64,000 nucleotides of DNA, from NCBI GenBank assembly GCA_025350815.1, contig JANXXE010000218.1, positions 19,574 through 83,573 on the forward strand, written 5' to 3'. The position numbers and the translations under genes were made by a program. The notes beneath the pieces were generated by a model. That model had not been told where the DNA came from, searched no databases, and worked only from the letters and a program-made list of their open reading frames with translations. This document shows positions 1 to 64,000 of the stretch, in pieces (the stretch's first letter is position 1; each line of letters starts with the position of its first letter). This DNA comes from Myxococcales bacterium (GTDB taxonomy: Bacteria > Myxococcota_A > Polyangia > Fen-1088).

Positions 1-485
1 TTTTCCCGGTGCGCGAGCTGCTGGACGCCTTCCGCCGGTTTCAGCCCGAGATCCTTGCGGCCGCGACCGCGATCGACACCATCTTGCGCGCATCGCCCGA
101 CAAGCTGGCCACGGCCGAACAGGCCTACGCCGCAGGCCCCCACGTTTCCGTTGACCACGCCATCATGGAGCCAGCCGCGGCGGCGAACCTATGCGCGGTC
201 ATCCCGGTCGATCTCAAGCGCATCGACGCGGGAAATCTGGATTCACTGGGCGCGCTGTTCCCGGCGGACGCCCAGGGCAACACCGCTTCGGGCCCGGCGC
301 TATTCCTGGATTCACAAGGCTGTTTCTCGACGACCAAGGGCCCCCTCGTGGCCGTTCTGGGACTGCAAAACGTGGTGGTGACGGTGGAGAATGACGTGGT
401 GCTGGTCTGCCACCGCGACCGCGCCGGGGACGTGCGTCCCGTCCTGGCCGCCCTCAAGACACGTTCGCGCGGGGATTTGCTGTGA
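1..485 (+). CDS. mannose-1-phosphate guanylyltransferase, short type (5'-truncated at window edge)
   Basis: Frame 3 is open from nt 3 to the stop at 483-485. The translation contains the SVDHAIMEP ... LDSLGALF ... VVLVCHRDRAGDVRPV stretch characteristic of the ManC/CpsB nucleotidyltransferase domain. It ends without a cupin (PMI) domain. Confidence 0.6.
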   Translation, partial: FPVRELLDAFRRFQPEILAAATAIDTILRASPDKLATAEQAYAAGPHVSVDHAIMEPAAAANLCAVIPVDLKRIDAGNLDSLGALFPADAQGNTASGPALFLDSQGCFSTTKGPLVAVLGLQNVVVTVENDVVLVCHRDRAGDVRPVLAALKTRSRGDLL

Positions 486-492
486 GTGTCGG

Positions 493-1188
493 GTGACGCC
501 CCCATCCCTCGCCTACACGCACGTCGTGTTCGACTTTGACGGAACCTTGGTCGATTCGCTGCGCACAAAGGTGTCGAACGCGGGCGAGTTATTCGCCGAA
601 CGCTACGGCGCCGACCGGGACCTGGTGGCGCGGCGCTATTACTTTCATTCCGGGATTGCACGAAGGCTGCTGTTCGAACGCATCGCCGAGGATGTCCTTG
701 CGCGCGGCTTGACCGAGACCGAATACCAGGATCTGGATCAGGTGTTTACACGTCTGAATCTGGAACGGGCCGGCGCCGCGCCGCCCTGGCCCGCGGTTCC
801 TGCGGTGCTTGCACAGCTGGCTGCGTCGGGGGTCACGATGGCGGTGTCGAGTTCAGCGCCCGAGCATGACCTGGCACCGCGCGTGCGGGCCTCAGGCCTC
901 GGGGACTTTTTCGGCCCTGTCCTTGCCTCGCGCGATGGGTTTCGCAAGGGGCCTGATCATGTCGCGTCGCTGGAAAAGCTGTGGAAAGTCGAACGCGGAC
1001 ACTTTCTCAGCGTCGGTGACGAACTGGCTGACGCGCGGCTTGCGGCTGCGGCGCGTGTTGATTGCGCGCTGGTCAGCCACACCATCACGCCCGCCGAGGC
1101 CGCCACTGGACCGTCGGAGGCGCGACCCCGCTTCATCTTGACGACCTTCGATGAACTGCTGACAATCGTCGGTTCACAAAACCCATGA
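493..1188 (+). CDS. HAD-superfamily hydrolase/phosphatase
   Basis: GTG start at 493 sits just after the upstream stop. The N-terminal VVFDFDGTLVDS (DxDGT) motif and a downstream SVGD...D motif place it in the HAD superfamily. The 391 ATG listed in the ORF track overlaps the upstream gene and is unlikely to be the start. Confidence 0.7.
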   Translation: MTPPSLAYTHVVFDFDGTLVDSLRTKVSNAGELFAERYGADRDLVARRYYFHSGIARRLLFERIAEDVLARGLTETEYQDLDQVFTRLNLERAGAAPPWPAVPAVLAQLAASGVTMAVSSSAPEHDLAPRVRASGLGDFFGPVLASRDGFRKGPDHVASLEKLWKVERGHFLSVGDELADARLAAAARVDCALVSHTITPAEAATGPSEARPRFILTTFDELLTIVGSQNP

Positions 1189-2633
1189 CCGCCACCACCG
1201 ACAGACCGATCGTCATCGCCGCGGGAACCGGTTTCGTGGTGCGGAACTACCTGCTTGGCAAGTGCCTGACCAAGCTGCAGGAACGGCACCCCGTCGTGGC
1301 GCTGTCACCCATGGCGGACAATCCCGGATTTCGCCAGGTCATGAACGAACGTGGCGTGCGCGTCGAGCCCCTGCCCGCGCCGCACGTCCACAAGTCCTGG
1401 GGCCGCGTCCGGCGCTGGCGCGGCCGCTTGCACGCGGGCTGGGTGGACAACGAAACCTGGGCATTGAAGTATTCCGCCGAAAAATATCTGGCTGCGAAAC
1501 CTGACTACAGCCCCACGCGCTTCGAAGCGTTCTACCGCGATCTGGCGCAGTGGACGGCCGCGCGCCTCGCCAGCCCGCGGACGTTGACGCTGATCGATCG
1601 CGCGGAGGATCACTATGCGCTGCAGACCGCGGACGCCGCGCAGTACCGCAAGCTGTTCGGCACCCTGCGCCCCAAGCTGGTGTTTTCACCCGCGCCGCTC
1701 ATTTCCGAGGAATGGCTGCCTATACAGGTCGCGCGGGAAATGGGCATCCCGACGGTGCTGTCCGTCTTGTCGTGGGACAATCTGTCCAGCAAGGGCCGCA
1801 TGCCCCTGCCTTGCTCGGCTTTTCTGGTCTGGAGCGAACACATGCGCCAGGAACTTCTTGCGTACTACCCCGATGTGCGCGCGGACCAGATCACGATCAC
1901 TGGCCCGCCGCAGTTCGATTTCTATTTCGATTCCGCCTTCCAGCAGACGCGCGCCGCCTTCTTCGCCTCACTGGGGCTGGATCCCGGGCGACCACTCATC
2001 GTCTACGCCGGGGTGACGCCCGGCCTGATGCCCGACGAGCCCCGGGTCGTCGAGGGCTTGCTGGCGGCCATCCGCAGCGGGGCTGTACCGGGGAACCCGC
2101 AGCTGCACCTGCGTTTGCACCCGAAGGACGGTGGCGAGCGGTATCAGGAGCTGCGTTCACGCTGGCCGGAGGTGACCTTCACCATTCCGGGACAAAGAAG
2201 CGGCGGCCAGCTGAAGAACTGGGCACCCGACAACGAAGATCTGCGGCTACTCGTGAACACCGTTCGTCACGGCGACGTTCATATCAACGTGGCGTCCACC
2301 ATGACCGTCGATGCGGCGATCATGGGGCGACCCGTGGTCAACGTGCGCTTCGACTTTCGTCCCCCGACAGCGCCGCGATCCTGGGGACTGTGTATTTACG
2401 ATCAAACCCACTACCGCCCGTTGCTCAAGACGAACGGCATGCGCGTTGCCGAAAGCCCCGAAGAACTGGTCCAACACGTGCGCACCTATTTGCAAAACCC
2501 GACGCTGGATGAGGCCGGCCGCCGCAAGATTGTCGAGCTGGTCTGCGGCAAGGTAGACGGCCACTCAGGCGAGCGAGTGGCCACAAGACTCGACGAGCTG
2601 TGCGGTGCGAGCCCCGCGCCGGGCCGGTCGTGA
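1185..2633 (+). CDS. GT-B-like polysaccharide biosynthesis protein, paralog A (family uncertain; TagF/Capsule_synth-like motifs)
   Basis: 482-aa ORF with ATGA overlap onto the HAD stop. Motifs SWDNLSSKG, GVTPGL, LRLHPKD and HGDVHINVASTM are all shared with the next gene. The protein looks soluble and Rossmann-like. The coding call is strong; the function call is weak. Confidence 0.5.
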   Translation: MTATTDRPIVIAAGTGFVVRNYLLGKCLTKLQERHPVVALSPMADNPGFRQVMNERGVRVEPLPAPHVHKSWGRVRRWRGRLHAGWVDNETWALKYSAEKYLAAKPDYSPTRFEAFYRDLAQWTAARLASPRTLTLIDRAEDHYALQTADAAQYRKLFGTLRPKLVFSPAPLISEEWLPIQVAREMGIPTVLSVLSWDNLSSKGRMPLPCSAFLVWSEHMRQELLAYYPDVRADQITITGPPQFDFYFDSAFQQTRAAFFASLGLDPGRPLIVYAGVTPGLMPDEPRVVEGLLAAIRSGAVPGNPQLHLRLHPKDGGERYQELRSRWPEVTFTIPGQRSGGQLKNWAPDNEDLRLLVNTVRHGDVHINVASTMTVDAAIMGRPVVNVRFDFRPPTAPRSWGLCIYDQTHYRPLLKTNGMRVAESPEELVQHVRTYLQNPTLDEAGRRKIVELVCGKVDGHSGERVATRLDELCGASPAPGRS

Positions 2634-4045
2634 CGGACAGAGTTCGACCGGGCGACAGAAGACCCCGGGTCGTGATGCTGGGCGCCGCCGGTTGGTCGGT
2701 GCGGAACTACCTTGCCAATCCTGGCTTCCAGGCTTTCTTGCGCGACAACGATGTAACGTTTTGGTCCCCCGCGTGGCAGGAACTGGCCAAACTGGACGCG
2801 TTCAAGGGGCGCGCGTCCTTTGCCCCCCTGTCCGTGTGGCAGCCGCAGGGCTGGCGCCGCCGGGGCCTGTCGTTCGTGCATGCCTATTACGGGTACAAGC
2901 AACAGAGTCGGAATCTGCTGCAGAAGCTTGAGATCTCTGCGGTGTCGGCCCGCCGAGCGGGCCTGTTGAAGGGGCTGTACGCGCGCGGCGTGCACCGCGG
3001 CGCCTGGCTTGGCAGCCAGGTTCTTCCGGTCTCAACGGTGGAAGCGGTCGAGAGGTTTCTGGCGGCCCACGCGCCCGGCCTGGTCGCCGAGTACGAGTCG
3101 CGTCTGCGGGCCAGCCAGCCCGACCTGATGTTTTCGACTACCCCGCAGGCCAATCACATGGAATGGCCGGCCGCCCTCGCCGCCAGACGCCTTGGGATCC
3201 CCGTCGTCGCCCAGATCTCATCCTGGGACAATCTCAGCTCGAAGGGGCACTTCGCCATCGAGTACCAGCGCTACCTCGCCTGGTCGGACGTGATGGTGCG
3301 TGACCTAATGCGGGATTTCGCAGTCGCCCGCGAGGACATCCAGGTCACGGGGGCACCGGGTTTTGATTTCTATTTCCAGCCGGAATTTCAGGAAAGCCGT
3401 GAGGCTTTTGCCGCGCGCCAGGGACTGGACCCCGCCCGGCCGATCATTCTTTACGCCGCCGTGACGCCCGGTCTGTTTCCGAACGAGCCGCACATGGTGG
3501 CCTTGCTACTGGACGCGATCCGAGCCGGCGACCTGCCCCGCGAGGCCCAGGTCCTGCTGCGCCTTCACCCCAAGGATCCCGGGACGCGCTGGCAGTCCCT
3601 TGACGGCCGTTACCCCGAGCTTCGCGCCTGCGTGCCCAACACCGCCGGCGATCTGCGCCAGTGGATTCCGGACGAAAGCATCATCCGCGACCAGGTGTCG
3701 TGCGTTCGGCACGGCGACGTGCATGTGAATGCCGCATCGACCATGATCATCGACGCCTCGATTCTCGACAGACCGGTGGTCAGCGTGGCGTTCGATGCCG
3801 TCGAACCCACCTTCTCGAAATACATTCGGGGCTATTACGACTACCCGCACCTGGTTCCGGTGGTCAGGGCGGGTGCCTCTCGTCTCGTGTCGACGGGGCC
3901 TGAGCTCATCGGCGAAATCGACAACTATCTACGCGATCCATCGCGTGATCGCGCGGGACGGAGGGCGATCGTCACCATGCAGACAGGGGATTGCGACGGC
4001 CAGGCGGCCGCGCGCGTCGCTGCGGCGCTGACGTCGATGCTATGA
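2600..4045 (+). CDS. GT-B-like polysaccharide biosynthesis protein, paralog B (tandem duplicate of 1185..2633)
   Basis: It has the same motif set (VRNYL, SWDNLSSKG, GVTPGLFPNEP, LRLHPKDPG, HGDVHVNAASTM) and matches the upstream gene along its whole length. The true start may be the GTG at 2630, giving a GTGA overlap, rather than the ATG at 2600. Confidence 0.5.
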   Translation: MRCEPRAGPVVTDRVRPGDRRPRVVMLGAAGWSVRNYLANPGFQAFLRDNDVTFWSPAWQELAKLDAFKGRASFAPLSVWQPQGWRRRGLSFVHAYYGYKQQSRNLLQKLEISAVSARRAGLLKGLYARGVHRGAWLGSQVLPVSTVEAVERFLAAHAPGLVAEYESRLRASQPDLMFSTTPQANHMEWPAALAARRLGIPVVAQISSWDNLSSKGHFAIEYQRYLAWSDVMVRDLMRDFAVAREDIQVTGAPGFDFYFQPEFQESREAFAARQGLDPARPIILYAAVTPGLFPNEPHMVALLLDAIRAGDLPREAQVLLRLHPKDPGTRWQSLDGRYPELRACVPNTAGDLRQWIPDESIIRDQVSCVRHGDVHVNAASTMIIDASILDRPVVSVAFDAVEPTFSKYIRGYYDYPHLVPVVRAGASRLVSTGPELIGEIDNYLRDPSRDRAGRRAIVTMQTGDCDGQAAARVAAALTSML

Positions 4046-4047
4046 AG

Positions 4048-5487
4048 TTACCTGACCGGAAGGTGCCGACGCCCCACGGACAGCGCCAGCCGGTCAGCGG
4101 GACTGGCCGGGCTCGGGGCCTTCTTGGGCGCAGCACCTGACAGCCCCCTTTGGGCCGCAACGAATCCCGCCAGCCCGATGCCGAACCACTGAATGTACGT
4201 GAATGCGACCGCGACCTGTGCCGCGGCCACCGATGCGAGGGTCAGGCCCAGCGCCAACCTGCCGAGGGGCCCCTGCTCGCGGCGAACCTGCCAAGCTCTC
4301 CTGATCGCGGCTATCAGGAAATACGCGAAGGCGAAGGCGGCGATAAAACCACCTTCGGCGGCGGTGCGCAGAAGCACGTTGTGGGCGCCCATTGCCTTTC
4401 CGCGCCATTTTGTGCCTAGATTTGCCTTCTCTGCAAAATTGTCAAACTCGGTGGCATAGGCACCCGCGCCGACACCCGTCATCGGCCTGTCGGTGACCAT
4501 GGCCCAAGCCACCTTCCACAAATCCAGCCGGCCCGTGAAGGCCGCGTCGGGGTCGTCTGCCACGCCGACTGTCCGCTCGATACCCCTTTCGATGTCGGCG
4601 TCGCTTAGGCCCTTGGCGCTGTAGAGTATTGCGGCGATGAAGGCCCCGGCAATTGCCAGCCTGACGAGGATTTGCTTCCCGCCTCCGCCGACGGCCATAC
4701 AAAGAACCACGATCAGCAGGGCCACGACGCTGCCGCGACAGACAGTCATGGTCGTTCCGATAGACAGCGCGACCGCAGAGCCTAGGTAAAGGAATCGCGG
4801 CCGCCCACGCGACGTGAGGCCCAGATACAGTGCCACCCCAGCCGGAACGGCGATGTGTATCGACGTATCGCCCCCAGCGAGCGTGGACTTCATGTTGCCC
4901 AGTCGCCCCGCATAGGACTCGGGAAGCAGCGCAACCAGGCAGGCCAACATGGCCATGCCACCCATCACCATTGCAGACAGGCCACGCCGCAGGGACGGCA
5001 GGTCGCGGAACAGGCACACTGGGCCCAGGTACGCCACCACGAGGCCCAGCATCGCGACGCTCGATGTGAAGCCCTCCCAGCGGTCAATTGACCACGTGAC
5101 ACTGACCATCATCCAAGCTGTCAGACCGAGAATCACTGCGACGGTCGAGTCCATCTTGCGCAACTGGGTGCGCAACCTGCCCATGTTGGTCAGCATTAGC
5201 AGCGCCACACCGTAAAAGAATGCGAGATATCTGGTGCTGCCCCACACGCGGATGAGAGGATCAATGGGAAGGGCCAGGAACAAGATGGCCTTGGCGCCTT
5301 CAGAATTGCGCGACAGAAGGTTCGCGAAGAAGACCAGATAGAGCGCCGCGGTCGCCCCCAATCCCACGTTGCTCCGCGACAGCCCGACCCCCTGTAAGAC
5401 CACGGCGGTGCCAAGAATCAGCAGAAAGGCCACCAACGCGCTGACCGGCGGTGTCTCGCTGGTGGCCGCGGGGCCAGCTTTTGCCAT
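4048..5487 (-). CDS. O-antigen ligase / Wzy-type polymerase family membrane protein
   Basis: About ten hydrophobic segments with a periplasmic loop. The Wzy_C-like signature ...GAHNVLLRTAAEGGFIAAFAF... is present. Confidence 0.65.
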   Translation of the reverse strand: MAKAGPAATSETPPVSALVAFLLILGTAVVLQGVGLSRSNVGLGATAALYLVFFANLLSRNSEGAKAILFLALPIDPLIRVWGSTRYLAFFYGVALLMLTNMGRLRTQLRKMDSTVAVILGLTAWMMVSVTWSIDRWEGFTSSVAMLGLVVAYLGPVCLFRDLPSLRRGLSAMVMGGMAMLACLVALLPESYAGRLGNMKSTLAGGDTSIHIAVPAGVALYLGLTSRGRPRFLYLGSAVALSIGTTMTVCRGSVVALLIVVLCMAVGGGGKQILVRLAIAGAFIAAILYSAKGLSDADIERGIERTVGVADDPDAAFTGRLDLWKVAWAMVTDRPMTGVGAGAYATEFDNFAEKANLGTKWRGKAMGAHNVLLRTAAEGGFIAAFAFAYFLIAAIRRAWQVRREQGPLGRLALGLTLASVAAAQVAVAFTYIQWFGIGLAGFVAAQRGLSGAAPKKAPSPASPADRLALSVGRRHLPVR

Positions 5488-6249
5488 TTAGGCCAATGCC
5501 CCCCGGCAAAGAACCATCAGTCCGCATCCGCCAACAGTATGGGCGGCAGCGTCGGGCGAAAGGAGAAACGCGCGGCGCCGCAGCTTGTCCACGACGCGCC
5601 CACGAGCGGTCGTCGACGGCCTCCTCCCCTCGGCCGACGAGGAGGTGTATTCCCACCCCAGGATCTCGAGGCCACAACCCCGGAGTAGGCGAAGCGCGGA
5701 CCAGCGGTGGTAGAAGTGCAGGTGCCCCACTTCTACGCGTTGCTGTTCCCGAAGGCCACGAAGCCGGGCCCAGACGCTTTCCTCCACGGGAATATGAAGG
5801 GCGATGAAGCGCGCCTTTTTGACGGCTTCGCGCAAAAAATCGTCGGGACGGACCAGGTGCTCGATCACGTCAAATAGCATCAACAGATCCGCCGCCGGGG
5901 CATCGACCAAAGTCCCCTGTATGACCCGCAACGAAGGGAACAGTCGCCCCGCAACTTCAACAGCGTCCCCAGCGGGATCTACACCCACCGCGTCCACGAT
6001 CAGGCCATGGCCAGCCAGGATCCGGATCGCTGCACTCAGAGCGGCGCCGCTGCCACAGCCGAGATCTACCAGACGGATCGCTGACGATGACCGTCCGAGA
6101 CACGCCAGAATCGTCCGCTCGTGTTCGAGAGCAACCCCGAGCTTTTCCGCTTTCCAGGGACCATCCTCTGCGTGCCAGGTCCCTCCCGTGTTGTCGAGAT
6201 AGGTCCCGTCGACGTATCCCTGCGGCAGGCAGTCGTCCACCGGCGGCAT
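5488..6249 (-). CDS. class I SAM-dependent methyltransferase
   Basis: Motif I VDLGCGSG and a DVIEH motif are present. The gene abuts the Wzy gene. Confidence 0.65.
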   Translation of the reverse strand: MPPVDDCLPQGYVDGTYLDNTGGTWHAEDGPWKAEKLGVALEHERTILACLGRSSSAIRLVDLGCGSGAALSAAIRILAGHGLIVDAVGVDPAGDAVEVAGRLFPSLRVIQGTLVDAPAADLLMLFDVIEHLVRPDDFLREAVKKARFIALHIPVEESVWARLRGLREQQRVEVGHLHFYHRWSALRLLRGCGLEILGWEYTSSSAEGRRPSTTARGRVVDKLRRRAFLLSPDAAAHTVGGCGLMVLCRGALA

Positions 6250-6259
6250 TGTGCCATCG

Positions 6260-8641
6260 TCAGGGTTTCCGCGCCAGCGACTGAAGTTGTTTCCGGGCCC
6301 TTACGACAAGGTCCGGCCGGCCGACCTCTTCTGCGTACTGGGCCAGGGCCTCGAGCGGTGACGGCCACCGGGGGTCAAGGTCGCTCGCTGTCTGAAATGC
6401 CAGAAGTGCGGCCGCGGTCTCCCCCATACCCTTCCAGATCCATGCCGCGCTAAGCTGGACCTGCGCCGCCTGCTCGGCCGTGGCCACGAGCCGCGCCCGT
6501 TCCAGGGCCTCTCGGGTTGTCTTTCTGTCTCGGGCGCCGCCAGCAGCCTGGGCGAGACCCAACCAATATCGGAGCTCGCCGGGCTTGGCGTCGGTCGCCT
6601 TGCCGATCTCCGTAACGGCGTCCTTGAAGCGCTGTTCACCAAGCGCCACACGCCCCCGCAGGAAGGCCGCTTCCGTCGGATTCACGGCGCCGAGCTCGTC
6701 CGCGACGCTTGCCAGGTCGTGCAGGTTCCCGGTGGCCTGGGCTCGCTGGGACAGGCGCATCAACGCCCTTTCGTTGCGCGGTTGCACTTCGAGCAACGCC
6801 CGATCGGCATCGTCCGCCAGGGAGCGCTTGCCCATCACGTCGAGGACCCGAACCAGCGCCTCCAGGCGTTCCCCCGGGTGGTCCGTCCCCACCGTCAGCC
6901 GGCTAAGTAGGTCGATGCGCGGATAAGAACGGACTATTTCTTGGATAATTTCATCCGGCTGCTCGGCGATTGTCGGCGCGCAGTCAAGCGCCAGCCGATA
7001 CTCGACCAGTGCCTGCTGGTGGTGTCCGGTCGCCCGGAACCACCGCGCGGTAAGCCGATGCGCTTCGAAGGAACGGGGATACAGGGTCAGGACGCGATTG
7101 ATCCAAGGTAAGGGTCGCCCGAGGGGCCGGTCACCGGCCATCAGACCGGCTTCCCGTTCGGCCGCCAGCAAGGGCAAAAAGTAGTCCGACGGATGATCCC
7201 GCAGTACCTGCTGCATCGTGCTGGTGATCCGATCGGGATCGTCCGAGCCCAGGGCCTGGCGCACATGCGCCTCCGCGGAAGGCATCTGTCTGCCCACGCC
7301 CAGGGCGAATCCAACCACGCCGATGGCCACAGACACCGCAATTAGGGCGCGCGGCATGCGGACGCCCGCGCTGGCATCACGCCGCGCGCGAGTGGCGAGG
7401 AGAGCGAGGGCGGGGATCGCGACACCTAGCACTTCGAGATTGAAGTCGAACAGGTTATGGAGAAACAGTGCCAGCATCCCACTGGCAACCGCCCAGTCGA
7501 TGGCACTGCCACGGCGAGCGAACAGGGCGCGCAGGCCATAAAGCCACCCGAGGACGAACAAGCCACCGACGATGAGACCGTAGTCCAGGACCAGCTGTAG
7601 CGGAACGTTCTCGGCATGCGTGAACGTGCGCATCATGGCCAGACGCTGATAGCGGGTATAGGCGAAGGGGAACGCCCCGCGGCCCCCGCCCACCAACGGA
7701 AAATCCGCCACGAACTGCCCCGCGGGACGCCAGATGTCGACTTTCACGGTACTGCGATCCGCAAACTCGTCGATGAAGAACCCGTTCCAGAAAATCCCCA
7801 TCAACAGCAAGGTCCCGATCAGCGCGAAGGGAACGACACTGGGGGCAACCCTCTTGTCGAGCATGCGGACCGCAAGGGGCAGCACGATCGCCACGATCAC
7901 CGCCACGGTACCGGCACGCGATCGAGCCAGCAGCCCGGCGGTCAGAATCAAGACTGTGGCCGCCGCCCACAACGCCCGCATTCTGGCGTCTCGGCTCTCC
8001 AGCGTCAGGCCCACGGCGGCAGCGCCGGTCAGCGCGAGAAATCCCGCCTGGTGATTCCCGTTGATGAAAGGACCCGCGACCTGGGTCGCACCGTGGGTCG
8101 AAAACAGGCCGTACAGGGTGTCGCTGGCGCCCGCCGCCAGGTGAAAAAGACCGACCAACGCCACACAAACGCCGGCCGCCGCCACGATCTTCAGGACCCG
8201 CTGGCGCGAACGTGCCGCGACCAAGTCACGGGCATTCTGATAGGCAAGCAGGGCAATTGCCAGCTTGGCCGCCTCAAGCCATGTGGCGGGCTGGTCCAGG
8301 CTGATGCTCATCCAGTCTGATCGCTGGCCAACCCCCAGGGGGCGCAAGGCAGCGCTTTGTGTCTCCCATGACGCGGGACTAATCAGGCGAAGCAAGCCGG
8401 GCGGCAGTGGCAACGCCTGAAAAACGGTGAACAAGCAAAGCGCGAAAAGTGCGCCCGCCAGGAGATCGAGGCCCGCCCGTTCGGACCGAGGAACCAGGTA
8501 GCGAGAGCCTGCGGTCAGCATCACGACCAACCCAACCGCGGCAATCACGGGGATATGCACCGTCCCCGCGAGCAACGGCACGGCGATGATGGTGCCGCCG
8601 ATCAGGAAGTATCGAATGGTCGAAAACGGAAGCGACATCAC
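6260..8641 (-). CDS. O-antigen ligase (Wzy_C) domain fused to C-terminal TPR-repeat domain
   Basis: The N-terminal ~430 aa are polytopic with the FTHAENVPLQLVLDYGLIVGG Wzy_C motif. The C-terminal ~350 aa are TPR-like helical repeats. Confidence 0.65.
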   Translation of the reverse strand: MMSLPFSTIRYFLIGGTIIAVPLLAGTVHIPVIAAVGLVVMLTAGSRYLVPRSERAGLDLLAGALFALCLFTVFQALPLPPGLLRLISPASWETQSAALRPLGVGQRSDWMSISLDQPATWLEAAKLAIALLAYQNARDLVAARSRQRVLKIVAAAGVCVALVGLFHLAAGASDTLYGLFSTHGATQVAGPFINGNHQAGFLALTGAAAVGLTLESRDARMRALWAAATVLILTAGLLARSRAGTVAVIVAIVLPLAVRMLDKRVAPSVVPFALIGTLLLMGIFWNGFFIDEFADRSTVKVDIWRPAGQFVADFPLVGGGRGAFPFAYTRYQRLAMMRTFTHAENVPLQLVLDYGLIVGGLFVLGWLYGLRALFARRGSAIDWAVASGMLALFLHNLFDFNLEVLGVAIPALALLATRARRDASAGVRMPRALIAVSVAIGVVGFALGVGRQMPSAEAHVRQALGSDDPDRITSTMQQVLRDHPSDYFLPLLAAEREAGLMAGDRPLGRPLPWINRVLTLYPRSFEAHRLTARWFRATGHHQQALVEYRLALDCAPTIAEQPDEIIQEIVRSYPRIDLLSRLTVGTDHPGERLEALVRVLDVMGKRSLADDADRALLEVQPRNERALMRLSQRAQATGNLHDLASVADELGAVNPTEAAFLRGRVALGEQRFKDAVTEIGKATDAKPGELRYWLGLAQAAGGARDRKTTREALERARLVATAEQAAQVQLSAAWIWKGMGETAAALLAFQTASDLDPRWPSPLEALAQYAEEVGRPDLVVRARKQLQSLARKP

Positions 8642-8695
8642 CTGACCACGCGTGCACCAACCCCAGACGTTGCGGGCGCCGCACCCGCGCGATCG

Positions 8696-10936
8696 TTAGT
8701 TTGCGGCGACAGTCGGTTCGTCCGCCCGATAGGAATAACCATATGTGCGGTAATAGTCGTACCGGTAATACGATCCCCTGCTGAAATCCGCATCATTGAG
8801 GACCACGCCGAAAATTCGTGAGCCCAGTCGGCGCAACTGGCGGGATCCGTGCCGCAGCGACGCCTTGTGCGTGCGTCCGTGCCGGGCCACCAAAATGGTG
8901 CCGTCGACGACGCCTGACAGGATCGCAGCATCGGTAACCGCGCCGAGCGGCGGGCTGTCAAGCACCACCACGTCGAACATTTCGTTAAGCTGGGCCAGCA
9001 ATTCCATGAACCGGGTCGAGTGCAACAACTCGGCGGGATTAGGCGGGATGGGTCCCGCCAGGGCAACGGCGAGGTTCGGAACCGTCGTCTGCTCGACAAC
9101 ATCCGCGGGCACGCACTGCCCCGCCAGAACGTCGGTGAGACCGCGGGCGCCCTGCCCGGGGAAGATCTTGTGCAAGCGCGGCCGGCGAAGGTCCGTATCG
9201 ACGATGATGACCCGCTTGCCGCTCTGGGCGAGGATGATGGCCAGCGTGGTGGCCACGAAGGTCTTGCCCTCACTGGGGCCGGGGCTGGTGACCAGCAGTC
9301 GCTTCATGCTGGTGTCGGCCGACATGAACAGAAGGTTGGTGCGGATGGAACGCGCGGCTTCCGCAATGATCGAATGCGGATGTGTCGACGCGATCAGATC
9401 GAAGCCGTTTCGGTCCAGGGACTCCCGCAGCCCGTCGGATTCGCCTCCGCTTCCGTACTTGCTGTACTTCGTTCTCGCCAGAAACGTTTCGCGCCCCGCC
9501 AGCACGCCCAGAAGCGGCGCCCCTGACTCTTGCTGCGCGTCCTCGTAGCTGCGCACGGTGAAATCCAGAAATTCGATCAGGAACGTCAATGCAATCCCGA
9601 TCATGAAACCCAGCATCGCGGAGACGGCGATGATCATGCCGACCCGGGGACTGATCGGACCTGTCGGCCGCAGTGCCAGGTCCAGCAGCGAGATATTGTT
9701 GAAGTGCAGATAGCGCGCGAGATCGGTCTCCTTGCTGCGCGCGAGGACCAGGTCGAACAGCTTTGCGTTCTGCTCTTTTTCGCGCTCGAGCTTGTTGTAG
9801 TCGATCGCCAGCAGGCTCAGTTCGACGCCACGCTTATGCACATCGTCCAGCAGGACCTTCAGATTCTTCTCATTGCGAACCTTGGCCTGATACTCGGTTT
9901 CAATGCCGGTCATGAGGGACTTGACGTGTCCCTCGATTTGACCCTGCGTCTCCTTGATCTGCGCCTCGATGTTGCGAACGTTGGGATGTGACGGCCCGTA
10001 TTTGCTTTGAACCGCACTCAGGTCGATCAGTTCCTTGGCGTACTGGCTTTTCAGATTTTGCAACAGCATGTCGGCGGAGCGCTTGGTCCAACCGAGATCA
10101 TGTTCCTGAGTCTGCTTGAAGGCTTCGGTCAGAGCACCCTTTTCGGCCTCAAGCTGCAAGCGCTCGGTCTTGGTCTTCGTCAGAACCTCCGAGATGCTCG
10201 TCAGCTCGGTGCTGATGAGGTTCTGGCGGTCTTCCAGAGACACGGAAAGGACATTCCTGTCCTTCTTGAACTCGTACAGCTTTTGCTCGGACGCGGTGAC
10301 GGTCTCACGCAGCTTGTTCAGCTGCTCGGTCAACCAGCCGAGCGCGCCCTCCGTCGACAGCATGGCGCGTTCGAGGTTTCGGTCGATGAAGGCCTGCGCG
10401 ATCGTGTTGGACAGAAGTTCGGCCACTTCCGGATCGGTGTGCTTGATGTAGATGTTGACGAGGCGCGTGTCCTTGACCGGTTCGACGCGAATAGCCGCCT
10501 GCAGGAACTGCGCGGAATCGAGAATCGAATATTCGACCGGACCCGAGCCGGCCGGGGCGTTCCAGAAGCGCGGATCCTTGTGCAGATTCAGACGCTTGAC
10601 GACGACCTCAGCAAGGTCGCGGCTTTCCAGGATGCGGTACTGGGTCTCGAAATACTCCCGGTTGCTCCAAAAGGTCCCGGCGCCAATGTCGACGACTTCG
10701 TTGCCTTCGCGGCGGCCAAGAACGTTCGGAGCGCGCGGTTCAATCTGAATTGTGCACTTGGTCTGATAGATCTTCGGCTGCTTGAGGGCGTAGAAGAATC
10801 CGCCCGACGTCGCCACAGCCACGCACAGCAGAACCAGCCACTTGCGCTTCCAGGGGACCTTCAGTGCGCGGGTGAGGTTGACGACGGACTCTTCGTCCTG
10901 CGCCTGAATCGTTGCCGCCTCGTCGGTAGTTGCCAA
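8696..10936 (-). CDS. polysaccharide co-polymerase / tyrosine autokinase (Wzc/BY-kinase family)
   Basis: N-terminal Wzz-like domain with a long coiled coil and a second TM. C-terminal P-loop with Walker A SPGPSEGKT, Walker B VVVLDSPP and a Tyr-rich tail RGSYYRYDYYRTYGYSY. Confidence 0.85.
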   Translation of the reverse strand: MATTDEAATIQAQDEESVVNLTRALKVPWKRKWLVLLCVAVATSGGFFYALKQPKIYQTKCTIQIEPRAPNVLGRREGNEVVDIGAGTFWSNREYFETQYRILESRDLAEVVVKRLNLHKDPRFWNAPAGSGPVEYSILDSAQFLQAAIRVEPVKDTRLVNIYIKHTDPEVAELLSNTIAQAFIDRNLERAMLSTEGALGWLTEQLNKLRETVTASEQKLYEFKKDRNVLSVSLEDRQNLISTELTSISEVLTKTKTERLQLEAEKGALTEAFKQTQEHDLGWTKRSADMLLQNLKSQYAKELIDLSAVQSKYGPSHPNVRNIEAQIKETQGQIEGHVKSLMTGIETEYQAKVRNEKNLKVLLDDVHKRGVELSLLAIDYNKLEREKEQNAKLFDLVLARSKETDLARYLHFNNISLLDLALRPTGPISPRVGMIIAVSAMLGFMIGIALTFLIEFLDFTVRSYEDAQQESGAPLLGVLAGRETFLARTKYSKYGSGGESDGLRESLDRNGFDLIASTHPHSIIAEAARSIRTNLLFMSADTSMKRLLVTSPGPSEGKTFVATTLAIILAQSGKRVIIVDTDLRRPRLHKIFPGQGARGLTDVLAGQCVPADVVEQTTVPNLAVALAGPIPPNPAELLHSTRFMELLAQLNEMFDVVVLDSPPLGAVTDAAILSGVVDGTILVARHGRTHKASLRHGSRQLRRLGSRIFGVVLNDADFSRGSYYRYDYYRTYGYSYRADEPTVAAN

Positions 10937-11047
10937 TCAGCCTCCCTGGCATCTTGGTCTATATCACAGGTTGCAGGCCCTGACTAAATGCGGCGTCGTA
11001 GATTTCGGCCCCGGGTGGGGCCTTCAGACCTCGAAGAGGCGGGCTGG

Positions 11048-12073
11048 CTACCGCCGCAGAGTCCGCCATCCGTGCCGGCGTCCCGACCTCCAGCGCTCGA
11101 CAACATCCTCGTAGACCTTGCGCAGACGCGCGGCGCTGACGTCGACCGAAAACGCGGCGCGGATCCGCTCGGGCCCGTTCGAGCGCCGGCCGGCCTCCAG
11201 CACGTCCTTGAGCGCGGCGGCCAGGGACTCGGGCTCGGGGCTGGCCACCAGACCGGGCGTGACGCCCTTCAGAACGTGCTCGACGTCACCAACCGGGACC
11301 GACACCACGGGCACGCCGCAGGCGACGGCCTCCTTGACGACGTTGGGCGAGCCCTCGTGCTGGCTGGTCAATAGCAGGCAGTCAGCGGCGTTCATGTGCA
11401 CCGGCATCAGCTCTGGCGGCACTTGCTCGATGGTCGCGAGACGGGCGGGAAGGCCCAGTTCCGCCAGACGGCGGACGGCCGCCTGGGCGCGGTCGAAACG
11501 CTTGATGGTGCGGTGCCGGGACGCCCCGAACAGCACGACGGTCTCCGCGGGATCCCAGCCAAGCTGCCTGCGGCATGCCGCCTTGTCGAGGGGGCGAAAG
11601 GCAGCCGTGTCGACACCCGCCGGAATGACGTACGCCCGCTGGCGGTCGCGTGCAAGCAGCAGCCCCTGCCGTAACTGTTCGGACCGCGCCACGATGGCGT
11701 CGGCGTTGGGCGCGGCCAGCTGAGAAAACACCGCTGCCAGCGCACCCACGACCTTTTCAACCGGCGGATCCCGCCGCGCCGGCCCCAGCAAGTCCGAGCC
11801 ACCAAAGGTCAGCACCAGCGGCACGGGGCAGCCGAGCGCCGAGGCGAACGCCCCGACGGAACCGAAGTAGACGTTGACCACGTCGGGGCGGCTGGCAGCG
11901 ACGTGGTCGCGAAAGGCGGCCCAGTCCTTGTGTGGCGTCCGCCGGTAGGCCGTGGCGTGCTCCTCCACATCCAGACCCAGCGCCCGCAGCGCCAGCACTT
12001 CACGCCGCACGAAGATGCCGGCGAAGGGTGAATCGGGCCGGGGCCAGATGTTCGACACAGCGAGGACTTTCAA
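11048..12073 (-). CDS. glycosyltransferase family 4 (GT-B)
   Basis: EGSPNVVKEAVACGVPVV matches the GT4 C-terminal E-x7-E region. The probable TTG start at 12073 (LKVLAVSNIWP) avoids a 44-nt overlap with the downstream gene; the track ORF starts at 12142. Confidence 0.7.
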   Translation of the reverse strand: MKVLAVSNIWPRPDSPFAGIFVRREVLALRALGLDVEEHATAYRRTPHKDWAAFRDHVAASRPDVVNVYFGSVGAFASALGCPVPLVLTFGGSDLLGPARRDPPVEKVVGALAAVFSQLAAPNADAIVARSEQLRQGLLLARDRQRAYVIPAGVDTAAFRPLDKAACRRQLGWDPAETVVLFGASRHRTIKRFDRAQAAVRRLAELGLPARLATIEQVPPELMPVHMNAADCLLLTSQHEGSPNVVKEAVACGVPVVSVPVGDVEHVLKGVTPGLVASPEPESLAAALKDVLEAGRRSNGPERIRAAFSVDVSAARLRKVYEDVVERWRSGRRHGWRTLRR

Positions 12074-12098
12074 GGCGCGGTCCTGAAGCTGGGCGGAG

Positions 12099-12824
12099 TT
12101 ACGGCCGGTCGCGCAGCCGCAGAAAGTATTCCGCCAGGACAAGATCCGCTTCCGTGTCGATGTTGGCGGAACGCTCGACCGGCATGATGTGGCCCAGACA
12201 GCGCGCGCCCTTGAAGGAATTCTTGTTCATAAGAACGTCGCGACGGGTGGCGTACAGGGCGCCGTTGACCATGTACACCTTGGGCAGGCTTTGGCGCGGC
12301 GGGTTCTCGATCTCGGACGGCTCATAGTCCAGCAGCATCCCGTCGGCGAACTTCTTCATCTTTCGCGGGTGCCAGTTGTCGACGTCGATGACACTGATGA
12401 TGCCGTCGGCCCCCTCGGCCGCCAGACGTCCGAGCGCCGTGACGAGATCCTCGGCTGACCGCAGCGGCGTCGTCGGCTGCAGCATGGCAACGTAGTCATA
12501 CGGACTGCCGGTCAACGCCTCCATCTGTTTGACGGCGTGCTGAATGGTCGGGACCGCCAGCGCGCCATCCGTGGCCAGATCGGCCGGCCGCAGGAACGGC
12601 ACCTCGGCGCCCGCCTCAAGGGCAATGTCGCGGATGCGCGGATCGTCCGTCGACACGACGACGTTGGCGAACATGCCCGACTTCTGGGCGGCCTCGACGG
12701 TGTACGCCAGCAGCGGGCGGCCACCCAGTGGCCTGATGTTTTTGCCCGGCACCCCCTTGGAGCCGCCGCGCGCCGGGATCACCGCCAAATTGCGCGGGCG
12801 TCCCCCCGTCGGGTGGACCGTCAT
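12099..12824 (-). CDS. acylneuraminate (nonulosonic acid) cytidylyltransferase, NeuA/CTP_transf_3 family
   Basis: N-terminal AVIPARGGSKGVPGKNIRPLGGRPLLAYT is the canonical CMP-NeuAc/CMP-Kdo synthetase motif. Start ATGA-overlaps the NeuB-like gene. Confidence 0.8.
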   Translation of the reverse strand: MTVHPTGGRPRNLAVIPARGGSKGVPGKNIRPLGGRPLLAYTVEAAQKSGMFANVVVSTDDPRIRDIALEAGAEVPFLRPADLATDGALAVPTIQHAVKQMEALTGSPYDYVAMLQPTTPLRSAEDLVTALGRLAAEGADGIISVIDVDNWHPRKMKKFADGMLLDYEPSEIENPPRQSLPKVYMVNGALYATRRDVLMNKNSFKGARCLGHIMPVERSANIDTEADLVLAEYFLRLRDRP

Positions 12825-13780
12825 GACAGGGCCTTGTCCTCCCAGTTGTAGATGAAGCCGCCCGGTACGGGCGCCTGACTTGCAAAGCGGCCCCGGTAAT
12901 AGTCCCGGTTCAGCAATTCTTCAGGCGACAGCGCGCGCACGGGCGAGCCGCGCATGGCAGAAGCCTCGGGGATCTCGCGCGCCACGTAGTCGGCGATTTC
13001 GTTGCGCGGGGCGCGGGCCCAACGGACAAGCTCGGCCAGCTGGCCCGGATCGATCGACACCGGACCATCCCTGGTGAGGTCGGGCGGCAACACGCGAAAG
13101 TGCCGTTCCACCACATCCGCCCCCATGGCCAGCGCCCCGATGGACGCCTTCAGTCCGTCGCGGGCCACCAGGCTGTGGTCGGAAAATCCCACACTGGGCG
13201 TGAACTGGCGCAGCCATTCCAGACGGGCCAGATGCATCTGATCGAGGGGCGTGGGGTAAATGGTCACGCAGTGAAGGAAGGTGAAGTTGGTCGGCGCCAG
13301 CACCTTCGCCGCAGCCGCAATCTCCTCGTCGAAGGTGGCGCCGGTGGAAACATAGATGTGCTTGAACCGGCCGACCAATTGGCGCAGCAACGGCAAGCTG
13401 GCGCAGTCGTAGCTCGGTACCTTGATCTCATCGTAGCCCAGCTTGACCACGTCATCGACGGCGGCGCGGCTGAAGACCGACGTCAGGGCGCCCGTGCCCC
13501 AGCGCTTGCATTCCTCGCGGAAGAACGCCTCGTCGTCGACCGACAACTCCAGCGGCTTCAGTCGATCATATTCGGCCGCGTAGGGCCGCTTGATTGCTTT
13601 CTTCGCGCCGCCCTCGACGATCCCTTCTTCAAACCTTTCCCGGCGTGTCAGCTCGCGCACGCGGATGGTCTGCACCTTGGCGAAATCGGCGCCAGCCTCG
13701 GCGACCGCATGAATCATCTCGCTTAGCAGCGTGCGGCCGCCACCGTGGTTCTGACAAAGCTCTGCGATTACCTTGGCCAA
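12821..13780 (-). CDS. N-acetylneuraminate synthase family protein (NeuB-like nonulosonic acid synthase, no SAF domain)
   Basis: IAELCQNHGG ... AGADFAKVQ matches the IAEIGxNHNG/KFQ core of the NeuB TIM barrel. At 319 aa it is shorter than classical NeuB. Confidence 0.7.
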   Translation of the reverse strand: MAKVIAELCQNHGGGRTLLSEMIHAVAEAGADFAKVQTIRVRELTRRERFEEGIVEGGAKKAIKRPYAAEYDRLKPLELSVDDEAFFREECKRWGTGALTSVFSRAAVDDVVKLGYDEIKVPSYDCASLPLLRQLVGRFKHIYVSTGATFDEEIAAAAKVLAPTNFTFLHCVTIYPTPLDQMHLARLEWLRQFTPSVGFSDHSLVARDGLKASIGALAMGADVVERHFRVLPPDLTRDGPVSIDPGQLAELVRWARAPRNEIADYVAREIPEASAMRGSPVRALSPEELLNRDYYRGRFASQAPVPGGFIYNWEDKALS

Positions 13781-13882
13781 CGAGTTCCTCCCGCCTTGAC
13801 GGCCCCCTGCCCATACTACGATCCCGTGCCGCGGGGCAAGGCGCCGCGTCGACGAAATATGCTAAAAGGCGCTACGCTACCG

Positions 13883-15103
13883 ATGCGCATTCTGCTGCTG
13901 ACCCAGTATTTTCCGCCCGAGATCGGGGCGCCGCAGCGACGGCTGTCCGATCTGGTGACGCGCCTTGCGACCATGGGACACGAGTTGTCGGTGCTGACCG
14001 CCATGCCGAACTACCCAGGCGGCGTGGTGCAGGAGGCCTATCGTGGACGCGTTTTCGCGCGCGACGACTGGAACGGTGTGCCGGTCGCCCGTTCGTGGAT
14101 CCTGGCCAGCCCGCGGCCGGGCATGGCGCCCAAACTGGCGACGTATTTTTCGTTCACGCTGTCGTCGCTGGTTGCGGGCCTGCTGGATGGCACCCCCGTC
14201 GACATCGTACTGACGGAATCGCCGCCGCTGTTCTTGGGGCTGACGGGAATTGCACTGGCCCGGCGCAAACGCGCAGCCTTCGTGTTCAACGTCGCTGACC
14301 CATGGCCGAAAGCCGCGATCGAGCGCGGTATGCTGAAGCACCCGGCGGCGATAGCCGCAGCCACCGGCCTTGAAGAATGGATCTATTCGAAGGCCGCCCT
14401 GGTGCTGACGCAATCCGAATCCATGCAGCGGGACATTGCCTCGCGCACGGGCCATCCCCACGTCGTGCATTTTCCCAACGGCATCGATCTGAACCTTTTC
14501 GGGCCGGCAAAGGCGGATGCCGGAACGCTGGCCGAGCTGGGCCTGGCGGGCAAGTTCGTCGTTGGCTACGCGGGACTGCATGGTCCGGGACAGGGCCTGG
14601 ACGTGATTGTGAATGCGGCGGCCGGACTGGCCGACCTGCCGGATGTTTGTTTTGCGCTGTTCGGTGACGGGCCTGACAAAGATCGCCTGCAAAAGGCGGC
14701 GGCGCACCTGCCCAACGTGAAGTTTTTCCCGCCACGGCCGCCCAACACCATTCCGGCGCTGACGGCCGCCTGGTCCGCCGGCGCCGTAACCTTGCGCGAC
14801 GGTGCGTCGTTCGAAATGTGCGTGCCGTCGAAACTGTTCGAGGCCATGGGCTCCGCAATTCCCGTTGTGATGGCGGCCGACGGCGAAGCCGCCGACATCG
14901 TACGCGACTGCGGCTGCGGGCTGGCGGTTCGGGCGGGCGATGCCGCGGGCTTCGGCGCCGCCGTGCGGAAGCTGCACGCGGACGCGGGCCTGCGTCGCAA
15001 GCTCGGCGCGCAGGGGCGACAGGCCACGGAACAAAGGTACGATCGCCAGCGCATCGCCACCGAGGTAGAAAAGTTTCTCGAGCAAGCAAGGCTGGACGCG
15101 TGA
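13883..15103 (+). CDS. glycosyltransferase family 4 (WcaI-like)
   Basis: N-terminus MRILLLTQYFPPEIGAPQRRL. C-terminal GT4 motifs are present. An alternative ATG lies at 13859, and the 13745 track start is unlikely. The gene is divergent from the NeuB-like gene. Confidence 0.75.
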   Translation: MRILLLTQYFPPEIGAPQRRLSDLVTRLATMGHELSVLTAMPNYPGGVVQEAYRGRVFARDDWNGVPVARSWILASPRPGMAPKLATYFSFTLSSLVAGLLDGTPVDIVLTESPPLFLGLTGIALARRKRAAFVFNVADPWPKAAIERGMLKHPAAIAAATGLEEWIYSKAALVLTQSESMQRDIASRTGHPHVVHFPNGIDLNLFGPAKADAGTLAELGLAGKFVVGYAGLHGPGQGLDVIVNAAAGLADLPDVCFALFGDGPDKDRLQKAAAHLPNVKFFPPRPPNTIPALTAAWSAGAVTLRDGASFEMCVPSKLFEAMGSAIPVVMAADGEAADIVRDCGCGLAVRAGDAAGFGAAVRKLHADAGLRRKLGAQGRQATEQRYDRQRIATEVEKFLEQARLDA

Positions 15104-15768
15104 CCGACCGGACCGAGCGCTGGAAGCGCGTTGTCGATGTCGCGATCTCGGGCGCACTACTGATTGAACTTGCACCGCTGTTCGGTCTCATCGGCCTTGG
15201 TATCCGGGCCGAGACCCCAGGACCGATGTTCTACCGCTCGCGCCGCATGGGGCGGCACGGCGTGCCCTTCGACATGCTGAAGTTCCGATCGATGGTGGTC
15301 GCGGCGGCCGAAGCGGGCCCGATTACAAAGCCCGGCGACGCGCGCATCACGCGCCTTGGGGCGTGGCTGCGCCTGTTCAAGATGGACGAACTACCGCAAT
15401 TGCTGAATGTCTTTCGCGGCGACATGAGCCTGGTCGGCCCCCGGGCGGAGGACGTCCAGATCGTCGAGGACTTCTACACCGACGAACAACGACGGGCGCT
15501 GACTGTGCGGCCCGGAATGACGGGCCTCGGTCAGGTTCGATTCTTCCCCGACATGACGGGCGAAGTTCCCGCAGGCGCCGATCCGATGGCCTACTACCGG
15601 GATGTTCAGCTCAAGCGCAAGCTGGACGTCGATCTGGAATACGTGGACCGCGTGTCCGTGCCGCTGGATCTCGCGCTGCTGGCGAAGACGGCTTATTGCG
15701 TTCTGGTGAAGTCCTGGTGGATCCTTCTCAAAGATCCGCCGTCCGAGCTGCGACAATCCAGGACCTGA
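15100..15768 (+). CDS. sugar phosphotransferase (bacterial sugar transferase, PglC/WcaJ C-terminal type)
   Basis: GTG start at 15100 forms a GTGA overlap with the GT4 stop. One N-terminal TM, then the PF02397-like core ...FDMLKFRSM...DELPQLLNVFRGDMSLVGPRA. Confidence 0.8.
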   Translation: MTDRTERWKRVVDVAISGALLIELAPLFGLIGLGIRAETPGPMFYRSRRMGRHGVPFDMLKFRSMVVAAAEAGPITKPGDARITRLGAWLRLFKMDELPQLLNVFRGDMSLVGPRAEDVQIVEDFYTDEQRRALTVRPGMTGLGQVRFFPDMTGEVPAGADPMAYYRDVQLKRKLDVDLEYVDRVSVPLDLALLAKTAYCVLVKSWWILLKDPPSELRQSRT

Positions 15769-15793
15769 CACAAACAAAGGATTTGAAAGCGTG

Positions 15794-16963
15794 ATGGCCT
15801 ATCCCCGCAAACCCCCACGACCGATCCAACCTGCGCGCCAGCTTTTCCCGGACGAGGACATCGCCTTCATCCAGGGCGAGACCGCACGTCTGCTGCGCGA
15901 ACGCGTGACCCTGGGCCCCTGGGTCGAGCAGTTTGAACGTCTCGGCGCCGCGTCGGCCGGAACCAAGCATGGCCTGGCCGTGAACAACTGCACGACGGCG
16001 CTGGAAATCATTCTGCGGTCCATCGGCGTCGGCCCTGGCGACGAGGTCGTGGTCCCACCGCAGACCTTCGTGGCCACGGCATTTGCCGTGCTTCACGCCG
16101 GTGCACGCCCCACGTTCTGCGAGATCAACCCCAAGACGCATTGTCTGGACCCGAAGAGTCTGGCGGCCACCATCACGCCAAAGACGCGCGCCGCAATCCT
16201 GGTCCACATGGGGGGCCTGGTCACGCCGGACTTGCCCGAGATTGAACGCGTCTGCAAGGCGCGCGGCATCGCGCTGGTCGAGGATTGCGCGCACGCGCAC
16301 GGCTCCCAGAAAGGCGGCCGACCGGCCGGGTCCATCGGCGTGGCCGGCGCGTTCAGCTACTACGCGACGAAGGTCCTGACCGCCGGTGAAGGCGGCCTTA
16401 TCACCACCAACGACGACAAGCTGGCCGAGGTGCTGCGCTGCTACCAGGCCCGCGGGCAGGACCTGTCCGTGCACGACGAAGAAGTTTTCATTCGCCCCGG
16501 GCGCAGTTGCCGCATGACTGCGTTTTCCGGTCTGTGCGGCGTCACCCAGTACAAACGCCTGGACGAGTTCGTCGCCCGCCGCAACCGAACAGCCGGTCTT
16601 TACGATCACGCCCTGCAAGCAGGCGCCCCGGCGGTCGAGCTTCTGCCCGTGCCGCAAGACACCAGGCACAGCTACTGGAAGTACACGATGAACCTTCCGA
16701 AAGGCGTCTCGCGACTGGACCTGCAGGCGCTGCTGGCCAAGGATTATGGCGTGCCCCTGACGTGGTCCTACTGGCCGCCCGTGCACCTGATGCCCGTGAT
16801 GAAGGACCTGTGTGGCGGCAAGCCGGGCGATCTTCCTATCACCGAGGACATCATGAGCCGCAACGTCAGTCTGCCCATGCACGCTGCGCTGGACGACAAC
16901 GACGCCACCTATATCGCCGACGCGTTCGTGGACGCCTTCGGTCGGATGCGGGGCGCCCGGTGA
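15794..16963 (+). CDS. DegT/DnrJ/EryC1/StrS family PLP-dependent sugar aminotransferase (no. 1)
   Basis: Whole-length resemblance to DegT-family enzymes, including the ...SFYATKVLTAGEGG... region around the PLP lysine. Confidence 0.8.
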   Translation: MAYPRKPPRPIQPARQLFPDEDIAFIQGETARLLRERVTLGPWVEQFERLGAASAGTKHGLAVNNCTTALEIILRSIGVGPGDEVVVPPQTFVATAFAVLHAGARPTFCEINPKTHCLDPKSLAATITPKTRAAILVHMGGLVTPDLPEIERVCKARGIALVEDCAHAHGSQKGGRPAGSIGVAGAFSYYATKVLTAGEGGLITTNDDKLAEVLRCYQARGQDLSVHDEEVFIRPGRSCRMTAFSGLCGVTQYKRLDEFVARRNRTAGLYDHALQAGAPAVELLPVPQDTRHSYWKYTMNLPKGVSRLDLQALLAKDYGVPLTWSYWPPVHLMPVMKDLCGGKPGDLPITEDIMSRNVSLPMHAALDDNDATYIADAFVDAFGRMRGAR

Positions 16964-17877
16964 CAGCGACACCCACTGCCCGCGTCGCCGTGACCGGCTG
17001 CCACGGTTACGTCGGCGGCCACCTGGTAGAAAAGCTGCGCGCCGCCGGCCACGATGTGGTCGGCATCGATCACCGACCACAAGGGGACGTGCCCGTGCCG
17101 CAGTTCGCGCGCATGGAACTGGCCGACCCCGTTGCGGTCGAGACCTGCGCGAAGGCGATCGAAGGGTGCACCGCCGTATTTCACCTCGCATCCCGGCAGC
17201 CTTTCAGCTGGGATTTGCATCCTTTCGTGCGCGGCAACGTCATGCGCACTGCCCACTTGCTCGAGGCGATGCGTGTGGCGAAGGTGCCCCGCCTCATCCA
17301 TTCGTCCACGGTCGCGGTCTACGGCCGCCCCGAAACCCTACCGCTGCGCGAGAACACGCCGCTACATCCAGAAAACCCCTATGAGGTCACGAAGGCCCAG
17401 GCCGAGTCCCTTGCGGGCCTGTACGCCAGCAAGGCGGGACTCAATGTCGCCATTCTTCGCTATCCCAGCGTCTACGGCGGCCGGGCTCGCTTCGGCGCGA
17501 TGTACACCTTCATCGACGCAACCTTGCGTGGCGCCCCGATTCGTCTGTTTGCCAAGGGCACCGCCCGTCGCGATCTGGTTCACGTCTTCGACGTCGTCGC
17601 CGCCAACCTGCTGGCGCTGCAGCACGCGCAGGCGCAGCCAGTCGCCACCTACAATATTGCCAGCGGCCAGGCACCCATGAGCCACGAATTGGTCGAACTG
17701 ATCTTTGACGTCCTTGGCCAGAAGACAACGGTCGAGATGGCCGAGGATCCCAACTGGCGCTCGCAGGATCTGGTCGTTGACATCGGCCGGGCGCGTACCG
17801 AGCTCGGCTTTACCCCGATGCCCTTGGCCGAAGGCATCGCGGAGCTGGGGGCGGCCGTCCGCCAGGAACGAAAATAG
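16960..17877 (+). CDS. NAD-dependent epimerase/dehydratase (SDR family)
   Basis: GTG at 16960 forms a GTGA overlap with the DegT stop. N-terminal VAVTGCHGYVGGHL Rossmann motif. SDR extended-family layout. Confidence 0.75.
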   Translation: MTATPTARVAVTGCHGYVGGHLVEKLRAAGHDVVGIDHRPQGDVPVPQFARMELADPVAVETCAKAIEGCTAVFHLASRQPFSWDLHPFVRGNVMRTAHLLEAMRVAKVPRLIHSSTVAVYGRPETLPLRENTPLHPENPYEVTKAQAESLAGLYASKAGLNVAILRYPSVYGGRARFGAMYTFIDATLRGAPIRLFAKGTARRDLVHVFDVVAANLLALQHAQAQPVATYNIASGQAPMSHELVELIFDVLGQKTTVEMAEDPNWRSQDLVVDIGRARTELGFTPMPLAEGIAELGAAVRQERK

Positions 17878-17885
17878 CCCGCGGA

Positions 17886-18637
17886 TGAAGATCGTCGCCC
17901 ACCAGCCTGAGTACATTCCCTGGCTCGGCTATTTCGCCAAGCTCAGCGTGGCGGATGTCTTCTTCTTTTCGGACCACCTCCAGTACGCGATCAAGGATTT
18001 CCAGAACCGGAACAACATCCTTCAGGGCGGCGGCAAGCAGATGCTGTCCATTCCGGTGCTGACCAAGGGGCGCGTCGACCAGGCCATCCGCGACGTCGAG
18101 ATCGAGGCCAACACGCCCTGGGCGCGCAAGCACATGCTGACCCTGCGCCACGCCTATCACCGGCACCCGCACTTTTCGCGCTACGCACCCCGCCTGGAGG
18201 AAATCTACGCCCGCCGTTGGGACAGGCTGTGCGAACTCAACGTCACGCTGATCAAGCAGATCGCCGAATGGTTGGACATCAAGGTCCCGATGCGCCTGTC
18301 GTCCGAGCTTTCGCTGGTCGAGCACAAGACGCGGTTGCTGATCGAGATGTGCGAAAAGTGTCCGGCCGACACCTTCGTCTCGGGCCTGGGCGCCGCCGCT
18401 TACGTCGACCCTGCGCTGTTCGCCGAAAAACACCTCAATCATCTTTTCTTCCGATTCACCCACCCGACCTATCCCCAGAAGGGGGCGACGTCGGGCTTCG
18501 TGTCCCATCTGTCCGCGCTGGATCTGCTGTTCAACTGCGGTCCGGACGCCGCCCTGCTGTTGCAGCAAGCCGTCGCTGCGTCGACCTTGACGGCGGAGGT
18601 TCCGTCGGCACCCGTGACCGCCGATCCGGCGCCCTGA
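17886..18637 (+). CDS. WbqC-like family protein
   Basis: N-terminus MKIVAHQPEYIPWLGYFAKL... is typical of WbqC-family proteins found in O-antigen clusters. The ATG at 17886 follows the upstream stop. Confidence 0.65.
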
Positions 18638-19797
18638 TGGAACGCCTTGACGCCAGTTCTGAAGAAGGGCCGTACCACGCCGCGTTCGGCAATCTGCTCG
18701 CCGGCCGGCCGAGTGGGCTGCGCGGCTCTGGCGAATCTATCGATGGCTTCGGGGCGTGGACCGGCGAACATCGTCTGGCGCCCTACGCCGCTCACCTGGC
18801 CATCACCTGTGACCCGATAGTCGCTGCCGCCCTCAAGCCGGCGCTGCGAAAGGCGGCCATCAAGGATCTATTGCACGCGACGCCGACCGGCCGGCTGCTC
18901 CGCGCCCTGGCCGACAACGGGGTCAGGCCCATCGTCTTCAAGGGGCTGGGCGTCGGCCATCTATACTACCCGGAACCCTATCTACGCCCGCTCGGTGATC
19001 TCGACATCTTGTTTCGACCCGCAGACATCCCGGCCATGCTTCGGACCTGCCTGGCACTGGGCTACCGCCACCAGAATTCCGACCCCGTGGTCGTCGCGTC
19101 GTATACCGAGGCCCACTACAACATTCCGCTGGTCCATCGCGAGTTCGGCTTGCTAGAGGCCCACCATCGTCTGTGGGGCGACTGCGAAAACGCGTTCACC
19201 GACGCTGTATTCGCGCGTTGTCGGCCCGTCTCGATCCTGGGCGCCCTGGGCGAACGCCCGACCGGGGTTGACCTGTTCATCATGCTGTCCGTGCACTTTG
19301 GCATCAGCAACATCGGCAGCAGCTGGATGTGGCTCGCCGATCTGGTCCTCATCGGTCGCACCCTGGATGCAGCCGAGTGGGCGGACCTTGTGGCCACGGC
19401 CAATCGCCATGGCCTGCAATTGTTTGTCGCCCTCGCTCTTGGCGCCCTACGGAAACTGTGGAACGTGACCTTCCCTGCGCAGGTCGACCCGGCAGAGGAC
19501 AGGCTACGTGCGACATTGCGCCCCCCCGAACAACTGGCCTTCAACCGGGCGCTCGCGCTGGTGGGCAGCCGCCGCCTGGGAAAGCACTTTCTAATCGTCG
19601 CGCGCCGCCTCAGCCACCGGCCCGTTCGCGCCGCCAGCCATCGGTTCGAGTGGCTGGTGTGCCATCCGGGCGTCGTCGCCGATGAGCTAGGGGTCTCGTC
19701 AGCGTCGCCGTGGTTTCCACTTTACCGTCTCAAGCACCCCCTGTCGCGCCTGACAAGGGCCGCCGACTCGATCTATAAGGCTGTGACCCGCACATGA
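18637..19797 (+). CDS. uncharacterised nucleotidyltransferase-family protein (NTP_transf_5-like)
   Basis: ATGA overlap with the WbqC stop. It carries a GDLDILF motif resembling the nucleotidyltransferase G-x-D-x-D signature. Function is unknown. Confidence 0.4.
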   Translation: MERLDASSEEGPYHAAFGNLLAGRPSGLRGSGESIDGFGAWTGEHRLAPYAAHLAITCDPIVAAALKPALRKAAIKDLLHATPTGRLLRALADNGVRPIVFKGLGVGHLYYPEPYLRPLGDLDILFRPADIPAMLRTCLALGYRHQNSDPVVVASYTEAHYNIPLVHREFGLLEAHHRLWGDCENAFTDAVFARCRPVSILGALGERPTGVDLFIMLSVHFGISNIGSSWMWLADLVLIGRTLDAAEWADLVATANRHGLQLFVALALGALRKLWNVTFPAQVDPAEDRLRATLRPPEQLAFNRALALVGSRRLGKHFLIVARRLSHRPVRAASHRFEWLVCHPGVVADELGVSSASPWFPLYRLKHPLSRLTRAADSIYKAVTRT

Positions 19798-21005
19798 CCG
19801 TCCCGTTCTTTCGACCTTCGATTACTGAACTAGAAATCGAAGAGGTGCTTGCCAGCCTGCGCTCTGGCTGGCTGACGACCGGCCCCCGCGTAAAAGAGTT
19901 CGAGCGCCGCTTTGCCGAGACCGTCGGGGCCAAACACGCGATCGCATTGAATTCCTGCACGGCGGCCTTGCATCTGGCGCTTGAAGCGGTGGGGGTGGGG
20001 CGCGGCGACGGCGTGCTCGTACCGACGATGACCTTCGCCGCCACCGCCGAGGTCGTGCGCTATTTCGACGCCGTGCCCATCTTCGTCGATTGCGACCCCG
20101 TCACCTTGTGCCCCGATCCCACTTCCATCCGCGCGGCCCTTGAGGCCCTGAACGCTGGCCGGACCTGGCCCGGCGTCCCGCCCGGCACAAAGCCTCCCCG
20201 CGTTTTGGTGACCATGCACTACGGCGGCCTGGTCGGGGCGATGGGTGAATACCGCCGCCTGGCGGACGATTTCAACCTGCAGCTGATCGAGGATGCCGCC
20301 CACACCATGCCGGCCGCTTTTCGGGCCGACGCAACGGCGCCCTGGGAAGCGGTCGGTGGCGCCAGCCTGGTCACGTGTTTTTCCTTCTACGCGAACAAGT
20401 GCATCACGACGGGCGAAGGCGGCATGGCCACCACCAATGACGATGCGGTGGCGGCGCGCATGCGCTTGATGTCCCTGCACGGCATGGATCGCGACGCCTG
20501 GAAGCGCTACACCGATCAGGGCTCGTGGTACTACGAGGTCGTCGCACCCGGCTTCAAGTACAACATGACCGATGTGGCGGCGGCCCTGGGTCTGGCCCAG
20601 CTTGGGCGCCATCAGACCTTGTGGGCCGAGCGCAGACAGGTCGCCGGCCGACTGACCGCCGCCCTTGCCGACCTTCCGCTCGAACTACCGTTCGAGCCGC
20701 CCGACCGACAGCACTCGTGGCACCTGTACTCCGTCAAGCTCAGATTGAACGAGCTGCGCATCGGCCGCGATCAGTTCCTCGATGCGCTGAAGGCCAGGGG
20801 CATCGCCCACTCTGTGCACTGGCAGCCCCTGCACATGATGCCCTACTACCGCGAGCGCTACGCCTTGCGCGCCGAGGATTTTCCCGTCGCCGCATCCCTG
20901 TGGCCGCGGCTTGCATCGCTGCCCATCTTCGCCGGCATGACAACCGACGAACTGGCCGAGGTGACATCGACCGTGGCAGCGTTACTGCGCGCCAACCTGC
21001 GCTGA
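19794..21005 (+). CDS. DegT/DnrJ/EryC1/StrS family aminotransferase (no. 2)
   Basis: ATGA overlap with the upstream gene. DegT-like over its full length (FRPSITELEIEEV...; FYANKCITTGEGG). Confidence 0.8.
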   Translation: MTVPFFRPSITELEIEEVLASLRSGWLTTGPRVKEFERRFAETVGAKHAIALNSCTAALHLALEAVGVGRGDGVLVPTMTFAATAEVVRYFDAVPIFVDCDPVTLCPDPTSIRAALEALNAGRTWPGVPPGTKPPRVLVTMHYGGLVGAMGEYRRLADDFNLQLIEDAAHTMPAAFRADATAPWEAVGGASLVTCFSFYANKCITTGEGGMATTNDDAVAARMRLMSLHGMDRDAWKRYTDQGSWYYEVVAPGFKYNMTDVAAALGLAQLGRHQTLWAERRQVAGRLTAALADLPLELPFEPPDRQHSWHLYSVKLRLNELRIGRDQFLDALKARGIAHSVHWQPLHMMPYYRERYALRAEDFPVAASLWPRLASLPIFAGMTTDELAEVTSTVAALLRANLR

Positions 21006-22091
21006 AGCAAGGCGCCTGACCGTCGCGATGATCCGCTCGGCCGCTTTGCCGTCCCACAACTCGGGGATTCCGCCCTTCTTCCAGGCCCCGGCGAAGACTC
21101 GCTCCAGTGCCGGCGCGATGGCGGCGGGGTTGGTGCCGATGATTTCGTTGGTGCCGACCAGTGCCGTCTCCGGCCGTTCCGTGTTGTCTCGCAAGGTCAG
21201 ACACGGCACACCGAGGTACGTCGTTTCTTCCTGAATGCCGCCCGAATCCGTCAGCACCGCGCGCGCGTTCTTGACCAGGTACATGAACTCGAAATACCCC
21301 ATCGGCTCGACCTGGTGAATGTTCGACCAACCCGGCATCTGCGCCAGGGCCTTGCGCGTGCGCGGATGCACCGGAAAGATCACCGGCGCCCCCCGGACGG
21401 CGGCCGACACTTCATCGAGCAACCTCCGCAGCGTAACCGGGACGTCCACATTCGCCGGCCGGTGCAACGTGACGACGGCGTAGCCTCCAGCCGCGAGCCC
21501 CAGGTCGCCCCACACGGCCGGAGGCACAAGCCGCGGCAGGCTGAACACCAGACTGTCGATCATCGTGTTGCCCACGAAGTGGATGCGCTCCTCGGACGTA
21601 CCCGAGCGCCGAAGCTGTTCGTTCGCGTGCCGCGAGGTCGTGAAAAACTGGTCGGCCAGCGCATCGGTGACCATCCGGTTGATCTCCTCCGGCATGGTCA
21701 TGTCGAACGATCGAATACCGGCCTCGACGTGGGCCACGGCGGTGTTCATCTTCTTGGCGACGATGGTGCAGGCCATCGTGGACGTCACATCGCCGACAAC
21801 CAGCAGCAGATCGCACGGATTCGCCGCCAGGTCCTTCTCGAACCGCACCATGATCTGCGCGGTCTGCTCGGCCTGGCTGCCCGATCCCACCTCAAGATTC
21901 GCCTGCGGCGGCGGAATGCCCAGTTGGTCGAAGAACTGTCCGCTCATGTTGGCGTCGTAGTGCTGCCCGGTGTGCACCAGCCTCACCGAAATGTCTGCGC
22001 CATCGCTCGCATTGACGCGCCGGATCTCCCGCATGAGCGGAGCGATCTTCATGAAGTTCGGCCGGGCGCCGGCCACCAGGGTCAGCCGCAT
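20982..22091 (-). CDS. UDP-N-acetylglucosamine 2-epimerase (WecB/NeuC family)
   Basis: LVAGARPNFMKIAPL ... HTGQHYD ... HVEAGIRSFD ... DSGGIQEE are canonical Epimerase_2 motifs. The gene converges on DegT no. 2 with a 24-nt overlap. Confidence 0.85.
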   Translation of the reverse strand: MRLTLVAGARPNFMKIAPLMREIRRVNASDGADISVRLVHTGQHYDANMSGQFFDQLGIPPPQANLEVGSGSQAEQTAQIMVRFEKDLAANPCDLLLVVGDVTSTMACTIVAKKMNTAVAHVEAGIRSFDMTMPEEINRMVTDALADQFFTTSRHANEQLRRSGTSEERIHFVGNTMIDSLVFSLPRLVPPAVWGDLGLAAGGYAVVTLHRPANVDVPVTLRRLLDEVSAAVRGAPVIFPVHPRTRKALAQMPGWSNIHQVEPMGYFEFMYLVKNARAVLTDSGGIQEETTYLGVPCLTLRDNTERPETALVGTNEIIGTNPAAIAPALERVFAGAWKKGGIPELWDGKAAERIIATVRRLASAQVGAQ

Positions 22092-22114
22092 CGCAGTTCC
22101 TGTTCGACCGGCAG

Positions 22115-22711
22115 CTAGAACATGCGTTCGTCGACGACCAGGACATCACCTGGGAAGATCGCGACGTTGGGTGCCCGGCCCTCGCTAATGTCAGCGACGG
22201 GATAGGATCGGCTGACCACCGATCCCTTGTCCTCGCGCCTCAGCGTGACCTTGTTCTTCGCCGCGATTCCAGTGAATCCGCCCGCGGCCGCAATGGCATC
22301 GATGATGGTCATGTTCGAGAAGTACACCACCGCACCGGGTTTCAGCACCTGCCCCAGCACCGAGACCTTGCGGCTGTTCCATTCATGCACGGTCACGGTG
22401 ACCTGAGGATTCTTGATGAATCCGTCCTTTAATTTCTCCGTGATCATCGCCTGAACCTCGCCGCTGGTCATGCCCACCACCTTGATGCGACCTATCAACG
22501 GGTAGTCCACCATACCGTCGCCCGCGATCCGGTACAGCCCAGTCAGATCGCCCTCAAGGAAGACCCGGGTCTCAAAAACGTCGTCCACGCCCAGTCGCTC
22601 ATCGGGCGCCAGCGTCATGACCTCCGCGGGTACCGGCGCGGGGATCTGCCGCGAGGCGCATCCCACCTGCGCGATAAACAGCACGACGGGCCAGGCCCTC
22701 AAGCGAGTCAT
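22115..22711 (-). CDS. polysaccharide export protein (Wza/GumB-like, Poly_export + SLBB)
   Basis: A lipoprotein-like signal (…IAQVGCAS) is followed by ...GDGMVDYPLIGRIKVVGMTSGEVQAMITEKL... and a PGDVLVV motif typical of Wza-family exporters. The start is taken at the internal Met at 22711. Confidence 0.7.
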   Translation of the reverse strand: MTRLRAWPVVLFIAQVGCASRQIPAPVPAEVMTLAPDERLGVDDVFETRVFLEGDLTGLYRIAGDGMVDYPLIGRIKVVGMTSGEVQAMITEKLKDGFIKNPQVTVTVHEWNSRKVSVLGQVLKPGAVVYFSNMTIIDAIAAAGGFTGIAAKNKVTLRREDKGSVVSRSYPVADISEGRAPNVAIFPGDVLVVDERMF

Positions 22712-22774
22712 TGCCCCGGATTGTAGTCCGTCCAGCCAGTCGTCGCAATGTCGCGGCAATGTCGCGGGGCTCCT

Positions 22775-23497
22775 CTATTGGGGGTCTGAGTCTCCACGAC
22801 GGGGCGGCTTCAGGCGCGACAGCAAGACCTCCGCCAGGACAAAGTCGACTTCCTCGTCGATATCCACGGCCCGATCCCGCGGGACGACCACCCCGGCGAC
22901 ACGTTCGCCATACAAAGAATTCCGGTCGAGGACTGCGCGCGCCGTCGCGTAGACAGAGCCCGAGCGCACGTAGGCGGGGGCAAGATCCTGGCCTCGCGCG
23001 CCCTCAGTCTCGGCGGCCTGTGCGAAATAGGGCTCCAGCCAGTTTCCCCGCAACCTCTTCAGCTTCGCCGGGTGCACGGGGCCAACCGGCACAATGGTGA
23101 CCGCGGAGTGGGCCCCCGCCGCCACGGCCTCCAGACACGAGTCGATGTCCGCCGAGCTAACCAGGGGGTTGGTGGCCTGCACAATGGCCGTGGCGTCGAA
23201 GGGTCCCTCGCCTGCGGCCTCCAGCGTCCTGACCGCGTGCCGAACGGCGTCGATGCTGGGGCTGTCGTCGCGGGCCAGTTCCGGCGGACGCGCGAGCGCC
23301 AGGCGTGGGTCAATCGCCCGCACGATCGCCAGGACCTCGGGGTCCTCGCTTGAGACCACACAACGGGTCGCCAGGCGCGCGCCCATGGCCGCGTCGACAG
23401 CGTAGCTCAGCAGGGGTCGCCCGAGCAGTAACCGAACATTCTTTCGCGGCAAGCGCTTGGATCCACCCCGCGCCGGGATAACGACTAGGGAGGTCAC
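22775..23497 (-). CDS. acylneuraminate cytidylyltransferase family protein (second NeuA-like paralog)
   Basis: LVVIPARGGSKRLPRKNVRLLLGRPLLSYAV is the CTP_transf_3 motif. It is distinct from the 12099..12824 copy. Confidence 0.75.
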   Translation of the reverse strand: MTSLVVIPARGGSKRLPRKNVRLLLGRPLLSYAVDAAMGARLATRCVVSSEDPEVLAIVRAIDPRLALARPPELARDDSPSIDAVRHAVRTLEAAGEGPFDATAIVQATNPLVSSADIDSCLEAVAAGAHSAVTIVPVGPVHPAKLKRLRGNWLEPYFAQAAETEGARGQDLAPAYVRSGSVYATARAVLDRNSLYGERVAGVVVPRDRAVDIDEEVDFVLAEVLLSRLKPPRRGDSDPQ

Positions 23498-23612
23498 GAA
23501 ACGAATCCTTTTGGCGGTGGCTCAGGCGCTTCGGTACGCACCAAGATGGCGAATTATACGCGAACCGTCCCCAGGTCCCGAGTCCAATCTGTTATCGTTC
23601 CGTCGGTCCGAT

Positions 23613-24275
23613 ATGAATGTCCTGGTCCTGGCGGCTCACCCGGATGACGAAACCCTGGGTGCTGGCGGTGCGATGGCCCACGCCATTGAGCGCGGCGACC
23701 AGGTGCACGTAATCGTCGCCTGCGGCTCCGCACGTGTGGACGTTGTCGATGATGGTCGATTCGCAGCCCAGAAAGCCTCAGAACTTGAGACCGCCATGCG
23801 CTCACTCGGTGTCACCTTCGAGGCGCTGGGCTTGCCCGACCAAAAGCTAGACGTCGTTCCCCTGGTCGATCTTGCTCGCGCCATCGAAAACACCATGGCT
23901 AGATTCCGCCCGGCTACGGTGCTTACGCACTTCGCTGGAGACGTAAACCAGGACCACCGGCGCGTGGCGGAGGCGACGCTAATCGCTTGTCGATGCGTTC
24001 CAGGCTCCCCCGTTCGCAGGCTAGCCTCGTACTTCGTGCCGTCCAGCACCGATTGGGGGGACCCGCAAGTCGGTTTCGTTCCCAACGCATTCGAAATCCT
24101 CGAAGAATCCCATGTCTCGGCCAAGCTGGCGGCGATGCGCTGCTATGCTTCCGAACTGAGGCCGGCGCCGCATCCCCGTTCGGAAAGGGGGATTCGAGCA
24201 GCGTTGGAGCATTTCGGCTCGCGTGTCGGCGCCGCCTATGCCGAACCTTTTGTGATCCTTCGCGAGTTGCTCTGA
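23613..24275 (+). CDS. PIG-L/LmbE family N-acetylglucosaminyl deacetylase
   Basis: MNVLVLAAHPDDETLGAGG contains the PIG-L AHPDDE motif. The ATG at 23613 sits inside the longer track ORF. Confidence 0.75.
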   Translation: MNVLVLAAHPDDETLGAGGAMAHAIERGDQVHVIVACGSARVDVVDDGRFAAQKASELETAMRSLGVTFEALGLPDQKLDVVPLVDLARAIENTMARFRPATVLTHFAGDVNQDHRRVAEATLIACRCVPGSPVRRLASYFVPSSTDWGDPQVGFVPNAFEILEESHVSAKLAAMRCYASELRPAPHPRSERGIRAALEHFGSRVGAAYAEPFVILRELL

Positions 24276-24390
24276 GGCCTGCAATCCCCACCGCCGACAC
24301 GGAAGCATTGGACAGACAAGGGCCGGACGTGGAACGATCGAAGGCGATGCTACAGTCTGTCGAACGGCGCCGACGGGATCCTCCCGGCGC

Positions 24391-26367
24391 ATGAGCTCCC
24401 GGTTCTACTGGAAGTCAGCGCAGCTGGCCGTCGACGCCCTGGTCTGCGTCATGGCGTTCCTGGCCGCATACCTGATTCGTTTCGAGGGCATTTTGTCGGC
24501 CCCGACGCTCAAGCAGATGGCGCTGCTGATGCCCTACCTGGTGTTCGCGCGCCTGCTGTGCAATCAGATCCTGGGCGTCTATCGGATCGCCTGGCGTTAC
24601 GTGGGTCTGCGCGACCTGCGCACCTTCGTGATCGCTACCTCTCCAGCGACCGCGTTCTTTCTGATCCTACGTTTCGGCGTGGCCCCAAACACGGTTCTTT
24701 TTGGTCTTTGGTTGGACGTCTTTCGCATTCCCCTGTCGGTGGTCGCTCTTGAAGGCATGCTTTTCTTCCTGGGAACCGTCGGGGCACGGGTCTTGCGGCG
24801 CATCACGCTGGACGTTCAGCGAGCTAAGGTCAGTAGTGGCCCGAAGAAGGTCCAGCAAAAGCCGATTCTTCTTATCGGCGCCGGGCGAGCCGGCGTCATC
24901 GTCGCGCGGGAAATTCGTTCGCGGCCCGACATGGGCCTCAAGATCGTGGGTTTCATCGACGACGACCCGATGAAATTGGGACAGATTATCGACGGTCTTC
25001 AGGTCCTCGGACCGACCGCCGACTTGCCGCGACTGGCACGCCTGCACCACCTTGACCACGTGGTCATCTCAATCGCCAGCATTCCAGGTGTGGACATGCG
25101 CCGGATTCTCGCAGTGTGCGAGTCAATACCCATTCGTCCCCAGGTGGTGCCGGGTATTTATGAGTTGGTGGAAGGTAGCGTCAGCATCAACCGTATACGC
25201 GACGTGGAGTTCGAGGATCTGCTGGGCCGCTCCCCGGTGAACCTGGACACGGAGGGTGTCGCCGCGTTCTTGGGCGGTAGCCGCATCGTCGTGACCGGTG
25301 CTGGCGGGTCGATTGGCTCTGAGATGTGCCGCCAGGTGTGTCGATTCGGCCCCGCGTCGCTTATTCTCGTCGAGCGCTACGAGAACAATCTTTTCGAAAT
25401 CGAACGGGAGCTGCGCTCAAGCTACCCCAACTTGCAGATCATTCCCTGCGTTGCCGATATCACCGATGCCCCACGAATGGCGTCGATATTCGAGACGCAG
25501 GCGCCCCAGGTGGTGATCCACGCGGCCGCCCACAAACACGTTCCGATGATGGAAAGTAATCCGTCCGAAGCCGTCAAGAACAATGTCCGCGGCACCCGAA
25601 TGCTGGCCGAGTTGGCGGACCGACACAAGGCCGCCGTGTTCGTCATGATTTCGACGGACAAGGCCGTCCGGCCGAAGTCCGTGATGGGCGCGTCCAAGCG
25701 CATGGCCGAACTATACGTGCAGTCGCTGGCTCAGAACTCAGGCACGCGCTTTATGACGGTCCGTTTTGGCAACGTTCTCGGAAGCGCAGGCAGTGTGATT
25801 CCTATTTTCAAGAAGCAGATCGCCGCCGGCGGCCCCATCACCGTCACACACCCCGAGATGAAGCGCTACTTTATGACCATTCCGGAGGCCGCACAGTTGG
25901 TGTTGCAAGCGGCCTCCATGGGTTCAGGGGGGGAGATCTATGTGCTCGACATGGGCGAGCCCGTGAAGATCGTCTCGCTGGCTGAGGAACTAATCCGCCT
26001 GAGCGGCCTCAAGCCTTACGACGACATCGAGATTACTTTTACGGGCGTTCGGCCGGGCGAGAAACTGTTCGAGGAGATTTCCCTGGATGACGAGAATCTC
26101 ACCAAGACCCAGCACGCGAAGATCTACGTAGGCAAGAACAGACCTCTCGCGGCCGAGGGCGTGGCGGAGAAGGTACGTCTGTGCGAACAGCTCATCGACG
26201 AGCCCGATGCGACGACGGTCCGAGCGACCCTGATAGACCTGGTACTGGAAGACCGAGCCGAAGGAGAGCAGCGGACAGCTCAGGTGGGTGAAGATCAGGA
26301 AGGCGCGTCAGGCTCCAGCGATCGAGGCTTGACGACAGCGCTTCGAAAGCCCGAGCTCCTGCACTAG
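24391..26367 (+). CDS. membrane-anchored UDP-GlcNAc 4,6-dehydratase (PglF/CapD/WbpM/FlaA1 family)
   Basis: Four N-terminal TM helices, then two Rossmann motifs (ILLIGAGRAGVIV and IVVTGAGGSIGSE) and the CapD core. Confidence 0.85.
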   Translation: MSSRFYWKSAQLAVDALVCVMAFLAAYLIRFEGILSAPTLKQMALLMPYLVFARLLCNQILGVYRIAWRYVGLRDLRTFVIATSPATAFFLILRFGVAPNTVLFGLWLDVFRIPLSVVALEGMLFFLGTVGARVLRRITLDVQRAKVSSGPKKVQQKPILLIGAGRAGVIVAREIRSRPDMGLKIVGFIDDDPMKLGQIIDGLQVLGPTADLPRLARLHHLDHVVISIASIPGVDMRRILAVCESIPIRPQVVPGIYELVEGSVSINRIRDVEFEDLLGRSPVNLDTEGVAAFLGGSRIVVTGAGGSIGSEMCRQVCRFGPASLILVERYENNLFEIERELRSSYPNLQIIPCVADITDAPRMASIFETQAPQVVIHAAAHKHVPMMESNPSEAVKNNVRGTRMLAELADRHKAAVFVMISTDKAVRPKSVMGASKRMAELYVQSLAQNSGTRFMTVRFGNVLGSAGSVIPIFKKQIAAGGPITVTHPEMKRYFMTIPEAAQLVLQAASMGSGGEIYVLDMGEPVKIVSLAEELIRLSGLKPYDDIEITFTGVRPGEKLFEEISLDDENLTKTQHAKIYVGKNRPLAAEGVAEKVRLCEQLIDEPDATTVRATLIDLVLEDRAEGEQRTAQVGEDQEGASGSSDRGLTTALRKPELLH

Positions 26368-26385
26368 GACGGGTGGTACGCGATT

Positions 26386-27720
26386 CTAGTAGGTAACGCC
26401 CAGGCGGGCGAAGACCTGCTGCTTGACGTAGTTGAAGCCGCCCATCGAGGTGACCCCAGTGGTCTGAAAGTCCGTGGTGTTCTTCATGAGCAGGTAGCCG
26501 ACACCTGCGTAAAACCACTTCTGTACCTGATAGTCGACCTGCAGGCCCGCCTGAAGAAACTGGTCACTACGACTGGCCCCGTTACCCGCAAGCTGGAATC
26601 CGTGATAGCGGCGAAATTCGTAGCGAGCGTGGGCCAATATAGACAGCTGCGAGCCGACCTTCTGTCGCAAACCGACGTAGGGGCTATCAAGATCGTAGAA
26701 AGTGCCGATGACAGAGTTCCGAAACTCATGGCGGTAGCCCACCACGAACTCCGTCAACTGGGTGATCTTGTAGTTGATCTCACCAAGCGCCGCCAGATTG
26801 CTGATACCCGTCGGATTGGTAGCGACGCCCTGGTAGAAGCCGGCGGCGTAACCAACAGCAAGATTCACGGATAGCTTTTCAGTAACGAGGCCACGGAGAC
26901 CGCCCATGACCCGGAAGGGAAACGAGTTCTCCTTGTGGTTGAGCGGATCGGAGTCCTTGTTGAAATAGCTAATAGCGCCCTGGGCCGCCTGAACGAAGAT
27001 CGCAGTCTTCGGAAGCCACCGCCAACTACCGTCGAACAGCAGCTCGTTCCCCATGAGGTTCGCGTACTTGAGGTCCGCGTTGTCGAAGACGTCGATGCCG
27101 TTGGTATAGCGGAGCAGCGCCTGCAGCCGACCACCCCCGGGGGCAGCTCGCACTTGCGCGCTGGCAACGTTGTTGTTCCGCGTTATGTTGGCCCTGGATG
27201 TTCCGTAGGGCGGCTCTTCTGTTCGCACGAACTGGTCGGCCAACAAAAAACCGTAGCGCTGACCAGCGCCCATCTCGGCGTTCCCCGAAATGGTGGGATT
27301 AAAGGCGCGCTGCTGCTTGGCCTCCTCGCCGCCACCGAGATACTCGCGGTACTGGAGCGATGTCGCCAGATCGTAGAAGAGATTTGACGGGGCCGCCCCG
27401 CCGCGGGTTGCGTTCGTGATCTCCGCGAAGGGGGTTACCCGCATAAGGGGAGCGGACACGGGAGCTGTGTCGCTGTAAAAAACGTTCGTATCGTAGCCCG
27501 CCTCGGCTCCGACACCCACGTGCAGCACGCTGTCATCGCTCAGCTTAACCCCTGTGTCCTGACCGATGGCGGCCTTGCCGGCGATCGACGTGCCCGTGAA
27601 ACTCGCCTGCGAAGTCACCGCTGCTGATTCCGCGGTCACGCCTGGGGCGGCCGAAGACCTCACAGCCCACAGGGAGGAGGAGGCAGACAGGAGGATGGGG
27701 AGGAGGAGACGGCGGCTCAT
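26386..27720 (-). CDS. outer-membrane beta-barrel protein (GltB/GltH/NfsB-like?)
   Basis: Signal peptide (LLLPILLSASSSLWA), alternating amphipathic beta strands, and a C-terminal aromatic end ...ARLGVTY. It is the last gene of the TPR operon. Confidence 0.55.
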   Translation of the reverse strand: MSRRLLLPILLSASSSLWAVRSSAAPGVTAESAAVTSQASFTGTSIAGKAAIGQDTGVKLSDDSVLHVGVGAEAGYDTNVFYSDTAPVSAPLMRVTPFAEITNATRGGAAPSNLFYDLATSLQYREYLGGGEEAKQQRAFNPTISGNAEMGAGQRYGFLLADQFVRTEEPPYGTSRANITRNNNVASAQVRAAPGGGRLQALLRYTNGIDVFDNADLKYANLMGNELLFDGSWRWLPKTAIFVQAAQGAISYFNKDSDPLNHKENSFPFRVMGGLRGLVTEKLSVNLAVGYAAGFYQGVATNPTGISNLAALGEINYKITQLTEFVVGYRHEFRNSVIGTFYDLDSPYVGLRQKVGSQLSILAHARYEFRRYHGFQLAGNGASRSDQFLQAGLQVDYQVQKWFYAGVGYLLMKNTTDFQTTGVTSMGGFNYVKQQVFARLGVTY

Positions 27721-27792
27721 CTAGGCTTTGAAGGCTGGGCTGGTCGAGAGGAGAGAACGGAAAAAATATCGGTCTTCTGTGGTATCGGGCGG

Positions 27793-28389
27793 CTAGATAT
27801 GGGGACTGGCCTGCTGCGGCCTATCAAGGGGCTGGTGATCGAACTTGGGGGTCGTCGTGTCGGTCGGCGTGATGTTGGGATCAATTGTCACCTCCACCTT
27901 CGTCGCGCCAACAAAGCTCAAATCTTCGCCGACGCACGCCTCGGCCTCGGCACCCAGGACCTGGGCCTTCTGGTGGACGATGGTGATGCGTGTGAATTCA
28001 TGGACACTGCCGGGCTCATCCTTGCGGCCAATGGCTTCCTGAACACTGCCCATAGCCTGATCGGCAATATTGAGATTCACTTTAGCTTGCACGAGCTTAT
28101 CTGCGAGACAGTTGAGCCGAATAATGTCTTTCTGCTTACGTGCCTGTTCCTGCAAAGACTGAATGCGGAGCAAAATCTCCTGTACGCGGGCGCGATAGTC
28201 GCGGCTCTGCGTCATCATGTCTTCCGCATTGAGTTTTGACTTCCGCGGCACCGAGATATCCACGTCAGTTGGCCCAGCTGTGGGGCCCCCAGCTGCGGGC
28301 GCACGTTGCGCTCCGGGCGGGGGCGTCTGGGCAAAGGCCTGATGTCCGACTAGGACGACTCCAACCAACAATTTGAATGCCCTCGACAT
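27793..28389 (-). CDS. secreted hypothetical protein
   Basis: Start taken at the internal Met 28389 (MSRAFKLLVGVVLVGHQAFAQ signal). Coding-like codon usage. No recognisable domain. Confidence 0.45.
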   Translation of the reverse strand: MSRAFKLLVGVVLVGHQAFAQTPPPGAQRAPAAGGPTAGPTDVDISVPRKSKLNAEDMMTQSRDYRARVQEILLRIQSLQEQARKQKDIIRLNCLADKLVQAKVNLNIADQAMGSVQEAIGRKDEPGSVHEFTRITIVHQKAQVLGAEAEACVGEDLSFVGATKVEVTIDPNITPTDTTTPKFDHQPLDRPQQASPHI

Positions 28390-28565
28390 GCGCAACCTCA
28401 GCTGGAAATTGGTCGTTCCATGATATCTGACTGCGCGCACTATAGGGTGGCAGAAGCGGGAGTGTCAACATCCTGTGCTGCTGAAACGTCCGCCGAAAGA
28501 CTGATGTTCCGCGAACCTAGCCCTGCGCTGGGGTGGCAGGTCACCAGTTTTCTTTCGGCCGGTCC

Positions 28566-29984
28566 TTACTGCGAAGACTGGAAGACGAAGGGATACGAGA
28601 CCTCGACCGCCCCACCGGACGGTGCCGGGAAGCGCCAGCGAGCCACGAGACCCTTGATGCAGCTCGCTACCTCGGAGTCGCCGATGCTGTCCTGCTCGAT
28701 GTCGACGCCCGAAACGGTGCCGGCGGCCGTAATCGTCCAGTGGACGACGATCTTTCCGCTGAGTGCCGGGTTGCGCTTCAGGGCGCGCTCGTAACAGGCC
28801 TTGATGGCGCCGATGCGCGCTTTCACTTCCTTTGCCACGAGGCTGGGATCCAGAGACCCATCGACGGCGGGGGCCTCGCTCTTCACGCTGCCGGTAACTT
28901 TCTTCTCGGCCGCCGCGCCGCCCGTGTCTGCGCCCGCAATGCCGCCGCCGCCGCGCAAGCCGCCAACGCTGGCGACCTTGCCACTGCCGCCGGTGCCGCT
29001 CTTTACACCGCGAAGGGCGCCTTGATCTGTGGCGACGGCCAAGCCGCCGACGCCCTGGAAGGCCTTTTCCTGATCGCGATCGACGTCGCCCTTGCCGAGG
29101 ACGTCGGCAATCGAGCCCTCGCCGTCAGACTTGGCGCCCAGCAACTTCAGAATGCCGGTGTTCTTGACCTGCTCGGCAAGACGGGCGCGGCGTTCCGCAT
29201 CCAGACGGGCCTTTTCCTCGGCCGCCTTGGCACGTTCCTCGTCCGTCAGTTCCTTCTTGGGCGCTTCGACCTTCTTCTCGGCGACCTTTTCCTTCTTCTC
29301 GGCCTTCTTCTCTTCTTTCTTCTCTTCGACCTTCTTCTCTTCCTTCTTCTTCTCTTCCTGCTTCTTGACGACCATCTTCACGAAGCGATCCGGGATCTCA
29401 TCGACGGCGGGTTTGCGCGGCCAGTCGACGCTGCGCAGATAGAGAATGAGCCCGAGGTGGGCCGCAAACGAGATCACGCTGATGGTGGTGAAAAACCAGT
29501 CGAGGTCGGAGGTTAGTGATCCACGCACCGACGCCGGAAGCTGCGGCCGCGGCTGCGGCGGCGGCGGCGTCACGAACTGGAAGAGGACGGTCATGTCGCC
29601 GACGCTGATCTTGCCGCGCGACCGTTCGTCGAGTGGCATGTTCCAGCTTTGGCCCTGCTTCTTGATCTTGCCGGTCTGCTTTAGCTGGGACAGCGAGATG
29701 ATTTCGTTGCCGATGGCGATCCGGGCATCCATCGCGTCAGCGAAGTGTGCGACGTAGCCCTTCGAGGTCTCTTCGAACAGCAGCCACTCGCGCGGCAGCG
29801 AATCCGAAGGGACGACGAATAGGTTCTTGGCTGACTGGCCAATCGTGATGTTGTCGCGCTTTCTGACCAGACGTTCATCGACGATGCGTCCGCCCTGGAT
29901 GATGCCAATGCGCAGCACCTTGGGCTTGGCGGTTGCGCTGGAAGCGGTCTGAGCTGGTTTGGGCGCTGCGGCCTGCGTCGTCAT
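28566..29984 (-). CDS. inner-membrane protein with K/E-rich periplasmic linker and TonB-C-like C-terminal domain (GltG/NfsG-like)
   Basis: A soluble N-terminal domain is followed by one TM (FFTTISVISFAAHLGLILYL). A (K/E)n low-complexity region comes next. The C-terminus ...GKIVVHWTITAAGTVSGVDIEQDS...WRFPAP...SYPFVF matches the TonB_C pattern. Confidence 0.6.
   Translation of the reverse strand: MTTQAAAPKPAQTASSATAKPKVLRIGIIQGGRIVDERLVRKRDNITIGQSAKNLFVVPSDSLPREWLLFEETSKGYVAHFADAMDARIAIGNEIISLSQLKQTGKIKKQGQSWNMPLDERSRGKISVGDMTVLFQFVTPPPPQPRPQLPASVRGSLTSDLDWFFTTISVISFAAHLGLILYLRSVDWPRKPAVDEIPDRFVKMVVKKQEEKKKEEKKVEEKKEEKKAEKKEKVAEKKVEAPKKELTDEERAKAAEEKARLDAERRARLAEQVKNTGILKLLGAKSDGEGSIADVLGKGDVDRDQEKAFQGVGGLAVATDQGALRGVKSGTGGSGKVASVGGLRGGGGIAGADTGGAAAEKKVTGSVKSEAPAVDGSLDPSLVAKEVKARIGAIKACYERALKRNPALSGKIVVHWTITAAGTVSGVDIEQDSIGDSEVASCIKGLVARWRFPAPSGGAVEVSYPFVFQSSQ
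29170..29390 (-). repeat. low-complexity cttcttctc (Lys/Glu codon) repeat region inside the GltG-like gene
   Basis: Encodes KKQEEKKKEEKKVEEKKEEKKAEKKEKVAEKK... The nucleotide repeats are visible at 29260..29390. Confidence 0.6.
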
Positions 29985-30005
29985 AAGGTGAATTCCCCTG
30001 GTGGT

Positions 30006-30344
30006 TTAAAAAGGCGCCTTCGAAACGCTGTCGATGATCTTGGGCAGGAAGTCCTGCTTCAATTCCTGCCAGTCGTAGTTGATGCTGGACTTCTGAAGGA
30101 CGTAGAAAGCCTCGGGCTTTTGGATTTTACCCTCGATTTTGATCTCTTCGGTAATTCGATAGACTTTTTTTCCGGTCGAGCCGCGCTCGATCTTCACGCC
30201 GGACCCTTGGGGCTTGCCGTCTGGACCGACTGGGGGCGCAGCCTTCGCGGCGCCTTTTTGGGCGAACGCGGCCCCTTGGGGGGCCAGAACCGAGATGAAA
30301 AGAAGGGCGCGCACGAATCGAGACATATTTTTCGACAGAGCCAT
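30006..30344 (-). CDS. small secreted/periplasmic protein (GltF/NfsF-like position)
   Basis: 112 aa with a signal peptide (ALLFISVLAPQGAAFA). Tightly packed between its neighbours. Confidence 0.5.
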   Translation of the reverse strand: MALSKNMSRFVRALLFISVLAPQGAAFAQKGAAKAAPPVGPDGKPQGSGVKIERGSTGKKVYRITEEIKIEGKIQKPEAFYVLQKSSINYDWQELKQDFLPKIIDSVSKAPF

Positions 30345-30352
30345 GGGAACCT

Positions 30353-31468
30353 TTACTTGGAACCCGCCGGGGCGGGGGTGGGCGGGACCGGCGCAGGGAG
30401 CGCCGGAGGGGCGGGCGCGGCGGGATCAGCGGGTTTTGGGGTATCCGCAGCCGGGGCGGCGGGGGCATCGCCGCCTGCGGGGGCCGCTTTGGCGGTTTCG
30501 GCGGCCTTGGCGGCTTTCGCAGCATCTTGGACAGCCTTCTGCGCCGCCCGCTGCTTATCCCGCTCCTCGGCCTTCTTGATGCGCTCGATGCGCTTTTCTT
30601 CCTTCTTGATGCCTTCCTGGGCTTCCAGAATGTAGGTGTCGGCGGGATCTTTCGGTGGAACACCGCCAGCCTGCTGCAGCATCTGCTTGTACTTCTGCAA
30701 GTGGCCAATCGCCGTGTTCATCTTGGCCGTGATGTCCATGTTTGGGATCTTGTCGGCGTCGAGGTACAGGATGCCCAAGTTGAAGACGGCGTCGGCGTAG
30801 TTCGGGAAAAGCTGGAGGGCTTTTTCGTAGGATGTCTTCGCCTTGTCGAAGTCCTTGAGGCCCCGGTAGGCGCTACCCAGATTCAGGTGCGCTCGCGAGT
30901 AAGCGGGTTGGAGCGCGACGGACTTTTCGAGGACAGGAACCGCCTCGCGGTAGTTCTTGACGGTGAGGTACTGCGCGCCGAGGTTGTTCCAGAAAATGGC
31001 GTTTTCAGGCCCCGCTTCCGTGGCCTTCTTGAGCTGCTCGATGGCACCGGGAATGTTCTTCCGCTCAAGCTCCATGAAGGCGAGGATCTGGTACATCTCG
31101 GCCTGGTCAGCGGCCGGGGCGTTATTCGCCTGCATCATCTTCCACAAGGTGCGCGTCCACTCGTACTTCTTCAGCTTGTAGTAGGCCTTGGCCATGATGA
31201 ACATGGCGGGGGTGTGGCGCTCGTTCTTGTTCAGGGCCGCCTTCGCCGCGGCTACCGCACCCCCAAAATTGCCGGCCTCGTATTGCTTCTTGGCGGCCTC
31301 GGTCTCCTCAGTCGGAATGGGTAGGGGCGGGGGTTCGCGCTTCTTCTTTCCGCCAGCCGCTGGCGCCGCTTCGACGGCCGGGGCCGGGGTCTGCGCGTAG
31401 GACGACGACGACCCGACGACGGAAAGCTGCCAACCCAGCGACAAGGCGACAAATCGCGTGATCTTCAT
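30353..31468 (-). CDS. TPR-repeat protein with signal peptide and Pro/Ala-rich C-terminus (GltE/NfsE-like)
   Basis: Start at Met 31468 (MKITRFVALSLGWQL...) forms an ATGA overlap with the upstream stop. Several TPR units (AKAYYKLKKYEW..., ...LGSAYRGLKDFDKAKTSYEKALQLFPNYADA...). C-terminal PAPA-rich tail. Confidence 0.6.
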   Translation of the reverse strand: MKITRFVALSLGWQLSVVGSSSSYAQTPAPAVEAAPAAGGKKKREPPPLPIPTEETEAAKKQYEAGNFGGAVAAAKAALNKNERHTPAMFIMAKAYYKLKKYEWTRTLWKMMQANNAPAADQAEMYQILAFMELERKNIPGAIEQLKKATEAGPENAIFWNNLGAQYLTVKNYREAVPVLEKSVALQPAYSRAHLNLGSAYRGLKDFDKAKTSYEKALQLFPNYADAVFNLGILYLDADKIPNMDITAKMNTAIGHLQKYKQMLQQAGGVPPKDPADTYILEAQEGIKKEEKRIERIKKAEERDKQRAAQKAVQDAAKAAKAAETAKAAPAGGDAPAAPAADTPKPADPAAPAPPALPAPVPPTPAPAGSK

Positions 31469-34400
31469 GGGGCCTCGATGGCGACTTTCTCGTCCTTGAT
31501 GAACGGGAACTCGTCGGGCAGGTACTTCGACAGCTTTTCGCGCGCTGACTTGACGTATTCGTTGGTCACACCCAGCTTCGACGCCATCTCCAGGGTGTCT
31601 CGCCACATCTTCTTGGCCTCGTCTTCGATGGGGGTCACGAACTGGAAGATTGCGTCCTTGTATTGGCCTTCGACAACGCCGCAGTCGTCCGGATTCGCCT
31701 TGCAGGCCATCTTGGCCAGCTTCTTGAGATCGTCGGGAGGATTGTCGGCCGCCTTGATGAGCTTCTGAGAGAACTCGTAGAAGATGTCGCCGCTGCGCAG
31801 GTACGAAGCGAGCGACCAGGTGGCGTACTTGTACTCGAAGATTTTCTGGTATTCCTCGCGCAGGGCCTTGGCCGAGGCAACGAAGTCGTCGAAGGTTTTC
31901 TTGATCTGCTCCGGCTTACCCTTGAATTCGAGCTTGCGGACCTGGAATGCCTTGAACTTCTCGTCAAGAAGCAGGTAGTCGGCTTTGGCGGCGGCGCCCG
32001 CGGCTTCGGAGGCAGCGGGCAGCTTGCGGCTGATGAATTCATCGCGCACGCGCTTGTAGGCGGCGAAGGTGGCCTTCTGGTCTTTACCCTGCTCGGCGAT
32101 GGTCGCCAGCTTCAGCAGCGAATTCACGACCGTCGGGCCGGCCGGCTGCTGCGAGCTATAGCGTTTGATCAGGTCGTTCAGGCACTTTCTGAGCTTGTCG
32201 GTGTCCTTCAGCTTCTCGTAGGCGGAACAAGAGGCTGCGAAGGCCTCGGATGAATCGAGGGGCTTATCGGCGACGGCATCGGCGTAGCGCTTATAGAAGT
32301 CGGCGGCCCGCGCGTATTGCTGGTCGTTATCGAGCAAGATGGCCGCCTGGGCCAGTGCCTCCTTGCGGTGCTCGTATTCGGCGAACTTGGGATCGGTGGC
32401 GACCTTCACGAAGCCCGTGACGGCCTGTTCGAACTCGAAGAAGCGGAAGTGGTTACGGGCCGCGTTCCAGATAGCGTCCTTGACCAGCACGCTCTCGGGG
32501 TATTCGCGCGCCAGGCGCTCGTAGCATTTCGTCGCCTCGCCGTACTGGAAGAGCTTCTCGTAGATGACGCAGACGTTGTTGAGGTTACCCGGGGCGTCCT
32601 GATCCTTCGGGTTCGCGTTGATCATGTCGAGCAGGTCGAGCGCCAGACTGATGTCGATGTCCGTCGAGACCTTGCTCGGCCCCGCTGCGACGGGCTTGCC
32701 ATCGGGGGTCGTGCCGGGGGTCGTGGCGGTCCCGGTTACGATTGCGATGCCGCCGTTGCCTTCCTTACACTGCGTGATCTGTTTGTTGGTGCCCTTCTCC
32801 TCGTTCTCCATCGCCAGCGTCAAGCGCTTGGAGATGATGGCCGACTTGACGGAGGTCCGAATGCCGTTGAAGCGGGCGGTGTATTCGGCCGCCTCCTTCG
32901 ACGGTGACTTGCCACAGACAGATCCACCGAACTGATCAGCGACCAGCAGAAGTTTACCAAGCGCGCAATCTTTTTGCTCTTCGTCCTCGATCAGATAGTC
33001 GATGAAATAGGTTTCCAGGATGGCGGAGTAGGCCTTGAGGCCCGTCTCGGGGGCGGAGGTGCAAGAGAAGTCCGCCACCTCCTGCAGGCGCGTGCGAGCC
33101 ACAGGCCAGTTCCGGTAACGCAACATGAGGACGGCGGCGGCATATCGAAGACCGGGCACGCGGGGATTGTTGGGCAAGGTCTTGACGAACCAGTCGAGGG
33201 AGACAAGGTACTTCTGATAAACGTCCGGCATCTCCAGCGGTGTGACGGGAGGCTTGGTGTTTTTCTGGTCGGGAATCGGGGGGTCTTCCAGCTTCTTTTC
33301 GTCCTTGAGCTTGGCAATCATGCCCTCGTAGGACTTCATGATCTGGACGGCCGCTTCTTCCTGGTACTTGTTGTCCAGGCTTGAATCGCGCACGGCGGTG
33401 TAGGCGACAATGGCCTCGGGCAGGCGATCCGCGTAGTACAGCGTGTCGGCGTAGGACTCGCTGAACTCGTAGGTGCTTTTCGAATTCGGGTAGACGGTCA
33501 GGTAGTTCTTGTAAAGTTCGGCGGCGTCGCCGTACAACTTCTGGCATTCCTGAAGCTTCTTCAGGTCGGACGGGCTCTCCCGCCACTTGTCCTTGCAGGC
33601 CTGGGCGATGATGTGAACGTTCTGGGCAGCAGCCTGCAACGCCTGCTCGGCAAGCTCAATGCCCAGCGCCAAGGCGTCGGGGTCGGCGCGGTTGGCCTTG
33701 TACCATTCGCTGCCTTTTTGATACGTGCGGCCGAGAATCTCGCGCTCTTTCGAGGCGGCCGCCATGTTGCGGTCTTTTTCGTAGGCCTTGACGATCTTGT
33801 CCTGCACCTGCGGCGCTTCGGCGGTCGTTGGCCACTTCTGCAGCACGGACCGGTAAACGGCGATGGCCTCGGGATACTTCGTCGAATCGAAGTAGATGTC
33901 GCCGAGTCGCTGGAAGACTTCCTTGACATGCGGCTCGCTCTCGCGACCCTTGTAGAAGGTCTGCGCCCGCTGCAAGCCGGTCTCGGGGTCAGGATTGGTG
34001 TCGCCATCCCAGTCGGGTTCAGAAAAGCTGACGCCGAGGTACTGAACAGCCTCGGGCCGAAGGTCGGAGCCGAATTTCTCACCGCTGGCCTTCTTGCCGT
34101 CGGCGAACTTCACGAGGTTGTCGAATTCCCGGATGGCCTCGGGAAACCGGTTGTCGCGGTAATACGACCACGCCAGCTTGTAAAGTGCCTTGTCGTAGTA
34201 GGAGGAATCCTTGATGGCGACCACGCGGCTGTAAGCCGAGATGGCGGGCCCCAGTTCGCCCGCGTCGAAGTGGGTCTCACCGACGCGCGTCCAGGCCTCG
34301 GCCAGGAACTTCGAGCCCTTCCGGACCGGAACGCAGTCCTTGTAGACGTCAACCTTCACGCCCGTGCGGGTCGTGGGTGACGGCGGTGGGGGGGGATCGA

Positions 34401-35031
34401 GCGGCTTGTAGCGGTTGGAACAGGTGAGAGCCAACAGCGCCTGGTTCGATTCGGCCTCCTTGCCCATTTCAGCAAGGCAGTAGCCAAGCAGGTAGTAGGC
34501 CGCGTCGAGCAACCGATAGGTGGGGAAGTCGGTAAGAAGACGACGGTAGAGGTCAACCGTGGGACCGTAGTCGGGTTTCGGTGGCTGCCCGTCGGGTGGT
34601 GTCGGGGACTCAAGAGCCTTCTGGAATGCCTCCTGGGCGGTGAGGTACTCGTCAGACGACTTTTCGTAGTAGAGCTCGGCCAGCCGAAACATCGCGTCCG
34701 GTGTCCAGCGCCGATCGTTGGGGTACTTCTTGAGGAAACCCTCGAACATGGCGATCGCGTCGAGGCGTCGCTGGCGTTCCTCCTTTTCGCTTTGGTTGAT
34801 CTCGGCTTCGTACTTGGACTTGATGGTCTTCATCTTGTCCATGTAGACGCGCTTGATCACGCTCGTGGCGGCGCTGCGGTAGCCCTTGACGGCTTCGGCA
34901 TAGCGCTGAACATCCTGGGCCATCTCCTGCAGAAGCTGAGGATTGGTCGGTGGCTCAGGAGCGGCGTGAGCGACGGGGGAAAGCGCGAGCAACGCGACGA
35001 GGCCGAGTGAGGCGCGATGAGGCAACCTCAC
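31465..35031 (-). CDS. giant TPR-repeat protein, 1188 aa, signal peptide (GltD/AgmU/NfsD-like)
   Basis: Signal peptide (LVALLALSPVAHA) followed by more than 20 TPR-like helical pairs along the entire length. Confidence 0.6.
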   Translation of the reverse strand: MRLPHRASLGLVALLALSPVAHAAPEPPTNPQLLQEMAQDVQRYAEAVKGYRSAATSVIKRVYMDKMKTIKSKYEAEINQSEKEERQRRLDAIAMFEGFLKKYPNDRRWTPDAMFRLAELYYEKSSDEYLTAQEAFQKALESPTPPDGQPPKPDYGPTVDLYRRLLTDFPTYRLLDAAYYLLGYCLAEMGKEAESNQALLALTCSNRYKPLDPPPPPSPTTRTGVKVDVYKDCVPVRKGSKFLAEAWTRVGETHFDAGELGPAISAYSRVVAIKDSSYYDKALYKLAWSYYRDNRFPEAIREFDNLVKFADGKKASGEKFGSDLRPEAVQYLGVSFSEPDWDGDTNPDPETGLQRAQTFYKGRESEPHVKEVFQRLGDIYFDSTKYPEAIAVYRSVLQKWPTTAEAPQVQDKIVKAYEKDRNMAAASKEREILGRTYQKGSEWYKANRADPDALALGIELAEQALQAAAQNVHIIAQACKDKWRESPSDLKKLQECQKLYGDAAELYKNYLTVYPNSKSTYEFSESYADTLYYADRLPEAIVAYTAVRDSSLDNKYQEEAAVQIMKSYEGMIAKLKDEKKLEDPPIPDQKNTKPPVTPLEMPDVYQKYLVSLDWFVKTLPNNPRVPGLRYAAAVLMLRYRNWPVARTRLQEVADFSCTSAPETGLKAYSAILETYFIDYLIEDEEQKDCALGKLLLVADQFGGSVCGKSPSKEAAEYTARFNGIRTSVKSAIISKRLTLAMENEEKGTNKQITQCKEGNGGIAIVTGTATTPGTTPDGKPVAAGPSKVSTDIDISLALDLLDMINANPKDQDAPGNLNNVCVIYEKLFQYGEATKCYERLAREYPESVLVKDAIWNAARNHFRFFEFEQAVTGFVKVATDPKFAEYEHRKEALAQAAILLDNDQQYARAADFYKRYADAVADKPLDSSEAFAASCSAYEKLKDTDKLRKCLNDLIKRYSSQQPAGPTVVNSLLKLATIAEQGKDQKATFAAYKRVRDEFISRKLPAASEAAGAAAKADYLLLDEKFKAFQVRKLEFKGKPEQIKKTFDDFVASAKALREEYQKIFEYKYATWSLASYLRSGDIFYEFSQKLIKAADNPPDDLKKLAKMACKANPDDCGVVEGQYKDAIFQFVTPIEDEAKKMWRDTLEMASKLGVTNEYVKSAREKLSKYLPDEFPFIKDEKVAIEAP

Positions 35032-37322
35032 TTGTCCTCCTGAAGCAATGCGTGGAAGTCGTCGTCGATGGCCTTCAGCTCCTGCTTTTGCTGCGTGATG
35101 AGCTGCGTGAGCTTGGAGGTCTTTTGATCCTTGAGACCCCAGGAGACGTCGATAAGACCGACGTCAGACTGCACAACAAGATCGTAGAAGCGGTCGGTCA
35201 CTTTGCCGAGGACTGCCTGCGCGAGGCCACCGCCAAGAGCCTGCGATTCGCCCAGCAGCGATGAGAAGCGACCCGTCGCCGCCTGGATCTGAATCTTCTC
35301 GGCCGCGAGTCGTTCTTTGATCGAACCAAGGCGGCGCTCGGCTGCGGCATCGACGCGACCGTCGAAGTTCTGAAGCTGTGACTGCACAAGTGACGCTCGG
35401 GTGATCACGCCGGCGAGTGCATCGAACTCGCCACGCGCTTCGGGGCTCATCTTGTTGCGGACCTTCTGGTAGATCTCGTATTCGCGACCCATCACGGACG
35501 CCAGTCGTCCGGCCGCGTTGCGCTCTCCATCGGCGGTCACCGAGCCAGCCAGGCGAGTGGCCTCCAGCACCTCCTCGTGGATCCGGTCGTGCGCTCCCCG
35601 CAGAGCTGCGATCGAAGCCCGCAATTCGGCCACCGGACGCTTGAGCTCCTCGGGCCGAATCTTCTGTTCGGTTTTCGAATTGCTGTAGTACTGCTCGACG
35701 GCGATCAGTTCCGCCTCCATGGTCTGGATCGCGACATAAGACTCGGCAAGACGTGTCTGAAATTCCTGAATTTGGTTGCGCGCCACGTCCTCGCGGTTGC
35801 GGCTGTCTCCCTCTGCGGAAGGCAGGGTCTCGATTTGCTGTTCCAGGCGGGCGCGATCAAAACCCATTTCGTCCAGGGCCACGGTTTCGGTGGACGACAG
35901 GTGGGGTGCGGCCAGGCTTCGGGCGCGTTCCAGGAACCTGCGCCTGATGTCCAGGGCCTGGCTCAAAACCTCGTTTGATCGAGATCGCGCGGCTGCCAAA
36001 TCGGGAAAGATCGCGATCTTTCCTTCGCCGTTTACGACCCGCTCCAGCCGACCGATGGTTTGCTCGGTCTCCCGGATGCCGCGTTGAAGTTCGCCCACCT
36101 CACTGGCCAGGTTGACCATGCGGGTTAAATCGGGATCAGCCTTGAGCCATCTGACCGCCACCGGCGGTACGAACAAGGCGATGTCGAATCGTTCGAGACC
36201 CTTGCCGATCAGGGACTCGAAGTAGTGGGGTTCCGACTGTGACCGGGCAAGCGCGGACTTGAGTTGGGTGTGAATGGGCTCGAATTCCTCACGGGCCGAG
36301 CCAAAGATTTCGTTGGCCTGGAAATAGTTGTTGATACGCAGGTTAAGGTTGCCCATCAGGAGCCGCAGTTCCGGGGCTTCGGGACTGTTGGGGCTTTGCA
36401 GGAGCATGAGGTCGAGCGCGCGGTAGGCGGCCTTGTAATCCTTGGCCTTGATGGAGTTCCAGGCCGATTCGTACATCGCGTCAGCGAAGTACTTGGATTG
36501 GCGGCTTATGGCGGAATAGAGGTCCTTGGCCTTGTCGGCTTGGCCGCGTTCGTAAAGGAGGCGGGCGATGGCAAGACGGGCCAGATCCTGAATGTCATTG
36601 TCAGCGTCGCTGCGCGGCTGGACTTTGAGAACGGCGTCGAATCCCGTAGCGGCAGCGGCCAGATTGCCCTTCTTGACCTGGGTCGTGGCGAAGAAGTACA
36701 GCCCCTGCAGGTAATAGGGATTGTCGGTCCCGATGGCGGAAAAAGCCGCCAACGCCTCGTCGGTCCGATCGCGGAAAAAAAGGTACTTGCCCTTGACGTA
36801 CGGAACCGACGGTTCGAGCTGGTTCGACGGAATCTTATCAAGCCGCGCCAAGTATTCCTCGACGTTGTCGTAGTCGCCGGTGCGCAGGGTTAGCTCGACC
36901 AGGCGCTGTAGAGCACTTTGTTCCTTGCGCGAACCGGTGTTCCGCTTGATGGCCTGCTGGAAGTAGGTACGCGCCGAGTTGTAGTCCTTGCTTTGATAGA
37001 GCGACTCACCCAAAAGCACCAACGCGTCATCCGCCGCCCTGGACCCAGGCCATTTCTCCAGCACATCGAGCAGGATGGTCGCGGCGCCCACGTAGTTGCC
37101 CAGGCTGTAGTAGCCTTCAGCCTCGATGACGCGGCGGTCGGGCGCGTTGATGTCCGGCGCCGGCGCGTCCCGTAGCTCAGCCGTGAGCACGCGGACCCGT
37201 TCTTCCAGGTCGATCAGGCTGCGGTTCGCATCATCGATCCTGTCGTCAGCACGACCGCCCCGGACCGGAACGATCAGAAGCGCCAGGACGGCAAGCGCAA
37301 GCTGCCATTTCGTCAGACCCAT
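35028..37322 (-). CDS. TPR-repeat / coiled-coil protein with signal peptide, 764 aa (GltC/NfsC-like)
   Basis: Signal (LALAVLALLIVPVRG), an N-terminal TPR array and a C-terminal long coiled coil. ATGA-coupled to the downstream giant TPR gene. Confidence 0.55.
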   Translation of the reverse strand: MGLTKWQLALAVLALLIVPVRGGRADDRIDDANRSLIDLEERVRVLTAELRDAPAPDINAPDRRVIEAEGYYSLGNYVGAATILLDVLEKWPGSRAADDALVLLGESLYQSKDYNSARTYFQQAIKRNTGSRKEQSALQRLVELTLRTGDYDNVEEYLARLDKIPSNQLEPSVPYVKGKYLFFRDRTDEALAAFSAIGTDNPYYLQGLYFFATTQVKKGNLAAAATGFDAVLKVQPRSDADNDIQDLARLAIARLLYERGQADKAKDLYSAISRQSKYFADAMYESAWNSIKAKDYKAAYRALDLMLLQSPNSPEAPELRLLMGNLNLRINNYFQANEIFGSAREEFEPIHTQLKSALARSQSEPHYFESLIGKGLERFDIALFVPPVAVRWLKADPDLTRMVNLASEVGELQRGIRETEQTIGRLERVVNGEGKIAIFPDLAAARSRSNEVLSQALDIRRRFLERARSLAAPHLSSTETVALDEMGFDRARLEQQIETLPSAEGDSRNREDVARNQIQEFQTRLAESYVAIQTMEAELIAVEQYYSNSKTEQKIRPEELKRPVAELRASIAALRGAHDRIHEEVLEATRLAGSVTADGERNAAGRLASVMGREYEIYQKVRNKMSPEARGEFDALAGVITRASLVQSQLQNFDGRVDAAAERRLGSIKERLAAEKIQIQAATGRFSSLLGESQALGGGLAQAVLGKVTDRFYDLVVQSDVGLIDVSWGLKDQKTSKLTQLITQQKQELKAIDDDFHALLQEDK

Positions 37323-37341
37323 GCCACGGCCCCAGGCTTTG

Positions 37342-38181
37342 TCACTTCTTGCTGGTACTGGTCGCGGCCCCGCCCTGCGGCGCGAGAACGTTCACGCGAA
37401 ATTCGATATCGGGCTTGTCTTCCATGTTGGTGGCAATGCTGCCTTTTTCGTAGCCAACTGCGGTGACGATCGTGGCCTTACCCTCGCCGGCAATGAACGT
37501 GTGACTGGAGCGTACAGCGAACTTGTAGCCACGGAGATAACTAAACACGCCGAAGCCATTGCCCTGGTACACCAGTTGAACCGTCAGCGTGTGCGAGCCC
37601 GGCTGGATGGCGCCGTTGTACACGTCGAACTCGGTCATCTCGGACAGCTTCCCGGTGTCCTCCGCCTTGGAGAAGATCTGAACCCCATCGAGCGCGTAGA
37701 CGACCTTGATCAGGCGGAACGAATTGCTCATCTCGTTCTTGTGGCGAATCACGCCGCGCGAAGCGCCGATGACACCGCCCAAAACCGTTTCCTTAAGAAC
37801 GTTCAGGCGCAGCTTGGTGCGAAAGACCTGCTCTTTGAGCTCGTTCACGCTGCGCTCAAGGGAACGGAGTCGGATGATGTAGGCACCAGCGTCGCTGCCC
37901 GCCCCGCCGGCGGCAGGCGGCCCCGCGGGTGGCGGGGCCCCGGTGGCAGAAGGTGGCGCAGCGCCGGGCGCCGGACTGGCGGTCGACGGGCCCGGTAGGC
38001 CCGACGGGGTGGCCGGAGCCGCGGCGGCAACCGCAGCAGTGACCGCAGGAGCGGCTCCAGCGGCGGAAGGAACGGCGGGGTTGGCGCCGGTATTGGCCTT
38101 GGGCGCTTGGCCGTAGGCAGTACTGGTGGCACCAAGGACGGTCATCAGTCCCAGCAGCCCCCAGGTTCGCAGCAGTCTCAT
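37342..38181 (-). CDS. secreted protein with Pro/Ala-rich linker and beta-rich C-terminal domain (first gene of operon)
   Basis: Start at the internal Met 38181, preceded by a GAGGGA ribosome-binding site. Signal MRLLRTWGLLGLMTVLGATSTAYGQ, then about 90 aa of P/A-rich sequence, a coiled coil, and a beta-strand-rich domain. Confidence 0.5.
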   Translation of the reverse strand: MRLLRTWGLLGLMTVLGATSTAYGQAPKANTGANPAVPSAAGAAPAVTAAVAAAAPATPSGLPGPSTASPAPGAAPPSATGAPPPAGPPAAGGAGSDAGAYIIRLRSLERSVNELKEQVFRTKLRLNVLKETVLGGVIGASRGVIRHKNEMSNSFRLIKVVYALDGVQIFSKAEDTGKLSEMTEFDVYNGAIQPGSHTLTVQLVYQGNGFGVFSYLRGYKFAVRSSHTFIAGEGKATIVTAVGYEKGSIATNMEDKPDIEFRVNVLAPQGGAATSTSKK

Positions 38182-38247
38182 TATGGCAGCTCCCTCTCGG
38201 CGTCTAGGGGCATATGCCTCGCCCACAGAGTCTTTGTGAACGTCATC

Positions 38248-38277
38248 TGTATACCAGGGGCTTTCAACGCGAGTCAA
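38248..38277 (-). promoter_or_regulatory. candidate sigma70-type promoter of the TPR/Glt-like operon
   Basis: Minus strand reads TTGACT-18 nt-TATACA about 65 nt upstream of the 38181 start codon. It lies in a 275-bp intergenic region of lower GC and overlaps one copy of a duplicated motif. Confidence 0.3.
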
Positions 38278-38456
38278 AAGTTCCATGCACTCGATCCGCC
38301 TGGATCCGCTTGGCACGTGCCCGTCGCCAGGGTCATCTGTATCACGCTGGCTTTCCAGTCAGCTTTGCAGGCCAGCTTTCCAGCTTTCCCAACCCAACCT
38401 TGGACGCGGCAACTTTTCACGAGGCCGGCATCTTATCACAGCTTAAGGGGAATTCT

Positions 38457-39530
<1,074 letters not shown>

Positions 39531-39593
39531 TTACCAGCGCGACCGGACCGACACTGCGGGTCCCTGGCGTCGCACGAGGCTTGCCCCTTCGGG

Positions 39594-39854
39594 CTAGGCC
39601 TCGAGCTTGGCGTCTACTTTGACGGTCTGACGAGCGCCAGAGTGGCCGTAGCGAACCGTCCCCTCTTTGAGCGCGAACAGCGTGAAGTCGCGACCCATGC
39701 CCACGTTCATACCCGGGTGAAACACCGTCCCGACCTGGCGCACCAGGATGTTTCCAGCCAGCACGTGCTCACCGCCGAAACGCTTGACGCCCCGACGCTG
39801 ACCCTGAGAGTCGCGTCCATTGCGGGAACTTCCTTGGCCTTTTTTGTGAGCCAT
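39594..39854 (-). CDS. rpmA: 50S ribosomal protein L27
   Basis: [29 protein letters not shown]... is canonical L27. Confidence 0.95.
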
Positions 39855-39859
39855 GAGCC

Positions 39860-40180
39860 TTAGGCCTTCGCCCCGGAGATGGCCGTGATCTTCAGCGCAG
39901 TGAAGGGCTGACGGTGGCCGGTCTTGCGGCGGTAACTCTTTCGCCGCTTGTATTTGAAGATGATGATCTTCTTGCCCAGGCCCTGTTCCAGGACCTCGGC
40001 CTCGACCTTCATACCCGGGACGTGGGGACGTCCTAGGGTCACGCCACCGCCGTCGTCGGCGAACATAAGTGGGTCAAACGTCAGCTTATCCCCAGCAGAC
40101 GCAGGCAGCTTCTCCACGCGCAGGGTTTCCCCTTCGGCCACGCGGTACTGCTTTCCTCCGGTTTCGATAACGGCATACAT
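39860..40180 (-). CDS. rplU: 50S ribosomal protein L21
   Basis: [25 protein letters not shown]... is canonical L21. The start is taken at the MYAVI Met rather than the upstream in-frame ATG. Confidence 0.9.
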
Positions 40181-40257
40181 GGTTCTTGGCTCCAAGCGAG
40201 TCGGCTAATTTAGAACAGCCTACGTCCCTGTCAAGCACTTCCTGGGAAACTGGGAAA

Positions 40258-40671
40258 CTATCCCTTTCGGGCCCGGGCGCCTGGCTTGGTCTTGGCGGCG
40301 CGGCGGTCGGCGCGGTACTTCGCAATCTGGTCCTTCGCCACACCCTTGTGGCTGCTGCACACCATTCCAAAGATGGGCGCGGCGACATTCTTGCAGCCGG
40401 GGACCGGACAGAATTGCTTGGGTCGCCTTCGCCTCGGTGCGCGGCGCGCTGCCGGAACAGAAACCGCCGATGAAATGCCGGGGCGGTTTTTTGGCGGGCG
40501 ACCACGCCGGCGTGGAAGTCCGAGTGCCCCGCCAGCGCCCAGCGCAGACAGCAGAGCCGCCTGCACCCTTTCAGTGGCCCGTATTTGGACGGCAACTGCA
40601 AGCCGGGTCACGAAACCGTCGACCAGGATTCTTAGATCGGAATTGAGGCCGCCCGCGTTGCGGTTTGTCAT
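40258..40671 (-). CDS. hypothetical small basic protein with AT-hook (RRGRPPK) and C-terminal CxxC..C..H cluster
   Basis: Only the 3' half has high third-position GC. The N-terminal half is doubtful and the true start may be internal. Confidence 0.25.
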   Translation of the reverse strand: MTNRNAGGLNSDLRILVDGFVTRLAVAVQIRATERVQAALLSALGAGGALGLPRRRGRPPKNRPGISSAVSVPAARRAPRRRRPKQFCPVPGCKNVAAPIFGMVCSSHKGVAKDQIAKYRADRRAAKTKPGARARKG

Positions 40672-40839
40672 TGGATGCCCGGGAGAATGGTGCGACTACC
40701 TTTTGAAGTAAAGGCATTTTGCGGACGGGTCGCACTGCTTTTGCTTGACCGCCATCGTTGCGCGAACGATAGATCGGCCTCGGACATGGCTGCCTCAGAG
40801 CAATTGCCCCCGGCGGGCATTTCAAAAGTCGTTTCGAAC

Positions 40840-42942
40840 ATGAACGGTGGAGATCTGCGCGCCCAGCTTTCCCGTTATTCCGATATCGCCTTGGCGGCGC
40901 TGGTCGTTGGCATCGTCGGGATGATGATCATTCCGCTGCCGACCTTCTTGCTGGATCTGTTGATTTCTCTGAACATCGCCGTTTCCGTCACGTTGCTGCT
41001 TATTGCCATTTACGTGAGCGATGCGCTGAAGATAGCCACGTTCCCGTCGCTGTTGCTTATTACGACCTTGTTTCGCCTGGCACTGGAGGTGTCCGCGACG
41101 CGGCTGATCCTTCTGAAGGCCGATGGGGGCGAGGTCATTCACGCCTTCGGCAATTTTGTCGTTGCCGGAAATCTGGTCGTCGGTGGGGTTATCTTCTTTA
41201 TCTTGACGATCATCCAATTCGTGGTGATTTCGAAAGGCGCCGAACGCGTGGCCGAGGTCGGGGCGCGCTTCACCCTGGATGCGATGCCCGGAAAGCAGAT
41301 GTCCATCGACGCGGAGCTGCGCGGGGGGCACATCGACCACCACGAGGCGCGGCGGCGGCGGGCCCTGTTGACGCGAGAATCGCAATTCTTTGGCGCCATG
41401 GACGGCGCGATGAAGTTCGTGAAGGGCGATGCGATCGCCGGCGTGGTGGTGTTGGTCACCAATATCGTGGGCGGCCTGATCATTGGTATGGTTCAGCGCG
41501 GCCTGGACGCGGGCGCCGCTGCGCGGACGTATACCGTGTTGACGATCGGCGAAGGCCTGGTCGCGCAGATTCCGGCACTTATCATCTCGACCGCGGCCGG
41601 TATTATTGTCACGCGCGTGTCGTCGGAGGAGGAAGGCGGACATCTGGGCCGGGACATCGGCCTGCAGATCCTTGGCCAACCGAAGGCGCTGGGGATCGCA
41701 GGAGCCCTGTTGTTGGCAATGGCACTGGTGCCGGGTCTTCCCACTGTGCCGTTTCTGTTGCTGGGGCTGGTCCTGTGTTTTGTGGCTTATCAACTGCCGA
41801 CCCTGGGCCGAGACCCGTCGTCAGCCACTTCGGACGATACGTCACAGGGTGGCGCCGCCGCCCGCGGCCCTGCGACGCGCGATGGGGCAGCGGGCCGGTC
41901 AGAAGCGCTACCCTTGCTGGCGCCCATCGCGATCGAACTGGCCGGCCCCCTGGCGGACGAGGTACTGGCGGGCGCAGGCGGGGCACGTCTGTTGCGCGAG
42001 GTCATTCCGGCGCTGCGCGAGCGATACTTTGCCGAGACCGGTATCGTCCTGCCTGCGGTCAGACTGCGACCCATCGTTGGTGCGCTGAACGACGGTGGCT
42101 TCGTGATTCGTCTGAACGAGGTGCCGATGGCCAGGGGCGAGGTCGTCCCGGGTGGGGGGCTGACCTTCGAAACCCCCGCGCGGTTGGCGGCAGCGAACGT
42201 GCCGTCGAGGACCACCGTGTATCCGGACGGGACGGCGGCAGCGTGGATTGCACGGGAAGATCTGGCGGCGGCGCGGGTGAACGGCATCGCGGTCCTCGGG
42301 ACTGAGGAATTCATCGCCGCCCATTTGTTGCAACTGGTGCGGCGTTACGGCCATGAGTTCGTCGGCGTCCAGGAAGCGCAGGCTTTGCTCGACGGGATCG
42401 AAAAGACCCAGCCGGCCCTGGTACGGGAAGTCGTTCCCAAGCTGGTCTCGCCCATCTTGCTGGCCGATGTCTTGCGGCGCCTTGCCGAGGAGCGCGTGTC
42501 GCTGCGCGACCTGCGAGAGATTCTGGGGGCGCTGGCGCAATGGGCACCGCACGAACGAGATCCGGTGGCGCTGACGGAACACGTGCGGGCGGCTTTGCGC
42601 AGGCAAATCACCCACCAGTATGCCGGCGCGGCCGGGACGCTGGGGGTGTTCATGCTGGACCCAGTTATCGAGGACACGGTTCGAGAGGCGATTCACAAGA
42701 CGGCCTCGGGAAGTTACCTTGCGCTAGAGCCAGGGCTGGCGCGCGACATCGTAATGGCCGTGCGCCGGGCGATCCCGGCCAGCAACAGCATGCCGGTCCT
42801 GGTGACGAATGCCGACATCCGCCGTTATGTGAAACGCCTGGTCGAAGGTGAGCTGCCCGGCTTGGCCGTGCTGTCGTTCCAGGAGCTGTCGCCCGAGACG
42901 CAGCTGCAGCCTCTGGGCCGGGTCAGCGTCGCGGAGGCGTGA
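40840..42942 (+). CDS. FHIPEP-family export-gate protein (FlhA / SctV homolog)
   Basis: Start at the MNGGDLRAQLSRYSDIALAA Met. Eight TM helices with ...FPSLLLITTLFRLALEVSATRLIL... and the FHIPEP signature GARFTLDAMPGKQMSIDAEL. Large C-terminal cytoplasmic domain. Confidence 0.85.
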   Translation: MNGGDLRAQLSRYSDIALAALVVGIVGMMIIPLPTFLLDLLISLNIAVSVTLLLIAIYVSDALKIATFPSLLLITTLFRLALEVSATRLILLKADGGEVIHAFGNFVVAGNLVVGGVIFFILTIIQFVVISKGAERVAEVGARFTLDAMPGKQMSIDAELRGGHIDHHEARRRRALLTRESQFFGAMDGAMKFVKGDAIAGVVVLVTNIVGGLIIGMVQRGLDAGAAARTYTVLTIGEGLVAQIPALIISTAAGIIVTRVSSEEEGGHLGRDIGLQILGQPKALGIAGALLLAMALVPGLPTVPFLLLGLVLCFVAYQLPTLGRDPSSATSDDTSQGGAAARGPATRDGAAGRSEALPLLAPIAIELAGPLADEVLAGAGGARLLREVIPALRERYFAETGIVLPAVRLRPIVGALNDGGFVIRLNEVPMARGEVVPGGGLTFETPARLAAANVPSRTTVYPDGTAAAWIAREDLAAARVNGIAVLGTEEFIAAHLLQLVRRYGHEFVGVQEAQALLDGIEKTQPALVREVVPKLVSPILLADVLRRLAEERVSLRDLREILGALAQWAPHERDPVALTEHVRAALRRQITHQYAGAAGTLGVFMLDPVIEDTVREAIHKTASGSYLALEPGLARDIVMAVRRAIPASNSMPVLVTNADIRRYVKRLVEGELPGLAVLSFQELSPETQLQPLGRVSVAEA

Positions 42943-42973
42943 CAGCCGTTCACCGGGCGCTATAGTCGCGCGC

Positions 42974-45778
42974 ATGTCGACATCGCGAAGCCGGGGCAGC
43001 GCCCTGTTGCTGTGCACGTTTCTGGCCATGGGCTGCGCCGCAAGCGCGCTGCCCGACAAACCCATCCTCAAGGACTACGAGCTAGCGCAACGGGATTTTC
43101 CCCTCAAAAGCGGTCTGCGGGTTCTGGTCCAGGAAGACCACAGCGCCCCGGTGGTGGTCGTCGCCGCCATGTACGCCGTCGGTAGCACGTCCGACCCCAA
43201 GGGACTGGAAGGTCTGGCCCATTTCATCGAGCACCTGGCGTTCCGTTCGCGCCCCGGCGGCGGCCCCGAGCTGATGCACGTCATCGACCGGATGGGCGGC
43301 TTTCGCAACGCCTTCACCACCCTGGACAAAACTGTCTATTTCACGATGGCCCACAAGGACCATCTGAACGAGCTGATGCAGTTGGAGGCTTGGCGCCTGG
43401 CCCGTACGGTCGATGGCGTGACGCCCGAGGTCTTCGCCACCGAGCGCGAGGTGGTGCGCAACGAGCTGCGCCTGGGCAATGAAACCAATCTGCGCGGCAA
43501 GCTGTTCGACAAGGTGTTGGCGCAGTTGTTTCCCGCCGGGCATCCCTTTTCGCGTCCTGTGATCGGTTCGCACGAATCGCTGTCGGCGGCCAAGTTGGAA
43601 GACGCGCGGGCCTTCATCAAGAAGGACTACACGCCCGACAACTGCACCATCGTGATCTCGGGCGACGTCAACGCCGACGAGGTGCAGAAATTGCTGGGCC
43701 AGTGGCCGGCCGAGATCTTGTTTGGTCCTGCGGGCCCCGACGGCCCGGCTGTACAGCCGCGCCAGCGCTATGGCGAGCGCCCCGTGCCCGCGGTGCCGCC
43801 GCCGGTTAATCGAGCGCTGGTCAAGGACAAGGGACCGATCGAACAGCCGATTCTGGTGCTGGGTTGGTCGGCGCCGGCCGCATACCGCGGCAACGACGAA
43901 CTTTTGAGCTTCGTCTCTACCCGACTGAATCTGGCGCTGCAGGAGGTCTATGCAAACTCGGACATCTATGTCGATGACGATATAGAGAGTGTCGGGGCGT
44001 TTGCCGATCCGCTGGCCGAGGCGACGGTGGTTTATGTGGTGGCGAACCTCAAGCCGGGGGCGGATCCCGAGAAGGCCCGGCAGCGCGTGCTGGACACGCT
44101 GGTCAACGCCTGGACGACCGAGCTTGGCCGTCTGGACGTCGAGGTCACACGGTGGTTTGCGGCCACTGATCTGTTGCTGGCGGTGGCCGAACCTTTCGAC
44201 AAGGCCGTGTCGCTGGTGCAGCACCTGGGGGCGACGGGCCACCCGGCCTTCTTCAAGGATTCACTGGAAGGCCTGGCCGCCGTGAAGAATTCGCAGGTGA
44301 TGGAATTCGCAGCCAAGTGGATCACGCGCGAGCGCGCCGTGGCCGTGTACTTCGAGCCCGAATCGGATTTCGTGCCCAAAGTAGTAGGCGGGTCGGGCGC
44401 GGCCAGGGCGCCAGCTAAAACAGGCGCCAGCACCGCCGAACACCAGATCGGCGGCGAACAGGCGACGGTGACCGAGGATCTGGGCGCCGACAAGATTCGC
44501 CTGGTGACGCCGTCGCCGGATCTGGCGCGATTTCCTTCCTTCAAGTTGACCAATGGTCTGGAGGTCTTTGCCATCCCACACGGGCTGGCGCCGGTCGCCC
44601 AGATTCACCTGGGTATTCGCGGCGGCAATGCGACGGTCAAACCGTTTGGCCTGGCGGGCCTGGCCAGCAATCTGTCGCGCAGCATGTGTCGCGAGCATGG
44701 GTCGTTGCTTGCCGTGGGCGGGCGCATGGGCTCGTTCACGGGACTGACCCGCAGCACCCACCGGGTCAACGTCATGTCCGGCAACCTGGCCAACGGCCTG
44801 GCGGTGCTGGGCGATCAGGTTCGGTGTCAGGAGGTCAGCGAGGAGTCTTTTTTGTTTCTCGGACGCATTCTTGAGATCAACAAGAAGGCCTACGACCGCA
44901 TCGCGAAGAAGCCGGAATTCGTCGCCAGCAAGCGTTTCTGGGCCGAGCTTTATCCGGGGCACGCCTACGGCGAGCTGGCGATGAACCCCGAAGCGCTGAA
45001 GGGCGTGACCCGCGAGGAGGCGGCGGCGTACGTCAGCAGCCACTACAAGCCCGAGAACGCCGTGGCGGTGGTGACCGGCGACGTCGAGGCCGGCGAGGTC
45101 AAGGCGCTGGCCGAGCGCTACCTGGCGACGTGGAAGAGCGGCGGTGGCGGGTCGGCGGCGGTGGCCGCAATTCCCCCTGGGCCGGCCGGCCGCAAGGTGT
45201 TCTTGATTGAACGACCGAAGGCCACGCAGGCCACGATCCAGATTGGCTGCCGGATTCCTGCCTTGCGGCCAGAATGGCTGCCCGCGCACGACGTGCTGGA
45301 AGCGATGGCCAACGATCACGCCTGGAAGCTGCGCGAACAGCTGGGCGCCACGTACGGAATCTACGCGGGGATCACGGGACACCCGGGCGGGGCGGCCGAC
45401 CTTACGTTCGGGGGCGCCGTCGTGAACCCGCTGGTTGGCGAGGTGGTGGCGAAGCTTCTGGGGTTCATCGAAGACGCCGAACGCGGGCACCTGGACGAAG
45501 GGTGGTTTCTCAGCCAGCGCTGGGACGTGGCGAGAAAATTCGCACTGACCTTTGCCACCAGCGACGGGATTGCATCGGGCATATTGCAGGCCGCCGACCT
45601 GGGATTCGCCCCGGATGTCTGGAACCAGTACCCGGACAACCTGGCGAAGACCACGCGTGAAACCCTGGCAAGTGTGGTTGCGGGGTGCGCCGGCAAGGAG
45701 ATTGTGACCGTCGTCGGCGATCCCGTCGTGATCCGGCCGCAACTGGAGAAGGCCGGATTGAAGCTGGAGACGGAGTGA
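42974..45778 (+). CDS. M16-family zinc metallopeptidase (pitrilysin-like, tandem M16 units), lipoprotein signal
   Basis: Signal LLLCTFLAMGCAAS. Inverted zinc motif HFIEH...E in the first unit. A second inactive-type M16 pair follows. Confidence 0.8.
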   Translation: MSTSRSRGSALLLCTFLAMGCAASALPDKPILKDYELAQRDFPLKSGLRVLVQEDHSAPVVVVAAMYAVGSTSDPKGLEGLAHFIEHLAFRSRPGGGPELMHVIDRMGGFRNAFTTLDKTVYFTMAHKDHLNELMQLEAWRLARTVDGVTPEVFATEREVVRNELRLGNETNLRGKLFDKVLAQLFPAGHPFSRPVIGSHESLSAAKLEDARAFIKKDYTPDNCTIVISGDVNADEVQKLLGQWPAEILFGPAGPDGPAVQPRQRYGERPVPAVPPPVNRALVKDKGPIEQPILVLGWSAPAAYRGNDELLSFVSTRLNLALQEVYANSDIYVDDDIESVGAFADPLAEATVVYVVANLKPGADPEKARQRVLDTLVNAWTTELGRLDVEVTRWFAATDLLLAVAEPFDKAVSLVQHLGATGHPAFFKDSLEGLAAVKNSQVMEFAAKWITRERAVAVYFEPESDFVPKVVGGSGAARAPAKTGASTAEHQIGGEQATVTEDLGADKIRLVTPSPDLARFPSFKLTNGLEVFAIPHGLAPVAQIHLGIRGGNATVKPFGLAGLASNLSRSMCREHGSLLAVGGRMGSFTGLTRSTHRVNVMSGNLANGLAVLGDQVRCQEVSEESFLFLGRILEINKKAYDRIAKKPEFVASKRFWAELYPGHAYGELAMNPEALKGVTREEAAAYVSSHYKPENAVAVVTGDVEAGEVKALAERYLATWKSGGGGSAAVAAIPPGPAGRKVFLIERPKATQATIQIGCRIPALRPEWLPAHDVLEAMANDHAWKLREQLGATYGIYAGITGHPGGAADLTFGGAVVNPLVGEVVAKLLGFIEDAERGHLDEGWFLSQRWDVARKFALTFATSDGIASGILQAADLGFAPDVWNQYPDNLAKTTRETLASVVAGCAGKEIVTVVGDPVVIRPQLEKAGLKLETE

Positions 45779-47013
45779 GCGCGCCGATCCCGCCGTCGAA
45801 GGACGCGCGGCGAGGCATCACGCTGGCGGTGATCGTCGCGGCATTGGGATATTTCGTCGACATTTACGACCTGCTGCTGTTCAGCATCGTGCGCATCAAA
45901 AGCCTGCAGAGCCTGGGCCTGTCCGGAACCGATTTGCTGGAAAAGGGCGGGCAGATCTTGAACTGGCAAATGGCCGGCATGCTTCTTGGGGGCGTGCTGT
46001 GGGGCATGATCGGCGACAAGCGGGGGCGGCTGTCGGTGCTGTTCGGGTCGATCATCCTGTACTCGACGGCCAACATTGCGAACGGGTTGATCCACAGCTT
46101 CGAGGCATATCGAACGGTGCGATTTGTCGCGGGCATCGGTCTTGCCGGGGAACTGGGCGCCGGGATCACGCTGGTCAGCGAGTTGATGACGAAGGAGTCG
46201 CGCGGCTACGGCACCGCGATCGTCGCGACGGTCGGAATTTTGGGCGCCATCGCCGCGTCATTGGTAACCGATCTTGTCCCGTGGCGAACCGCTTACTTTA
46301 TCGGCGGCGGCCTTGGCGTCGCGCTGTTGCTGCTGCGGGTGGGCGTGATGGAATCCGGAATCTTCGAGCAGGTGAAGCTTCAGGCCGTGGCCCGGGGCAA
46401 CTTCTTCAGTCTGTTTGCCACGCGCGCGCGGGCGCGGCGTTATCTGGGCGTGATCCTGATTGGCGTGCCCATCTGGTACGTGATCGCGATCCTGATTTCC
46501 TTTTCGCCTGAACTGGGCAAGGCGATGGGCATGAAGGAGATCCCCAGCGCCTCCCGGGCCGTGCTGTTTTCGTATACGGGCCTGGCCTTCGGTGACATCG
46601 GCAGCGGTTTGCTGAGCCAGCTGTTTCATTCGCGCAAGAAGATTGTCGGGGTCTTCATCTTTTTGACCGCGCTGTTTGTCGCCGCGTATTTTCTGGTCGC
46701 CGCCTCGTCGCTGACGGCGTTCTATTCCGTCTGCGTGGGCCTGGGCGTGGCGACAGGCTACTGGGCCGTCTTCGTGACCACCGCCAGCGAGCAGTTCGGA
46801 ACCAACATTCGCGCCACTGTCACGACGACGGCACCCAACTTTGTTCGGGGCGCGGTGGTTCCGATGAACCTGGCCTTTCAGGCGGGCAAGGCCACGCTGG
46901 GCGTGACCGGCAGCGCGATGCTGGTGGGGGCAGTGACAATCGTCATGGCAGCCCTGGCCCTGACGGCGTTTGACGACACCTACGGCAAGGATCTGAACTT
47001 TCTGGAATCGTGA
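45775..47013 (+). CDS. MFS transporter
   Basis: GTG at 45775 gives a GTGA overlap. Twelve predicted TM helices. MFS motif A-like GDKRGRL between TM2 and TM3. Confidence 0.75.
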   Translation: MSAPIPPSKDARRGITLAVIVAALGYFVDIYDLLLFSIVRIKSLQSLGLSGTDLLEKGGQILNWQMAGMLLGGVLWGMIGDKRGRLSVLFGSIILYSTANIANGLIHSFEAYRTVRFVAGIGLAGELGAGITLVSELMTKESRGYGTAIVATVGILGAIAASLVTDLVPWRTAYFIGGGLGVALLLLRVGVMESGIFEQVKLQAVARGNFFSLFATRARARRYLGVILIGVPIWYVIAILISFSPELGKAMGMKEIPSASRAVLFSYTGLAFGDIGSGLLSQLFHSRKKIVGVFIFLTALFVAAYFLVAASSLTAFYSVCVGLGVATGYWAVFVTTASEQFGTNIRATVTTTAPNFVRGAVVPMNLAFQAGKATLGVTGSAMLVGAVTIVMAALALTAFDDTYGKDLNFLES

Positions 47014-47014
47014 T

Positions 47015-47947
47015 TCAGGCGTCCGCGGCCGCGACACTGAGATAGCGCTCGCCGGTATCGGCCAGCACCGTGACGACGGCCTGGTCGGGTCGCAGGCTAG
47101 CGGCGATGTCCAGCGCCACCTTCACGGACGCCCCCGACGAGATGCCAACCAGCAGGCCCTCGCGGCGGGCAAGCGCGGCGCGCGTGCTTTGCGCGTCCGA
47201 CTCGCTGACGGAACGCACCTGGGACAGGATTGACCGGTCGAGAAGCTCGGGCACGAAGCCCGCGCCAATGCCCTGGATGAGATGCGGGCCGGGCGAGCCA
47301 CCCTGAAGGACGGCGCTGCGTTCGGGCTCGACCGCGACCAGCCGCACGTTTGCATTCGCCGCGCGCAGGCACCGACCCACGCCCGTGATCGTGCCGCCCG
47401 TTCCCACGCCGGCGACGAAGACATCGGGTGCGTGCCCGCCGAGCTGTTCCAGGATTTCGGGGCCGGTGCGCCTCTGGTGCGCCAGCGCGTTCGTGGGATT
47501 GCGGAACTGCTGCGGCATGAAGGCGCCCGGCAGACGTGCCGCCAATGCCGACGCGGCATCGACCGCACCCCGCATCACGGCGGCCGCCGGCGTCAGGTGA
47601 ATTTCCGCCCCGTACGCCCGCAGCAGGGTCAGGCGCTCGCTCGACATGTTGTCGGGCATGGTGAGAATCAGGCGATAGCCCTTCACTGCACACACCAGGG
47701 CCAAGCCGACGCCCGTGTTGCCGGACGTGGCCTCGACAACGACGGATTCGCCCCGGTGCAGCCGTCCGTCCCGTTCGGCCTCGTCGATCATCGCAAGCGC
47801 GACCCGATCTTTGAGCGAGCCGCCCGGATTGAGGTGCTCGCACTTGACGAAGACAGCGGCCCCTTGCGCGCGGGGCAGACGGCCGAGCCGAACGAGCGGC
47901 GTGCGCCCAATGCGGGCCAGGATGTCGTGGTCAGATCGAATAGTCAC
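47015..47947 (-). CDS. cysteine synthase (CysK/CysM, PLP fold type II)
   Basis: IGRTPLVRL...NPGGSLKDRVALAMI (PLP lysine motif)...ATSGNTGVGLA. The probable GTG start at 47947 overlaps the end of the upstream ATPase gene. Confidence 0.85.
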   Translation of the reverse strand: MTIRSDHDILARIGRTPLVRLGRLPRAQGAAVFVKCEHLNPGGSLKDRVALAMIDEAERDGRLHRGESVVVEATSGNTGVGLALVCAVKGYRLILTMPDNMSSERLTLLRAYGAEIHLTPAAAVMRGAVDAASALAARLPGAFMPQQFRNPTNALAHQRRTGPEILEQLGGHAPDVFVAGVGTGGTITGVGRCLRAANANVRLVAVEPERSAVLQGGSPGPHLIQGIGAGFVPELLDRSILSQVRSVSESDAQSTRAALARREGLLVGISSGASVKVALDIAASLRPDQAVVTVLADTGERYLSVAAADA

Positions 47948-49073
47948 CGACAAAGATCTTGGCCCCTTGCAGATCCGCCAGCACGCGATCGCCTTCGACG
48001 ATGCCAAGCGCGGCTATTTCCGCCTTGCCGAGTTCGACGACCAGAGTGCCGCCATCGGGCAGGCGCAAGGTCACCTTGACGTAGGCGCCCATCAGCGCCA
48101 GTCGTTCGACGCGGGCCACGGAAACCGCCGGGGCCTCGTCCTCGGCCTTGGTCAGCTTCACGTCGTGGGGACGGACGAAGCCGTGGACTTCGGCGCCCTC
48201 TTCGGGTTTCTCGCCCTGCGGGACCGCCACCGCGAAGGCGCCAACGGTCGCGCGGCCGTCCCGGATGTGTCCACGCAAAAGGTTGGCGCCGCCCACGAAT
48301 GAGGCCACGAACGGGGACGCCGGGCGATCGTAAATCTCCTGCGGGGCGCCCATCTGGGCCACCTTGCCTTCGTTCATGACCACGACGCAGTCGGATAGTT
48401 CCATCGCTTCTTCCTGGTCGTGCGTGACCAGCAAGGTGGTGACCGGGGCGACGCCCGGCGCGTGGGCCCGCTCTTCATGAAAGCGCCGCAGCCACTGGCG
48501 CAGCGACAATCGGACCTGCGCGTCAAGCGCGCCGAACGGCTCGTCGAGAAGCAGAATCTTCGGCGCAATGGCCAGGGCCCGGGCAAACGCCACACGCTGG
48601 CGCTGGCCGCCCGACAGCTGCCCGGGATAGCGATCACCGTAGCCGGCGAGTTCCACCGCGGTCAGAAGGTCGTCGACCTGACGATTGATTTCCGCTTGCG
48701 GCACCTTGCGGACCTTCAGCCCAAACGCGATGTTGCGGCGAACGGTCATGTGCGGGAACAGCGCGTAGCTTTGAAAAACAAAACCCACGCCCCGCTTCTG
48801 CGGTGAAAGGGTGGTCCCTTCGACGCCGCCGATGACGATGCGACCCGCGTCAGGGTGTTCAAGTCCGGCTATCAGCCGCAAAATGGTGGACTTTCCGGAG
48901 CCCGAAGGGCCGAGCAGCGTCGTGATGGTGCCAACGGGAATCGAGAACGACACGCCGTTCACGGCCGCCACGTCGCCCCCCGCAAAACGCTTGGTCAGGC
49001 CTTCGACCGACAGGCCGTGACCAGCGGCCGCGGCTGTGGGTTGAATCTGGGGGGTCGCGCCGCCACCGTTCAT
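47931..49073 (-). CDS. ABC transporter ATP-binding protein with C-terminal TOBE domain (CysA/ModC family)
   Basis: Start at the MNGGGATPQ Met forms an ATGA overlap with the rrf2 stop. Walker A GPSGSGKST, signature LSGGQRQR, Walker B LLLDEP. OB-fold tail. Confidence 0.6.
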   Translation of the reverse strand: MNGGGATPQIQPTAAAAGHGLSVEGLTKRFAGGDVAAVNGVSFSIPVGTITTLLGPSGSGKSTILRLIAGLEHPDAGRIVIGGVEGTTLSPQKRGVGFVFQSYALFPHMTVRRNIAFGLKVRKVPQAEINRQVDDLLTAVELAGYGDRYPGQLSGGQRQRVAFARALAIAPKILLLDEPFGALDAQVRLSLRQWLRRFHEERAHAPGVAPVTTLLVTHDQEEAMELSDCVVVMNEGKVAQMGAPQEIYDRPASPFVASFVGGANLLRGHIRDGRATVGAFAVAVPQGEKPEEGAEVHGFVRPHDVKLTKAEDEAPAVSVARVERLALMGAYVKVTLRLPDGGTLVVELGKAEIAALGIVEGDRVLADLQGAKIFVGDYSI

Positions 49074-49525
49074 ATGAAGTACATCTGGGCCGCAGGCGTC
49101 GGCGAGATGCGGTCGAGCCCCATGGCCTCGGCCCGCGCGACGAGATCCCTGAGCGTGATCCCGTTGTAGAGATCGACGACGCGGCCGACCAGATCGCCCC
49201 ACACGCTGCCGGGAACGTCGGTCTTGGCGGCCGTGCCCGCACTGTCGAGCGCAAACAGCGTCTCGATCGGGCCATCGACCGCGGTGATGACGTCGCTGAG
49301 GCGAATCGCTTCGGGCGGCTGGCAAAGAGTGTAACCCCCGCGCGGGCCGCGCTTGGCGTCCACGATCTTCGCGCGACGCAGGTCCTGAAGGATCTGTTCG
49401 AGGTAACGAAGTGGGATCGACTGACGATCGGCTATTTCCTTGGCCCCCACCGCGCGGCCGGGGCAATGAAAAGCCATGTCGAACAGGGCGTGCAATCCGT
49501 ATCCAGTCTTTGTGGTAATTCGCAC
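49070..49525 (-). CDS. Rrf2-family transcriptional regulator (IscR/CymR-like)
   Basis: MRITTKTGYGLHALFDMA... with a helix-turn-helix. A single Cys means it may not bind an Fe-S cluster. Confidence 0.75.
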   Translation of the reverse strand: MRITTKTGYGLHALFDMAFHCPGRAVGAKEIADRQSIPLRYLEQILQDLRRAKIVDAKRGPRGGYTLCQPPEAIRLSDVITAVDGPIETLFALDSAGTAAKTDVPGSVWGDLVGRVVDLYNGITLRDLVARAEAMGLDRISPTPAAQMYFI

Positions 49526-49529
49526 GTCG

Positions 49530-50354
49530 TCAGGTCCGGCTGGCCAGGGCGGTCAAGGCGGCGAATGGCTGCGCGGCGTTCGTCGCGGCGTTCGTCGCGA
49601 TGTCCGTCGCAACGTCCGTCGCAAAAGCCGGATTCAGGAACTGCGCCAGGGCCGCGACCTCGCCGACGACCAGTACGCCCGGGGCGCCCGCACTTTCCGC
49701 GGGCAGAACGGAATGCGCCAGGGCATCGAGGGGGCCGACCCAGCGCCACGCAGCCGGGGTGCCAGCGCCAAGAACGATCGCGCTTGGGGTTCCGGCGGCC
49801 CAGCCGCGAACAATGAGCCGTTGTGCGATCGGCCCCCGGGCGCCGAGGCCCATCAACACCACCACGGTTGCGGTGGCCGGCGGCAACGCGTCCAGCAGGG
49901 GTGCGTAAGCCGCCTCCGCATGACCGGACACCACCACGAATGCAGACGAGACGCCCCGGTGGGTCAGGGGAATTCCAGCCAACGCCGGGGCGGCCAGGGC
50001 GGACGACACGCCCGGGATCACTTCGAAAGGAACGCCCGCCTCGGCCAGCGCCTGCGCTTCTTCGCCGCCGCGCCCAAAAATGAAAGGATCGCCGCTCTTG
50101 AGGCGCACGACGCAGTAGCCACGGCGGGCTTCGCGAATGAGCAAGCGATTGATGGTTTCCTGTGCGGTCGACGCCCGTCCGGCGCGTTTGCCGACATAAA
50201 ACCAGCGGGCCTCCGGTGCCAGGGCACGCGCCTCGGGTGAGGCCAGGGCGTCGTACAGGACCAGGTCAGCCTCGGCCAGGCGCCGCACCGCCCGCAGGGT
50301 CAGCAGATCGGGATCGCCCGGACCGGCGCCAACCAGGGAAACGTGTCCCGTCAT
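49530..50354 (-). CDS. cobA: uroporphyrinogen-III C-methyltransferase (SUMT) with repetitive C-terminal tail
   Basis: VSLVGAGPGDPDLLTLRA...GDPFIFGRGGEE...VIPGVSS are the TP_methylase motifs. Confidence 0.85.
   Translation of the reverse strand: MTGHVSLVGAGPGDPDLLTLRAVRRLAEADLVLYDALASPEARALAPEARWFYVGKRAGRASTAQETINRLLIREARRGYCVVRLKSGDPFIFGRGGEEAQALAEAGVPFEVIPGVSSALAAPALAGIPLTHRGVSSAFVVVSGHAEAAYAPLLDALPPATATVVVLMGLGARGPIAQRLIVRGWAAGTPSAIVLGAGTPAAWRWVGPLDALAHSVLPAESAGAPGVLVVGEVAALAQFLNPAFATDVATDIATNAATNAAQPFAALTALASRT
49573..49620 (-). repeat. four tandem 12-nt imperfect repeats inside the cobA 3' end
   Basis: gcggcgttcgtc occurs twice, then gcgatgtccgtc and gcaacgtccgtc. Together they encode the (A-T-D/N-x) tail ATDVATDIATNAATNAA. 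Confidence 0.6.
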
Positions 50355-50998
50355 GGTCGACCTTCCGGCGGGACCGAGGGCGAGCGCGGCCGGTCGGCGT
50401 AAAGCCGGGACAGTGCCTCAAGCAACCGCGGCCGACGTTCGGACATCGGCACGCCGTCGCGCTGCCAGCCGGGGCGAAGGTCAGCGGCGACCTTCAGCCA
50501 CGATTCAATTTCCGGGGGAAGAACCGCGTCCAGGCCTTCCCGCAGCAAGCCCGCGAGGGCGGGCGCAGCGCCACCGGTCGAGAACGCCACCGTGATATCG
50601 CCCCGGCGCAAGACGCCGCCGGCGTAGGCCGAGGCTGATTGTTGGTCGTCCACCGCGTTGACGAAGAGGCGGCGTTCCATTGCCGCGGCCGCAACCGCGC
50701 GGTTGATTTCGGGCGGCGCCGCGGCCACGACGAACCAGGCATCGTCCAGATCGCTCGGCACGAAGGCGCGCTCGACCAGTTGCGACCCGATGGTGCGCAA
50801 TTCGGGCCGAATGCGCGGCGCCACCACGGTGACCAGCGCGCCCGCGGCCTGCAGCCCGCCGCACTTGCCCACAGCCACTAGGCCACCGCCAACCAGAACG
50901 ACCTTCCGACCCGTAAGTTTCAGGAAGGCCGGGAACAGCGGCCCGGACGGCTCAGGCGTGGGGGTCGGCAGGGACATATTGTACTGTTCCTGAATCAT
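50351..50998 (-). CDS. precorrin-2 dehydrogenase / sirohydrochlorin ferrochelatase (SirC/CysG N-domain-like)
   Basis: Rossmann motif VVLVGGGLVA. Similar to the siroheme synthase N-terminal domain. ATGA-coupled to cobA. Confidence 0.7.
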   Translation of the reverse strand: MIQEQYNMSLPTPTPEPSGPLFPAFLKLTGRKVVLVGGGLVAVGKCGGLQAAGALVTVVAPRIRPELRTIGSQLVERAFVPSDLDDAWFVVAAAPPEINRAVAAAAMERRLFVNAVDDQQSASAYAGGVLRRGDITVAFSTGGAAPALAGLLREGLDAVLPPEIESWLKVAADLRPGWQRDGVPMSERRPRLLEALSRLYADRPRSPSVPPEGRP

Positions 50999-51114
50999 GA
51001 ATTGACGGGCGAAGGGCAGAGGTGGACTTCGACGTCTTGGGTGCTGTGCTAATAACTAGCGGTTTGATGGCCAGGGTCAAGCGGGCCAGTTGTACGGTGT
51101 CCATGTCAAGAATG

Positions 51115-52413
51115 TCAAATGACGTCCCGGTGAAGGTATTGTCGGCCGGACGGCCCGTAGTCGGTGGCGCCCTGCCCGCTGCCGGCCAACAGCCAGCGGT
51201 AGGTCAGCAAGCCCTCGACGCCGACCGGCCCGCGGGCGTGCAGCTTATCCGTGCTGATGCCGACCTCGGCCCCCAGCCCAAAACGATAGCCATCCGCAAA
51301 CCGGGTGCTGGCGTTGTGGAAGACGCAGGCCGCGTCGACCTCGGCAAGGAATCGTTCGGCCGCGACCGGGTCCTCGGTAACGATGGCCTCGGTATGCCGC
51401 GAGCCATGCGCGGCAATGTGCGCGAGCGCGCCCGCCAGGTTGTCACGCTGCCGAATGGACAGGGTGAGCGCGCCATATTCGGTGTCCCAGTCGGCGCCCG
51501 TGGCCGGCTTCATCGCCGGGTGGCGCCGGCGGGTCTCCGCACAGCCGCGCAGTTCCACGCCCCGCGCGCCCAGCGCCGCCACGCAGGCGTCGAGAGCCGC
51601 GCCCGCAGCCGGATCCCAGAGCAGCGTCTCGATGGCGTTGCAGGCCGCCGGGTAGCTGCACTTCGCGTCGATGGCGATATGCGCCGCCATGGCCGGGTCG
51701 GCGGCCCCATGCAGGTACAGGTGGCAAATGCCGTCGGCATGGGCCATCACGGGAATGCGCGTGTGCGCCCGCACGTGGTGGATGAACTGCGACGAGCCGC
51801 GCGCCACCATCATGTCGACAAGATCGTCCATCGCCAGCAAGGCGTCGACGTCACTTCTGTCTTCGAGCAGGACGAGGGCGCGCTCGTCGAGGCCGTGGGC
51901 CCGCAAGACCTGGTGGGCAACATCGGTCAGCGCCCGGTTGCTGGCGCGCGCCTCGCGGCCGCCCTTGAGGACCGCGGCGTTGCCACTTTTCCACGCCAGA
52001 CCCGCGATCTGCACCAGGGCGTCGGGGCGCGCCTCGAAGACCACGCCCAGAACACCCAGCGGACAGGTTACCCGCCTGAGAATCAATCCGTCGTCGAGCT
52101 GGCGGTGGGTGGTCACGCGTCCGACCAGTTCGGGCATGGCGCCCAACTGGCGCAGACCGTCTGCGACGGCGGCAAGCTTGGCAGCATCCAGCCCCAGTCG
52201 TTTCGTGAGGGCAGGGTCAAGCTCGCCCCTTTCCTCGGCCAGGCGCGCGTTCGCCATATCGGCGGCGTTCGCGGCGACGATGGCCTCCTGGGTTGCCGGG
52301 CGCAGCAGGGCAGCGGCAAAATCCTCCAGCAGCTTGCTCCGCTCGGCGCCCGTCAGCGCCGCCAGATGCCGGGCGGCGACGCGGGCCGCAATGATGGTTT
52401 CACGCAGGTCCAT
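51115..52413 (-). CDS. proA: gamma-glutamyl phosphate reductase
   Basis: ProA-like across its length (…VLKGGREA…, catalytic Cys region ACNAIETLL). Start taken at the MDLRETI Met. Confidence 0.85.
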   Translation of the reverse strand: MDLRETIIAARVAARHLAALTGAERSKLLEDFAAALLRPATQEAIVAANAADMANARLAEERGELDPALTKRLGLDAAKLAAVADGLRQLGAMPELVGRVTTHRQLDDGLILRRVTCPLGVLGVVFEARPDALVQIAGLAWKSGNAAVLKGGREARASNRALTDVAHQVLRAHGLDERALVLLEDRSDVDALLAMDDLVDMMVARGSSQFIHHVRAHTRIPVMAHADGICHLYLHGAADPAMAAHIAIDAKCSYPAACNAIETLLWDPAAGAALDACVAALGARGVELRGCAETRRRHPAMKPATGADWDTEYGALTLSIRQRDNLAGALAHIAAHGSRHTEAIVTEDPVAAERFLAEVDAACVFHNASTRFADGYRFGLGAEVGISTDKLHARGPVGVEGLLTYRWLLAGSGQGATDYGPSGRQYLHRDVI

Positions 52414-52505
52414 GGTGGAAGGCCGGGATACTACTACGCCGGTCGCCTGCCCCGGGGACAACAGCAGGGCCGGTTTGTCGCAAGTTATGGTAAGGAGTCC
52501 GATAC

Positions 52506-54782
52506 ATGAGCGCGTCCCCCACCTGGAAAGAGAAGCTTGCCGGCCGCATCCCGGAGGTGATTGGTCGCGAGATCGATATCTTCGAGACGCAGATAGAGCT
52601 GCGCAAGAAGGGGAAGATCGAAGAGAAACTGTTCGCCGAAACGCGCCTGCGCCGGGGTGTCTACGGGCAGCGTTACGACAACGGCCAGCGACACGACGGC
52701 GAAAAGACGCAGGAACTGAAGTGGCCGTGCGGCGACATCACCAAGGGGCCCATTACTGTCTGGGATGCGCCGGGGATGCAGCGGATCAAGGTTCCGTTCG
52801 GTAAGCTGACGGCCGCGCAATTGAATGCCCTGAGTGACGTGGCCGAGGAGTACTCGGACGGCATCCTGCATGTCACGACCCGGCAGGACATTCAGCTGCA
52901 CTTCGTCCACATCGAAAACACGCCGGACCTGATGCGGCGCCTGGGTGCCGTCGGAATCACCACGCGCGAGGCGTGCGGGAACACCGTGCGGAATGTGACC
53001 GCGTGTCCCTACGCAGGCGTTTGCAATGAAGAGGCCTTCGACGTTACGCCGTACACCCAAGCGCTGGCGGATTTTCTGCTGGGGCACGACGACACCCAGG
53101 ACTTCGGGCGGAAGTTCAAGGTGGCGTTCTCGGGCTGCAAGGACAACGCGTGCGGCCTGACGAACTTTCACGACATGGGCCTCATCGCACGGACGCGCAC
53201 CGTCGACGGCAAGATCGAGCGCGGCTTCGAGCTATACGTCGGCGGCGGGCTTGGGGCCGTCCCGCAGTCGGCCTTGCTGTTTGACGACTTTTTGCCCGAG
53301 AGCGAACTTCTGCCCATCGCCCAGGCGTTAAGCCGCGTGTTTGCCCGCCTGGGCGAAAGACAGAACCGGGCGCGTGCGCGCCTGAAGTTCGTGGTCAAGA
53401 AGCTGGGAATCGAGGAGTTCAAGCGCGTTGTGCGCGAAGAGCGCGCCAAGTTGCGCACGGACGATCGTTGGACGGCCTTTCTGGCCGACCTGCACACCAC
53501 CGATGAGCAACCGCTGCGCGAGGCACGAACGCTGCCCGGCGCTCCGCCGTCGTCCGGGTTTGCGCGCTGGCGCGCCACCAACGTGCTGCCGCAACGACAA
53601 GCGGGGTATTTCATCGCCATCGTGCGGCTGCCGCTTGGGGATATGACGTCCGAACAGGGCCGGGCCCTGGCTGACATCGCCCGTCGTTTCACGGGCGACA
53701 CCATGCGCACGACTGTGGATCAGAATCTGCTGTATCGGTGGGTTGGCGAAGGCGATCTGCCGGCGCTGTACGAGGCACTGCACGCTTTGGCGCTGGCGCA
53801 GCCGGGTGCCGGATCAATCGCCGACATCACGGCGTGCCCGGGAACCGACACCTGCAAGCTGGGGATCTCATCGTCGCGCGCGCTGGCGGCAGAGCTTGGC
53901 CGGCAACTCGACGCTGCGGGTGACACGACCGCCAAGACACAAAGCCTGCACATCAAGGCCAGCGGCTGCTTCAATTCGTGCGGGCAGCATCACGTGGCCG
54001 ACATCGGATTTCTCGGCGTCAGTCGCAACGTCAACGGCCGGCGCGTGCCGCATTTCCAGCTGGTCGTGGGCGGTCAGTGGACGCACAACGCCGGCAGCTA
54101 TGGATTGGCCATCGGCGCGATCCCGTCCAAGCGCGTGCCCGAAGCCGTCAAACGCCTGACCGAGTCCTATGCCAAAGACGGCCACGAGGGCGAGCCCTTC
54201 GCCCAGTTCATCAAGCGCGTGGGCAAGAAAAGCATCCGCGCGATGGTCGAGGAGCTGCAGGTCTTGCCGAGCTACGAGCAGGATCCCAGCTACTACTCGG
54301 ACTGGGGCGATCCCCGCGAGTACACCATAGCGGACATGGGCGTGGGCGAATGCGCCGGCGAGGTCGTCCCGTTCGTCGAGATGGGCCTGGCGGCCAGCGA
54401 GCGCGAGATCTTCGAAGCGCAGATGCTGCTGGACGACGGCAAGGTCGAGGCGGCCGGGGCGCGCGCGTACAGCGCCATGCTGGGCGCAGCCAAGGCCCTG
54501 GCGCGCGAGAAAAGCCCCAACCTGGGCAGCGCGCCCGACGAAATCGTGCGCGAATTCAAGGCACAACTGTGCGACACGCAGCTGTTCTTCGATCCCTTCG
54601 CCGGCGGAAAGTTTGCGCAGTATCTGTTCCGCGCCCACGACGAGGCGGGCAAGGCCGCGTCGAAGGAAGCGGCCCATCAGTTGATCGAGGAGGCGCAGCT
54701 GTTCGTGGACGCGTCGTACCAGTGCTACACGCGTCTGGGCGCCGCCCTGACGGCCGCCGTGACCGCGACGGGGCCGGCGTAG
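52506..54782 (+). CDS. assimilatory sulfite reductase (ferredoxin-type siroheme hemoprotein, NirA/Sir family)
   Basis: Two nitrite/sulfite-reductase ferredoxin-like half domains. Siroheme/4Fe-4S Cys cluster ...TACPGTDTCKLG...CFNSCGQHH. Extra C-terminal domain of about 150 aa. Confidence 0.85.
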   Translation: MSASPTWKEKLAGRIPEVIGREIDIFETQIELRKKGKIEEKLFAETRLRRGVYGQRYDNGQRHDGEKTQELKWPCGDITKGPITVWDAPGMQRIKVPFGKLTAAQLNALSDVAEEYSDGILHVTTRQDIQLHFVHIENTPDLMRRLGAVGITTREACGNTVRNVTACPYAGVCNEEAFDVTPYTQALADFLLGHDDTQDFGRKFKVAFSGCKDNACGLTNFHDMGLIARTRTVDGKIERGFELYVGGGLGAVPQSALLFDDFLPESELLPIAQALSRVFARLGERQNRARARLKFVVKKLGIEEFKRVVREERAKLRTDDRWTAFLADLHTTDEQPLREARTLPGAPPSSGFARWRATNVLPQRQAGYFIAIVRLPLGDMTSEQGRALADIARRFTGDTMRTTVDQNLLYRWVGEGDLPALYEALHALALAQPGAGSIADITACPGTDTCKLGISSSRALAAELGRQLDAAGDTTAKTQSLHIKASGCFNSCGQHHVADIGFLGVSRNVNGRRVPHFQLVVGGQWTHNAGSYGLAIGAIPSKRVPEAVKRLTESYAKDGHEGEPFAQFIKRVGKKSIRAMVEELQVLPSYEQDPSYYSDWGDPREYTIADMGVGECAGEVVPFVEMGLAASEREIFEAQMLLDDGKVEAAGARAYSAMLGAAKALAREKSPNLGSAPDEIVREFKAQLCDTQLFFDPFAGGKFAQYLFRAHDEAGKAASKEAAHQLIEEAQLFVDASYQCYTRLGAALTAAVTATGPA

Positions 54783-54790
54783 GACCGACC

Positions 54791-55366
54791 ATGGAAGCCC
54801 AACGTCTGCAGGTGAAGCTGTTTTTCGAAAACACCGGGCGGCCGGCGTTCGAGCCTTTCGTGAAGGTATTTCACGCGTGGATCAAGCACCACAAACTGGA
54901 TGAACTGCTGATCGACGTGGCCAACTACGCACACGTCCACCGCGGTCCCGCGGTGGCGCTGATCGGCCACGAATCGGACTACTTTTTGGAGGAAGGCGAC
55001 GGGCGTCCCGGCCTTCTGTACAGCCGCAAGCGTGATGCACCGCCGCCGGGCGAGCGCGTGGCCGACGCCTTCCGCCGCGCGCTGCATGCCTGCGCCCTGC
55101 TGGAGGGAGATCGGACGCTGGAAAACATTGGCGTTCGTTTTCGCACCGACGAGCTTCTGTTTCGCATCAACGACCGGCTACTGGCGCCCAGCAACGACGC
55201 CACCTTCAAGGCGGTGCGCGGCGAGCTGGAGGCGGTGTGCACCAAGCTGTTCGCCGGCGGAGCGTTCGTCATGGCGGCGGTGGGCGCGCCCAAGCAACTG
55301 TTTGCGGTGCGCGTGACCACCAACAGCCGGGCCGACCTGCCGACGCTGCTGCAGCGGCTGGGCTGA
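54791..55366 (+). CDS. conserved hypothetical protein downstream of sulfite reductase
   Basis: 191 aa with high third-position GC, 9 nt after the sir stop. No recognised domain. Confidence 0.4.
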   Translation: MEAQRLQVKLFFENTGRPAFEPFVKVFHAWIKHHKLDELLIDVANYAHVHRGPAVALIGHESDYFLEEGDGRPGLLYSRKRDAPPPGERVADAFRRALHACALLEGDRTLENIGVRFRTDELLFRINDRLLAPSNDATFKAVRGELEAVCTKLFAGGAFVMAAVGAPKQLFAVRVTTNSRADLPTLLQRLG

Positions 55367-55418
55367 TAGCCCCACGCTGCGCCCGGGCGGTGCGTCCAGT
55401 CGCAGCTGACGCTAACAG

Positions 55419-56450
55419 CTAACGACGCAACACTTCGGCGATGACGGTGGCCGCGTGCGCGCAGGCGGCTTGGTCGACATCCAGGTGGGTGACCAGGCGC
55501 AGGCGCCGGGATCCGAACGGAAGACACAGAACGCCGCGCGCACGCAGCGCCTCGACCACAGTAGCCGCGACCGGCAAGTCCGGTCCGAGGTCGGCAAGGA
55601 CGATGTTGGTCTGGACGCCCGCAAGATCAACGGACACGCCCGGGATCGTCGCCAGCTGGCCACCGACAAAGCGCGCATTCGCATGATCGTCCGCCAGGCG
55701 CTGCACATTGTTTTCGAGCGCGTACAGGGCCGCCGCCGCAACAATGCCGGCCTGCCGCATGCCCCCGCCCAGCATCTTGCGAAACCGGTGCGCGCGGTCG
55801 ACCAGGGCCTTGCTGCCCGCAATCACCGATCCCACTGGCGCGCCCAGACCCTTCGAGAAGCACAAACTGGCCGTATCAAACTGCGCGGCCAGGGATGCCG
55901 CGCTTACCGCCTGCGCGACCGCGGCGTTCATCAAGCGCGCCCCGTCGAGGTGTAGAACCAGGCCCCGATCGCGCGCGCTGGCGGCGATCCCGGCGATAGC
56001 CTCCTGTGACCAAACGACGCCGCCGCCGCTGTTGTGGGTGTTCTCGACGCACACCAGACGCGTTGGCGCGTGTCCGTGCAGGTGCGACGGCTTGAATACG
56101 GCCTCGACATCCGCGGCCGTGAACAGTCCGCCGCGGCCGACCAGCGTGAACTGCACGCCCGCAATCGCCCCGGCCGCGCCCGACTCAAAGGCATAGTTGT
56201 GGGAGCCGGCACCGACGACGACTTCGTCCCCTGGCTGGCAGTGGATCTTGAGAGCGATTTGGTTCGCCATGCTGCCCGACGGAACGAACAGCGCCGCTTC
56301 CTTGCCCAGCAGCGCTGCCGCGCGTTCCTGCAGGGCGTTCACCGTCGGATCCTCGCCGAAGACATCATCGCCCACTTCGGCGGCGGCCATGGCGGCGCGC
56401 ATGCCCGGCGACGGTCGGGTCACGGTGTCGCTGCGCAGGTCGACGGTCAT
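55419..56450 (-). CDS. ltaE: low-specificity L-threonine aldolase
   Basis: [10 protein letters not shown]...[10 protein letters not shown]... is typical Beta_elim_lyase/threonine aldolase. Start at the MTVDLRSD Met forms an ATGA overlap with the proB stop. Confidence 0.8.
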
Positions 56451-57622
56451 ACGACGCCCATCACCAGGTTGTCCCGTGTGATGAGGGCGTCGTAGCCGCG
56501 CGAGCCCAGAATCGCATCGATGTCGTCGCTGTGGCGCCCCGCCAGCTTGCGACACGCGTCCGCGTCGTAATTGGCCAGGCCCCGGCCGTGCACCCGCCCG
56601 CTGCCGTCGCGGATCTCGACCACGTCGCCCTGGTCGAAGTTCCCGTCCACGCCGACCACGCCAATGGGCAGCAGTGATGCCTTCTGCTCGGTCAGGGCCC
56701 GCAGGGCGCCGTCATTGACGATGAGCGCGCCCTGGTGCCGGCCCGACACGGCGATGTGGCGCATGCGCGCTGGTCTCTGACCGGCCGACGGGATCAATGT
56801 TCCGATGTCCTCGCCCGCGAGGATCCGCTCGACGACGTTAACCTCGGCGCCGTTGGCTATCACGACCGTCGTCCCTTCCGTCGTGGCCAGACGAGCGGCC
56901 TCCAGTTTGCTGGTCATGCCGCCCGTGCCGCCGCTGGACCCGCCCCCCGCGCGTGCCAGTGATTCGTCGTCGACGACGGACAGTTCCGCCACGCGCGTGG
57001 CGTTTGGATCCACCGCCGGGTTCAGCGTGTACAAGCCGTTCACGTTGGTCAGCATCACCAGCACGTCGGCGTCCAGACAGACAGCGACACGGGCAGACAG
57101 ACCGTCGTTGTCGCCAAAGACCGGCGCCGTGGCGTCGGCGGCGCCCGTGGTCTGACGGCGGTGCTCGACCAGTTCTTTGACGCTGACGCTGTCGTTCTCG
57201 TTCAGCACAGGAATGGTTCCCAGCTCCAAAAGCCGCATCAACGTCGTCCGCAGGCACAGGGCGCGATCCCGATCGCCCAGATCTTCCTGGGTCAGCAGCA
57301 CCTGCGCCGCCGTCACGCCCAGTTCCGCGAAGGCCTTGGCATATACCCCCATCAGATGCCCCTGGCCGACGGCGGCGCAGGCCTGGCGCAGACCCAGCGA
57401 CCGGGGTCGTTCCCTGAGACCCAGCACGCGCATTCCCATGCCGACCGCTCCGCTCGATACAAGAACCACTTCGCGGCCACCCGCGCGGAGCCGCGCCAGA
57501 CTTTCAATGAGGCCGCGCAGGCGCTCGATCGCCAGGTCGACCCCGTCGTGAGTGACGACGTGTGTGCCCAGCTTGACGACAAGACGGTGAGCGTCAGCGA
57601 GGCTGCGGCGCGTGGGCGACAT
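56447..57622 (-). CDS. proB: glutamate 5-kinase with PUA domain
   Basis: [11 protein letters not shown]...[11 protein letters not shown]... amino-acid-kinase fold plus a C-terminal PUA domain. Confidence 0.85.
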
Positions 57623-57711
57623 GGGCAGGCTGCAATTTACCCTATTTGGGTCGCGCGGCCGCGCCCGCGCAGACCTTTGCCTCGGCCGCATCTTCATGTC
57701 GTAATGGCCGC

Positions 57712-58530
57712 ATGCTGGAAGGGAACAATTCGTTGGCTGTCATCGGCTGCGGGACCATGGGCGAGGCCATCGTCCGGGGGATATTTCGCTCGGGCAAGCT
57801 GACGCCCGCACAGGTTTTTGCCACTGATCGGCGCGTCGAGCTGGTGCGCGAGTTGGCAGAACGGCATGGCATGCGGACCAGCACCGACAACCTGGAGGCG
57901 GCCAAAGCGGCGCAAGTGGCCCTGGTTTGTCTCAAGCCCCAGCACATGGGCGCGGCGCTCGATTCCGAGGCCATGCGCGCGGCGCTGGCGGGCAAGCTGG
58001 TCATCAGTATCGCTGCGGGCGTGCGGCTGGCGCAGATCGCCGCGTGGTTGCCCGGCAGCCCGCTTATCCGCGCAATGCCCAACACGCCGGCCGTCATCGG
58101 CGAGGGCATGACCGTTCTGGCACGCGGCAAGGGCGTCACAGATGCCCAGATTGCGCTGGCTTCCGAGATCTTCAAGGCCGTGGGCCGCTGCACCGAGATC
58201 GACGAGGCCAACATGGACGTCGTCACTGCGCTGAACGGCAGCGGGCCGGCGTTCGCGTACCTGGTACTCGAAGCGCTGGCCGACGGTGCGGTCATGATGG
58301 GCTTGCGCCGGGACGCCGCGGTTTCGATTGCTGCCCAGATGCTTCAGGGGGCCGCGCGGATGGTGCTTGAAACGGGTCTGCACCCGGCCGCTTTGAAGGA
58401 CCAGGTGACCACGCCCGCCGGGTGCACCATCGCCGGACTTCTGACCCTGGAAGACGGCCGCATTCGTTCCGTCGTGGCCCGCGCCGTGGAAGAGGCGACG
58501 CGCGTCGCCGGGAAACTGGGACAAAGCTAG
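57712..58530 (+). CDS. proC: pyrroline-5-carboxylate reductase
   Basis: LAVIGCGTMGEAIVRG Rossmann motif. P5CR C-terminal dimerisation region. Divergent from proB. Confidence 0.85.
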   Translation: MLEGNNSLAVIGCGTMGEAIVRGIFRSGKLTPAQVFATDRRVELVRELAERHGMRTSTDNLEAAKAAQVALVCLKPQHMGAALDSEAMRAALAGKLVISIAAGVRLAQIAAWLPGSPLIRAMPNTPAVIGEGMTVLARGKGVTDAQIALASEIFKAVGRCTEIDEANMDVVTALNGSGPAFAYLVLEALADGAVMMGLRRDAAVSIAAQMLQGAARMVLETGLHPAALKDQVTTPAGCTIAGLLTLEDGRIRSVVARAVEEATRVAGKLGQS

Positions 58531-58542
58531 GACGCACCACAG

Positions 58543-59700
58543 GTGGCCGAGATTCGCGTTCCGATGGTTCGTCCCGGGCTGGGTGAGGTCGAGGCCGAGG
58601 CTGCCGCGCGGGTGGTTCGTTCGGGCTGGGTCGCGCAGGGGCCCGAGGTGGCGGCTTTCGAGGCCGAGCTTGCCGCCGCCGTCGGGGCCACGCACGCCGT
58701 GGCGGTCGCGAACGGGACCGTGGCGCTGGAACTTGCGCTGCGCGCGCTGGGCGTCGGGCCGGGTGACGACGTGGTCACCGTCAGCCACAGCTTCATCGCG
58801 ACCACCAACGTGGTGCATACGGTGGGGGCGCGCCCCGTCTTCGTCGACGTCGAGCGCGACACCTACGGCATGGATCCGGCGTTGCTGCCGGCCGCCCTCA
58901 CGCCGCGAACGAAGGCAGTTTTGTGTGTGCACCAGCTAGGTTTTCCCTGCGCCATAGAACGCATCGTCGCCATCGCGGACCAGCGCGGCATTCCCGTCAT
59001 AGAGGACGCCGCGTGTGCCCTTGGCACTGAGGTGCGCATGGGCGGCGCGTTCCAGCGCATCGGCCGGCCTTACGGGCGCATCGCCTGTTTTTCGTTTCAC
59101 CCACGCAAGATCATCACCACCGGGGATGGCGGCATGGTGACCACGAATGATGCGCAACTGGCGGCCCGCTGTCGGTCGCTGCGCCAGCATGCGGCGACGT
59201 CCACCGCCGAGGCGCGAGATCGCAATCCTTTGGCCAGCGAGGCTTATCTTGAACCCGCCTACAACTTTAGGCTGACCGATCTGGCGGCGGCGGTCGGGCG
59301 TCCGCAGCTGGCGCGTCTGGATCAGGCGATTTCCGAACGCCGGCGCCTGGCCGCGGTATACGCGGAAGCGCTGGCCGGGCACCCGGCGCTGGTGGCGCCC
59401 ACAGAACGCCCGGATGCCCGCTGCAACTGGCAAAGCTACCCCGTGACCGTGCGGCCGGCAGGCGCCTGGAACCAGGACCGGGTGCTCCGACACCTTCACG
59501 ACCGGGGCATCGCCAGCCGCCGGGGTCTGACCAACGCCCATCAGGAGCCGGCCTACGCCGCGCGGGGATCATGGGGCGGCGGACCGCTGCCGGTGTCCGA
59601 GTCCTTACGGGATAACACGGTGATGCTGCCCCTGTTTCACGGCATGACGGCGCCGGAAACCGACGAGGTGCTTAGCGCCCTACGCGAGATCAGGGGGTAG
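58543..59700 (+). CDS. DegT/DnrJ/EryC1/StrS family aminotransferase (no. 3)
   Basis: DegT-like throughout (EAEAAARVVRSGWVAQGPEV...; FSFHPRKIITTGDGG). Confidence 0.8.
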   Translation: MAEIRVPMVRPGLGEVEAEAAARVVRSGWVAQGPEVAAFEAELAAAVGATHAVAVANGTVALELALRALGVGPGDDVVTVSHSFIATTNVVHTVGARPVFVDVERDTYGMDPALLPAALTPRTKAVLCVHQLGFPCAIERIVAIADQRGIPVIEDAACALGTEVRMGGAFQRIGRPYGRIACFSFHPRKIITTGDGGMVTTNDAQLAARCRSLRQHAATSTAEARDRNPLASEAYLEPAYNFRLTDLAAAVGRPQLARLDQAISERRRLAAVYAEALAGHPALVAPTERPDARCNWQSYPVTVRPAGAWNQDRVLRHLHDRGIASRRGLTNAHQEPAYAARGSWGGGPLPVSESLRDNTVMLPLFHGMTAPETDEVLSALREIRG

Positions 59701-59768
59701 GCGCCCGCGGCCGTCTTTGTGTTTCCACCGACCGCTGTGTCTAAACCCTTCGAAAGGAGACACGCAAA

Positions 59769-60782
59769 ATGATTCGTCGCTTCATCTTTTCTTCGAATGC
59801 CCTTTGGACTGGTTTGTCCGCGCTGACTCTGGCCATCGGTTGCCGCCCGGCCCCGGAGGCTGCCAGCGAATTCCGCAACGCCGTTCCCCGCAAGGAAACG
59901 GTCGCCATGATCGTACCGGCCCGAGCCGGGCAGGCGCTAACGCAGGCGGTGACAGCGGAAAGGCAGGCGCAGCCGGTGCGGGGCGCCACGGCCGAGCTTT
60001 ACCAGACAACCCGCGGGGTCAGTTTGATGGTCAACGGGGGCGGCGCCGTCGTCCTCGGACTGGTGAAGGCGGTGACCCACTATCCACCGACCAATCTGAC
60101 CAACAACACCGCGGTGTGGGGCCCCTGGACCGAGGCTCTGTCGCCCAACACCTGGAAGGTCACGGTCAACCGCGTGGCCGATCATCAGTACGAGTACAGA
60201 TTCGAGGGCAAGCCAAAGACGGCCGCCGATTCTGCCTTCGTGGTGGTGCTGTCGGGAACCCATATCCCGGCGCTCGACGCCGACGGCGATCCGGTCGAGG
60301 GCTTCGGCCGCGGAAGCTTCACGCTGGACTGGGACAAGGCGCAGACGCTGCCCGAGCACGACAAGAACGTCGGCAAGACCAGCTACACCTATTCGCATAT
60401 GGGCCCGCAACAGCTGGTCGATGTCACGGCCCAGTTCCGTCAGGTCCAGGACGACAAGACCGGCAAGCTGGTGGACGTCGACTATGCGTACGCGCAGCAG
60501 CCGGGCGGCGAGGGCAACCTGGACTTCACGTTCACGGCGCCCGGGACCATGCACCCGGCCCCCGGCAAGATGGCGGTCAAGAGCCGCTGGCAGCGCTCGG
60601 GCGCGGGCCGGTCGGACGTGACGGGCAGCGGGGGCGACCTGGCCACGCCGCTACACGCCTCCGAATGCTGGGACAGCAACTTCAGCAGCAGCTACCTGCA
60701 CGCGGACTGGGATCCGACAGGCGCCTACGGCACCGAGGCCACCGACTGCGTTTTTGCCACAGCAGTCTATTCGAGCCTTTGA
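59769..60782 (+). CDS. putative lipoprotein
   Basis: Lipobox LTLAIGC after a signal peptide. Strong AAAGGAGA ribosome-binding site. No known domain. Confidence 0.5.
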   Translation: MIRRFIFSSNALWTGLSALTLAIGCRPAPEAASEFRNAVPRKETVAMIVPARAGQALTQAVTAERQAQPVRGATAELYQTTRGVSLMVNGGGAVVLGLVKAVTHYPPTNLTNNTAVWGPWTEALSPNTWKVTVNRVADHQYEYRFEGKPKTAADSAFVVVLSGTHIPALDADGDPVEGFGRGSFTLDWDKAQTLPEHDKNVGKTSYTYSHMGPQQLVDVTAQFRQVQDDKTGKLVDVDYAYAQQPGGEGNLDFTFTAPGTMHPAPGKMAVKSRWQRSGAGRSDVTGSGGDLATPLHASECWDSNFSSSYLHADWDPTGAYGTEATDCVFATAVYSSL

Positions 60783-60801
60783 TGCGCGAAGGTCGTTCCC
60801 C

Positions 60802-61368
60802 ATGAACGACGGCGGCAAGCCCCGCTTGCAGGTCATCCGCGGCGACGGCGCCAGCGGGCAACCTGCGGGCGGGGAGCCCCTGCGCGTCCTGTACGAGAAA
60901 TACGGAGCGGGCGTGTATGGACGATGCGTGTACGTGCTGAAGGATCGCACCAAGGCCGAGGACGCCATGCAGGACGTGTTCGCAAAGGCACTGGAACATT
61001 ACGCGAGCTTTCGGGCCGACGCCTCCCCGCTGACCTGGCTCATGAAGATTGCGACGCACCATTGCCTGAATGTTTTGCGCGGCGAACGCGCTGGCTGGCG
61101 CGCCCGTTTCGACCAGGAACAAAGGGCCCGGCCGGCCGGGCACGGCGGGCCGCAGGTCTTCGAGATGCGGGATCTCGTGCGGCAATTGCTCGGCCGCGTT
61201 GATCTCGAAACCCAGCTGGCGGTCGTGCATTACCACGTCGACGAGATGACCCTCGAAGAAGTCGCTGCGCTGCTCGACCGGTCGGTGCCGACCATCCGCA
61301 AGCGCCTCGATGATTTTTCGTCTCTCTGTGAAAAGGAGCGTCGCCATGACGAGTCTGCCGGCCTTTAG
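60802..61368 (+). CDS. ECF-subfamily RNA polymerase sigma factor
   Basis: Sigma70 region 2 (…YGRCVYVLKDRTKAEDAMQDVF…) and region 4 (LEEVAALLDRSVPTIRKRL). Confidence 0.8.
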   Translation: MNDGGKPRLQVIRGDGASGQPAGGEPLRVLYEKYGAGVYGRCVYVLKDRTKAEDAMQDVFAKALEHYASFRADASPLTWLMKIATHHCLNVLRGERAGWRARFDQEQRARPAGHGGPQVFEMRDLVRQLLGRVDLETQLAVVHYHVDEMTLEEVAALLDRSVPTIRKRLDDFSSLCEKERRHDESAGL

Positions 61369-62155
61369 CCCTTCCGAACCTCCCGCCCGCGGCGCCCATC
61401 CGGGTGAGCTGCGGCTGCGCCGATTTCGCGCCGGTGAGCTCGACCGCGACGAAAGCGAGTCCCTCACGCGCCACACCGCCGAATGCGGTCGCTGCCGCAG
61501 CGGGCTGCGCGCCCTGGAGGACGAACAGACACAGTTCGAGCAGGAGATCCCCTTTCCGCGTTTTGCCGGCGGTGTCGAGCGCGCACAGCGGGTGCCCCGC
61601 GCACGACCGCGGCGTCTGTGGGCCTTTGCCACCGTTGCCTTTGCTGCCGCAGCAGCGCTGCTTTTGGTGGTACGCACCAGCCCGCCCGGTGCCGGCAACA
61701 ATCGACTGAAGGGGGCCGACGATGCTGAGGGTGTCGTGCGCATCGCCGCCCCCGACGGCGGCGGTCAGCGTTCGGCCGAACAGGGTGTCGTCACCGTGCT
61801 GCTTCCCGGCGAGCTTATGCGCATCGGGTACCGCACGAGCGCGGCCGGATATCTGGCGGCGGTTTCCGTGGATGATGCGGGCAAGATCTCGCGACTTTAT
61901 CCTGCGGATGGCAAGTCGCTGGCCGTAACGGGTCAAGCGGGAACGGTTTTTCTACCCGACAGCCTGCAGCTGACGGGAGCGGGACGCGAGCGTCTGTTTC
62001 TGATCATCGCGGACCGGCCCCTTGGGGACGATGTTGCCGTGGCCGTTGGGGATGCCTGGCGCACGGGGCACGGGGATCTGGTGACCATGCCATTGCCGCA
62101 GTTGCTGGGCCCGGTACACGCACGACTATCGACCTGGCTATTTCAAAAGCCGTGA
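61346..62155 (+). CDS. anti-sigma factor (zinc-binding ZAS type, single TM)
   Basis: HTAECGRCRS matches the ZAS motif H-x3-C-x2-C. A TM helix (LWAFATVAFAAAAALLLVV) is followed by a periplasmic domain. The gene overlaps the sigma gene's 3' end and has an AAAAGGAG ribosome-binding site. Confidence 0.7.
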   Translation: MTSLPAFSPSEPPARGAHPGELRLRRFRAGELDRDESESLTRHTAECGRCRSGLRALEDEQTQFEQEIPFPRFAGGVERAQRVPRARPRRLWAFATVAFAAAAALLLVVRTSPPGAGNNRLKGADDAEGVVRIAAPDGGGQRSAEQGVVTVLLPGELMRIGYRTSAAGYLAAVSVDDAGKISRLYPADGKSLAVTGQAGTVFLPDSLQLTGAGRERLFLIIADRPLGDDVAVAVGDAWRTGHGDLVTMPLPQLLGPVHARLSTWLFQKP

Positions 62156-63783
62156 AGGCGCCGCGTCTCATGCTTGGTCCTTCGCGGGCGGCTCTTGTCG
62201 CCGCAATGGCGATGTGCGGGCTATTCGCTTCGCGCGCCCGGCAGACGGCCCTTGCGGCCACGGGACACCGACGGTTCGCGCTGGTTGTTGGCAACAATTC
62301 CGGGGGCGATGACACGCGACCGCTGCTGTACGCCACGCAGGACGCCCGCCGGATCCATTCACTGCTCACGGGCGCCGGCGGCGTCCATCCCGACGACGCA
62401 ATTCTGTTGCTCGACGGAACGTCCGACGAATTTTGGCGGGCACTGGGCGCGGTCGAGGCGAAAGTCGCGCACGCGGGGCAAGCCGGCGAGCGCACGGCGC
62501 TGGTCGTTTACTACTCGGGTCACGCGAAGGACGGTGTCCTGCGTCTGGGGCGAACCCACGTTCCCATGGCGGACGTCAAGGCGCATCTGACGGCGGCACC
62601 CGCAGACGTGCGGATTGGCATCTTCGATTCGTGTCGCTCAGGCGTGGTGACGCGCACAAAAGGGGCACGCCGCGCTCCCGCCTTCGAGGTCGAGGCCAAC
62701 AGCGGCGCCGAGACCCGCGGCGTGGTCATCCTGACATCCAGCGGCTTCGACGAGGATTCGCAAGAGGCCGACAGCATCGGGGGCAGTTACTTTTCGCACC
62801 ATCTGGTCAGCGGCCTGCGCGGTGACGCCGACCGTTCGGGCGACAAACGCGTCACCCTGTCCGAGGCCTATGCCTACGCCTACGCGCACACCGTCGCTGA
62901 CACGGCCGACAGCGCCGCCGGCGCCCAGCACCCGACCTTCAGCTACGATCTGAAGGGAAACGGCGATCTGGTCCTGACCGACATGGGCAGCTGGCGCGAG
63001 GGATTGGTTGTCCCCGCAGCGGCGCCGGCAGGAACCTACTTCGTCGTCGACAAAGACGTGATCGTCGCCGAGATCGTGAAGACCACGAACGTCGAGCGGC
63101 AGATCGCCGTCGGCCCCGGCCGCTACATGATCAAACGGCGCCTCGCGGATCGTCTTCGTATCGGCGAGGTGCGGATCAGCAGTGGACAGCTTCTTTCCCT
63201 TGACGAGACAACCCTGCACGACGCCCCGTTTTCAGACGATCCCGTGAAAGGGATCTCGCGCGAGCCAACGTCGCGCTTCAGCCTGGGCGTGGCGGGCAGC
63301 CTGCAAGCCTTTTTCGACGCCCCGACGCGCGACGGGTTGTTTCCACCCGCCGGTCTCGTCGGAGCAGAGCTGCTGGTGCGCGACTTCTTTCGGCGGAACT
63401 GGGTCTGGGGCGCCGATCTGGCGTTCGGGGGAACCCGCGGCACTTTGCTGCGCCCCACTATTACCCTGCCCTTTCGCTTCAGCGAGGTGGCGCTTGGCTC
63501 ATCGCTGTTTGCCGAATGGCCGTCGGCCAGTGGGCGCGTCGTTCCGTTCTTCGGAGCGCGGGTGGCGTTCATGTTCATGAGCCGCACCTTTGAAGGCAGC
63601 GCCATTCCCGCGCAGACCTTTTCGACGTTTTCCCCGGGATTGCTTGGGGGCGGCCGCTACCGCTTCAGCGACGGCGTCTCCGCCGTGGCGCGGGCGCGCG
63701 TCCACTACCTGCTGTACAACATCGACGAGAACCGCTCGCTTGGATACTGGGAACTGGCACTGGCGATGGCCTATGAATTCTAG
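62152..63783 (+). CDS. caspase-like (peptidase C14) domain protein with C-terminal beta-barrel-like domain
   Basis: Signal peptide, then FALVVGNNSGGDDTRPLLYATQDARRI…YYSGHA (His)…FDSCRSG (Cys), the caspase catalytic dyad layout. The last ~200 aa are alternating amphipathic strands ending …LAMAYEF. Confidence 0.65.
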   Translation: MKAPRLMLGPSRAALVAAMAMCGLFASRARQTALAATGHRRFALVVGNNSGGDDTRPLLYATQDARRIHSLLTGAGGVHPDDAILLLDGTSDEFWRALGAVEAKVAHAGQAGERTALVVYYSGHAKDGVLRLGRTHVPMADVKAHLTAAPADVRIGIFDSCRSGVVTRTKGARRAPAFEVEANSGAETRGVVILTSSGFDEDSQEADSIGGSYFSHHLVSGLRGDADRSGDKRVTLSEAYAYAYAHTVADTADSAAGAQHPTFSYDLKGNGDLVLTDMGSWREGLVVPAAAPAGTYFVVDKDVIVAEIVKTTNVERQIAVGPGRYMIKRRLADRLRIGEVRISSGQLLSLDETTLHDAPFSDDPVKGISREPTSRFSLGVAGSLQAFFDAPTRDGLFPPAGLVGAELLVRDFFRRNWVWGADLAFGGTRGTLLRPTITLPFRFSEVALGSSLFAEWPSASGRVVPFFGARVAFMFMSRTFEGSAIPAQTFSTFSPGLLGGGRYRFSDGVSAVARARVHYLLYNIDENRSLGYWELALAMAYEF

Positions 63784-63793
63784 GAGACGCGGG

Positions 63794-64000
63794 ATGAAGG
63801 GCATTACACGTGTGTGGTTGGCAACGGCGTTGCTGGGCGCCTGCGGCGGCAATTATTCGAATGAAGATTTGGATTTCCAGGCCGCCCTGCCCGAACACGA
63901 TGATCTGGTGGCCAAGCTGCCCGCGCAGGCCCTGACCACCGCCGATTCCGCCGAGTACTACCGAACCACCCGCGACGTGGTGAAGATCTTCAACACCGTT
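63794..64000 (+). CDS. putative lipoprotein (3'-truncated at window edge)
   Basis: GGAG ribosome-binding site. MKGITRVWLATALLGACGG lipobox. The open frame runs to the end of the window. Confidence 0.5.
   Translation, partial: MKGITRVWLATALLGACGGNYSNEDLDFQAALPEHDDLVAKLPAQALTTADSAEYYRTTRDVVKIFNTV

Follow-up and report, generated by a model that had tools for sequence, protein, structure and literature searches.

The interval 12099-26367 of the window, which is the whole 64 kb of genome analysed and the range within which absence statements hold, appears to carry two separate sugar pathways, an acidic-sugar cassette and an unrelated amino-sugar cassette (Table 1). With slightly better than even confidence, these genes are best explained as parts of two independent nucleotide-sugar modules, A (acidic) and B (amino), within one Wzx/Wzy-type exopolysaccharide locus. 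The acidic-sugar cassette appears to be uncharacterised and common to many uncultured bacteria and archaea, and the amino-sugar cassette probably makes the first sugar of the polymer. The first-pass annotation had read the interval as a single 5,7-diamino nonulosonic acid pathway; all the gene classes that it listed exist there, with strong Pfam matches, but they do not add up to such a pathway. Besides these, the interval contains a PglC-like phosphoglycosyl transferase, a GT4, a Wza-like exporter and two CTP_transf_3 genes, where a single NeuA-like one had been listed. The gene models are backed by GC3 profiles and by genes called independently on Logan contigs of identical sequence. In the plus-strand operon, translational coupling shows as overlaps of 1-4 bp at 15100/15103, 16960/16963, 18637 and 19794/19797.

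Table 1. Features of the window, with positions, strand and supporting match.
Position	Strand	Feature	Match or remark
3..485	+	ManC-like sugar-1-phosphate nucleotidyltransferase, 3' end	ManC_GMP_beta-helix 2e-12
493..1188	+	HAD_2-type hydrolase, 231 aa, phosphatase or phosphomutase	HAD_2 3.3e-14
1185..2633	+	TagB/TagF-like GT-B glycosyltransferase 1, candidate CMP-ulosonic acid transferase	weak Glyphos_transf match
2675..4045	+	TagB/TagF-like GT-B glycosyltransferase 2	paralogue of GT 1 (44% identity)
5488..6249	-	SAM-dependent methyltransferase, 253 aa, possible sugar O-methylase	Methyltransf_23 (L087 gene call)
11048..12073	-	GT4 glycosyltransferase	closes sNeuB-CTP3-GT4 operon
12099..12824	-	CTP_transf_3 no. 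1, predicted CMP-ulosonic acid synthetase	Pfam 1.5e-23
12821..13780	-	short NeuB-family synthase, 319 aa, no SAF domain	Pfam NeuB 1.9e-46
13883..15103	+	WcaI-like GT4 glycosyltransferase	opens plus-strand operon
15100..15768	+	PglC-like polyprenyl-phosphate phosphoglycosyl transferase (PGT), small, initiating	Bac_transf 3.8e-51
15791..16963	+	DegT aminotransferase 1	Pfam 2.4e-98
16960..17877	+	GalE-like SDR	Epimerase 2.9e-47
17885..18637	+	WbqC-family protein, 250 aa	Pfam WbqC 5.5e-68
18637..19797	+	NTP_transf_5 protein, 386 aa	Pfam 4.6e-33
19794..21005	+	DegT aminotransferase 2, PseC/ArnB/PglE-like	Pfam 1.6e-106
20982..22091	-	non-hydrolysing UDP-GlcNAc 2-epimerase WecB, predicted UDP-ManNAc maker	Epimerase_2 2.1e-96
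22115..22759	-	Wza/EpsE-like polysaccharide export protein	
22775..23497	-	CTP_transf_3 no. 2, orphan cytidylyltransferase	type of canonical NeuB+SAF clusters
23457..24275	+	PIG-L/BshB-like de-N-acetylase	Pfam 9e-24; best NCBIfam match BshB1
24391..26367	+	PglF-type membrane-anchored UDP-GlcNAc 4,6-dehydratase	Polysacc_synt_2 8.9e-118 + CoA_binding_3

Regarding the synthase, the Pfam search found no SAF domain, and its scores lie well below the model cut-offs (148 against 400 bits for NeuB, 119 against 340 for PseI), in line with the earlier suggestion that this short protein marks a variant. It belongs to a SAF-less clade present in 239 of 185,579 species genomes, having a mean column identity of 67% across bacteria and archaea, and its identity to canonical NeuB+SAF proteins is only about 24-34%. 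Among structures, NeuB, PseI and SpsE are matched with E values of 1e-19 to 1e-14, and KDO8P/DAHP synthases at about 1e-10. In the alignment to Neisseria meningitidis NeuB, the positions that we take to be metal-binding and catalytic in the NmNeuB structure are conserved. The short NeuB carries an invariant C-terminal motif, ELLNRDYYRGRFA...YNWE. In NeuB, the SAF domain helps to bind the N-acetyl hexosamine, and sugar phosphates are the substrates of eukaryotic sialic acid synthases. Arginines R47, R49, R65, R73, R292, R296 and R298 are invariant in the clade, and the synthase carries Asp in place of Glu134, a change reported in eukaryotic and archaeal sialic acid synthases (PMC8208679). Together with the established precedent of the Kdn-9-P route (PMC6200933), these features weakly suggest an anionic substrate.

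The synthase gene overlaps by 4 bp that of CTP_transf_3 no. 1, which by sequence groups with CMP-Neu5Ac and CMP-Kdn synthetases and not with KdsB. It scores 160 bits with the PseF model and 46 bits or less with the KdsB models, and in the PDB the CMP-Neu5Ac/CMP-Kdn synthetases are matched over the full length (1e-33 to 5e-23), but KdsB at the N-terminus only (3e-9). As judged by profile and structure matches, the pair is not KdsA/KdsB, the Kdo alternative that the first-pass annotation had considered. The translational coupling of a NeuB-family synthase with a cytidylyltransferase of the CMP-NulO type does point, as a prediction from homology, to a CMP-activated ulosonic acid.

The neighbours of the short NeuB were counted as genes within 5 kb of it, in 46 well-flanked loci having at least 5 kb on either side. 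CTP_transf_3 is present in 98% (orthologues in 45 of the 46) and a CBS-fused nucleotide-sugar dehydrogenase in 89%, across phyla, followed by the 2-hydroxyacid dehydrogenase 2-Hacid_dh (46%), TagB-like GT (43%), HAD (33%), ManC (26%) and methyltransferase (22%), and amino-sugar genes are rare (DegT 4%, PGT 4%, PIG-L 2%). In Thaumarchaeota, a LarA-like 2-hydroxyacid racemase is fused to the cytidylyltransferase of the cassette. A 2-Hacid_dh gene is also found in canonical NeuB+SAF clusters that lack an adjacent dehydrogenase, where CTP_transf_3 directly follows it, and is thus not specific to short-NeuB chemistry. Since the HAD occurs in one third of the loci and mostly accompanies ManC, it may be a nucleotide-sugar phosphomutase and not an ulosonate phosphatase.

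In this genome, the partners of the short NeuB (CBS-dehydrogenase, ManC, HAD and two GTs) sit outside the interval first described, at 3-4045 and upstream of position 1. On Logan contig L087, the off-window dehydrogenase (571 aa) precedes the ManC-like gene, which in full encodes 369 aa, starts upstream of the window and has a tblastn match to the cassette ManC. The best matches of the dehydrogenase are the UDP-ManNAc/TDP-Glc 6-dehydrogenases CalS8, 4r16 and Cap5O, and its CBS domain is similar to the one in the KpsF/GutQ arabinose-5-P isomerases. The HAD_2 hydrolase, phosphoglycolate-phosphatase-like by NCBIfam, is 32-39% identical to HADs adjoining short NeuB in three other loci (L003, L005, L008), and TagB-like GT 1 is 32% identical to the cassette-adjoining GT of Nitrosopumilales (L037). 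Both GTs carry R(L/V)HP(K/R), resembling the HP motif of the Tannerella forsythia NulO transferases (BFO_1060/Tanf_01245, TagB-like GT-B), and adjoin the cassette; however, they are only distant relatives of these, scoring 58 (GT 1) and 53 bits with the BFO_1060 family model (cut-off 200). The founding members of that family are required to add the terminal Pse/Leg derivative, which in the O-glycan is attached to ManNAcA (PMC5420450). The methyltransferase near this end has no tblastn match in 84 loci and is no homologue of the methyltransferase that cassettes of other loci carry.

In module A, the short NeuB would condense PEP with an aldose, forming a 3-deoxy-2-ulosonic acid, and this aldose would be an ordinary, probably anionic precursor instead of a 2,4-diamino sugar. 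The most economical choice would be a phosphorylated sugar, for instance mannose-6-phosphate, from which a Kdn-type acid would arise once the HAD has removed the phosphate; as a guess, a Kdn-like product formed in this way is the most economical identity for the acidic sugar. The cytidylyltransferase would turn the acid into a CMP-sugar, which a TagB-like GT would move onto the growing repeat unit. The dehydrogenase, which is WecC-like, probably provides a uronic acid as acceptor; this could be ManNAcA, derived from the WecB product, and the arrangement would then match the Tannerella glycan, in which Pse/Leg is linked to ManNAcA. This scheme resembles Kdn synthesis in Bacteroides thetaiotaomicron and Prymnesium parvum, which employs Kdn-9-P synthase, Kdn-9-P phosphatase and CMP-Kdn synthetase: both join a synthase of the NeuB family to a phosphatase and a CTP_transf_3 enzyme and need no amino-sugar enzymes. 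The P. parvum CMP-Kdn synthetase structure is matched at 5e-23 by the cytidylyltransferase of the window, and the synthase is likened to BT1714 and the P. parvum synthase by enzyme class. Nevertheless, the HAD here, present in only one locus out of three, is of the C1-cap HAD_2 type and not KdsC-like C0. The Kdn pathway also has nothing equivalent to the TagB-like GTs, the 2-Hacid_dh and the near-universal CBS-dehydrogenase of the cassette.

The near-universal CBS-dehydrogenase, which lies within 5 kb of the short NeuB across phyla, might act within the ulosonic acid pathway rather than make an acceptor sugar. The product would then be an undescribed dicarboxylic 'nonulosaric' acid, a reading that we regard as unlikely, in which the dehydrogenase either supplies a hexuronic acid (e.g., ManNAcA or ManA) as the aldose of the synthase or oxidises the terminal CH2OH of the CMP-ulosonic acid. 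The many invariant arginines fit its anionic substrate, the 2-Hacid_dh and the LarA-like racemase would find an alpha-hydroxy-carboxylate only given a second carboxylate, and nonulosaric or octulosaric acids are unmentioned in the literature searched. Against it, the 2-Hacid_dh recurs in the canonical clusters mentioned above, no conserved enzyme was seen that frees a uronic acid from its nucleotide, and the NulO-ManNAcA precedent of Tannerella accounts for the co-occurrence with no new chemistry.

Module B comprises PglF, both DegT proteins, the GalE-like SDR, PIG-L, WbqC and the PglC-like transferase, and would yield a UDP-2,4-diamino-2,4,6-trideoxyhexose-type priming sugar, loaded on undecaprenyl phosphate. 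Its order here is PGT-DegT-SDR-WbqC-NTP_transf_5-DegT, plus PIG-L and PglF. DegT 1 stays under every equivalog cut-off (PseC 211, DesI 185, LegC 179 bits), and DegT 2 reaches 332 bits with PseC (cut-off 423) and 288 with ArnB. The SDR has the SSTVAVYG and YxxxK motifs and lacks the TDE dehydratase motif, consequently being of the epimerase or ketoreductase type. The start codon of PIG-L is uncertain, as its Pfam match starts at residue 56. The NTP_transf_5 protein has no match in NCBIfam or the PDB, and we agree that this protein and WbqC are function-unknown members of the coupled operon. The predicted fold of WbqC resembles BshC and class I aminoacyl-tRNA synthetases. N-acyl exchange may stand in for the missing acetyltransferase: PIG-L would strip an acetyl group and WbqC, as an ATP-dependent BshC-like ligase, would put another carboxylic or amino acid on the sugar amine. 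To our knowledge, the ligase activity of BshC has never been reconstituted in vitro.

The cassette shares with bacillosamine/AAT-Gal priming (PglF-PglE-PglD-PglC) the membrane-anchored dehydratase, a DegT and the small PglC-like transferase, but lacks PglD and has a conserved second DegT, the SDR, PIG-L, WbqC and NTP_transf_5 in addition. As in bacillithiol and mycothiol synthesis (BshA/B/C; MshA/B/C/D), a PIG-L and a protein of BshC/class I aaRS-like fold lie near GT4s, and another locus (L089) reads GT4-GNAT-PIG-L-WbqC, parallel to MshA/D/B/C, its GNAT corresponding to MshD. However, WbqC is half the size of BshC, with no detectable sequence similarity to it, and it occurs among genes for nucleotide sugars and polysaccharides instead of thiols. 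The closest relative, L004, has module B again in the form PGT-DegT-SDR-WbqC-PIG-L-DegT/PglF, with an NTP_transf_5 homologue directly upstream of its short NeuB; both this window and L004 have module B in a short-NeuB locus. Another instance, in L088, has no NeuB within 9 kb.

The single pathway first proposed would be a Leg/Pse-like variant, where PglF and DegT form a 4-amino-6-deoxy intermediate, WbqC, together with PIG-L, takes the place of the acetyltransferase, an epimerase/hydrolase frees the hexose, the short NeuB adds PEP and CTP_transf_3 activates the product. All its genes share one locus here and in L004, and CTP_transf_3 no. 2, a NulO-type enzyme with no synthase partner in the window, is of the type of PglF-NeuB+SAF-NeuC clusters. 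WbqC, PIG-L, SDR and DegT also lie inside the canonical NeuB+SAF/NeuC/CTP3 cluster of L090, and NeuB is near WbqC in 5 of 35 WbqC loci, so that a link between WbqC-type tailoring and diamino-NulO is real elsewhere. Moreover, a deacetylase and a formyltransferase have been reported in a Leg cluster of Ca. Kuenenia (bioRxiv 10.64898/2026.04.20.719630). Like the Leg and Pse pathways (LegB/C/H/G/I/F; PseB/C/H/G/I/F), the locus combines a PglF/PseB-family dehydratase and DegTs with a NeuB-family synthase and a PseF-like cytidylyltransferase.

Nonetheless, this pathway is improbable. The 2-epimerase, given at first as NeuC/WecB-type, is WecB and not NeuC, being non-hydrolysing: it scores 287 bits with TIGR00236 (cut-off 210) and 63 with NeuC (cut-off 236), and four epimerases of genuine NulO clusters, taken as controls, have the opposite pattern. 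The absence of a LegH/PseH-like acetyltransferase, noticed from the outset, is borne out by the lack of any Hexapep, PglD or GNAT gene in the window, where no sugar-releasing enzyme (PseG hydrolase, or hydrolysing epimerase of the NeuC or LegG type) was found either; the genome beyond these 64 kb could encode a hydrolysing epimerase or an acetyltransferase. The synthase and both cytidylyltransferases score below equivalog cut-offs, and the synthase clade is 50-67% identical to homologues from loci that lack amino-sugar genes; elsewhere, it is not tied to these. In addition, module B adjoins its own initiating transferase. These points argue against DegT, PglF, SDR, PIG-L and the epimerase feeding the short NeuB, and by the comparative data the aminotransferases and dehydratase essentially belong to an unrelated nucleotide-sugar pathway, although UDP-linked and not dTDP-linked as the first-pass annotation had envisaged for that case.

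Finally, it is very doubtful that the synthase and cytidylyltransferase of module A make a C7 or C8 ulosonic acid (Kdo-/DAH-like) from a pentose or tetrose phosphate: a different C-terminal element replaces the SAF domain, there is a formal correspondence of HAD, synthase and cytidylyltransferase to KdsC, KdsA and KdsB, and the CBS domain is KpsF/GutQ-like, but the better structural matches of the synthase to NeuB/PseI/SpsE than to KDO8P or DAHP synthases, and of the cytidylyltransferase along its full length to CMP-Neu5Ac/CMP-Kdn synthetases, oppose it.

The short NeuB, a 319-residue NeuB-family synthase, and its coupled cytidylyltransferase are expected to yield a CMP-activated ulosonic acid, which is likely to be made by a distinct, uncharacterised and widespread cassette, while the neighbouring amino-sugar genes most likely form a separate priming-sugar pathway. 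The first-pass annotation had joined both groups in one 5,7-diamino nonulosonic acid (NulO) pathway, and its interpretation is supported for the CMP-ulosonic acid and probably falls for the amino-sugar genes. As for the genes themselves, the window has a GC content of about 65%, and third-position GC singles out one coding frame per stretch, the frames matching the gene calls on sequence-identical public contigs. The Pfam E-values of the mapped genes lie between 1e-17 and 1e-118, hence the pattern is not due to chance, and the gene list of that annotation proved largely correct. Its label of an EPS locus is also right, since the interval is flanked by Wzy-like proteins, a Wzz/tyrosine-kinase protein, TPR proteins and more glycosyltransferases (GTs).

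Features of the window (nucleotide positions and strand)
Feature	Position	Strand	Remark
ManC-like gene, last 160 codons	from window start
HAD_2 hydrolase	493-1188
TagB-like GT	1185-2633		paralogous to the next
TagB-like GT	2675-4045
Wzy_C proteins (two)	4048-5487 and 6260-8695	-	second fused to TPR repeats
Methyltransferase	5488-6249
GT4	11048-12073	-	left part of interval
CTP_transf_3 no. 1	12099-12824	-	coupled to short NeuB
Short NeuB, 319 aa	12821-13780	-
GT4	13883-15103	+	tightly coupled operon
PglC-like phosphoglycosyl transferase	15100-15768	+	same operon
DegT1	15791-16963	+	same operon
GalE-like SDR	16960-17877	+	same operon
WbqC	17885-18637	+	same operon
NTP_transf_5	18637-19797	+	same operon
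DegT2	19794-21005	+	same operon
WecB-type epimerase	20982-22091	-	convergent to operon
Wza-like exporter	22115-22759	-	convergent group
CTP_transf_3 no. 2	22775-23497	-	convergent group
PIG-L	23457-24275	+	divergent
PglF-type dehydratase	24391-26367	+	divergent
444-aa ORF	26386-27720		no family match
GltG-like protein	28566-29984	-	AgmX/PglI C-terminal domain
Large TPR proteins	31465-37391		adjoin GltG-like protein
Flagellar FlhA	40636-42942
Third DegT-family aminotransferase	58531-59700	+	isolated

Regarding the synthase, it belongs to Pfam family PF03102, not to the KdsA-type DAHP_synth_1, and its model matches the structures of NeuB, SpsE and PseI (E 1e-19 to 1e-14) better than those of KDO8P and DAHP synthases. 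It reaches 148 bits on the N-acetylneuraminate synthase model TIGR03569, against an equivalog cut-off of 399.65 (a canonical NeuB+SAF from comparison locus L171 gives 297 bits), and 119 bits on the PseI model, against 340. The C-terminal SAF (antifreeze-like) domain of NeuB supplies Arg314 to the sugar site. Its absence from the short NeuB, already noticed on first reading, is confirmed, as PF08666 has no match there nor in the best 120 of more than 2,400 database homologues of about 317 aa (E up to 1e-5), these 120 consisting of the NeuB domain alone. The C-terminus is modelled as helices and a short hairpin (AF2, pLDDT 94.9), and across 34 diverse clade members the invariant motif ELLNRDYYRGRFA...YNWE takes the place of the SAF domain. 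The clade also has in common a 10-residue insertion (EEG..IKRPY) and many invariant arginines, whereas its identity with canonical NeuB+SAF proteins is only about 24-34%. When aligned to Neisseria meningitidis NeuB (NmNeuB), the equivalents of E25, K53, Q55, K129, S132, S154, Y186, S213, H215, E234, H236 and D247, which we take from the NmNeuB structure to be the PEP- and metal-binding and catalytic residues, are conserved, and two positions differ (E134 to Asp and N184 to Thr). With metal ligands, PEP and catalytic residues retained, the short NeuB appears to be a functional NeuB-family enzyme; a pseudogene or chance ORF was rejected given the intact catalytic residues, a mean column identity of 67% across the 34 members and the GC3 signal.

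SAF-less NeuB proteins have been noted in environmental bacteria, with no function assigned (PMC8208679). A scan with one genome per species found the short NeuB in 239 of 185,579 genomes, nearly all of them MAGs, from Anaerolineae, Bacteroidota, Planctomycetota, Nitrospinota, CPR/Patescibacteria, Thaumarchaeota, Asgard and Woesearchaeota; tblastn against 72,556 plasmids returned no clade member (best identity 30%). A cultured carrier is Pseudotenacibaculum sp. MALMAid0570 (L034). The neighbourhood was surveyed by tblastn with proteins of the window and loci against 84 loci, and genes within 5 kb were counted in the 46 loci having at least 5 kb on either side of the short NeuB. A CTP_transf_3 cytidylyltransferase is present in 98% of these and a CBS-fused nucleotide-sugar 6-dehydrogenase in 89%, followed by a D-2-hydroxyacid dehydrogenase (46%), a TagB/TagF-like GT (43%), a HAD_2 hydrolase linked to ManC (only 33%), the ManC-like nucleotidyltransferase (26%) and a methyltransferase (22%). 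NeuB+SAF (9%), NeuC-type epimerase (7%), DegT and phosphoglycosyl transferase (PGT; 4% each) and PIG-L (2%) complete the count, and precomputed Pfam tables give the same pattern in individual loci. The nearest matches of the CBS-dehydrogenase are CalS8 and UDP-ManNAc dehydrogenases rather than AlgD.

Several variants of this cassette were observed. In Thaumarchaeota, a xylose-isomerase-like TIM protein lies between the dehydrogenase and the short NeuB, in place of HAD and ManC, and the cytidylyltransferase carries a fused LarA-like domain (L037 10946-12910, from Nitrosopumilales; also L035, L047, L048, L052, L057 and L076), LarA being a nickel-pincer 2-hydroxyacid racemase. The D-2-hydroxyacid dehydrogenase, which is phosphoglycerate-dehydrogenase-like, is found directly upstream of or beside CTP_transf_3 in short-NeuB cassettes and in canonical NeuB+SAF clusters alike (L031 8992-9957, L171 5985-6968, L172 8048-9004). 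The cytidylyltransferase of the closest relative, L004, forms a fusion protein with a SAM methyltransferase (10957-12423), which suggests that the CMP-sugar or its precursor is methylated; the methyltransferase of the window is not homologous to it. One Anaerolineae operon (L006 8001-12624) carries the short-NeuB cassette beside a canonical NeuB+SAF and NeuC pair, and this adjacency indicates that the two synthases do not duplicate one another.

The partners of the short NeuB in this genome are placed at the left end of the window, where the end of a ManC-like gene is followed by the HAD_2 gene and two TagB-like GTs, and immediately upstream of position 1, where a public contig, identical over the stretch, shows the complete ManC gene together with the CBS-dehydrogenase (571 aa). 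The ulosonic acid module therefore lies in separate parts of the locus and is not confined to the interval first annotated. The TagB-like GTs are only distant relatives of the BFO_1060 family of NulO transferases, matching its model weakly with 58 and 53 bits against an NCBIfam cut-off of 200. The founders of that family, from Tannerella forsythia, are transferases needed for the terminal Pse/Leg derivative, whose attachment point in the O-glycan is ManNAcA (PMC5420450). Following this precedent, the link between dehydrogenase and short NeuB could have a simple explanation, with WecB and a WecC-like dehydrogenase together providing the uronic acid as acceptor.

Concerning the acid produced, eukaryotic sialic acid synthases use sugar phosphates. 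The Asp-for-Glu134 change, which the short NeuB carries, has been reported for eukaryotic and archaeal sialic acid synthases (PMC8208679), and the Kdn-9-P route is an established precedent (PMC6200933). Since, in addition, neither amino-sugar genes nor a free-sugar-releasing enzyme occur in the conserved short-NeuB neighbourhood, and the arginines are invariant, the most economical reading would be a sugar phosphate substrate with a Kdn-like product. The HAD_2 hydrolase is a candidate for the phosphatase of such a route, but it travels with ManC and is present in only 33% of the loci. Alternatives are a uronic acid as substrate, later oxidation of the product to a dicarboxylic acid, or an ulosonic acid of another chain length. 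For a dicarboxylic product, the 2-hydroxyacid dehydrogenase and the LarA-like domain were considered as a sign and then downgraded, because the dehydrogenase stands beside CTP_transf_3 in canonical NeuB+SAF clusters as well; the searchable literature gave nothing on 'nonulosaric' or 'octulosaric' acids, only the plant heptulosaric acid Dha turning up.

A single variant diamino-NulO pathway, as first proposed, has a low probability, as three of its required steps fail. Firstly, the epimerase that had been called NeuC/WecB-type and counted as a NulO enzyme passes the WecB model (287 bits, cut-off 210) and gives 63 bits with NeuC, which marks it as non-hydrolysing; four control epimerases beside NeuB+SAF in other loci give 326-430 bits with NeuC and 56-114 with WecB. 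Secondly, no N-acetyltransferase of any type, as had been remarked, is present in the 64-kb window (neither GNAT of PseH type, LegH, PglD nor Hexapep), nor a PseG-like hydrolase, a LegG hydrolysing 2-epimerase or NeuC. Thirdly, the short NeuB lies below both the NeuB and PseI cut-offs. The two CTP_transf_3 proteins give 160 and 117 bits with PseF (cut-off 206). The 4,6-dehydratase and 4-aminotransferase steps of the Leg pathway have possible counterparts in the PglF-type dehydratase and the two DegT proteins, the latter giving 179 and 223 bits with LegC (cut-off 420), while the SDR gives 101 bits with LegB (cut-off 475). A second NeuB and a 2-hydroxyacid dehydrogenase were also looked for in the window and not found. 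What keeps the single pathway alive is the occurrence of WbqC inside a canonical NeuB+SAF/NeuC cluster (L090). A list of NeuB, NeuA, DegT and dehydratase is insufficient to call a Leg/Pse pathway, a caution for annotation.

A Kdo pathway, which the earlier annotation had named as an outcome that would refute it, is dismissed because synthase and cytidylyltransferase match NeuB and CMP-NulO enzymes over KdsA and KdsB, the KdsB models giving at most 46 bits against cut-offs of 155-281. CTP_transf_3 no. 1 matches CMP-Neu5Ac and CMP-Kdn synthetases at 1e-33 to 5e-23, CMP-Neu5Ac synthetases better than CMP-Kdn synthetase (5e-23), and KdsB at 3e-9 over the N-terminus only. CTP_transf_3 no. 2 is an orphan of CMP-NulO type, 39% identical to no. 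1, whose nearest relatives, Planctomycetia proteins of about 50% identity, come from PglF-NeuB+SAF-NeuC-2-hydroxyacid dehydrogenase-CTP_transf_3 clusters; no matching synthase or hydrolysing epimerase was found for it in the window.

The amino-sugar genes keep their own company. In L004, whose short NeuB is 67% identical, the order is PGT-DegT-SDR-WbqC-PIG-L-DegT with a convergent PglF, and in the more distant L088 (WbqC 53% identical) it is PIG-L-PGT-DegT-SDR-WbqC...DegT-PglF, NeuB being absent from the surrounding 9 kb. The constant adjacency of the small PglC-like transferase points to a priming sugar of the UDP-2,4-diamino-2,4,6-trideoxyhexose type. The module resembles that of bacillosamine, as a membrane PglF-type dehydratase, DegT and a small Bac_transf PGT are present in the window and conserved in both loci; of the PglD-type left-handed beta-helix N-acetyltransferase, the window has no Hexapep/PglD_N gene, and tblastn with a PglD query matched only the N-terminal part of PglF. 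A role of the SDR as LegB-type dehydratase was rejected, and, lacking the TDE dehydratase motif, it is predicted to be an epimerase or reductase. NTP_transf_5, with no NCBIfam or PDB match, adjoins WbqC in the window and the short NeuB in L004. Directly upstream of the L088 genes (2172-5370) lie an FkbH-like protein, an acyl carrier protein, a GNAT and a glyoxalase, a hint that the organism in question may use an N-acyl group of glyceryl type.

WbqC has no match in NCBIfam or in a PDB sequence search, and the literature yielded gene-list mentions only, with no function. AF2 models it with confidence (pLDDT 93.7), and Foldseek returned nothing significant, so that a BshC-like link is to be taken with caution. 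Of 35 metagenomic WbqC loci with a length of 6 kb or more, 25 contain PIG-L (23 of them as direct neighbour), 14 DegT, 9 an SDR and 5 a NeuB. Both genes are in the window, matching the genomic partnership of BshC/MshC-type ligases with PIG-L; the best named relative of this PIG-L is BshB, and the order GT4-GNAT-PIG-L-WbqC in L089 parallels MshA/D/B/C of mycothiol. As it also occurs in the canonical cluster of L090, WbqC is presumably a general amino-sugar tailoring enzyme. PIG-L would strip off an N-acetyl group, and the candidate ligase WbqC would join another carboxylate, perhaps an amino acid, to a sugar amine, a swap that would account for the absent acetyltransferase. The pairing suggests a concrete, testable biochemical role for this Pfam family of unknown function, common in O-antigen and capsule loci, and may explain N-aminoacyl and unusual N-acyl amino sugars made with no acyl-CoA transferase.

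A bolder reading, which we put forward tentatively and consider rather doubtful, has a separate part for each module. A CMP-ulosonic acid outside Neu, Leg, Pse, Kdn and Kdo would serve on the surfaces of a broad range of uncultured bacteria and archaea (Thaumarchaeota, Asgard, CPR, Anaerolineae, Bacteroidota); it could, for example, derive from an anionic aldose or be a dicarboxylic nonulosaric acid formed by oxidation. WbqC, for its part, would act as an ATP-dependent ligase of BshC type and swap N-acyl groups on amino sugars together with PIG-L. The cassette would comprise CBS-dehydrogenase, short NeuB and cytidylyltransferase, to which 2-hydroxyacid dehydrogenase, HAD, ManC, methyltransferase and TagB-like GT are often added. 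One SAF-less NeuB clade now has a defined, testable cassette and wide hosts, including ammonia-oxidising archaea and CPR bacteria; a new CMP-ulosonic acid would enlarge the known set of sialic-acid-like sugars and, if true, also account for unassigned keto-acid signals in environmental glycomics.

Around the interval, no Wzx flippase was recognised in the window, and the two Wzy_C proteins are O-antigen ligase/polymerase-like. The GltG-like protein, with its AgmX/PglI C-terminal domain (107 bits, cut-off 40) and the large TPR proteins next to it, suggests a source organism like the Myxococcota, although the window also has the flagellar FlhA gene. The third DegT-family aminotransferase, well away from the EPS locus, stands beside genes of proline biosynthesis.

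Follow-up and report, generated by a model that had tools for sequence, protein, structure and literature searches.

Loci with paired cytidylyltransferases (CTs) are already known from Leptospira and Candidatus Kuenenia. The CTs of C. jejuni are PseF, LegF/PtmB and NeuA1, and both there and in Leptospira every CT is described as having its own synthase. A report on Leptospira interrogans describes neuA2 within the sialic acid cluster, in a passage that names no second neuB, and the detection of Neu5Ac together with a di-N-acetylated nonulosonic acid (NulO) (PMC3438082). In Ca. Kuenenia stuttgartiensis, a legionaminic-acid-like cluster pairs a lone neuB with two homologs of legF and also encodes a deacetylase, and the detection of CMP-NulOs with a free amine implies that deacetylation precedes glycan assembly (bioRxiv 10.64898/2026.04.20.719630).

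Here we describe a 64-kb stretch of DNA (hereafter the window; 65% GC), probably from an uncultured member of the Myxococcota, that contains, judging from its gene content, a Wza/Wzc/Wzy-type exopolysaccharide or capsule locus. Two CMP-nonulosonate-type CT ORFs lie on its minus strand, CT1 at 12099–12824 and CT2 at 22775–23497, where a first-pass annotation had placed them, and the family signature that it named is borne out by Pfam. More than one NeuA-family CT is also found in L. interrogans and C. jejuni, where this correlates with more than one type of NulO; the window differs from both in having two CTs and one synthase. The Kuenenia cluster resembles the window in joining two CTs, a deacetylase and one neuB, and also in arrangement, with one CT amid early dehydratase/aminotransferase genes and the other adjoining neuB. 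Compared by gene content as described, however, Kuenenia has legG (a hydrolysing epimerase) and a formyltransferase, whereas the window has neither and encodes only the non-hydrolysing WecB, along with a SAF-less synthase, WbqC and NTP_transf_5. Of the 80 genome loci that we sampled, about 9 have more than one CT. In the present case, CT1 is part of a widespread pathway that has no prior study, and CT2 has no sugar-making partner nearby.

Locus Organization

The polysaccharide genes to the left of CT1 are on the minus strand: a Wzy_C-family membrane protein, polymerase or ligase-like (4048–5487; Pfam Wzy_C 59.6 bits, 9 TM-like segments); a Methyltransf_23 methyltransferase (5488–6249), supported by Pfam and by the gene call in L094, which is from the same organism; a membrane protein with Pfam Wzy_C and TPR domains (6260–8641); a Wzc-like co-polymerase/tyrosine kinase with Pfam Wzz, GNVR and AAA_31 matches (8696–10936); and, downstream of CT1, a GT4 glycosyltransferase recognized by Pfam (11048–12073; candidate starts 12073 and 12058). 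The Wzy_C + TPR gene and this GT4 gene are syntenic in locus L009.

To the right of CT1 and its synthase, a plus-strand operon begins with another GT4 glycosyltransferase (13745–15103; Pfam, true start somewhere in 13745–13883). It is followed on the same strand by a small PglC-type initiating phosphoglycosyl transferase (Bac_transf, 15100–15768; Pfam 172 bits, and NCBIfam), the DegT-family sugar aminotransferase DegT-a (15791–16963; Pfam 330 bits, under the PseC, LegC and DesI cutoffs), an NAD-dependent sugar epimerase/dehydratase of the SDR type (16960–17877; Pfam, and weakly GalE/LegB-like in NCBIfam), a WbqC-family protein (17885–18637; Pfam 229.5 bits), an uncharacterised nucleotidyltransferase of the NTP_transf_5 family (18637–19797; Pfam 115 bits) and a second aminotransferase, DegT-b (19794–21005; Pfam 357 bits, PseC-like with 332 bits vs a cutoff of 423.5), which is 32% identical to DegT-a.

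Family, Fold and Active Site of CT1 and CT2

CT1 and CT2 share a family but are clearly different sequences, as the first-pass annotation had it. Their translations, which begin ...NLAVIPARGGSKGVPGKN in CT1 and VTSLVVIPARGGSKRLPRKN in CT2, align with 39% identity over 226 aa (E 9e-50), and both exceed the gathering score of Pfam CTP_transf_3 (PF02348; 22.6 bits), with 84.2 bits for CT1 and 63.3 bits for CT2. GC3 values of 0.86 (CT1) and 0.80 (CT2) are typical for real genes in 65% GC sequence. The top PDB sequence matches of both are CMP-Neu5Ac and CMP-Pse synthetases. AF2 models (pLDDT 92.7 for CT1, 91.9 for CT2) match the NeuA/PseF structures 1eyr, 6ifd and 9ftc with TM scores of 0.80–0.87 in Foldseek, and the CT2 model superposes on CMP-NulO synthetases at 2.4–3.7 Å rmsd; the models predict, for both CTs, a nucleotide-binding α/β domain with a protruding dimerisation domain, as in those three structures. 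The fold, the P-loop-like PARxGSK...KN motif, Q104 and Y179 are common to CT1, CT2 and the enzymes of N. meningitidis (NmCSS, 1eyr), V. cholerae (6ifd) and A. caviae (PseF, 9ftb/9ftc) as well as the CMP-Kdn synthetase PpNeuA (9t4z), but identity to these is 24–37% and CT1 and CT2 cluster with none of them.

With residues numbered as in NmCSS, the CTP-binding Arg12 and Lys21 of the PARxGSK...KN motif are present in both CTs and invariant across 159 of 159 aligned CTs. The ulosonate site reads P-R-Q, Q104 and Y179 in CT1 and R-G-Q, Q104 and Y179 in CT2, where the Arg stands in the common R-x-Q register seen in 36 of the 57 CTs adjoining other NeuBs and in A. caviae PseF. CT2 keeps both members of the Mg2+-binding pair (D209 and D211, as D-I-D). 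CT1 has all NmCSS residues bar one, carrying Asn at the Asp209 position (N-I-D in place of D-I-D), and a D209A mutant of NmCSS is inactive (PMC2901514). Asn occupies this position in 120 of 120 members of the CT1 clade and in 50 of the 56 CTs linked to the SAF-less synthase (NeuBs, see below), so it is reasonable to regard it as a clade trait and no sign of decay. From the retained residues, both CTs are predicted to be catalytically competent. Purifying selection relative to orthologs is evident for both (dN/dS 0.10 for CT1 and ~0.16 for CT2).

Sequence clustering and an NJ tree, which included no characterised LegF sequence, place the two CTs in separate clusters and separate clades; together with the 39% identity, this indicates that they are non-orthologous. 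A recent tandem-type duplication, or one pseudo-enzyme in the pair, would account for the shared family signature and nothing more. We regard this explanation as refuted and its probability as negligible, given the low identity, the differing clades and contexts, the occupation of all catalytic positions (with D209N as a clade trait) and the dN/dS values. The first-pass annotation had raised both outcomes; what we found is that each copy retains its catalytic residues and that the two fall in different orthologous groups with different usual neighbourhoods.

By score, the two CTs correspond to neither the PseF equivalog nor KdsB. TIGR03584 (PseF; cutoff 205.7 bits) gives 160.4 bits for CT1 and 117.5 bits for CT2, and the KdsB models (cutoffs 155–281 bits) give at most 46.5 and 44.7 bits, respectively. 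Assignment to LegF, for which NCBIfam has no curated model, was judged by pathway context, and the LegF/NeuA context of a linked hydrolysing NeuC/LegG and a SAF-bearing NeuB/LegI is absent from the window. Additional CMP-Kdo synthetases are known from capsule loci, and in L175 NeuA-like CTs occur together with a KpsC/KpsS-type gene. One of our two CTs could accordingly make CMP-Kdo specifically for a capsule, as KpsU does in E. coli beside KdsB, and a NulO plus a Kdo-like sugar was the example that the first-pass annotation had offered. The evidence makes this very improbable: apart from the low KdsB scores, KdsB entries in the PDB match with E 1e-5 to 1e-9, mostly in the N-terminal nucleotide-binding region only, KdsB structures match the CT1 and CT2 models worse than NeuA/PseF structures do in Foldseek, and no KdsA, KpsF or KpsC/S gene lies in the window.

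CT1 Belongs to a Module with a SAF-Less Synthase

Upstream of CT1 lies NeuBs (12821–13780, minus strand), a NeuB-family PEP-condensing synthase, whose stop codon overlaps the CT1 start in an ATGA; the two genes are predicted to be translationally coupled. The earlier statement that one CT is coupled to NeuB holds as regards a NeuB-family neighbour and the overlap, but this neighbour is atypical. It scores 148 bits on the NeuB equivalog (cutoff 399.65) and 119 bits on that of PseI (cutoff 340), its match to the NeuB model stops at profile position 271 of 329, and the SAF (antifreeze-like) domain, source of Arg314, is absent, with Pfam finding the NeuB domain alone. Instead of SAF, the C-terminus is a conserved ELLNRDYYRGRFAS..YNWE tail. 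The catalytic, metal-binding Glu/His/His and the PEP-site motifs are kept. SAF-less NeuB homologs with E134 changed to Asp have been described in environmental organisms (PMC8208679), and NeuBs resembles them in having only the NeuB domain and Asp in place of E134. That study gave neither a function nor the module of dehydrogenase, HAD, ManC-like and N-I-D-type CT genes that we find here.

This module, present in 80 metagenome loci, comprises NeuBs and a CT1-type CT together with a HAD hydrolase, a ManC-like transferase and a nucleotide-sugar 6-dehydrogenase that has a CBS domain. A CT lies at most 1.2 kb from NeuBs in 41 of the 49 testable metagenome loci, the dehydrogenase is present in 17 of 19 well-flanked NeuBs loci, and 44 of the 46 members of the CT1 clade in the NJ tree adjoin NeuBs; the NeuBs–CT pair is also found in L006–L009 and L093. 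The window and L094 together contain every module gene. At the left edge of the window, on the plus strand, are the 3′ part of the ManC-like NTP-transferase gene (3–485, truncated by the edge; 67.5% identical to the L009 NTP_transferase) and the HAD-family hydrolase gene (493–1188, GTG start at 493; 61% identical to the L009 HAD). In L094, the former is complete (369 aa; 223 bits on the Man-1-P guanylyltransferase model, under the cutoff of 373) and the latter encodes 231 aa with HAD_2.

CT2 and Its Relatives

CT2 belongs to a rare sub-clade marked by D-I-D, R-G-Q and Q-A-T-N, and no synthase adjoins it. It had been described as next to Wza and divergent from a PIG-L gene, and so it is: a 16-bp gap separates it from the gene of a Wza-type polysaccharide export protein (22115–22759, minus strand; Poly_export + SLBB), and a 115-bp intergenic region from that of a PIG-L/LmbE-family deacetylase (23613–24275, plus strand; Pfam 84.9 bits), whose start we correct from 23457 to, most likely, the ATG at 23613 (220 aa in L001). 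Beyond PIG-L is a PglF/CapD-like membrane-anchored UDP-GlcNAc 4,6-dehydratase (24391–26367, plus strand; Polysacc_synt_2 393 bits, 3 TM-like segments). An addition to the earlier description is the gene after wza, which encodes the non-hydrolysing UDP-GlcNAc 2-epimerase WecB (20982–22091, minus strand; TIGR00236 287 bits, cutoff 210) and gives 63 bits on the NeuC model (cutoff 236). CT2, wza and wecB appear to form an operon headed by CT2.

No second NeuB-family synthase was found from ~19 kb left to 40 kb right of CT2, NeuBs being the one such enzyme in the window; there is no hydrolysing NeuC or PseG homolog within the window or the 8.8 kb to its left, no PseG, PseH or PseI equivalog at the locus, and no NeuB/NeuC remnant or degraded partner gene near CT2 in the window. 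With a single synthase and no NeuC or PseG over this range, a source of a second ulosonic acid is not visible. Four NeuBs-family metagenome loci with a second full-length CT (L105, L124, L131 and L134) have a second NeuB ~1–2 kb away; the window departs from this pattern, as its second CT lacks a NeuB of its own.

The relatives of CT2 keep different company. CT2 groups with the CTs of L010 and L011 at 99% bootstrap in the NJ tree. The L010 enzyme, at 71% identity, is the one nearest to CT2, and the gene upstream of it encodes a true NeuC (240 bits vs the 235.9 cutoff). The wider clade occurs in NeuB-NeuC-2-Hacid_dh-CT operons, with NeuC and a standard NeuB as usual partners. CT2 might, on this evidence, activate the product of a standard NulO pathway (NeuC + NeuB, Leg/Neu-type) encoded elsewhere in the genome, which we inspected over 64 kb + 8.8 kb only. 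We consider this rather unlikely, since CTs are mostly close to their synthase, in NeuBs loci as counted above and in most standard loci, and since a split pathway would be unusual and the window holds no trace of its genes.

It is also conceivable that a NeuC/NeuB/CT2 module was displaced by NeuBs/CT1, so that CT2 would be a redundant leftover that duplicates CT1 or is unimportant. The locus does look mosaic, with CT clades of different usual partners; the CT2 sub-clade has 3 members at 65% identity or above; and GC content falls from ~0.65 to ~0.61 just past CT2. This history seems doubtful to us, because the CT2 ORF is intact with conserved catalytic residues, its pN of 0.21–0.23 is below its pS of 0.67–0.75 against orthologs, it is the first gene of its operon, its sequence is identical among contigs from three sequencing runs, and no decaying partners accompany it.

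A further reading is that CT2-like orphans cytidylylate an acidic or amino sugar not made by NeuB, from the WecB/dehydrogenase/PglF branch, or that they take part in an early step. The CT of L092 (48% identical) lies inside an SDR-dehydrogenase-CT-C5-epimerase-SDR operon with no NeuB within 10 kb on either side, and adjoins a WecB (50% identical to that of the window) and Bac_transf; the first Kuenenia legF homolog sits between legB and legC; and CMP-linked HexNAc-like species lacking a keto acid have been reported in Magnetospirillum. To our knowledge, however, no CTP_transf_3 enzyme acts on anything but a keto acid, and CT2 both retains the ulosonate-carboxylate and metal residues (R-x-Q, Q104, Y179, D209/D211) and fits the CMP-NulO synthetases in its model. 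We find this reading improbable.

Possible Roles of the Two Cytidylyltransferases

Differing orthologous groups and gene contexts, together with intact catalytic residues, make two distinct activities the most economical reading. The first-pass annotation had gone from two activators to two distinct sugars; the step to two activities stands, but the second ulosonic acid has no visible origin. We hypothesize, with moderate confidence, that CT1 serves the NeuBs module and that CT2 activates a second ulosonate that CT1 rejects, giving two donors for two transferases. The Kuenenia cluster, with its two CTs and one neuB, offers a precedent. The NeuBs module would make an ulosonic acid, with CT1 as its dedicated activator yielding the CMP ester. 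CT2 would most likely activate a species not taken by CT1, which could be a differently N-substituted (e.g., de-N-acetylated) form of the same backbone or, alternatively, another product that the one synthase makes from the amino-sugar branch (PglF, DegT, PIG-L). That the substrates differ, their identities and the pairing of transferases with donors are all inferred.

Against this hypothesis stand the absence of a visible separate substrate source for CT2, the loose linkage of PIG-L to NeuBs loci (3 of 19 well-flanked ones) and the BFO_1060 matches discussed below, which are far under cutoff. Modification of CMP-bound NulOs is documented, including by PtmG (PMC3766260; bioRxiv 10.64898/2026.04.20.719630). 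Where tailoring happens on the CMP-sugar itself, as with PtmG and in Kuenenia, a second CT would be unnecessary.

In our hypothesis, the two CMP donors would go to two paralogous TagB-like GT-B proteins on the plus strand: protein 1 (1185–2633), a candidate CMP-ulosonate transferase with a weak Glyphos_transf match, and protein 2 (2675–4045, start per the L094 gene call). They are 45% identical over the C-terminal 310 aa, while their N-termini have no significant alignment, and homologs of protein 1 lie near CT genes in six other loci (L018, L024, L066, L015, L005 and L093). Both resemble the BFO_1060 family, but fall short of its model NF046086 (cutoff 200 bits), protein 1 with 58 bits and protein 2 with 53 bits. 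The Leg-derivative transferase of T. forsythia has BFO_1060 as its ortholog. The CMP-Pse and CMP-Leg clusters of T. forsythia likewise have TagB-like GT-B transferases (Tanf_01245 and TFUB4_00887 = BFO_1060) beside NulO genes, and these variants combine a common C-terminal domain with a differing N-terminus, each being specific for one NulO isomer. Their acceptor is ManNAcA, which WecB and a UDP-ManNAc-dehydrogenase-like enzyme could also supply in the window. T. forsythia, however, has one transferase per strain and a protein O-glycan as target, whereas the window has both paralogs in one operon and a Wzy-type polysaccharide as target. The presence of two such paralogs presumably fits two CMP donors.

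PIG-L and WbqC homologs also recur in NulO loci elsewhere, adjoining NeuB in four (L040, L052, L065 and L089) and three (L045, L062 and L081) loci, respectively.

Identity and fold of the two cytidylyltransferases

The first-pass annotation had proposed two divergent CMP-nonulosonate cytidylyltransferase genes in this locus, and both are real: CT1 (12099–12824, − strand) and CT2 (22775–23497, − strand) are listed ORFs of 241 and 240 aa, respectively, with the PARGGSK...KN signature near the start. Their third-position GC content (0.86 in CT1, 0.80 in CT2) fits genes in 65% GC sequence. The Pfam model CTP_transf_3 recognizes both (84.2 bits for CT1 and 63.3 bits for CT2, cutoff 22.6), and they are 39% identical to each other across 226 residues. 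Their top solved-structure matches are CMP-Neu5Ac and CMP-pseudaminic acid synthetases. AlphaFold models built from family alignments (pLDDT 92.7 for CT1, 91.9 for CT2) superpose at TM 0.80–0.87 on the N. meningitidis CMP-Neu5Ac synthetase (1eyr, hereafter NmCSS, which also provides residue numbering), the V. cholerae enzyme and A. caviae PseF. Neither protein reaches the PseF equivalog cutoff of 205.7 (CT1 160 bits, CT2 117 bits). A fit to LegF was judged from gene context, which does not match.

A Kdo-like sugar had been offered as one possible product of the pair. KdsB structures are indeed matched, but far more weakly (E 1e-5 to 1e-9) and mainly over the N-terminal nucleotide-binding region; the predicted models fit them more poorly, both proteins fall below every KdsB model cutoff, and there is no KdsA-type synthase in the window or in the adjoining 8.8 kb to the left. 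That one of the two is a CMP-Kdo synthetase is thus close to excluded.

Organization of the locus

The locus was mapped with Pfam and NCBIfam scans, together with a contig of the same organism (L094) that extends the window leftward. An operon on the + strand crosses the left edge, immediately beyond which lies its CBS-domain nucleotide-sugar dehydrogenase; inside the window are a ManC-like NTP-transferase (3–485), a HAD protein (493–1188) and two TagB-like GT-B proteins (1185–2633 and 2675–4045). On the − strand, a NeuB-like synthase (13780–12821) is followed by CT1, a GT4 glycosyltransferase, a Wzc-like kinase and a Wzy_C+TPR protein, and after this operon, on the same strand, by a methyltransferase and then a Wzy_C gene. 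A seven-gene operon (13745–21005, + strand) encodes GT4, PglC-type Bac_transf, DegT, SDR, WbqC, NTP_transf_5 and a further DegT protein, and at four of the six gene junctions stop and start codons overlap by 4 nt. A literature search on WbqC returned nothing relevant; its gene may be PtmG-like (acetamidino-forming, acting on CMP-Leg). Promoter and terminator counts were no higher than in shuffled sequence, and therefore the scan gives no operon evidence.

CT2 heads a further operon (− strand) with Wza and WecB, and a PIG-L gene (23613–24275) with a PglF-like dehydratase diverges from it over 115 bp; the neighbouring Wza and PIG-L genes are as first described. The pairing of CT1 with NeuB stands in part: a synthase gene does head the CT1 operon, but it is an atypical NeuB, scoring 148 bits against a cutoff of 399.65, with a match that ends short of the SAF domain. 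The Epimerase_2 gene of the CT2 operon encodes WecB, a non-hydrolysing enzyme (287 bits, cutoff 210), rather than NeuC (63 bits vs 236). We found no hydrolysing epimerase, PseG-like hydrolase or second NeuB in the window or the 8.8 kb to its left, and a search for degraded NeuB, NeuC, 2-Hacid_dh and PseG remnants was also negative. No N-acetyltransferase of PglD, PseH or LegH type was found in the locus. No Wzx-type flippase (Polysacc_synt, MurJ family) was recognised between 4048 and 26367, in an otherwise complete Wza/Wzc/Wzy locus; the same interval holds two Wzy_C-family membrane proteins, one of them TPR-fused.

Clades, catalytic residues and selection

Relatives of CT1 number in the thousands, many of them 60–70% identical and spread over phyla; CT2 has two at 65–71%, the next being at about 50%. 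Clustering placed CT1 and CT2 in separate groups, with the solved references in neither. In a neighbour-joining tree of 159 cytidylyltransferases from all fetched loci, the CT1 clade comprises 46 members, 44 of which adjoin a SAF-less NeuB (inner nodes at 83–84% bootstrap). CT2 groups with its nearest relatives, from loci L010 and L011, at 99% bootstrap. A 13-member clade (67%) unites that group with enzymes from NeuB + NeuC + 2-hydroxyacid-dehydrogenase operons, and a true NeuC (240 bits vs a cutoff of 235.9) lies upstream of CT2's closest relative.

The four-gene operon of SAF-containing NeuB, NeuC, PGDH-like 2-hydroxyacid dehydrogenase and D-I-N-type cytidylyltransferase (L004, 3767–7675; L005, 6823–10699; L013–L018; L024) is conserved in Planctomycetes, Bacteroidota, Burkholderiales and Myxococcota. 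A dehydrogenase of this type is also found downstream of many cytidylyltransferases paired with SAF-less synthases.

In NmCSS, D209A is dead, D211A lowers kcat 15,000-fold and R165A is inactive (PMC2901514). CT2 keeps D-I-D, Q104 and Y179. Its seeming loss of R165 is an alignment offset, since its R-G-Q follows the R-x-Q register, which predominates next to standard NeuB (R-S-Q in 36/57) and which A. caviae PseF shares. CT1 has all of the NmCSS residues except at 209, where it carries an Asn (N221 of CT1) shared by 120 of 120 CT1-clade members. The metal motif follows gene context: N-I-D in 50 of 56 enzymes adjacent to SAF-less NeuB, D-I-D in 50 of 57 adjacent to other NeuBs, and D-I-N in all seven from NeuB + NeuC + 2-Hacid_dh operons. 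Each variant clade, N-I-D or D-I-N, lacks a different carboxylate of D-I-D. Judged by this conservation, Asn209 appears to be a clade signature under selection and not decay. Comparison with orthologs gave dN/dS values of 0.10 (CT1), 0.08 (synthase) and about 0.16 (CT2), synonymous sites being almost saturated. The clade separation, the conserved catalytic residues and the purifying selection mean that neither a recent duplication nor a pseudo-enzyme, the two scenarios that might have undone the proposal of two activating enzymes, holds for this pair.

A widespread module with a SAF-less synthase

The synthase that is translationally coupled to CT1 (NeuBs, 12821–13780, − strand) also falls short of the PseI model (119 bits, cutoff 340). 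It retains the metal-binding Glu/His/His and the PEP-site motifs of Neisseria NeuB, with E134 replaced by Asp, and ends in a conserved C-terminal tail, 'ELLNRDYYRGRFAS..YNWE'. A large family of SAF-less NeuB-like synthases shares these features, with members in L006, L008, L009, L093 and L095–L174 as well as in the window. SAF-less NeuB homologs of environmental bacteria were noted earlier without a function (PMC8208679), and none is assigned to the family in the literature searched.

A metagenome scan with the SAF-less NeuB alignment returned 80 loci at 46–67% identity, and a cytidylyltransferase lies within 1.2 kb of the synthase in 41 of the 49 that could be judged. Of the 19 loci flanked by 4 kb or more on each side, 17 have a dehydrogenase of about 570 aa, 10 a TagB-like protein and 7 a 2-hydroxyacid dehydrogenase; NTP-transferase plus HAD occur in 5 and a GT28/PseG-like protein instead in 4. 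These alternative partners of the dehydrogenase suggest two routes to the same substrate. In our organism the dehydrogenase lies just left of window base 1 (L094, 6480–8195), and it is also present in L093, L006 and L008. It is a nucleotide-sugar dehydrogenase (336 bits, cutoff 190); among the specific models, two for UDP-ManNAc dehydrogenases score best, but neither cutoff is reached. Its N-terminal extension matches the part of KpsF/GutQ that contains the CBS domains, and it has an intact catalytic Cys. The idea that its reaction ends with an aldehyde supplied to the synthase was rejected as unsupported, because the catalytic Cys motif GGxCxxKD is conserved.

It is possible, and we propose it tentatively, that NeuBs and CT1 form with this dehydrogenase and either ManC-like plus HAD or PseG-like proteins a widespread pathway to a CMP-ulosonic acid other than Neu5Ac, Leg or Pse, with the SAF domain exchanged for an Arg/Tyr-rich tail, a cytidylyltransferase active with Asn at the first metal ligand and, here, a synthase-less second cytidylyltransferase adding a CMP donor. 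If so, one synthase would feed two activating enzymes at this locus. The product might be a non-amino sugar resembling Kdn, formed via a phosphorylated intermediate, or else a dicarboxylic nonulosonate with a hexuronic acid as its precursor. A Kdn route fits in part: the HAD protein suits a phosphorylated intermediate, the ManC-like partner fits, and the neuA+neuB/Kdn capsule of Serratia is a partial precedent. However, CT1 is only 27–28% identical to the CMP-Kdn synthetase 9t4z against 33–36% to NeuA/PseF, and a simple Kdn path leaves the tightly linked dehydrogenase unexplained. A uronic-acid-derived substrate would explain it. Alternatively, by analogy with T. forsythia, the dehydrogenase and WecB may only provide a ManNAcA acceptor; TagB-like enzymes of that organism attach Pse or Leg derivatives to ManNAcA (PMC5420450).

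CT2 as a predicted activating enzyme without a local synthase

Four loci of the NeuBs family (L105, L124, L131 and L134) have a second full-length cytidylyltransferase, each with a second NeuB within about 1–2 kb, and the window departs from this pattern in that CT2 has none. Synthase-less cases recur elsewhere. In L092 (7743–14917), an enzyme 48% identical lies in a nucleotide-sugar operon (SDR, TviB-like dehydrogenase, cytidylyltransferase, C5-epimerase, SDR) beside WecB and Bac_transf, with no NeuB within 10 kb. L175 (1–5064) has two NeuA-like cytidylyltransferases around a KpsC/KpsS-type gene and ABC exporter, with no NeuB in view. As a background sample, genome contigs were scanned with the CT2-clade alignment and the pattern PARGGSKR. 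The matches listed are diverse cytidylyltransferases of at most 43% identity, with no CT2 ortholog among them; of the 80 genome loci sampled, again among the matches listed, about 9 contain two such genes, in some cases with only one NeuB visible.

The nearest parallel in the literature is Ca. Kuenenia, with two legF homologs, a deacetylase, a formyltransferase and one neuB, whose cluster makes CMP-nonulosonic acids (CMP-NulOs) with a free amine (bioRxiv 10.64898/2026.04.20.719630). The tandem TagB-like paralogs (1185–2633 and 2675–4045, + strand) give weak matches to the NulO-transferase family of T. forsythia (BFO_1060), and homologs lie near a cytidylyltransferase gene in several other loci. 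Their C-termini are 45% identical and their N-termini give no significant alignment, which echoes the donor-specific TagB-like pair of T. forsythia. Because of these recurrent synthase-less enzymes, the Kuenenia parallel and the transferase pair, we favour the reading that CT1 and CT2 give two distinct CMP donors and rate its chances as about even.

Other roles for CT2 were weighed. Its substrate could be made by genes elsewhere in the genome, for which the NeuC upstream of its closest relative might be cited; we regard this as unlikely. That CT2 is a redundant leftover is decidedly improbable, given its kept catalytic residues and purifying selection. Action on something other than a NeuB product, for which the nucleotide-sugar setting of L092 might be cited, seems very doubtful for an enzyme with these structural matches.

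Sialic-acid-like sugars govern recognition of bacterial surfaces by phages, predators and immune systems, and much of their diversity in environmental bacteria has, to our knowledge, yet to be mapped. Multiple CMP-NulO synthetases per organism or cluster are already established, C. jejuni, Leptospira and Kuenenia being examples. For Leptospira, several were described in one organism or cluster (PMC3438082). Less ordinary is the combination of a large uncharacterised module of SAF-less synthase and N-I-D cytidylyltransferase with a second, selected-for cytidylyltransferase that has no local synthase. Tallying "NeuA/NeuB" genes is misleading here: CT1 marks the large SAF-less module family, and CT2 shows that activating enzymes can be retained without a local synthase. 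If the substrates of CT1 and CT2 differ, the locus, with its one synthase, two activators, two transferases and one deacetylase, would offer a compact system in which to study the division of donor specificity; otherwise it is an ordinary polysaccharide locus of mosaic make-up.

The right flank

Past 26.4 kb the genes look unrelated to the polysaccharide locus: an outer-membrane beta-barrel, TonB/AgmX-like and giant TPR proteins, Obg, FHIPEP and housekeeping functions. The sole taxon-labelled relatives of Obg are Polyangia MAGs, at 73–75% identity. A lower-GC block (26386–37322, − strand; about 0.60–0.61) is reminiscent of an envelope or gliding-type complex of myxobacteria. Its products are an outer-membrane beta-barrel-like protein with a signal peptide, a secreted coiled-coil protein, a protein rich in lysine and glutamate whose C-terminus is TonB/AgmX-like, and three TPR proteins (417, 764 and 1188 aa). 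The FHIPEP (FlhA/type III export) protein (40675–42942, + strand; 744 bits) adjoins an M16 peptidase and an MFS transporter; apart from it, the window showed no flagellar or injectisome genes. A third DegT-family aminotransferase (58543–59700, + strand; 351 bits) stands alone beside genes for proline biosynthesis, some 32 kb rightward of the polysaccharide locus.

Follow-up and report, generated by a model that had tools for sequence, protein, structure and literature searches.

The GltG/NfsG family comprises inner-membrane TonB/TolA-like force transducers of the myxobacterial gliding and spore-coat machines. Their better-known counterparts, TonB and TolA, carry an SxxxH signature in the N-terminal transmembrane (TM) helix (S16/H20 and S18/H22, respectively), and domain II of TolA is a charged K/E/A-rich helical spacer. 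In Myxococcus xanthus, GltG (PglI, MXAN_4867; 640 aa) is the transducer of the Agl–Glt gliding machine, and its paralogue NfsG belongs to the Agl–Nfs spore-coat machine. Two-hybrid data showed the interaction of AglR with GltG (PMC3169522), and interaction of AglR with NfsG was also described (PMC3858216). GltG contains a Pfam FHA domain at aa 26-90, and GltD, a protein of 1191 aa, has a TPR at 280-306 (PMC3169522). In published models of the GltG domains and their partners, AglR5QS–GltG was likened to TolQ5R2–TolA, the N-terminal FHA domain was modelled to bind GltI, and residues 428-543 were modelled wrapping GltD (PMC11761067). The genes nfsA-H form one cluster without I, J, and K paralogues, and the Nfs machine acts on polysaccharide exported via the Wza homologue ExoA; the glt/nfs duplication was placed in a terminal deltaproteobacterial branch (PMC3858216).

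The gene considered here lies in a window of 64 kb (the whole stretch of DNA that was analysed), and very probably encodes a GltG/NfsG-type subunit, the inner-membrane transducer of a trans-envelope machine like Glt or Nfs, in an uncultured bacterium of the Polyangia (Myxococcota). The features of the gene and its neighbours are collected in Table 1.

Table 1. Features of the transducer gene, its protein product and the surrounding cluster (window coordinates; aa, residues of the 472-aa protein unless a protein length is meant)
Feature	Coordinates	Strand	Evidence
Secreted 279-aa protein, first gene of conserved cluster	37342..38181	-	gene caller; syntenic
GltC-like TPR protein, 764 aa	35028..37322	-	NCBIfam gliding_GltC E 5.8e-16; synteny
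GltD-sized TPR protein, 1188 aa	31465..35031	-	best TPR match aa 281-308 of this protein; synteny
GltE-like TPR protein	30353..31606	-	NCBIfam gliding_GltE E 9.5e-13; TPR families; synteny
Small GltF/CglF-like protein, 112 aa (106 aa by gene caller)	30006..30344	-	weak NCBIfam CglF, E 0.033
GltG/NfsG-family gene	28566..29984	-	ORF, ATG start, 472 aa plus stop
Cytoplasmic FHA-fold domain, aa 21-140	29565..29924	-	AF2 model, structure comparison
Pro-rich juxtamembrane motif TPPPPQPRPQLP, aa 139-150	29535..29570	-	T139-P150 columns invariant or nearly so in 46 homologues
TM helix, aa 163-185, with S172-x3-H176	29430..29498	-	AF2 helix 163-185, pLDDT 95-98
Extreme K/E tract, aa 206-241	29262..29369	-	imperfect cttcttctc-type purine/pyrimidine tract
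Conserved charged alpha-helix, aa 248-275 (...AERRARLAEQVKN)	29160..29243	-	helix in both AF2 models
Gly-rich segment, aa 276-360	28905..29159	-	AF2 pLDDT <50; many invariant columns
TonB-CTD-fold / AgmX-PglI C-terminal domain, aa 361-472	28569..28904	-	Cys397/Cys442 pair conserved
198-aa secreted helical protein, "GltH position"	27793..28389	-	signal-like N-terminus; kept downstream of GltG
Putative outer-membrane beta-barrel, 444 aa	26386..27720	-	weak EpsL match, E 6e-4; signal peptide; C-terminal ...GVTY
Short OPX, Wza-like, Poly_export + SLBB, 214 aa	22115..22759	-	Pfam + NCBIfam, EpsY-like

Family identity and domain layout

The start of the 472-aa gene follows an AGGGGA Shine–Dalgarno-like motif and is separated by 21 nt from the preceding gene, and M1 is almost invariant in an alignment of 46 homologues. 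The NCBIfam profile gliding_GltG (NF033760) matches the protein with an E-value of 9.5e-57, covering aa 4-471 of the protein and positions 184-648 of the 650 in the profile. The protein is homologous to M. xanthus GltG over the whole stretch that begins with the TM-proximal FHA domain and includes the C-terminus. The score of 192.9 bits is far under the 650-bit equivalog cutoff, and judged by its sequence the protein is a GltG homologue, not an equivalog. The model of the AgmX/PglI C-terminal domain (NF033768) is matched above its cutoff (106.6 bits vs 40, aa 378-469). Homologues number 1387, the best 120 of which are 461-475 aa long; some of them are titled [quoted passage not shown]. The protein is thus no TonB, but a short-form and otherwise ordinary representative of the GltG/NfsG family. 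Several marks of the GltG/NfsG/GltJ superfamily are combined in it: an AgmX/PglI C-terminal domain, a cytoplasmic FHA domain close to the one TM helix, a long disordered stretch on the periplasmic side of that helix, and association with gltC/D/E/F. Neither the N-terminal nor the C-terminal domain has a second copy in the window according to tblastn, thus there is no GltJ-like paralogue nearby.

The architecture was read from an AF2 model built on a diverse alignment of 104 representatives (mean pLDDT 80.6); in an earlier model with a shallow alignment (46 sequences, ~77% identity), aa 1-67 were left unmodelled and no FHA match was obtained. The diverse model shows a beta-sandwich at aa 21-140 (pLDDT ~97), which is the only FHA-fold domain of the protein, lies next to the TM helix, and is the counterpart of the “central FHA” that occupies the TM-proximal position in M. 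xanthus GltG; the Pfam FHA profile gives no match in the 472-aa protein. The first ~183 positions of the NF033760 profile are unmatched. They correspond to the N-terminal FHA domain to which the published model for M. xanthus assigns the binding of GltI; this domain is missing from the shorter protein described here. Neither the FHA fold nor the absence of the extra N-terminal FHA domain was noticed in the initial annotation. The Pro-rich juxtamembrane motif is kept as PPPxxPxPxLP in the wider family. Within the TM helix, S172 and H176 (S-F-A-A-H) are invariant in the 46 close homologues; among ~148 family representatives, the first position is S in 101, and the last is H in 73 and Q in 31 more.

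On the periplasmic side, the charged spacer is followed by a 108-aa segment (aa 276-383) with 26 G and 14 A, the length of which is kept in 115 of 120 relatives. Its low-confidence part (aa 277-355 in the AF2 model) is disordered in isolation, and by analogy with the equivalent stretch of M. xanthus GltG it is presumed to be the GltD-binding region. The chain ends in an alpha/beta domain (aa 361-470, pLDDT 93-98), which structure comparison shows to have the three-dimensional TonB-CTD fold. The order of FHA domain, TM helix, disordered spacer, GltD-wrapping segment, and TonB-CTD-like domain is the one found in M. xanthus GltG. The initial annotation had described a GltG-like protein with a cytoplasmic N-terminus, one TM helix, a spacer, and a TonB_C-like fold. 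The gene is real, the likeness to GltG is borne out by both NCBIfam matches, and the layout agrees with the AF2 model and the structure comparison. The lack of a significant TonB_C profile match had been named there as contrary evidence. The 472-aa protein alone remains below the cutoffs of PF03544 (17.1 bits vs 24.6) and TIGR01352 (23.5 bits vs 27.1), whereas at the family level Pfam TonB_C is found at E<=0.01 in 65 of 104 representatives.

With such a fold, the protein could be considered a genuine TonB paralogue, working with ExbB and ExbD to energise TonB-dependent outer-membrane transporters for nutrient uptake. The N-in single TM helix with SxxxH, the loosely constrained periplasm-spanning spacer, and the linkage of relatives to ExbB/ExbD-family genes are shared with TonB, relatives reach TonB_C thresholds (two of those linked to motor genes, L064 and L065, pass TIGR01352 with 33.2 and 27.8 bits vs 27.1), and homologues annotated at JGI carry the name “outer membrane biosynthesis protein TonB”. 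However, both curated TonB models leave the protein under their cutoffs, GltG is its best family match, and the AgmX/PglI tail scores well above cutoff. The cytoplasmic FHA domain is absent from TonB, nothing in TonB corresponds to the conserved Gly-rich segment of 108 aa, and the spacer lacks (EP)n(KP)n prolines. The partners are also different, as synteny is always with GltC/D/E/F-like periplasmic TPR proteins and not with TonB-dependent receptors or barrels; the window ORFs that were scanned included no TonB-dependent receptor. A TonB paralogue is therefore extremely improbable, and for annotation the gene can be settled as a GltG/NfsG-family transducer, not TonB, with the K/E repeat as a length-conserved spacer.

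A spacer of conserved length and drifting composition

The K/E tract consists of 16 K and 12 E in 36 aa (78% K+E), and the whole 70-aa stretch at aa 206-275 is 57% K+E. A 36-aa stretch with at least 50% K+E occurs nowhere else in the six frames of the 64-kb window, so the tract is not a chance feature. It is modelled with low confidence, with pLDDT <50 in both AF2 models (aa 216-240 in the diverse-alignment model). A rigid ER/K single alpha-helix is not claimed for it, because neither model contains a helix at aa 206-246 and close relatives have prolines inside the tract. The charged helix that follows it is conserved, with A263, R265-R268, and other residues invariant in the 46 homologues.

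At the DNA level, TRF reports arrays at 29289-29379 with periods of 12, 15, and 27, all imperfect (77-80% matches, scores 76-92), and no exact direct repeat exceeds 16 nt, the longest one being non-tandem. The tract is written in AAG, GAA, and GAG codons. The “repeat” is an imperfect purine-rich codon tract, a by-product of these codons, and not a clean microsatellite. The initial annotation had described an extreme (K/E)n linker encoded by a cttcttctc nucleotide repeat; the charged linker of ~70 aa stands, its extreme composition is confined to the 36-aa tract, and the repeat has to be replaced by the imperfect codon tract.

It had also been proposed there that linker length varies between strains and tunes the periplasmic span, with an invariant length across many strains named as the observation that would speak against it. 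Regarded as a hypervariable, slippage-prone module, the linker does have low-complexity DNA with imperfect tandem structure, the K/E tract is the sole internal stretch with indels among 120 close relatives (69-86% identity), and in 44% of the protein pairs at least 97% identical elsewhere the linker differs by 1-2 aa. The amplitude is, however, tiny. The charged linker measures 63-74 aa (SD 1.6) in the 120 relatives and never differs by more than 2 aa between proteins at least 97% identical elsewhere; two further samples of the organism contain the gene with 100% identity, so that three independent assemblies agree; and the 16-nt exact repeat is not arranged in tandem. Whole-repeat-unit polymorphism between close strains, the mark of a slippage-driven length-variable locus, was not found. 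When the wider family is clustered at 50% identity, the median linker in 138 cluster representatives is 67 aa (10th-90th percentiles 56-78). Together, these lengths come close to the contradicting observation. The TM helix and the CTD are 197 +/- 12 aa apart in the 128 cleanest of these representatives (197 in the query), and this length persists even at 30-45% identity. The small amplitude, the identical assemblies, and the constant total length indicate that stabilising selection acts on length, and strain-to-strain tuning of the span is very unlikely.

The composition of the spacer switches among the 128 representatives, being K/E-rich, Pro-rich, or neither, with at least 15% Pro in 62 of them. 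The K/E tract is a spacer of nearly constant length whose sequence is free to drift, and the slippage-type indels that occur in it are small and bounded to a few residues. Conserved length combined with free composition amounts to a natural experiment, which could guide linker-length work in M. xanthus GltG.

Operon, motor genes and the proposed mechanism

The GltC-D-E-F-G gene order, in which the four genes upstream of GltG code for TPR and adaptor proteins of the periplasm, is conserved in most of 78 related loci of uncultured Polyangia, and a GltF-like gene lies directly upstream of GltG in nearly all of them. The presence of GltD-E-F upstream is shared with M. xanthus, whereas GltC, which lies in the same operon here, belongs to the separate G2 cluster there. 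The 279-aa neighbour has a signal-peptide-like N-terminus after M46 of a 324-codon ORF. Neither it nor the 198-aa neighbour has a family match in the libraries searched, the Glt models there included, and the labels “GltA” and “GltH”, respectively, were dropped since no family model supports either.

The search for motor genes, suggested by the initial annotation, gave a divided answer. No MotA/ExbB or ExbD gene was found in the 64-kb window by tblastn with the MotA and ExbD queries of L064 and L065 (best E 0.11), and Pfam scans found no motor genes among the plausible small ORFs of the window. In distant relatives, by contrast, such genes adjoin the homologue: in L064, L065, L067, and L078 (35-43% identity), MotA_ExbB and two ExbD genes are placed between GltF and GltG, directly upstream of the homologue, and in L073 and L076 the set is present there in part. 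Since the window holds no motor gene, the motor partner is only assumed for the source genome. Nevertheless, the likeness to GltG, the domain layout, the GltC/D/E/F operon, and the motor genes of distant relatives make the energy-transducing, periplasm-crossing inner-membrane role, already proposed in the initial annotation, the best reading.

An alternative role is that of a TolA-like arm of a Tol-Pal-type system for outer-membrane integrity or division constriction. The charged K/E/A-rich spacer with its helix resembles TolA domain II, the neighbouring TPR proteins match YbgF/CpoB models, and the comparison of AglR5QS–GltG with TolQ5R2–TolA has been made in the published model (PMC11761067). 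Yet the YbgF matches are below cutoff and reflect generic TPR similarity, whereas the specific matches are to the GltC, GltE, and GltG models. There is no Tol-Pal context, as TolB and Pal homologues were not found among the cluster genes scanned; the TolA match is weaker than that of TonB, and TolA has no FHA domain. This makes a TolA-like arm hardly credible.

For the GltG/NfsG-type transducer, a mechanism can be proposed in which all physical interactions of the machine parts are extrapolated from the M. xanthus work and in-silico models. By analogy with the AglR–GltG and AglR–NfsG interactions and with the AglR5QS–GltG model, the FHA domain and the TM helix would dock on a motor of AglRQS type, driven by protons and encoded at another place in the genome, and the motor strokes would pass through a periplasmic part made of three elements. 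The charged ~70-aa spacer (the 36-aa K/E tract and the conserved helix) would cross the periplasm and peptidoglycan, the GltD-like TPR protein is probably the surface on which the Gly-rich segment folds, and the TonB-like domain would dock on GltD/GltF.

Possible output of the machine

The likeness to the NfsG system, drawn from its published description, concerns the organisation of the genes, as the single nfs cluster resembles the single compact operon found here. Nfs handles polysaccharide exported via ExoA, and the operon described here is linked to a short OPX/beta-barrel pair. Since the glt/nfs duplication was placed in a terminal branch, it is more likely that the gene from Polyangia represents a Glt/Nfs form that is undifferentiated or co-orthologous. 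No gltI- or gltJ-like genes are found in the cluster. Together with the lack of the GltI-binding N-terminal FHA domain and the linkage to the OPX/beta-barrel pair, this leads us to lean slightly to Nfs-like surface-polysaccharide handling over gliding as the output of the machine. If this reading is extended, the locus might represent a minimal machine of Agl/Glt type, uncharacterised but widespread among uncultured Polyangia, whose conserved partner would be a composite short-OPX/beta-barrel translocon, and which would be a motor-driven Nfs-like polysaccharide handler and not a focal-adhesion gliding motor, with the charged spacer as a length-constrained periplasmic ruler (TM-to-CTD ~197 aa) of free chemistry. 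The absence of the GltI-binding FHA domain and of GltI/J-like cluster genes and the motor encoded in cis in deeper-branching relatives point in this direction, but the proposal is tentative and rather doubtful as a whole. A large clade of uncultured Polyangia possesses a compact one-operon Glt/Nfs-type system, with a GltG devoid of the platform-binding FHA domain and often with an OPX/beta-barrel pair after the operon. Such a system bears on the ancestral function of the motor–transducer family, a question left open in earlier work (PMC3169522).

Among the side observations, the linkage of the operon to a polysaccharide export pair, a short OPX protein and a beta-barrel, stands out most; it is seen in many relatives. 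The 444-aa barrel is probably the partner of the short OPX protein, the gene of which sits 3.6 kb from the barrel gene in the window and directly after it in 26 of 40 related loci.

A short GltG homologue in Polyangia

The 472-aa product of gene 6 (see table) is a real, conserved protein. An AGGGGA motif precedes its start, the small gene before it ends 21 nt away, and the ORFs across it on the opposite strand are antisense ORFs of the kind usual in GC-rich DNA. A search of a 5.8-billion-protein collection gave 1387 matches, the best 120 with 69-86% identity and lengths of 461-475 aa; several bear the label [quoted passage not shown] or, from JGI, "TonB". The gene recurs with 100% DNA identity in other sequencing runs, on two Logan contigs that match the window at 99.97-99.99% identity, and the host, an uncultured member of Myxococcota (Polyangia), is met repeatedly in metagenomes.

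The initial annotation called the protein GltG-like, and this identification was right. The NCBIfam equivalog model of M. xanthus GltG aligns aa 4-471 with profile positions 184-648 of 650 (E 9.5e-57), and the NCBIfam AgmX/PglI C-terminal domain model is passed far over threshold (106.6 bits vs a cutoff of 40). Since the GltG score (192.9 bits) is far under the equivalog cutoff of 650 bits and positions 184-648 are covered, the protein is a homologue without the first ~183 positions of GltG. In the published structural model of M. xanthus GltG, the cytoplasmic scaffold GltI is bound at six sites by an N-terminal FHA, the AglR5QS motor serves as docking site for a second FHA adjoining the TM helix (residues 330-348), the spacer 371-494 is disordered, the stretch 428-543 wraps GltD, and a TonB-CTD-like domain touches GltD and GltF (PMC11761067; PMC3169522). 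Every part save the first, GltI-binding FHA is found in the window protein. The TonB_C match holds for the family, as 65 of 104 representatives match Pfam TonB_C at E<=0.01 and some relatives pass curated cutoffs, but the window protein itself remains under threshold (Pfam TonB_C, 17.1 vs 24.6 bits; TIGR01352, 23.5 vs 27.1 bits). Judged by sequence, the link to TonB_C is solid at the family level. The protein passes the tests on AgmX/PglI tail, fold, TM motif and operon and represents a short form within the known GltG/NfsG kind, already labelled generically in public annotations, with M. xanthus GltG and NfsG as its nearest known proteins and TonB and TolA as mechanistic or structural relatives outside the family.

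A first AlphaFold model, whose alignment was shallow, gave confident predictions for no more than the TM helix, one further helix and the C-terminal domain, while a second, based on an alignment of 104 diverse family representatives, reached a mean pLDDT of 80.6. Within the TM helix, S172-x3-H176 is invariant among close relatives and mostly kept across the family; this SxxxH-type motif is the one known from TonB and TolA. Although predicted to be disordered alone, the Gly-rich segment measures 108 aa in 115 of 120 relatives (+/-1 aa) and has many invariant residues, as expected if it folds against a partner; by analogy with M. xanthus, we infer that it is the GltD-binding stretch. The conservation of Cys397 and Cys442 in the TonB-like domain (141 of 146 family representatives) suggests a periplasmic disulfide, a feature for which canonical TonB CTDs are not known. 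Three family members found in the representative search (P0178, P0204 and P0214) are 922-937 aa, about twice as long as the window protein, with the GltG-like part confined to the C-terminal half (aa ~470-935) and no family given to the N-terminal ~470 aa.

Length and composition of the charged spacer

The spacer opens with a 36-residue tract that contains 16 K and 12 E (aa 206-241, 78%) and is 57% K+E over the 70 aa of 206-275; no second 36-aa window with even 50% K+E occurs elsewhere in all frames of the 64 kb. This feature is thus real and unique in the window, but the cttcttctc nucleotide repeat said to encode it is an imperfect tract. At 29289-29379, Tandem Repeats Finder detects imperfect arrays with periods of 12, 15 and 27 (77-80% matches); exact repeats reach at most 16 nt, and that longest one is not tandem; with AAG, GAA and GAG as codons, this indicates codon composition and no clean microsatellite. 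A rigid ER/K helix is not claimed, because AlphaFold predicts no helix for the tract and close relatives carry prolines.

It was also proposed that the linker could vary between strains and so tune periplasmic span. We judge this proposal wrong, as the measured lengths together come near refuting it, invariant length having been set beforehand as refuting. In 120 relatives, stretch 206-275 ranges from 63 to 74 aa (SD 1.6), and the TM segment, post-TM segment and C-terminal domain show zero length variation. Pairs elsewhere at >=97% identity differ by <=2 aa in the linker (mean 0.5), and three independent assemblies of this organism agree fully. Clusters at 50% identity, sampled through 138 full-length representatives, give a median of 67 aa (10th-90th percentile 56-78). 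The 128 cleanest of these representatives place the C-terminal domain 197 +/- 12 aa from the TM helix, and in the window protein the figure is exactly 197. Composition is unconserved: just 22 of the 128 spacers have >=50% K+E, 62 have >=15% Pro (TonB-like), and others are neither K/E- nor Pro-rich, e.g., Ala/Pro/Arg-rich. Near-constant length combined with free composition marks the tract as an indel-prone spacer of relaxed sequence under stabilising selection for length, of which the window's spacer is the most K/E-rich flavour.

Operon, motor genes and polysaccharide link

The tightly packed, same-strand genes of the Glt-like operon keep their eight-gene order, usually with obg in front, in most of 78 related loci taken from species-level MAGs. 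The operon's secreted proteins of 279 and 198 aa, both conserved and with no Pfam or NCBIfam match, hold the positions of M. xanthus GltA and GltH. The former combines an Ala/Pro-rich linker with a coiled coil and a beta-rich C-terminus; the latter is helical.

Coordinates of the features (window positions unless a protein or related locus is named; protein parts from the second AlphaFold model where a model is noted)
Feature	Position	Strand	Remark
Gene 1, secreted 279-aa protein	37342-38181	(-)	family not recognised
Gene 2, GltC-like TPR protein			E 5.8e-16
Gene 3, 1188-aa TPR protein			size and TPR position of GltD
Gene 4, GltE-like TPR protein			E 9.5e-13
Gene 5, small GltF/CglF-like protein			
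Gene 6, GltG homologue	28566-29984	(-)	472-codon ORF, ATG start
Gene 7, secreted helical 198-aa protein	27793-28389	(-)	
Gene 8, putative outer-membrane barrel	26386-27720	(-)	444 aa
Short OPX gene	22115-22759	(-)	inside large Wzx/Wzy-type polysaccharide locus
Cys397 codon	28794-28796	(-)	
Cys442 codon	28659-28661	(-)	
obg	38457-39527	(-)	
Sigma-70-like promoter	28439-28468	(-)	
171-aa ORF	40086-40601	(-)	
SctV/FlhA-family gene	40675-42942	(+)	
M16 peptidase	42848-45778	(+)	
GltG homologue, beta-sandwich	aa 21-140		model, pLDDT ~97
invariant Pro-rich motif	aa 139-150		
TM helix	aa 163-185		model
low-confidence tract	aa 216-240		model
helix	aa 248-275		model
Gly-rich stretch	aa 277-355		model, low confidence
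compact alpha/beta domain	aa 361-470		model, pLDDT 93-98
Barrel + OPX pair, related loci	L001 12365-14188; L064 12625-14660		examples
Motor genes in cis, related loci	L064 7766-9765; L065 8007-9873; L067 ~7952-9797; L078 ~7753-9779		

No MotA/ExbB or ExbD genes are present in the whole 64-kb window. In relatives 35-43% identical, a MotA/TolQ/ExbB gene and two ExbD/TolR genes lie exactly between the GltF-like and GltG-like genes (partially in loci L073 and L076). On genomic grounds this strongly supports a partnership between the family and an AglRQS-type motor, and it agrees with two-hybrid interactions of AglR with GltG (PMC3169522) and with NfsG (PMC3858216). The motor-in-cis arrangement has been lost from the window's clade, and the motor of this genome is assumed to be encoded elsewhere, as in M. 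xanthus.

Directly after the barrel gene, 26 of 40 related loci with enough sequence carry a short OPX gene (Wza-like; Poly_export+SLBB, EpsY-like), an adjacency extending to distant motor-containing loci. In the window, the OPX gene is 3.6 kb from the barrel gene, with inserted sugar-nucleotide genes between. A composite translocon of a short OPX and an 18-stranded barrel has been described for myxobacteria (PMC9601211); the pair fits this description and looks like a composite OPX/beta-barrel polysaccharide translocon.

With the domain folds, homology, operon, motor linkage in relatives and length conservation shown here, a mechanism may be proposed by analogy with M. xanthus. The FHA domain and the SxxxH TM helix would bind a TolQ-like pentamer with a TolR-like plug, in which proton flow would produce a conformational stroke. 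The charged spacer would take the C-terminal half across periplasm and peptidoglycan, where the Gly-rich stretch and the TonB-like domain would grip a GltD/GltF/GltE TPR assembly, joined by GltC to the outer membrane. In three respects the system recalls the simpler Nfs machine, which moves exported polysaccharide (PMC3858216): it lacks the GltI-binding FHA, its cluster has no GltI/J-like genes, and it forms a single operon. Because of these features and the OPX/barrel linkage, we lean slightly towards a polysaccharide-coupled role over gliding. A more novel, tentative and rather doubtful reading is that uncultured Polyangia have a minimal Agl/Glt-type machine coupled to polysaccharide, in which the spacer would serve as a length ruler.

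Several further observations concern the neighbourhood. The 125 nt that separate the GltG stop from the following gene contain a near-consensus sigma-70-like promoter (TTGACA-18-TATAGT, 11/12). Since the region is not enriched in such sites vs shuffles, this one only hints at an internal promoter. The essential GTPase gene obg, directly upstream of the operon, is kept there in most related loci reaching that far upstream. Close by lies a full-length SctV/FlhA-family export-gate gene (TIGR01399, 782 bits, over cutoff), near which no further type III secretion genes were noticed; it adjoins an unknown 171-aa ORF and an M16 peptidase. On its other side, the operon directly adjoins the large Wzx/Wzy-type polysaccharide locus (1-26367) with nonulosonic-acid-type genes, which holds two Wzy_C proteins, Wzz/GNVR/BY-kinase, glycosyltransferases, NeuB, two cytidylyltransferases, WecB and a PseB/Polysacc_synt_2 fusion.
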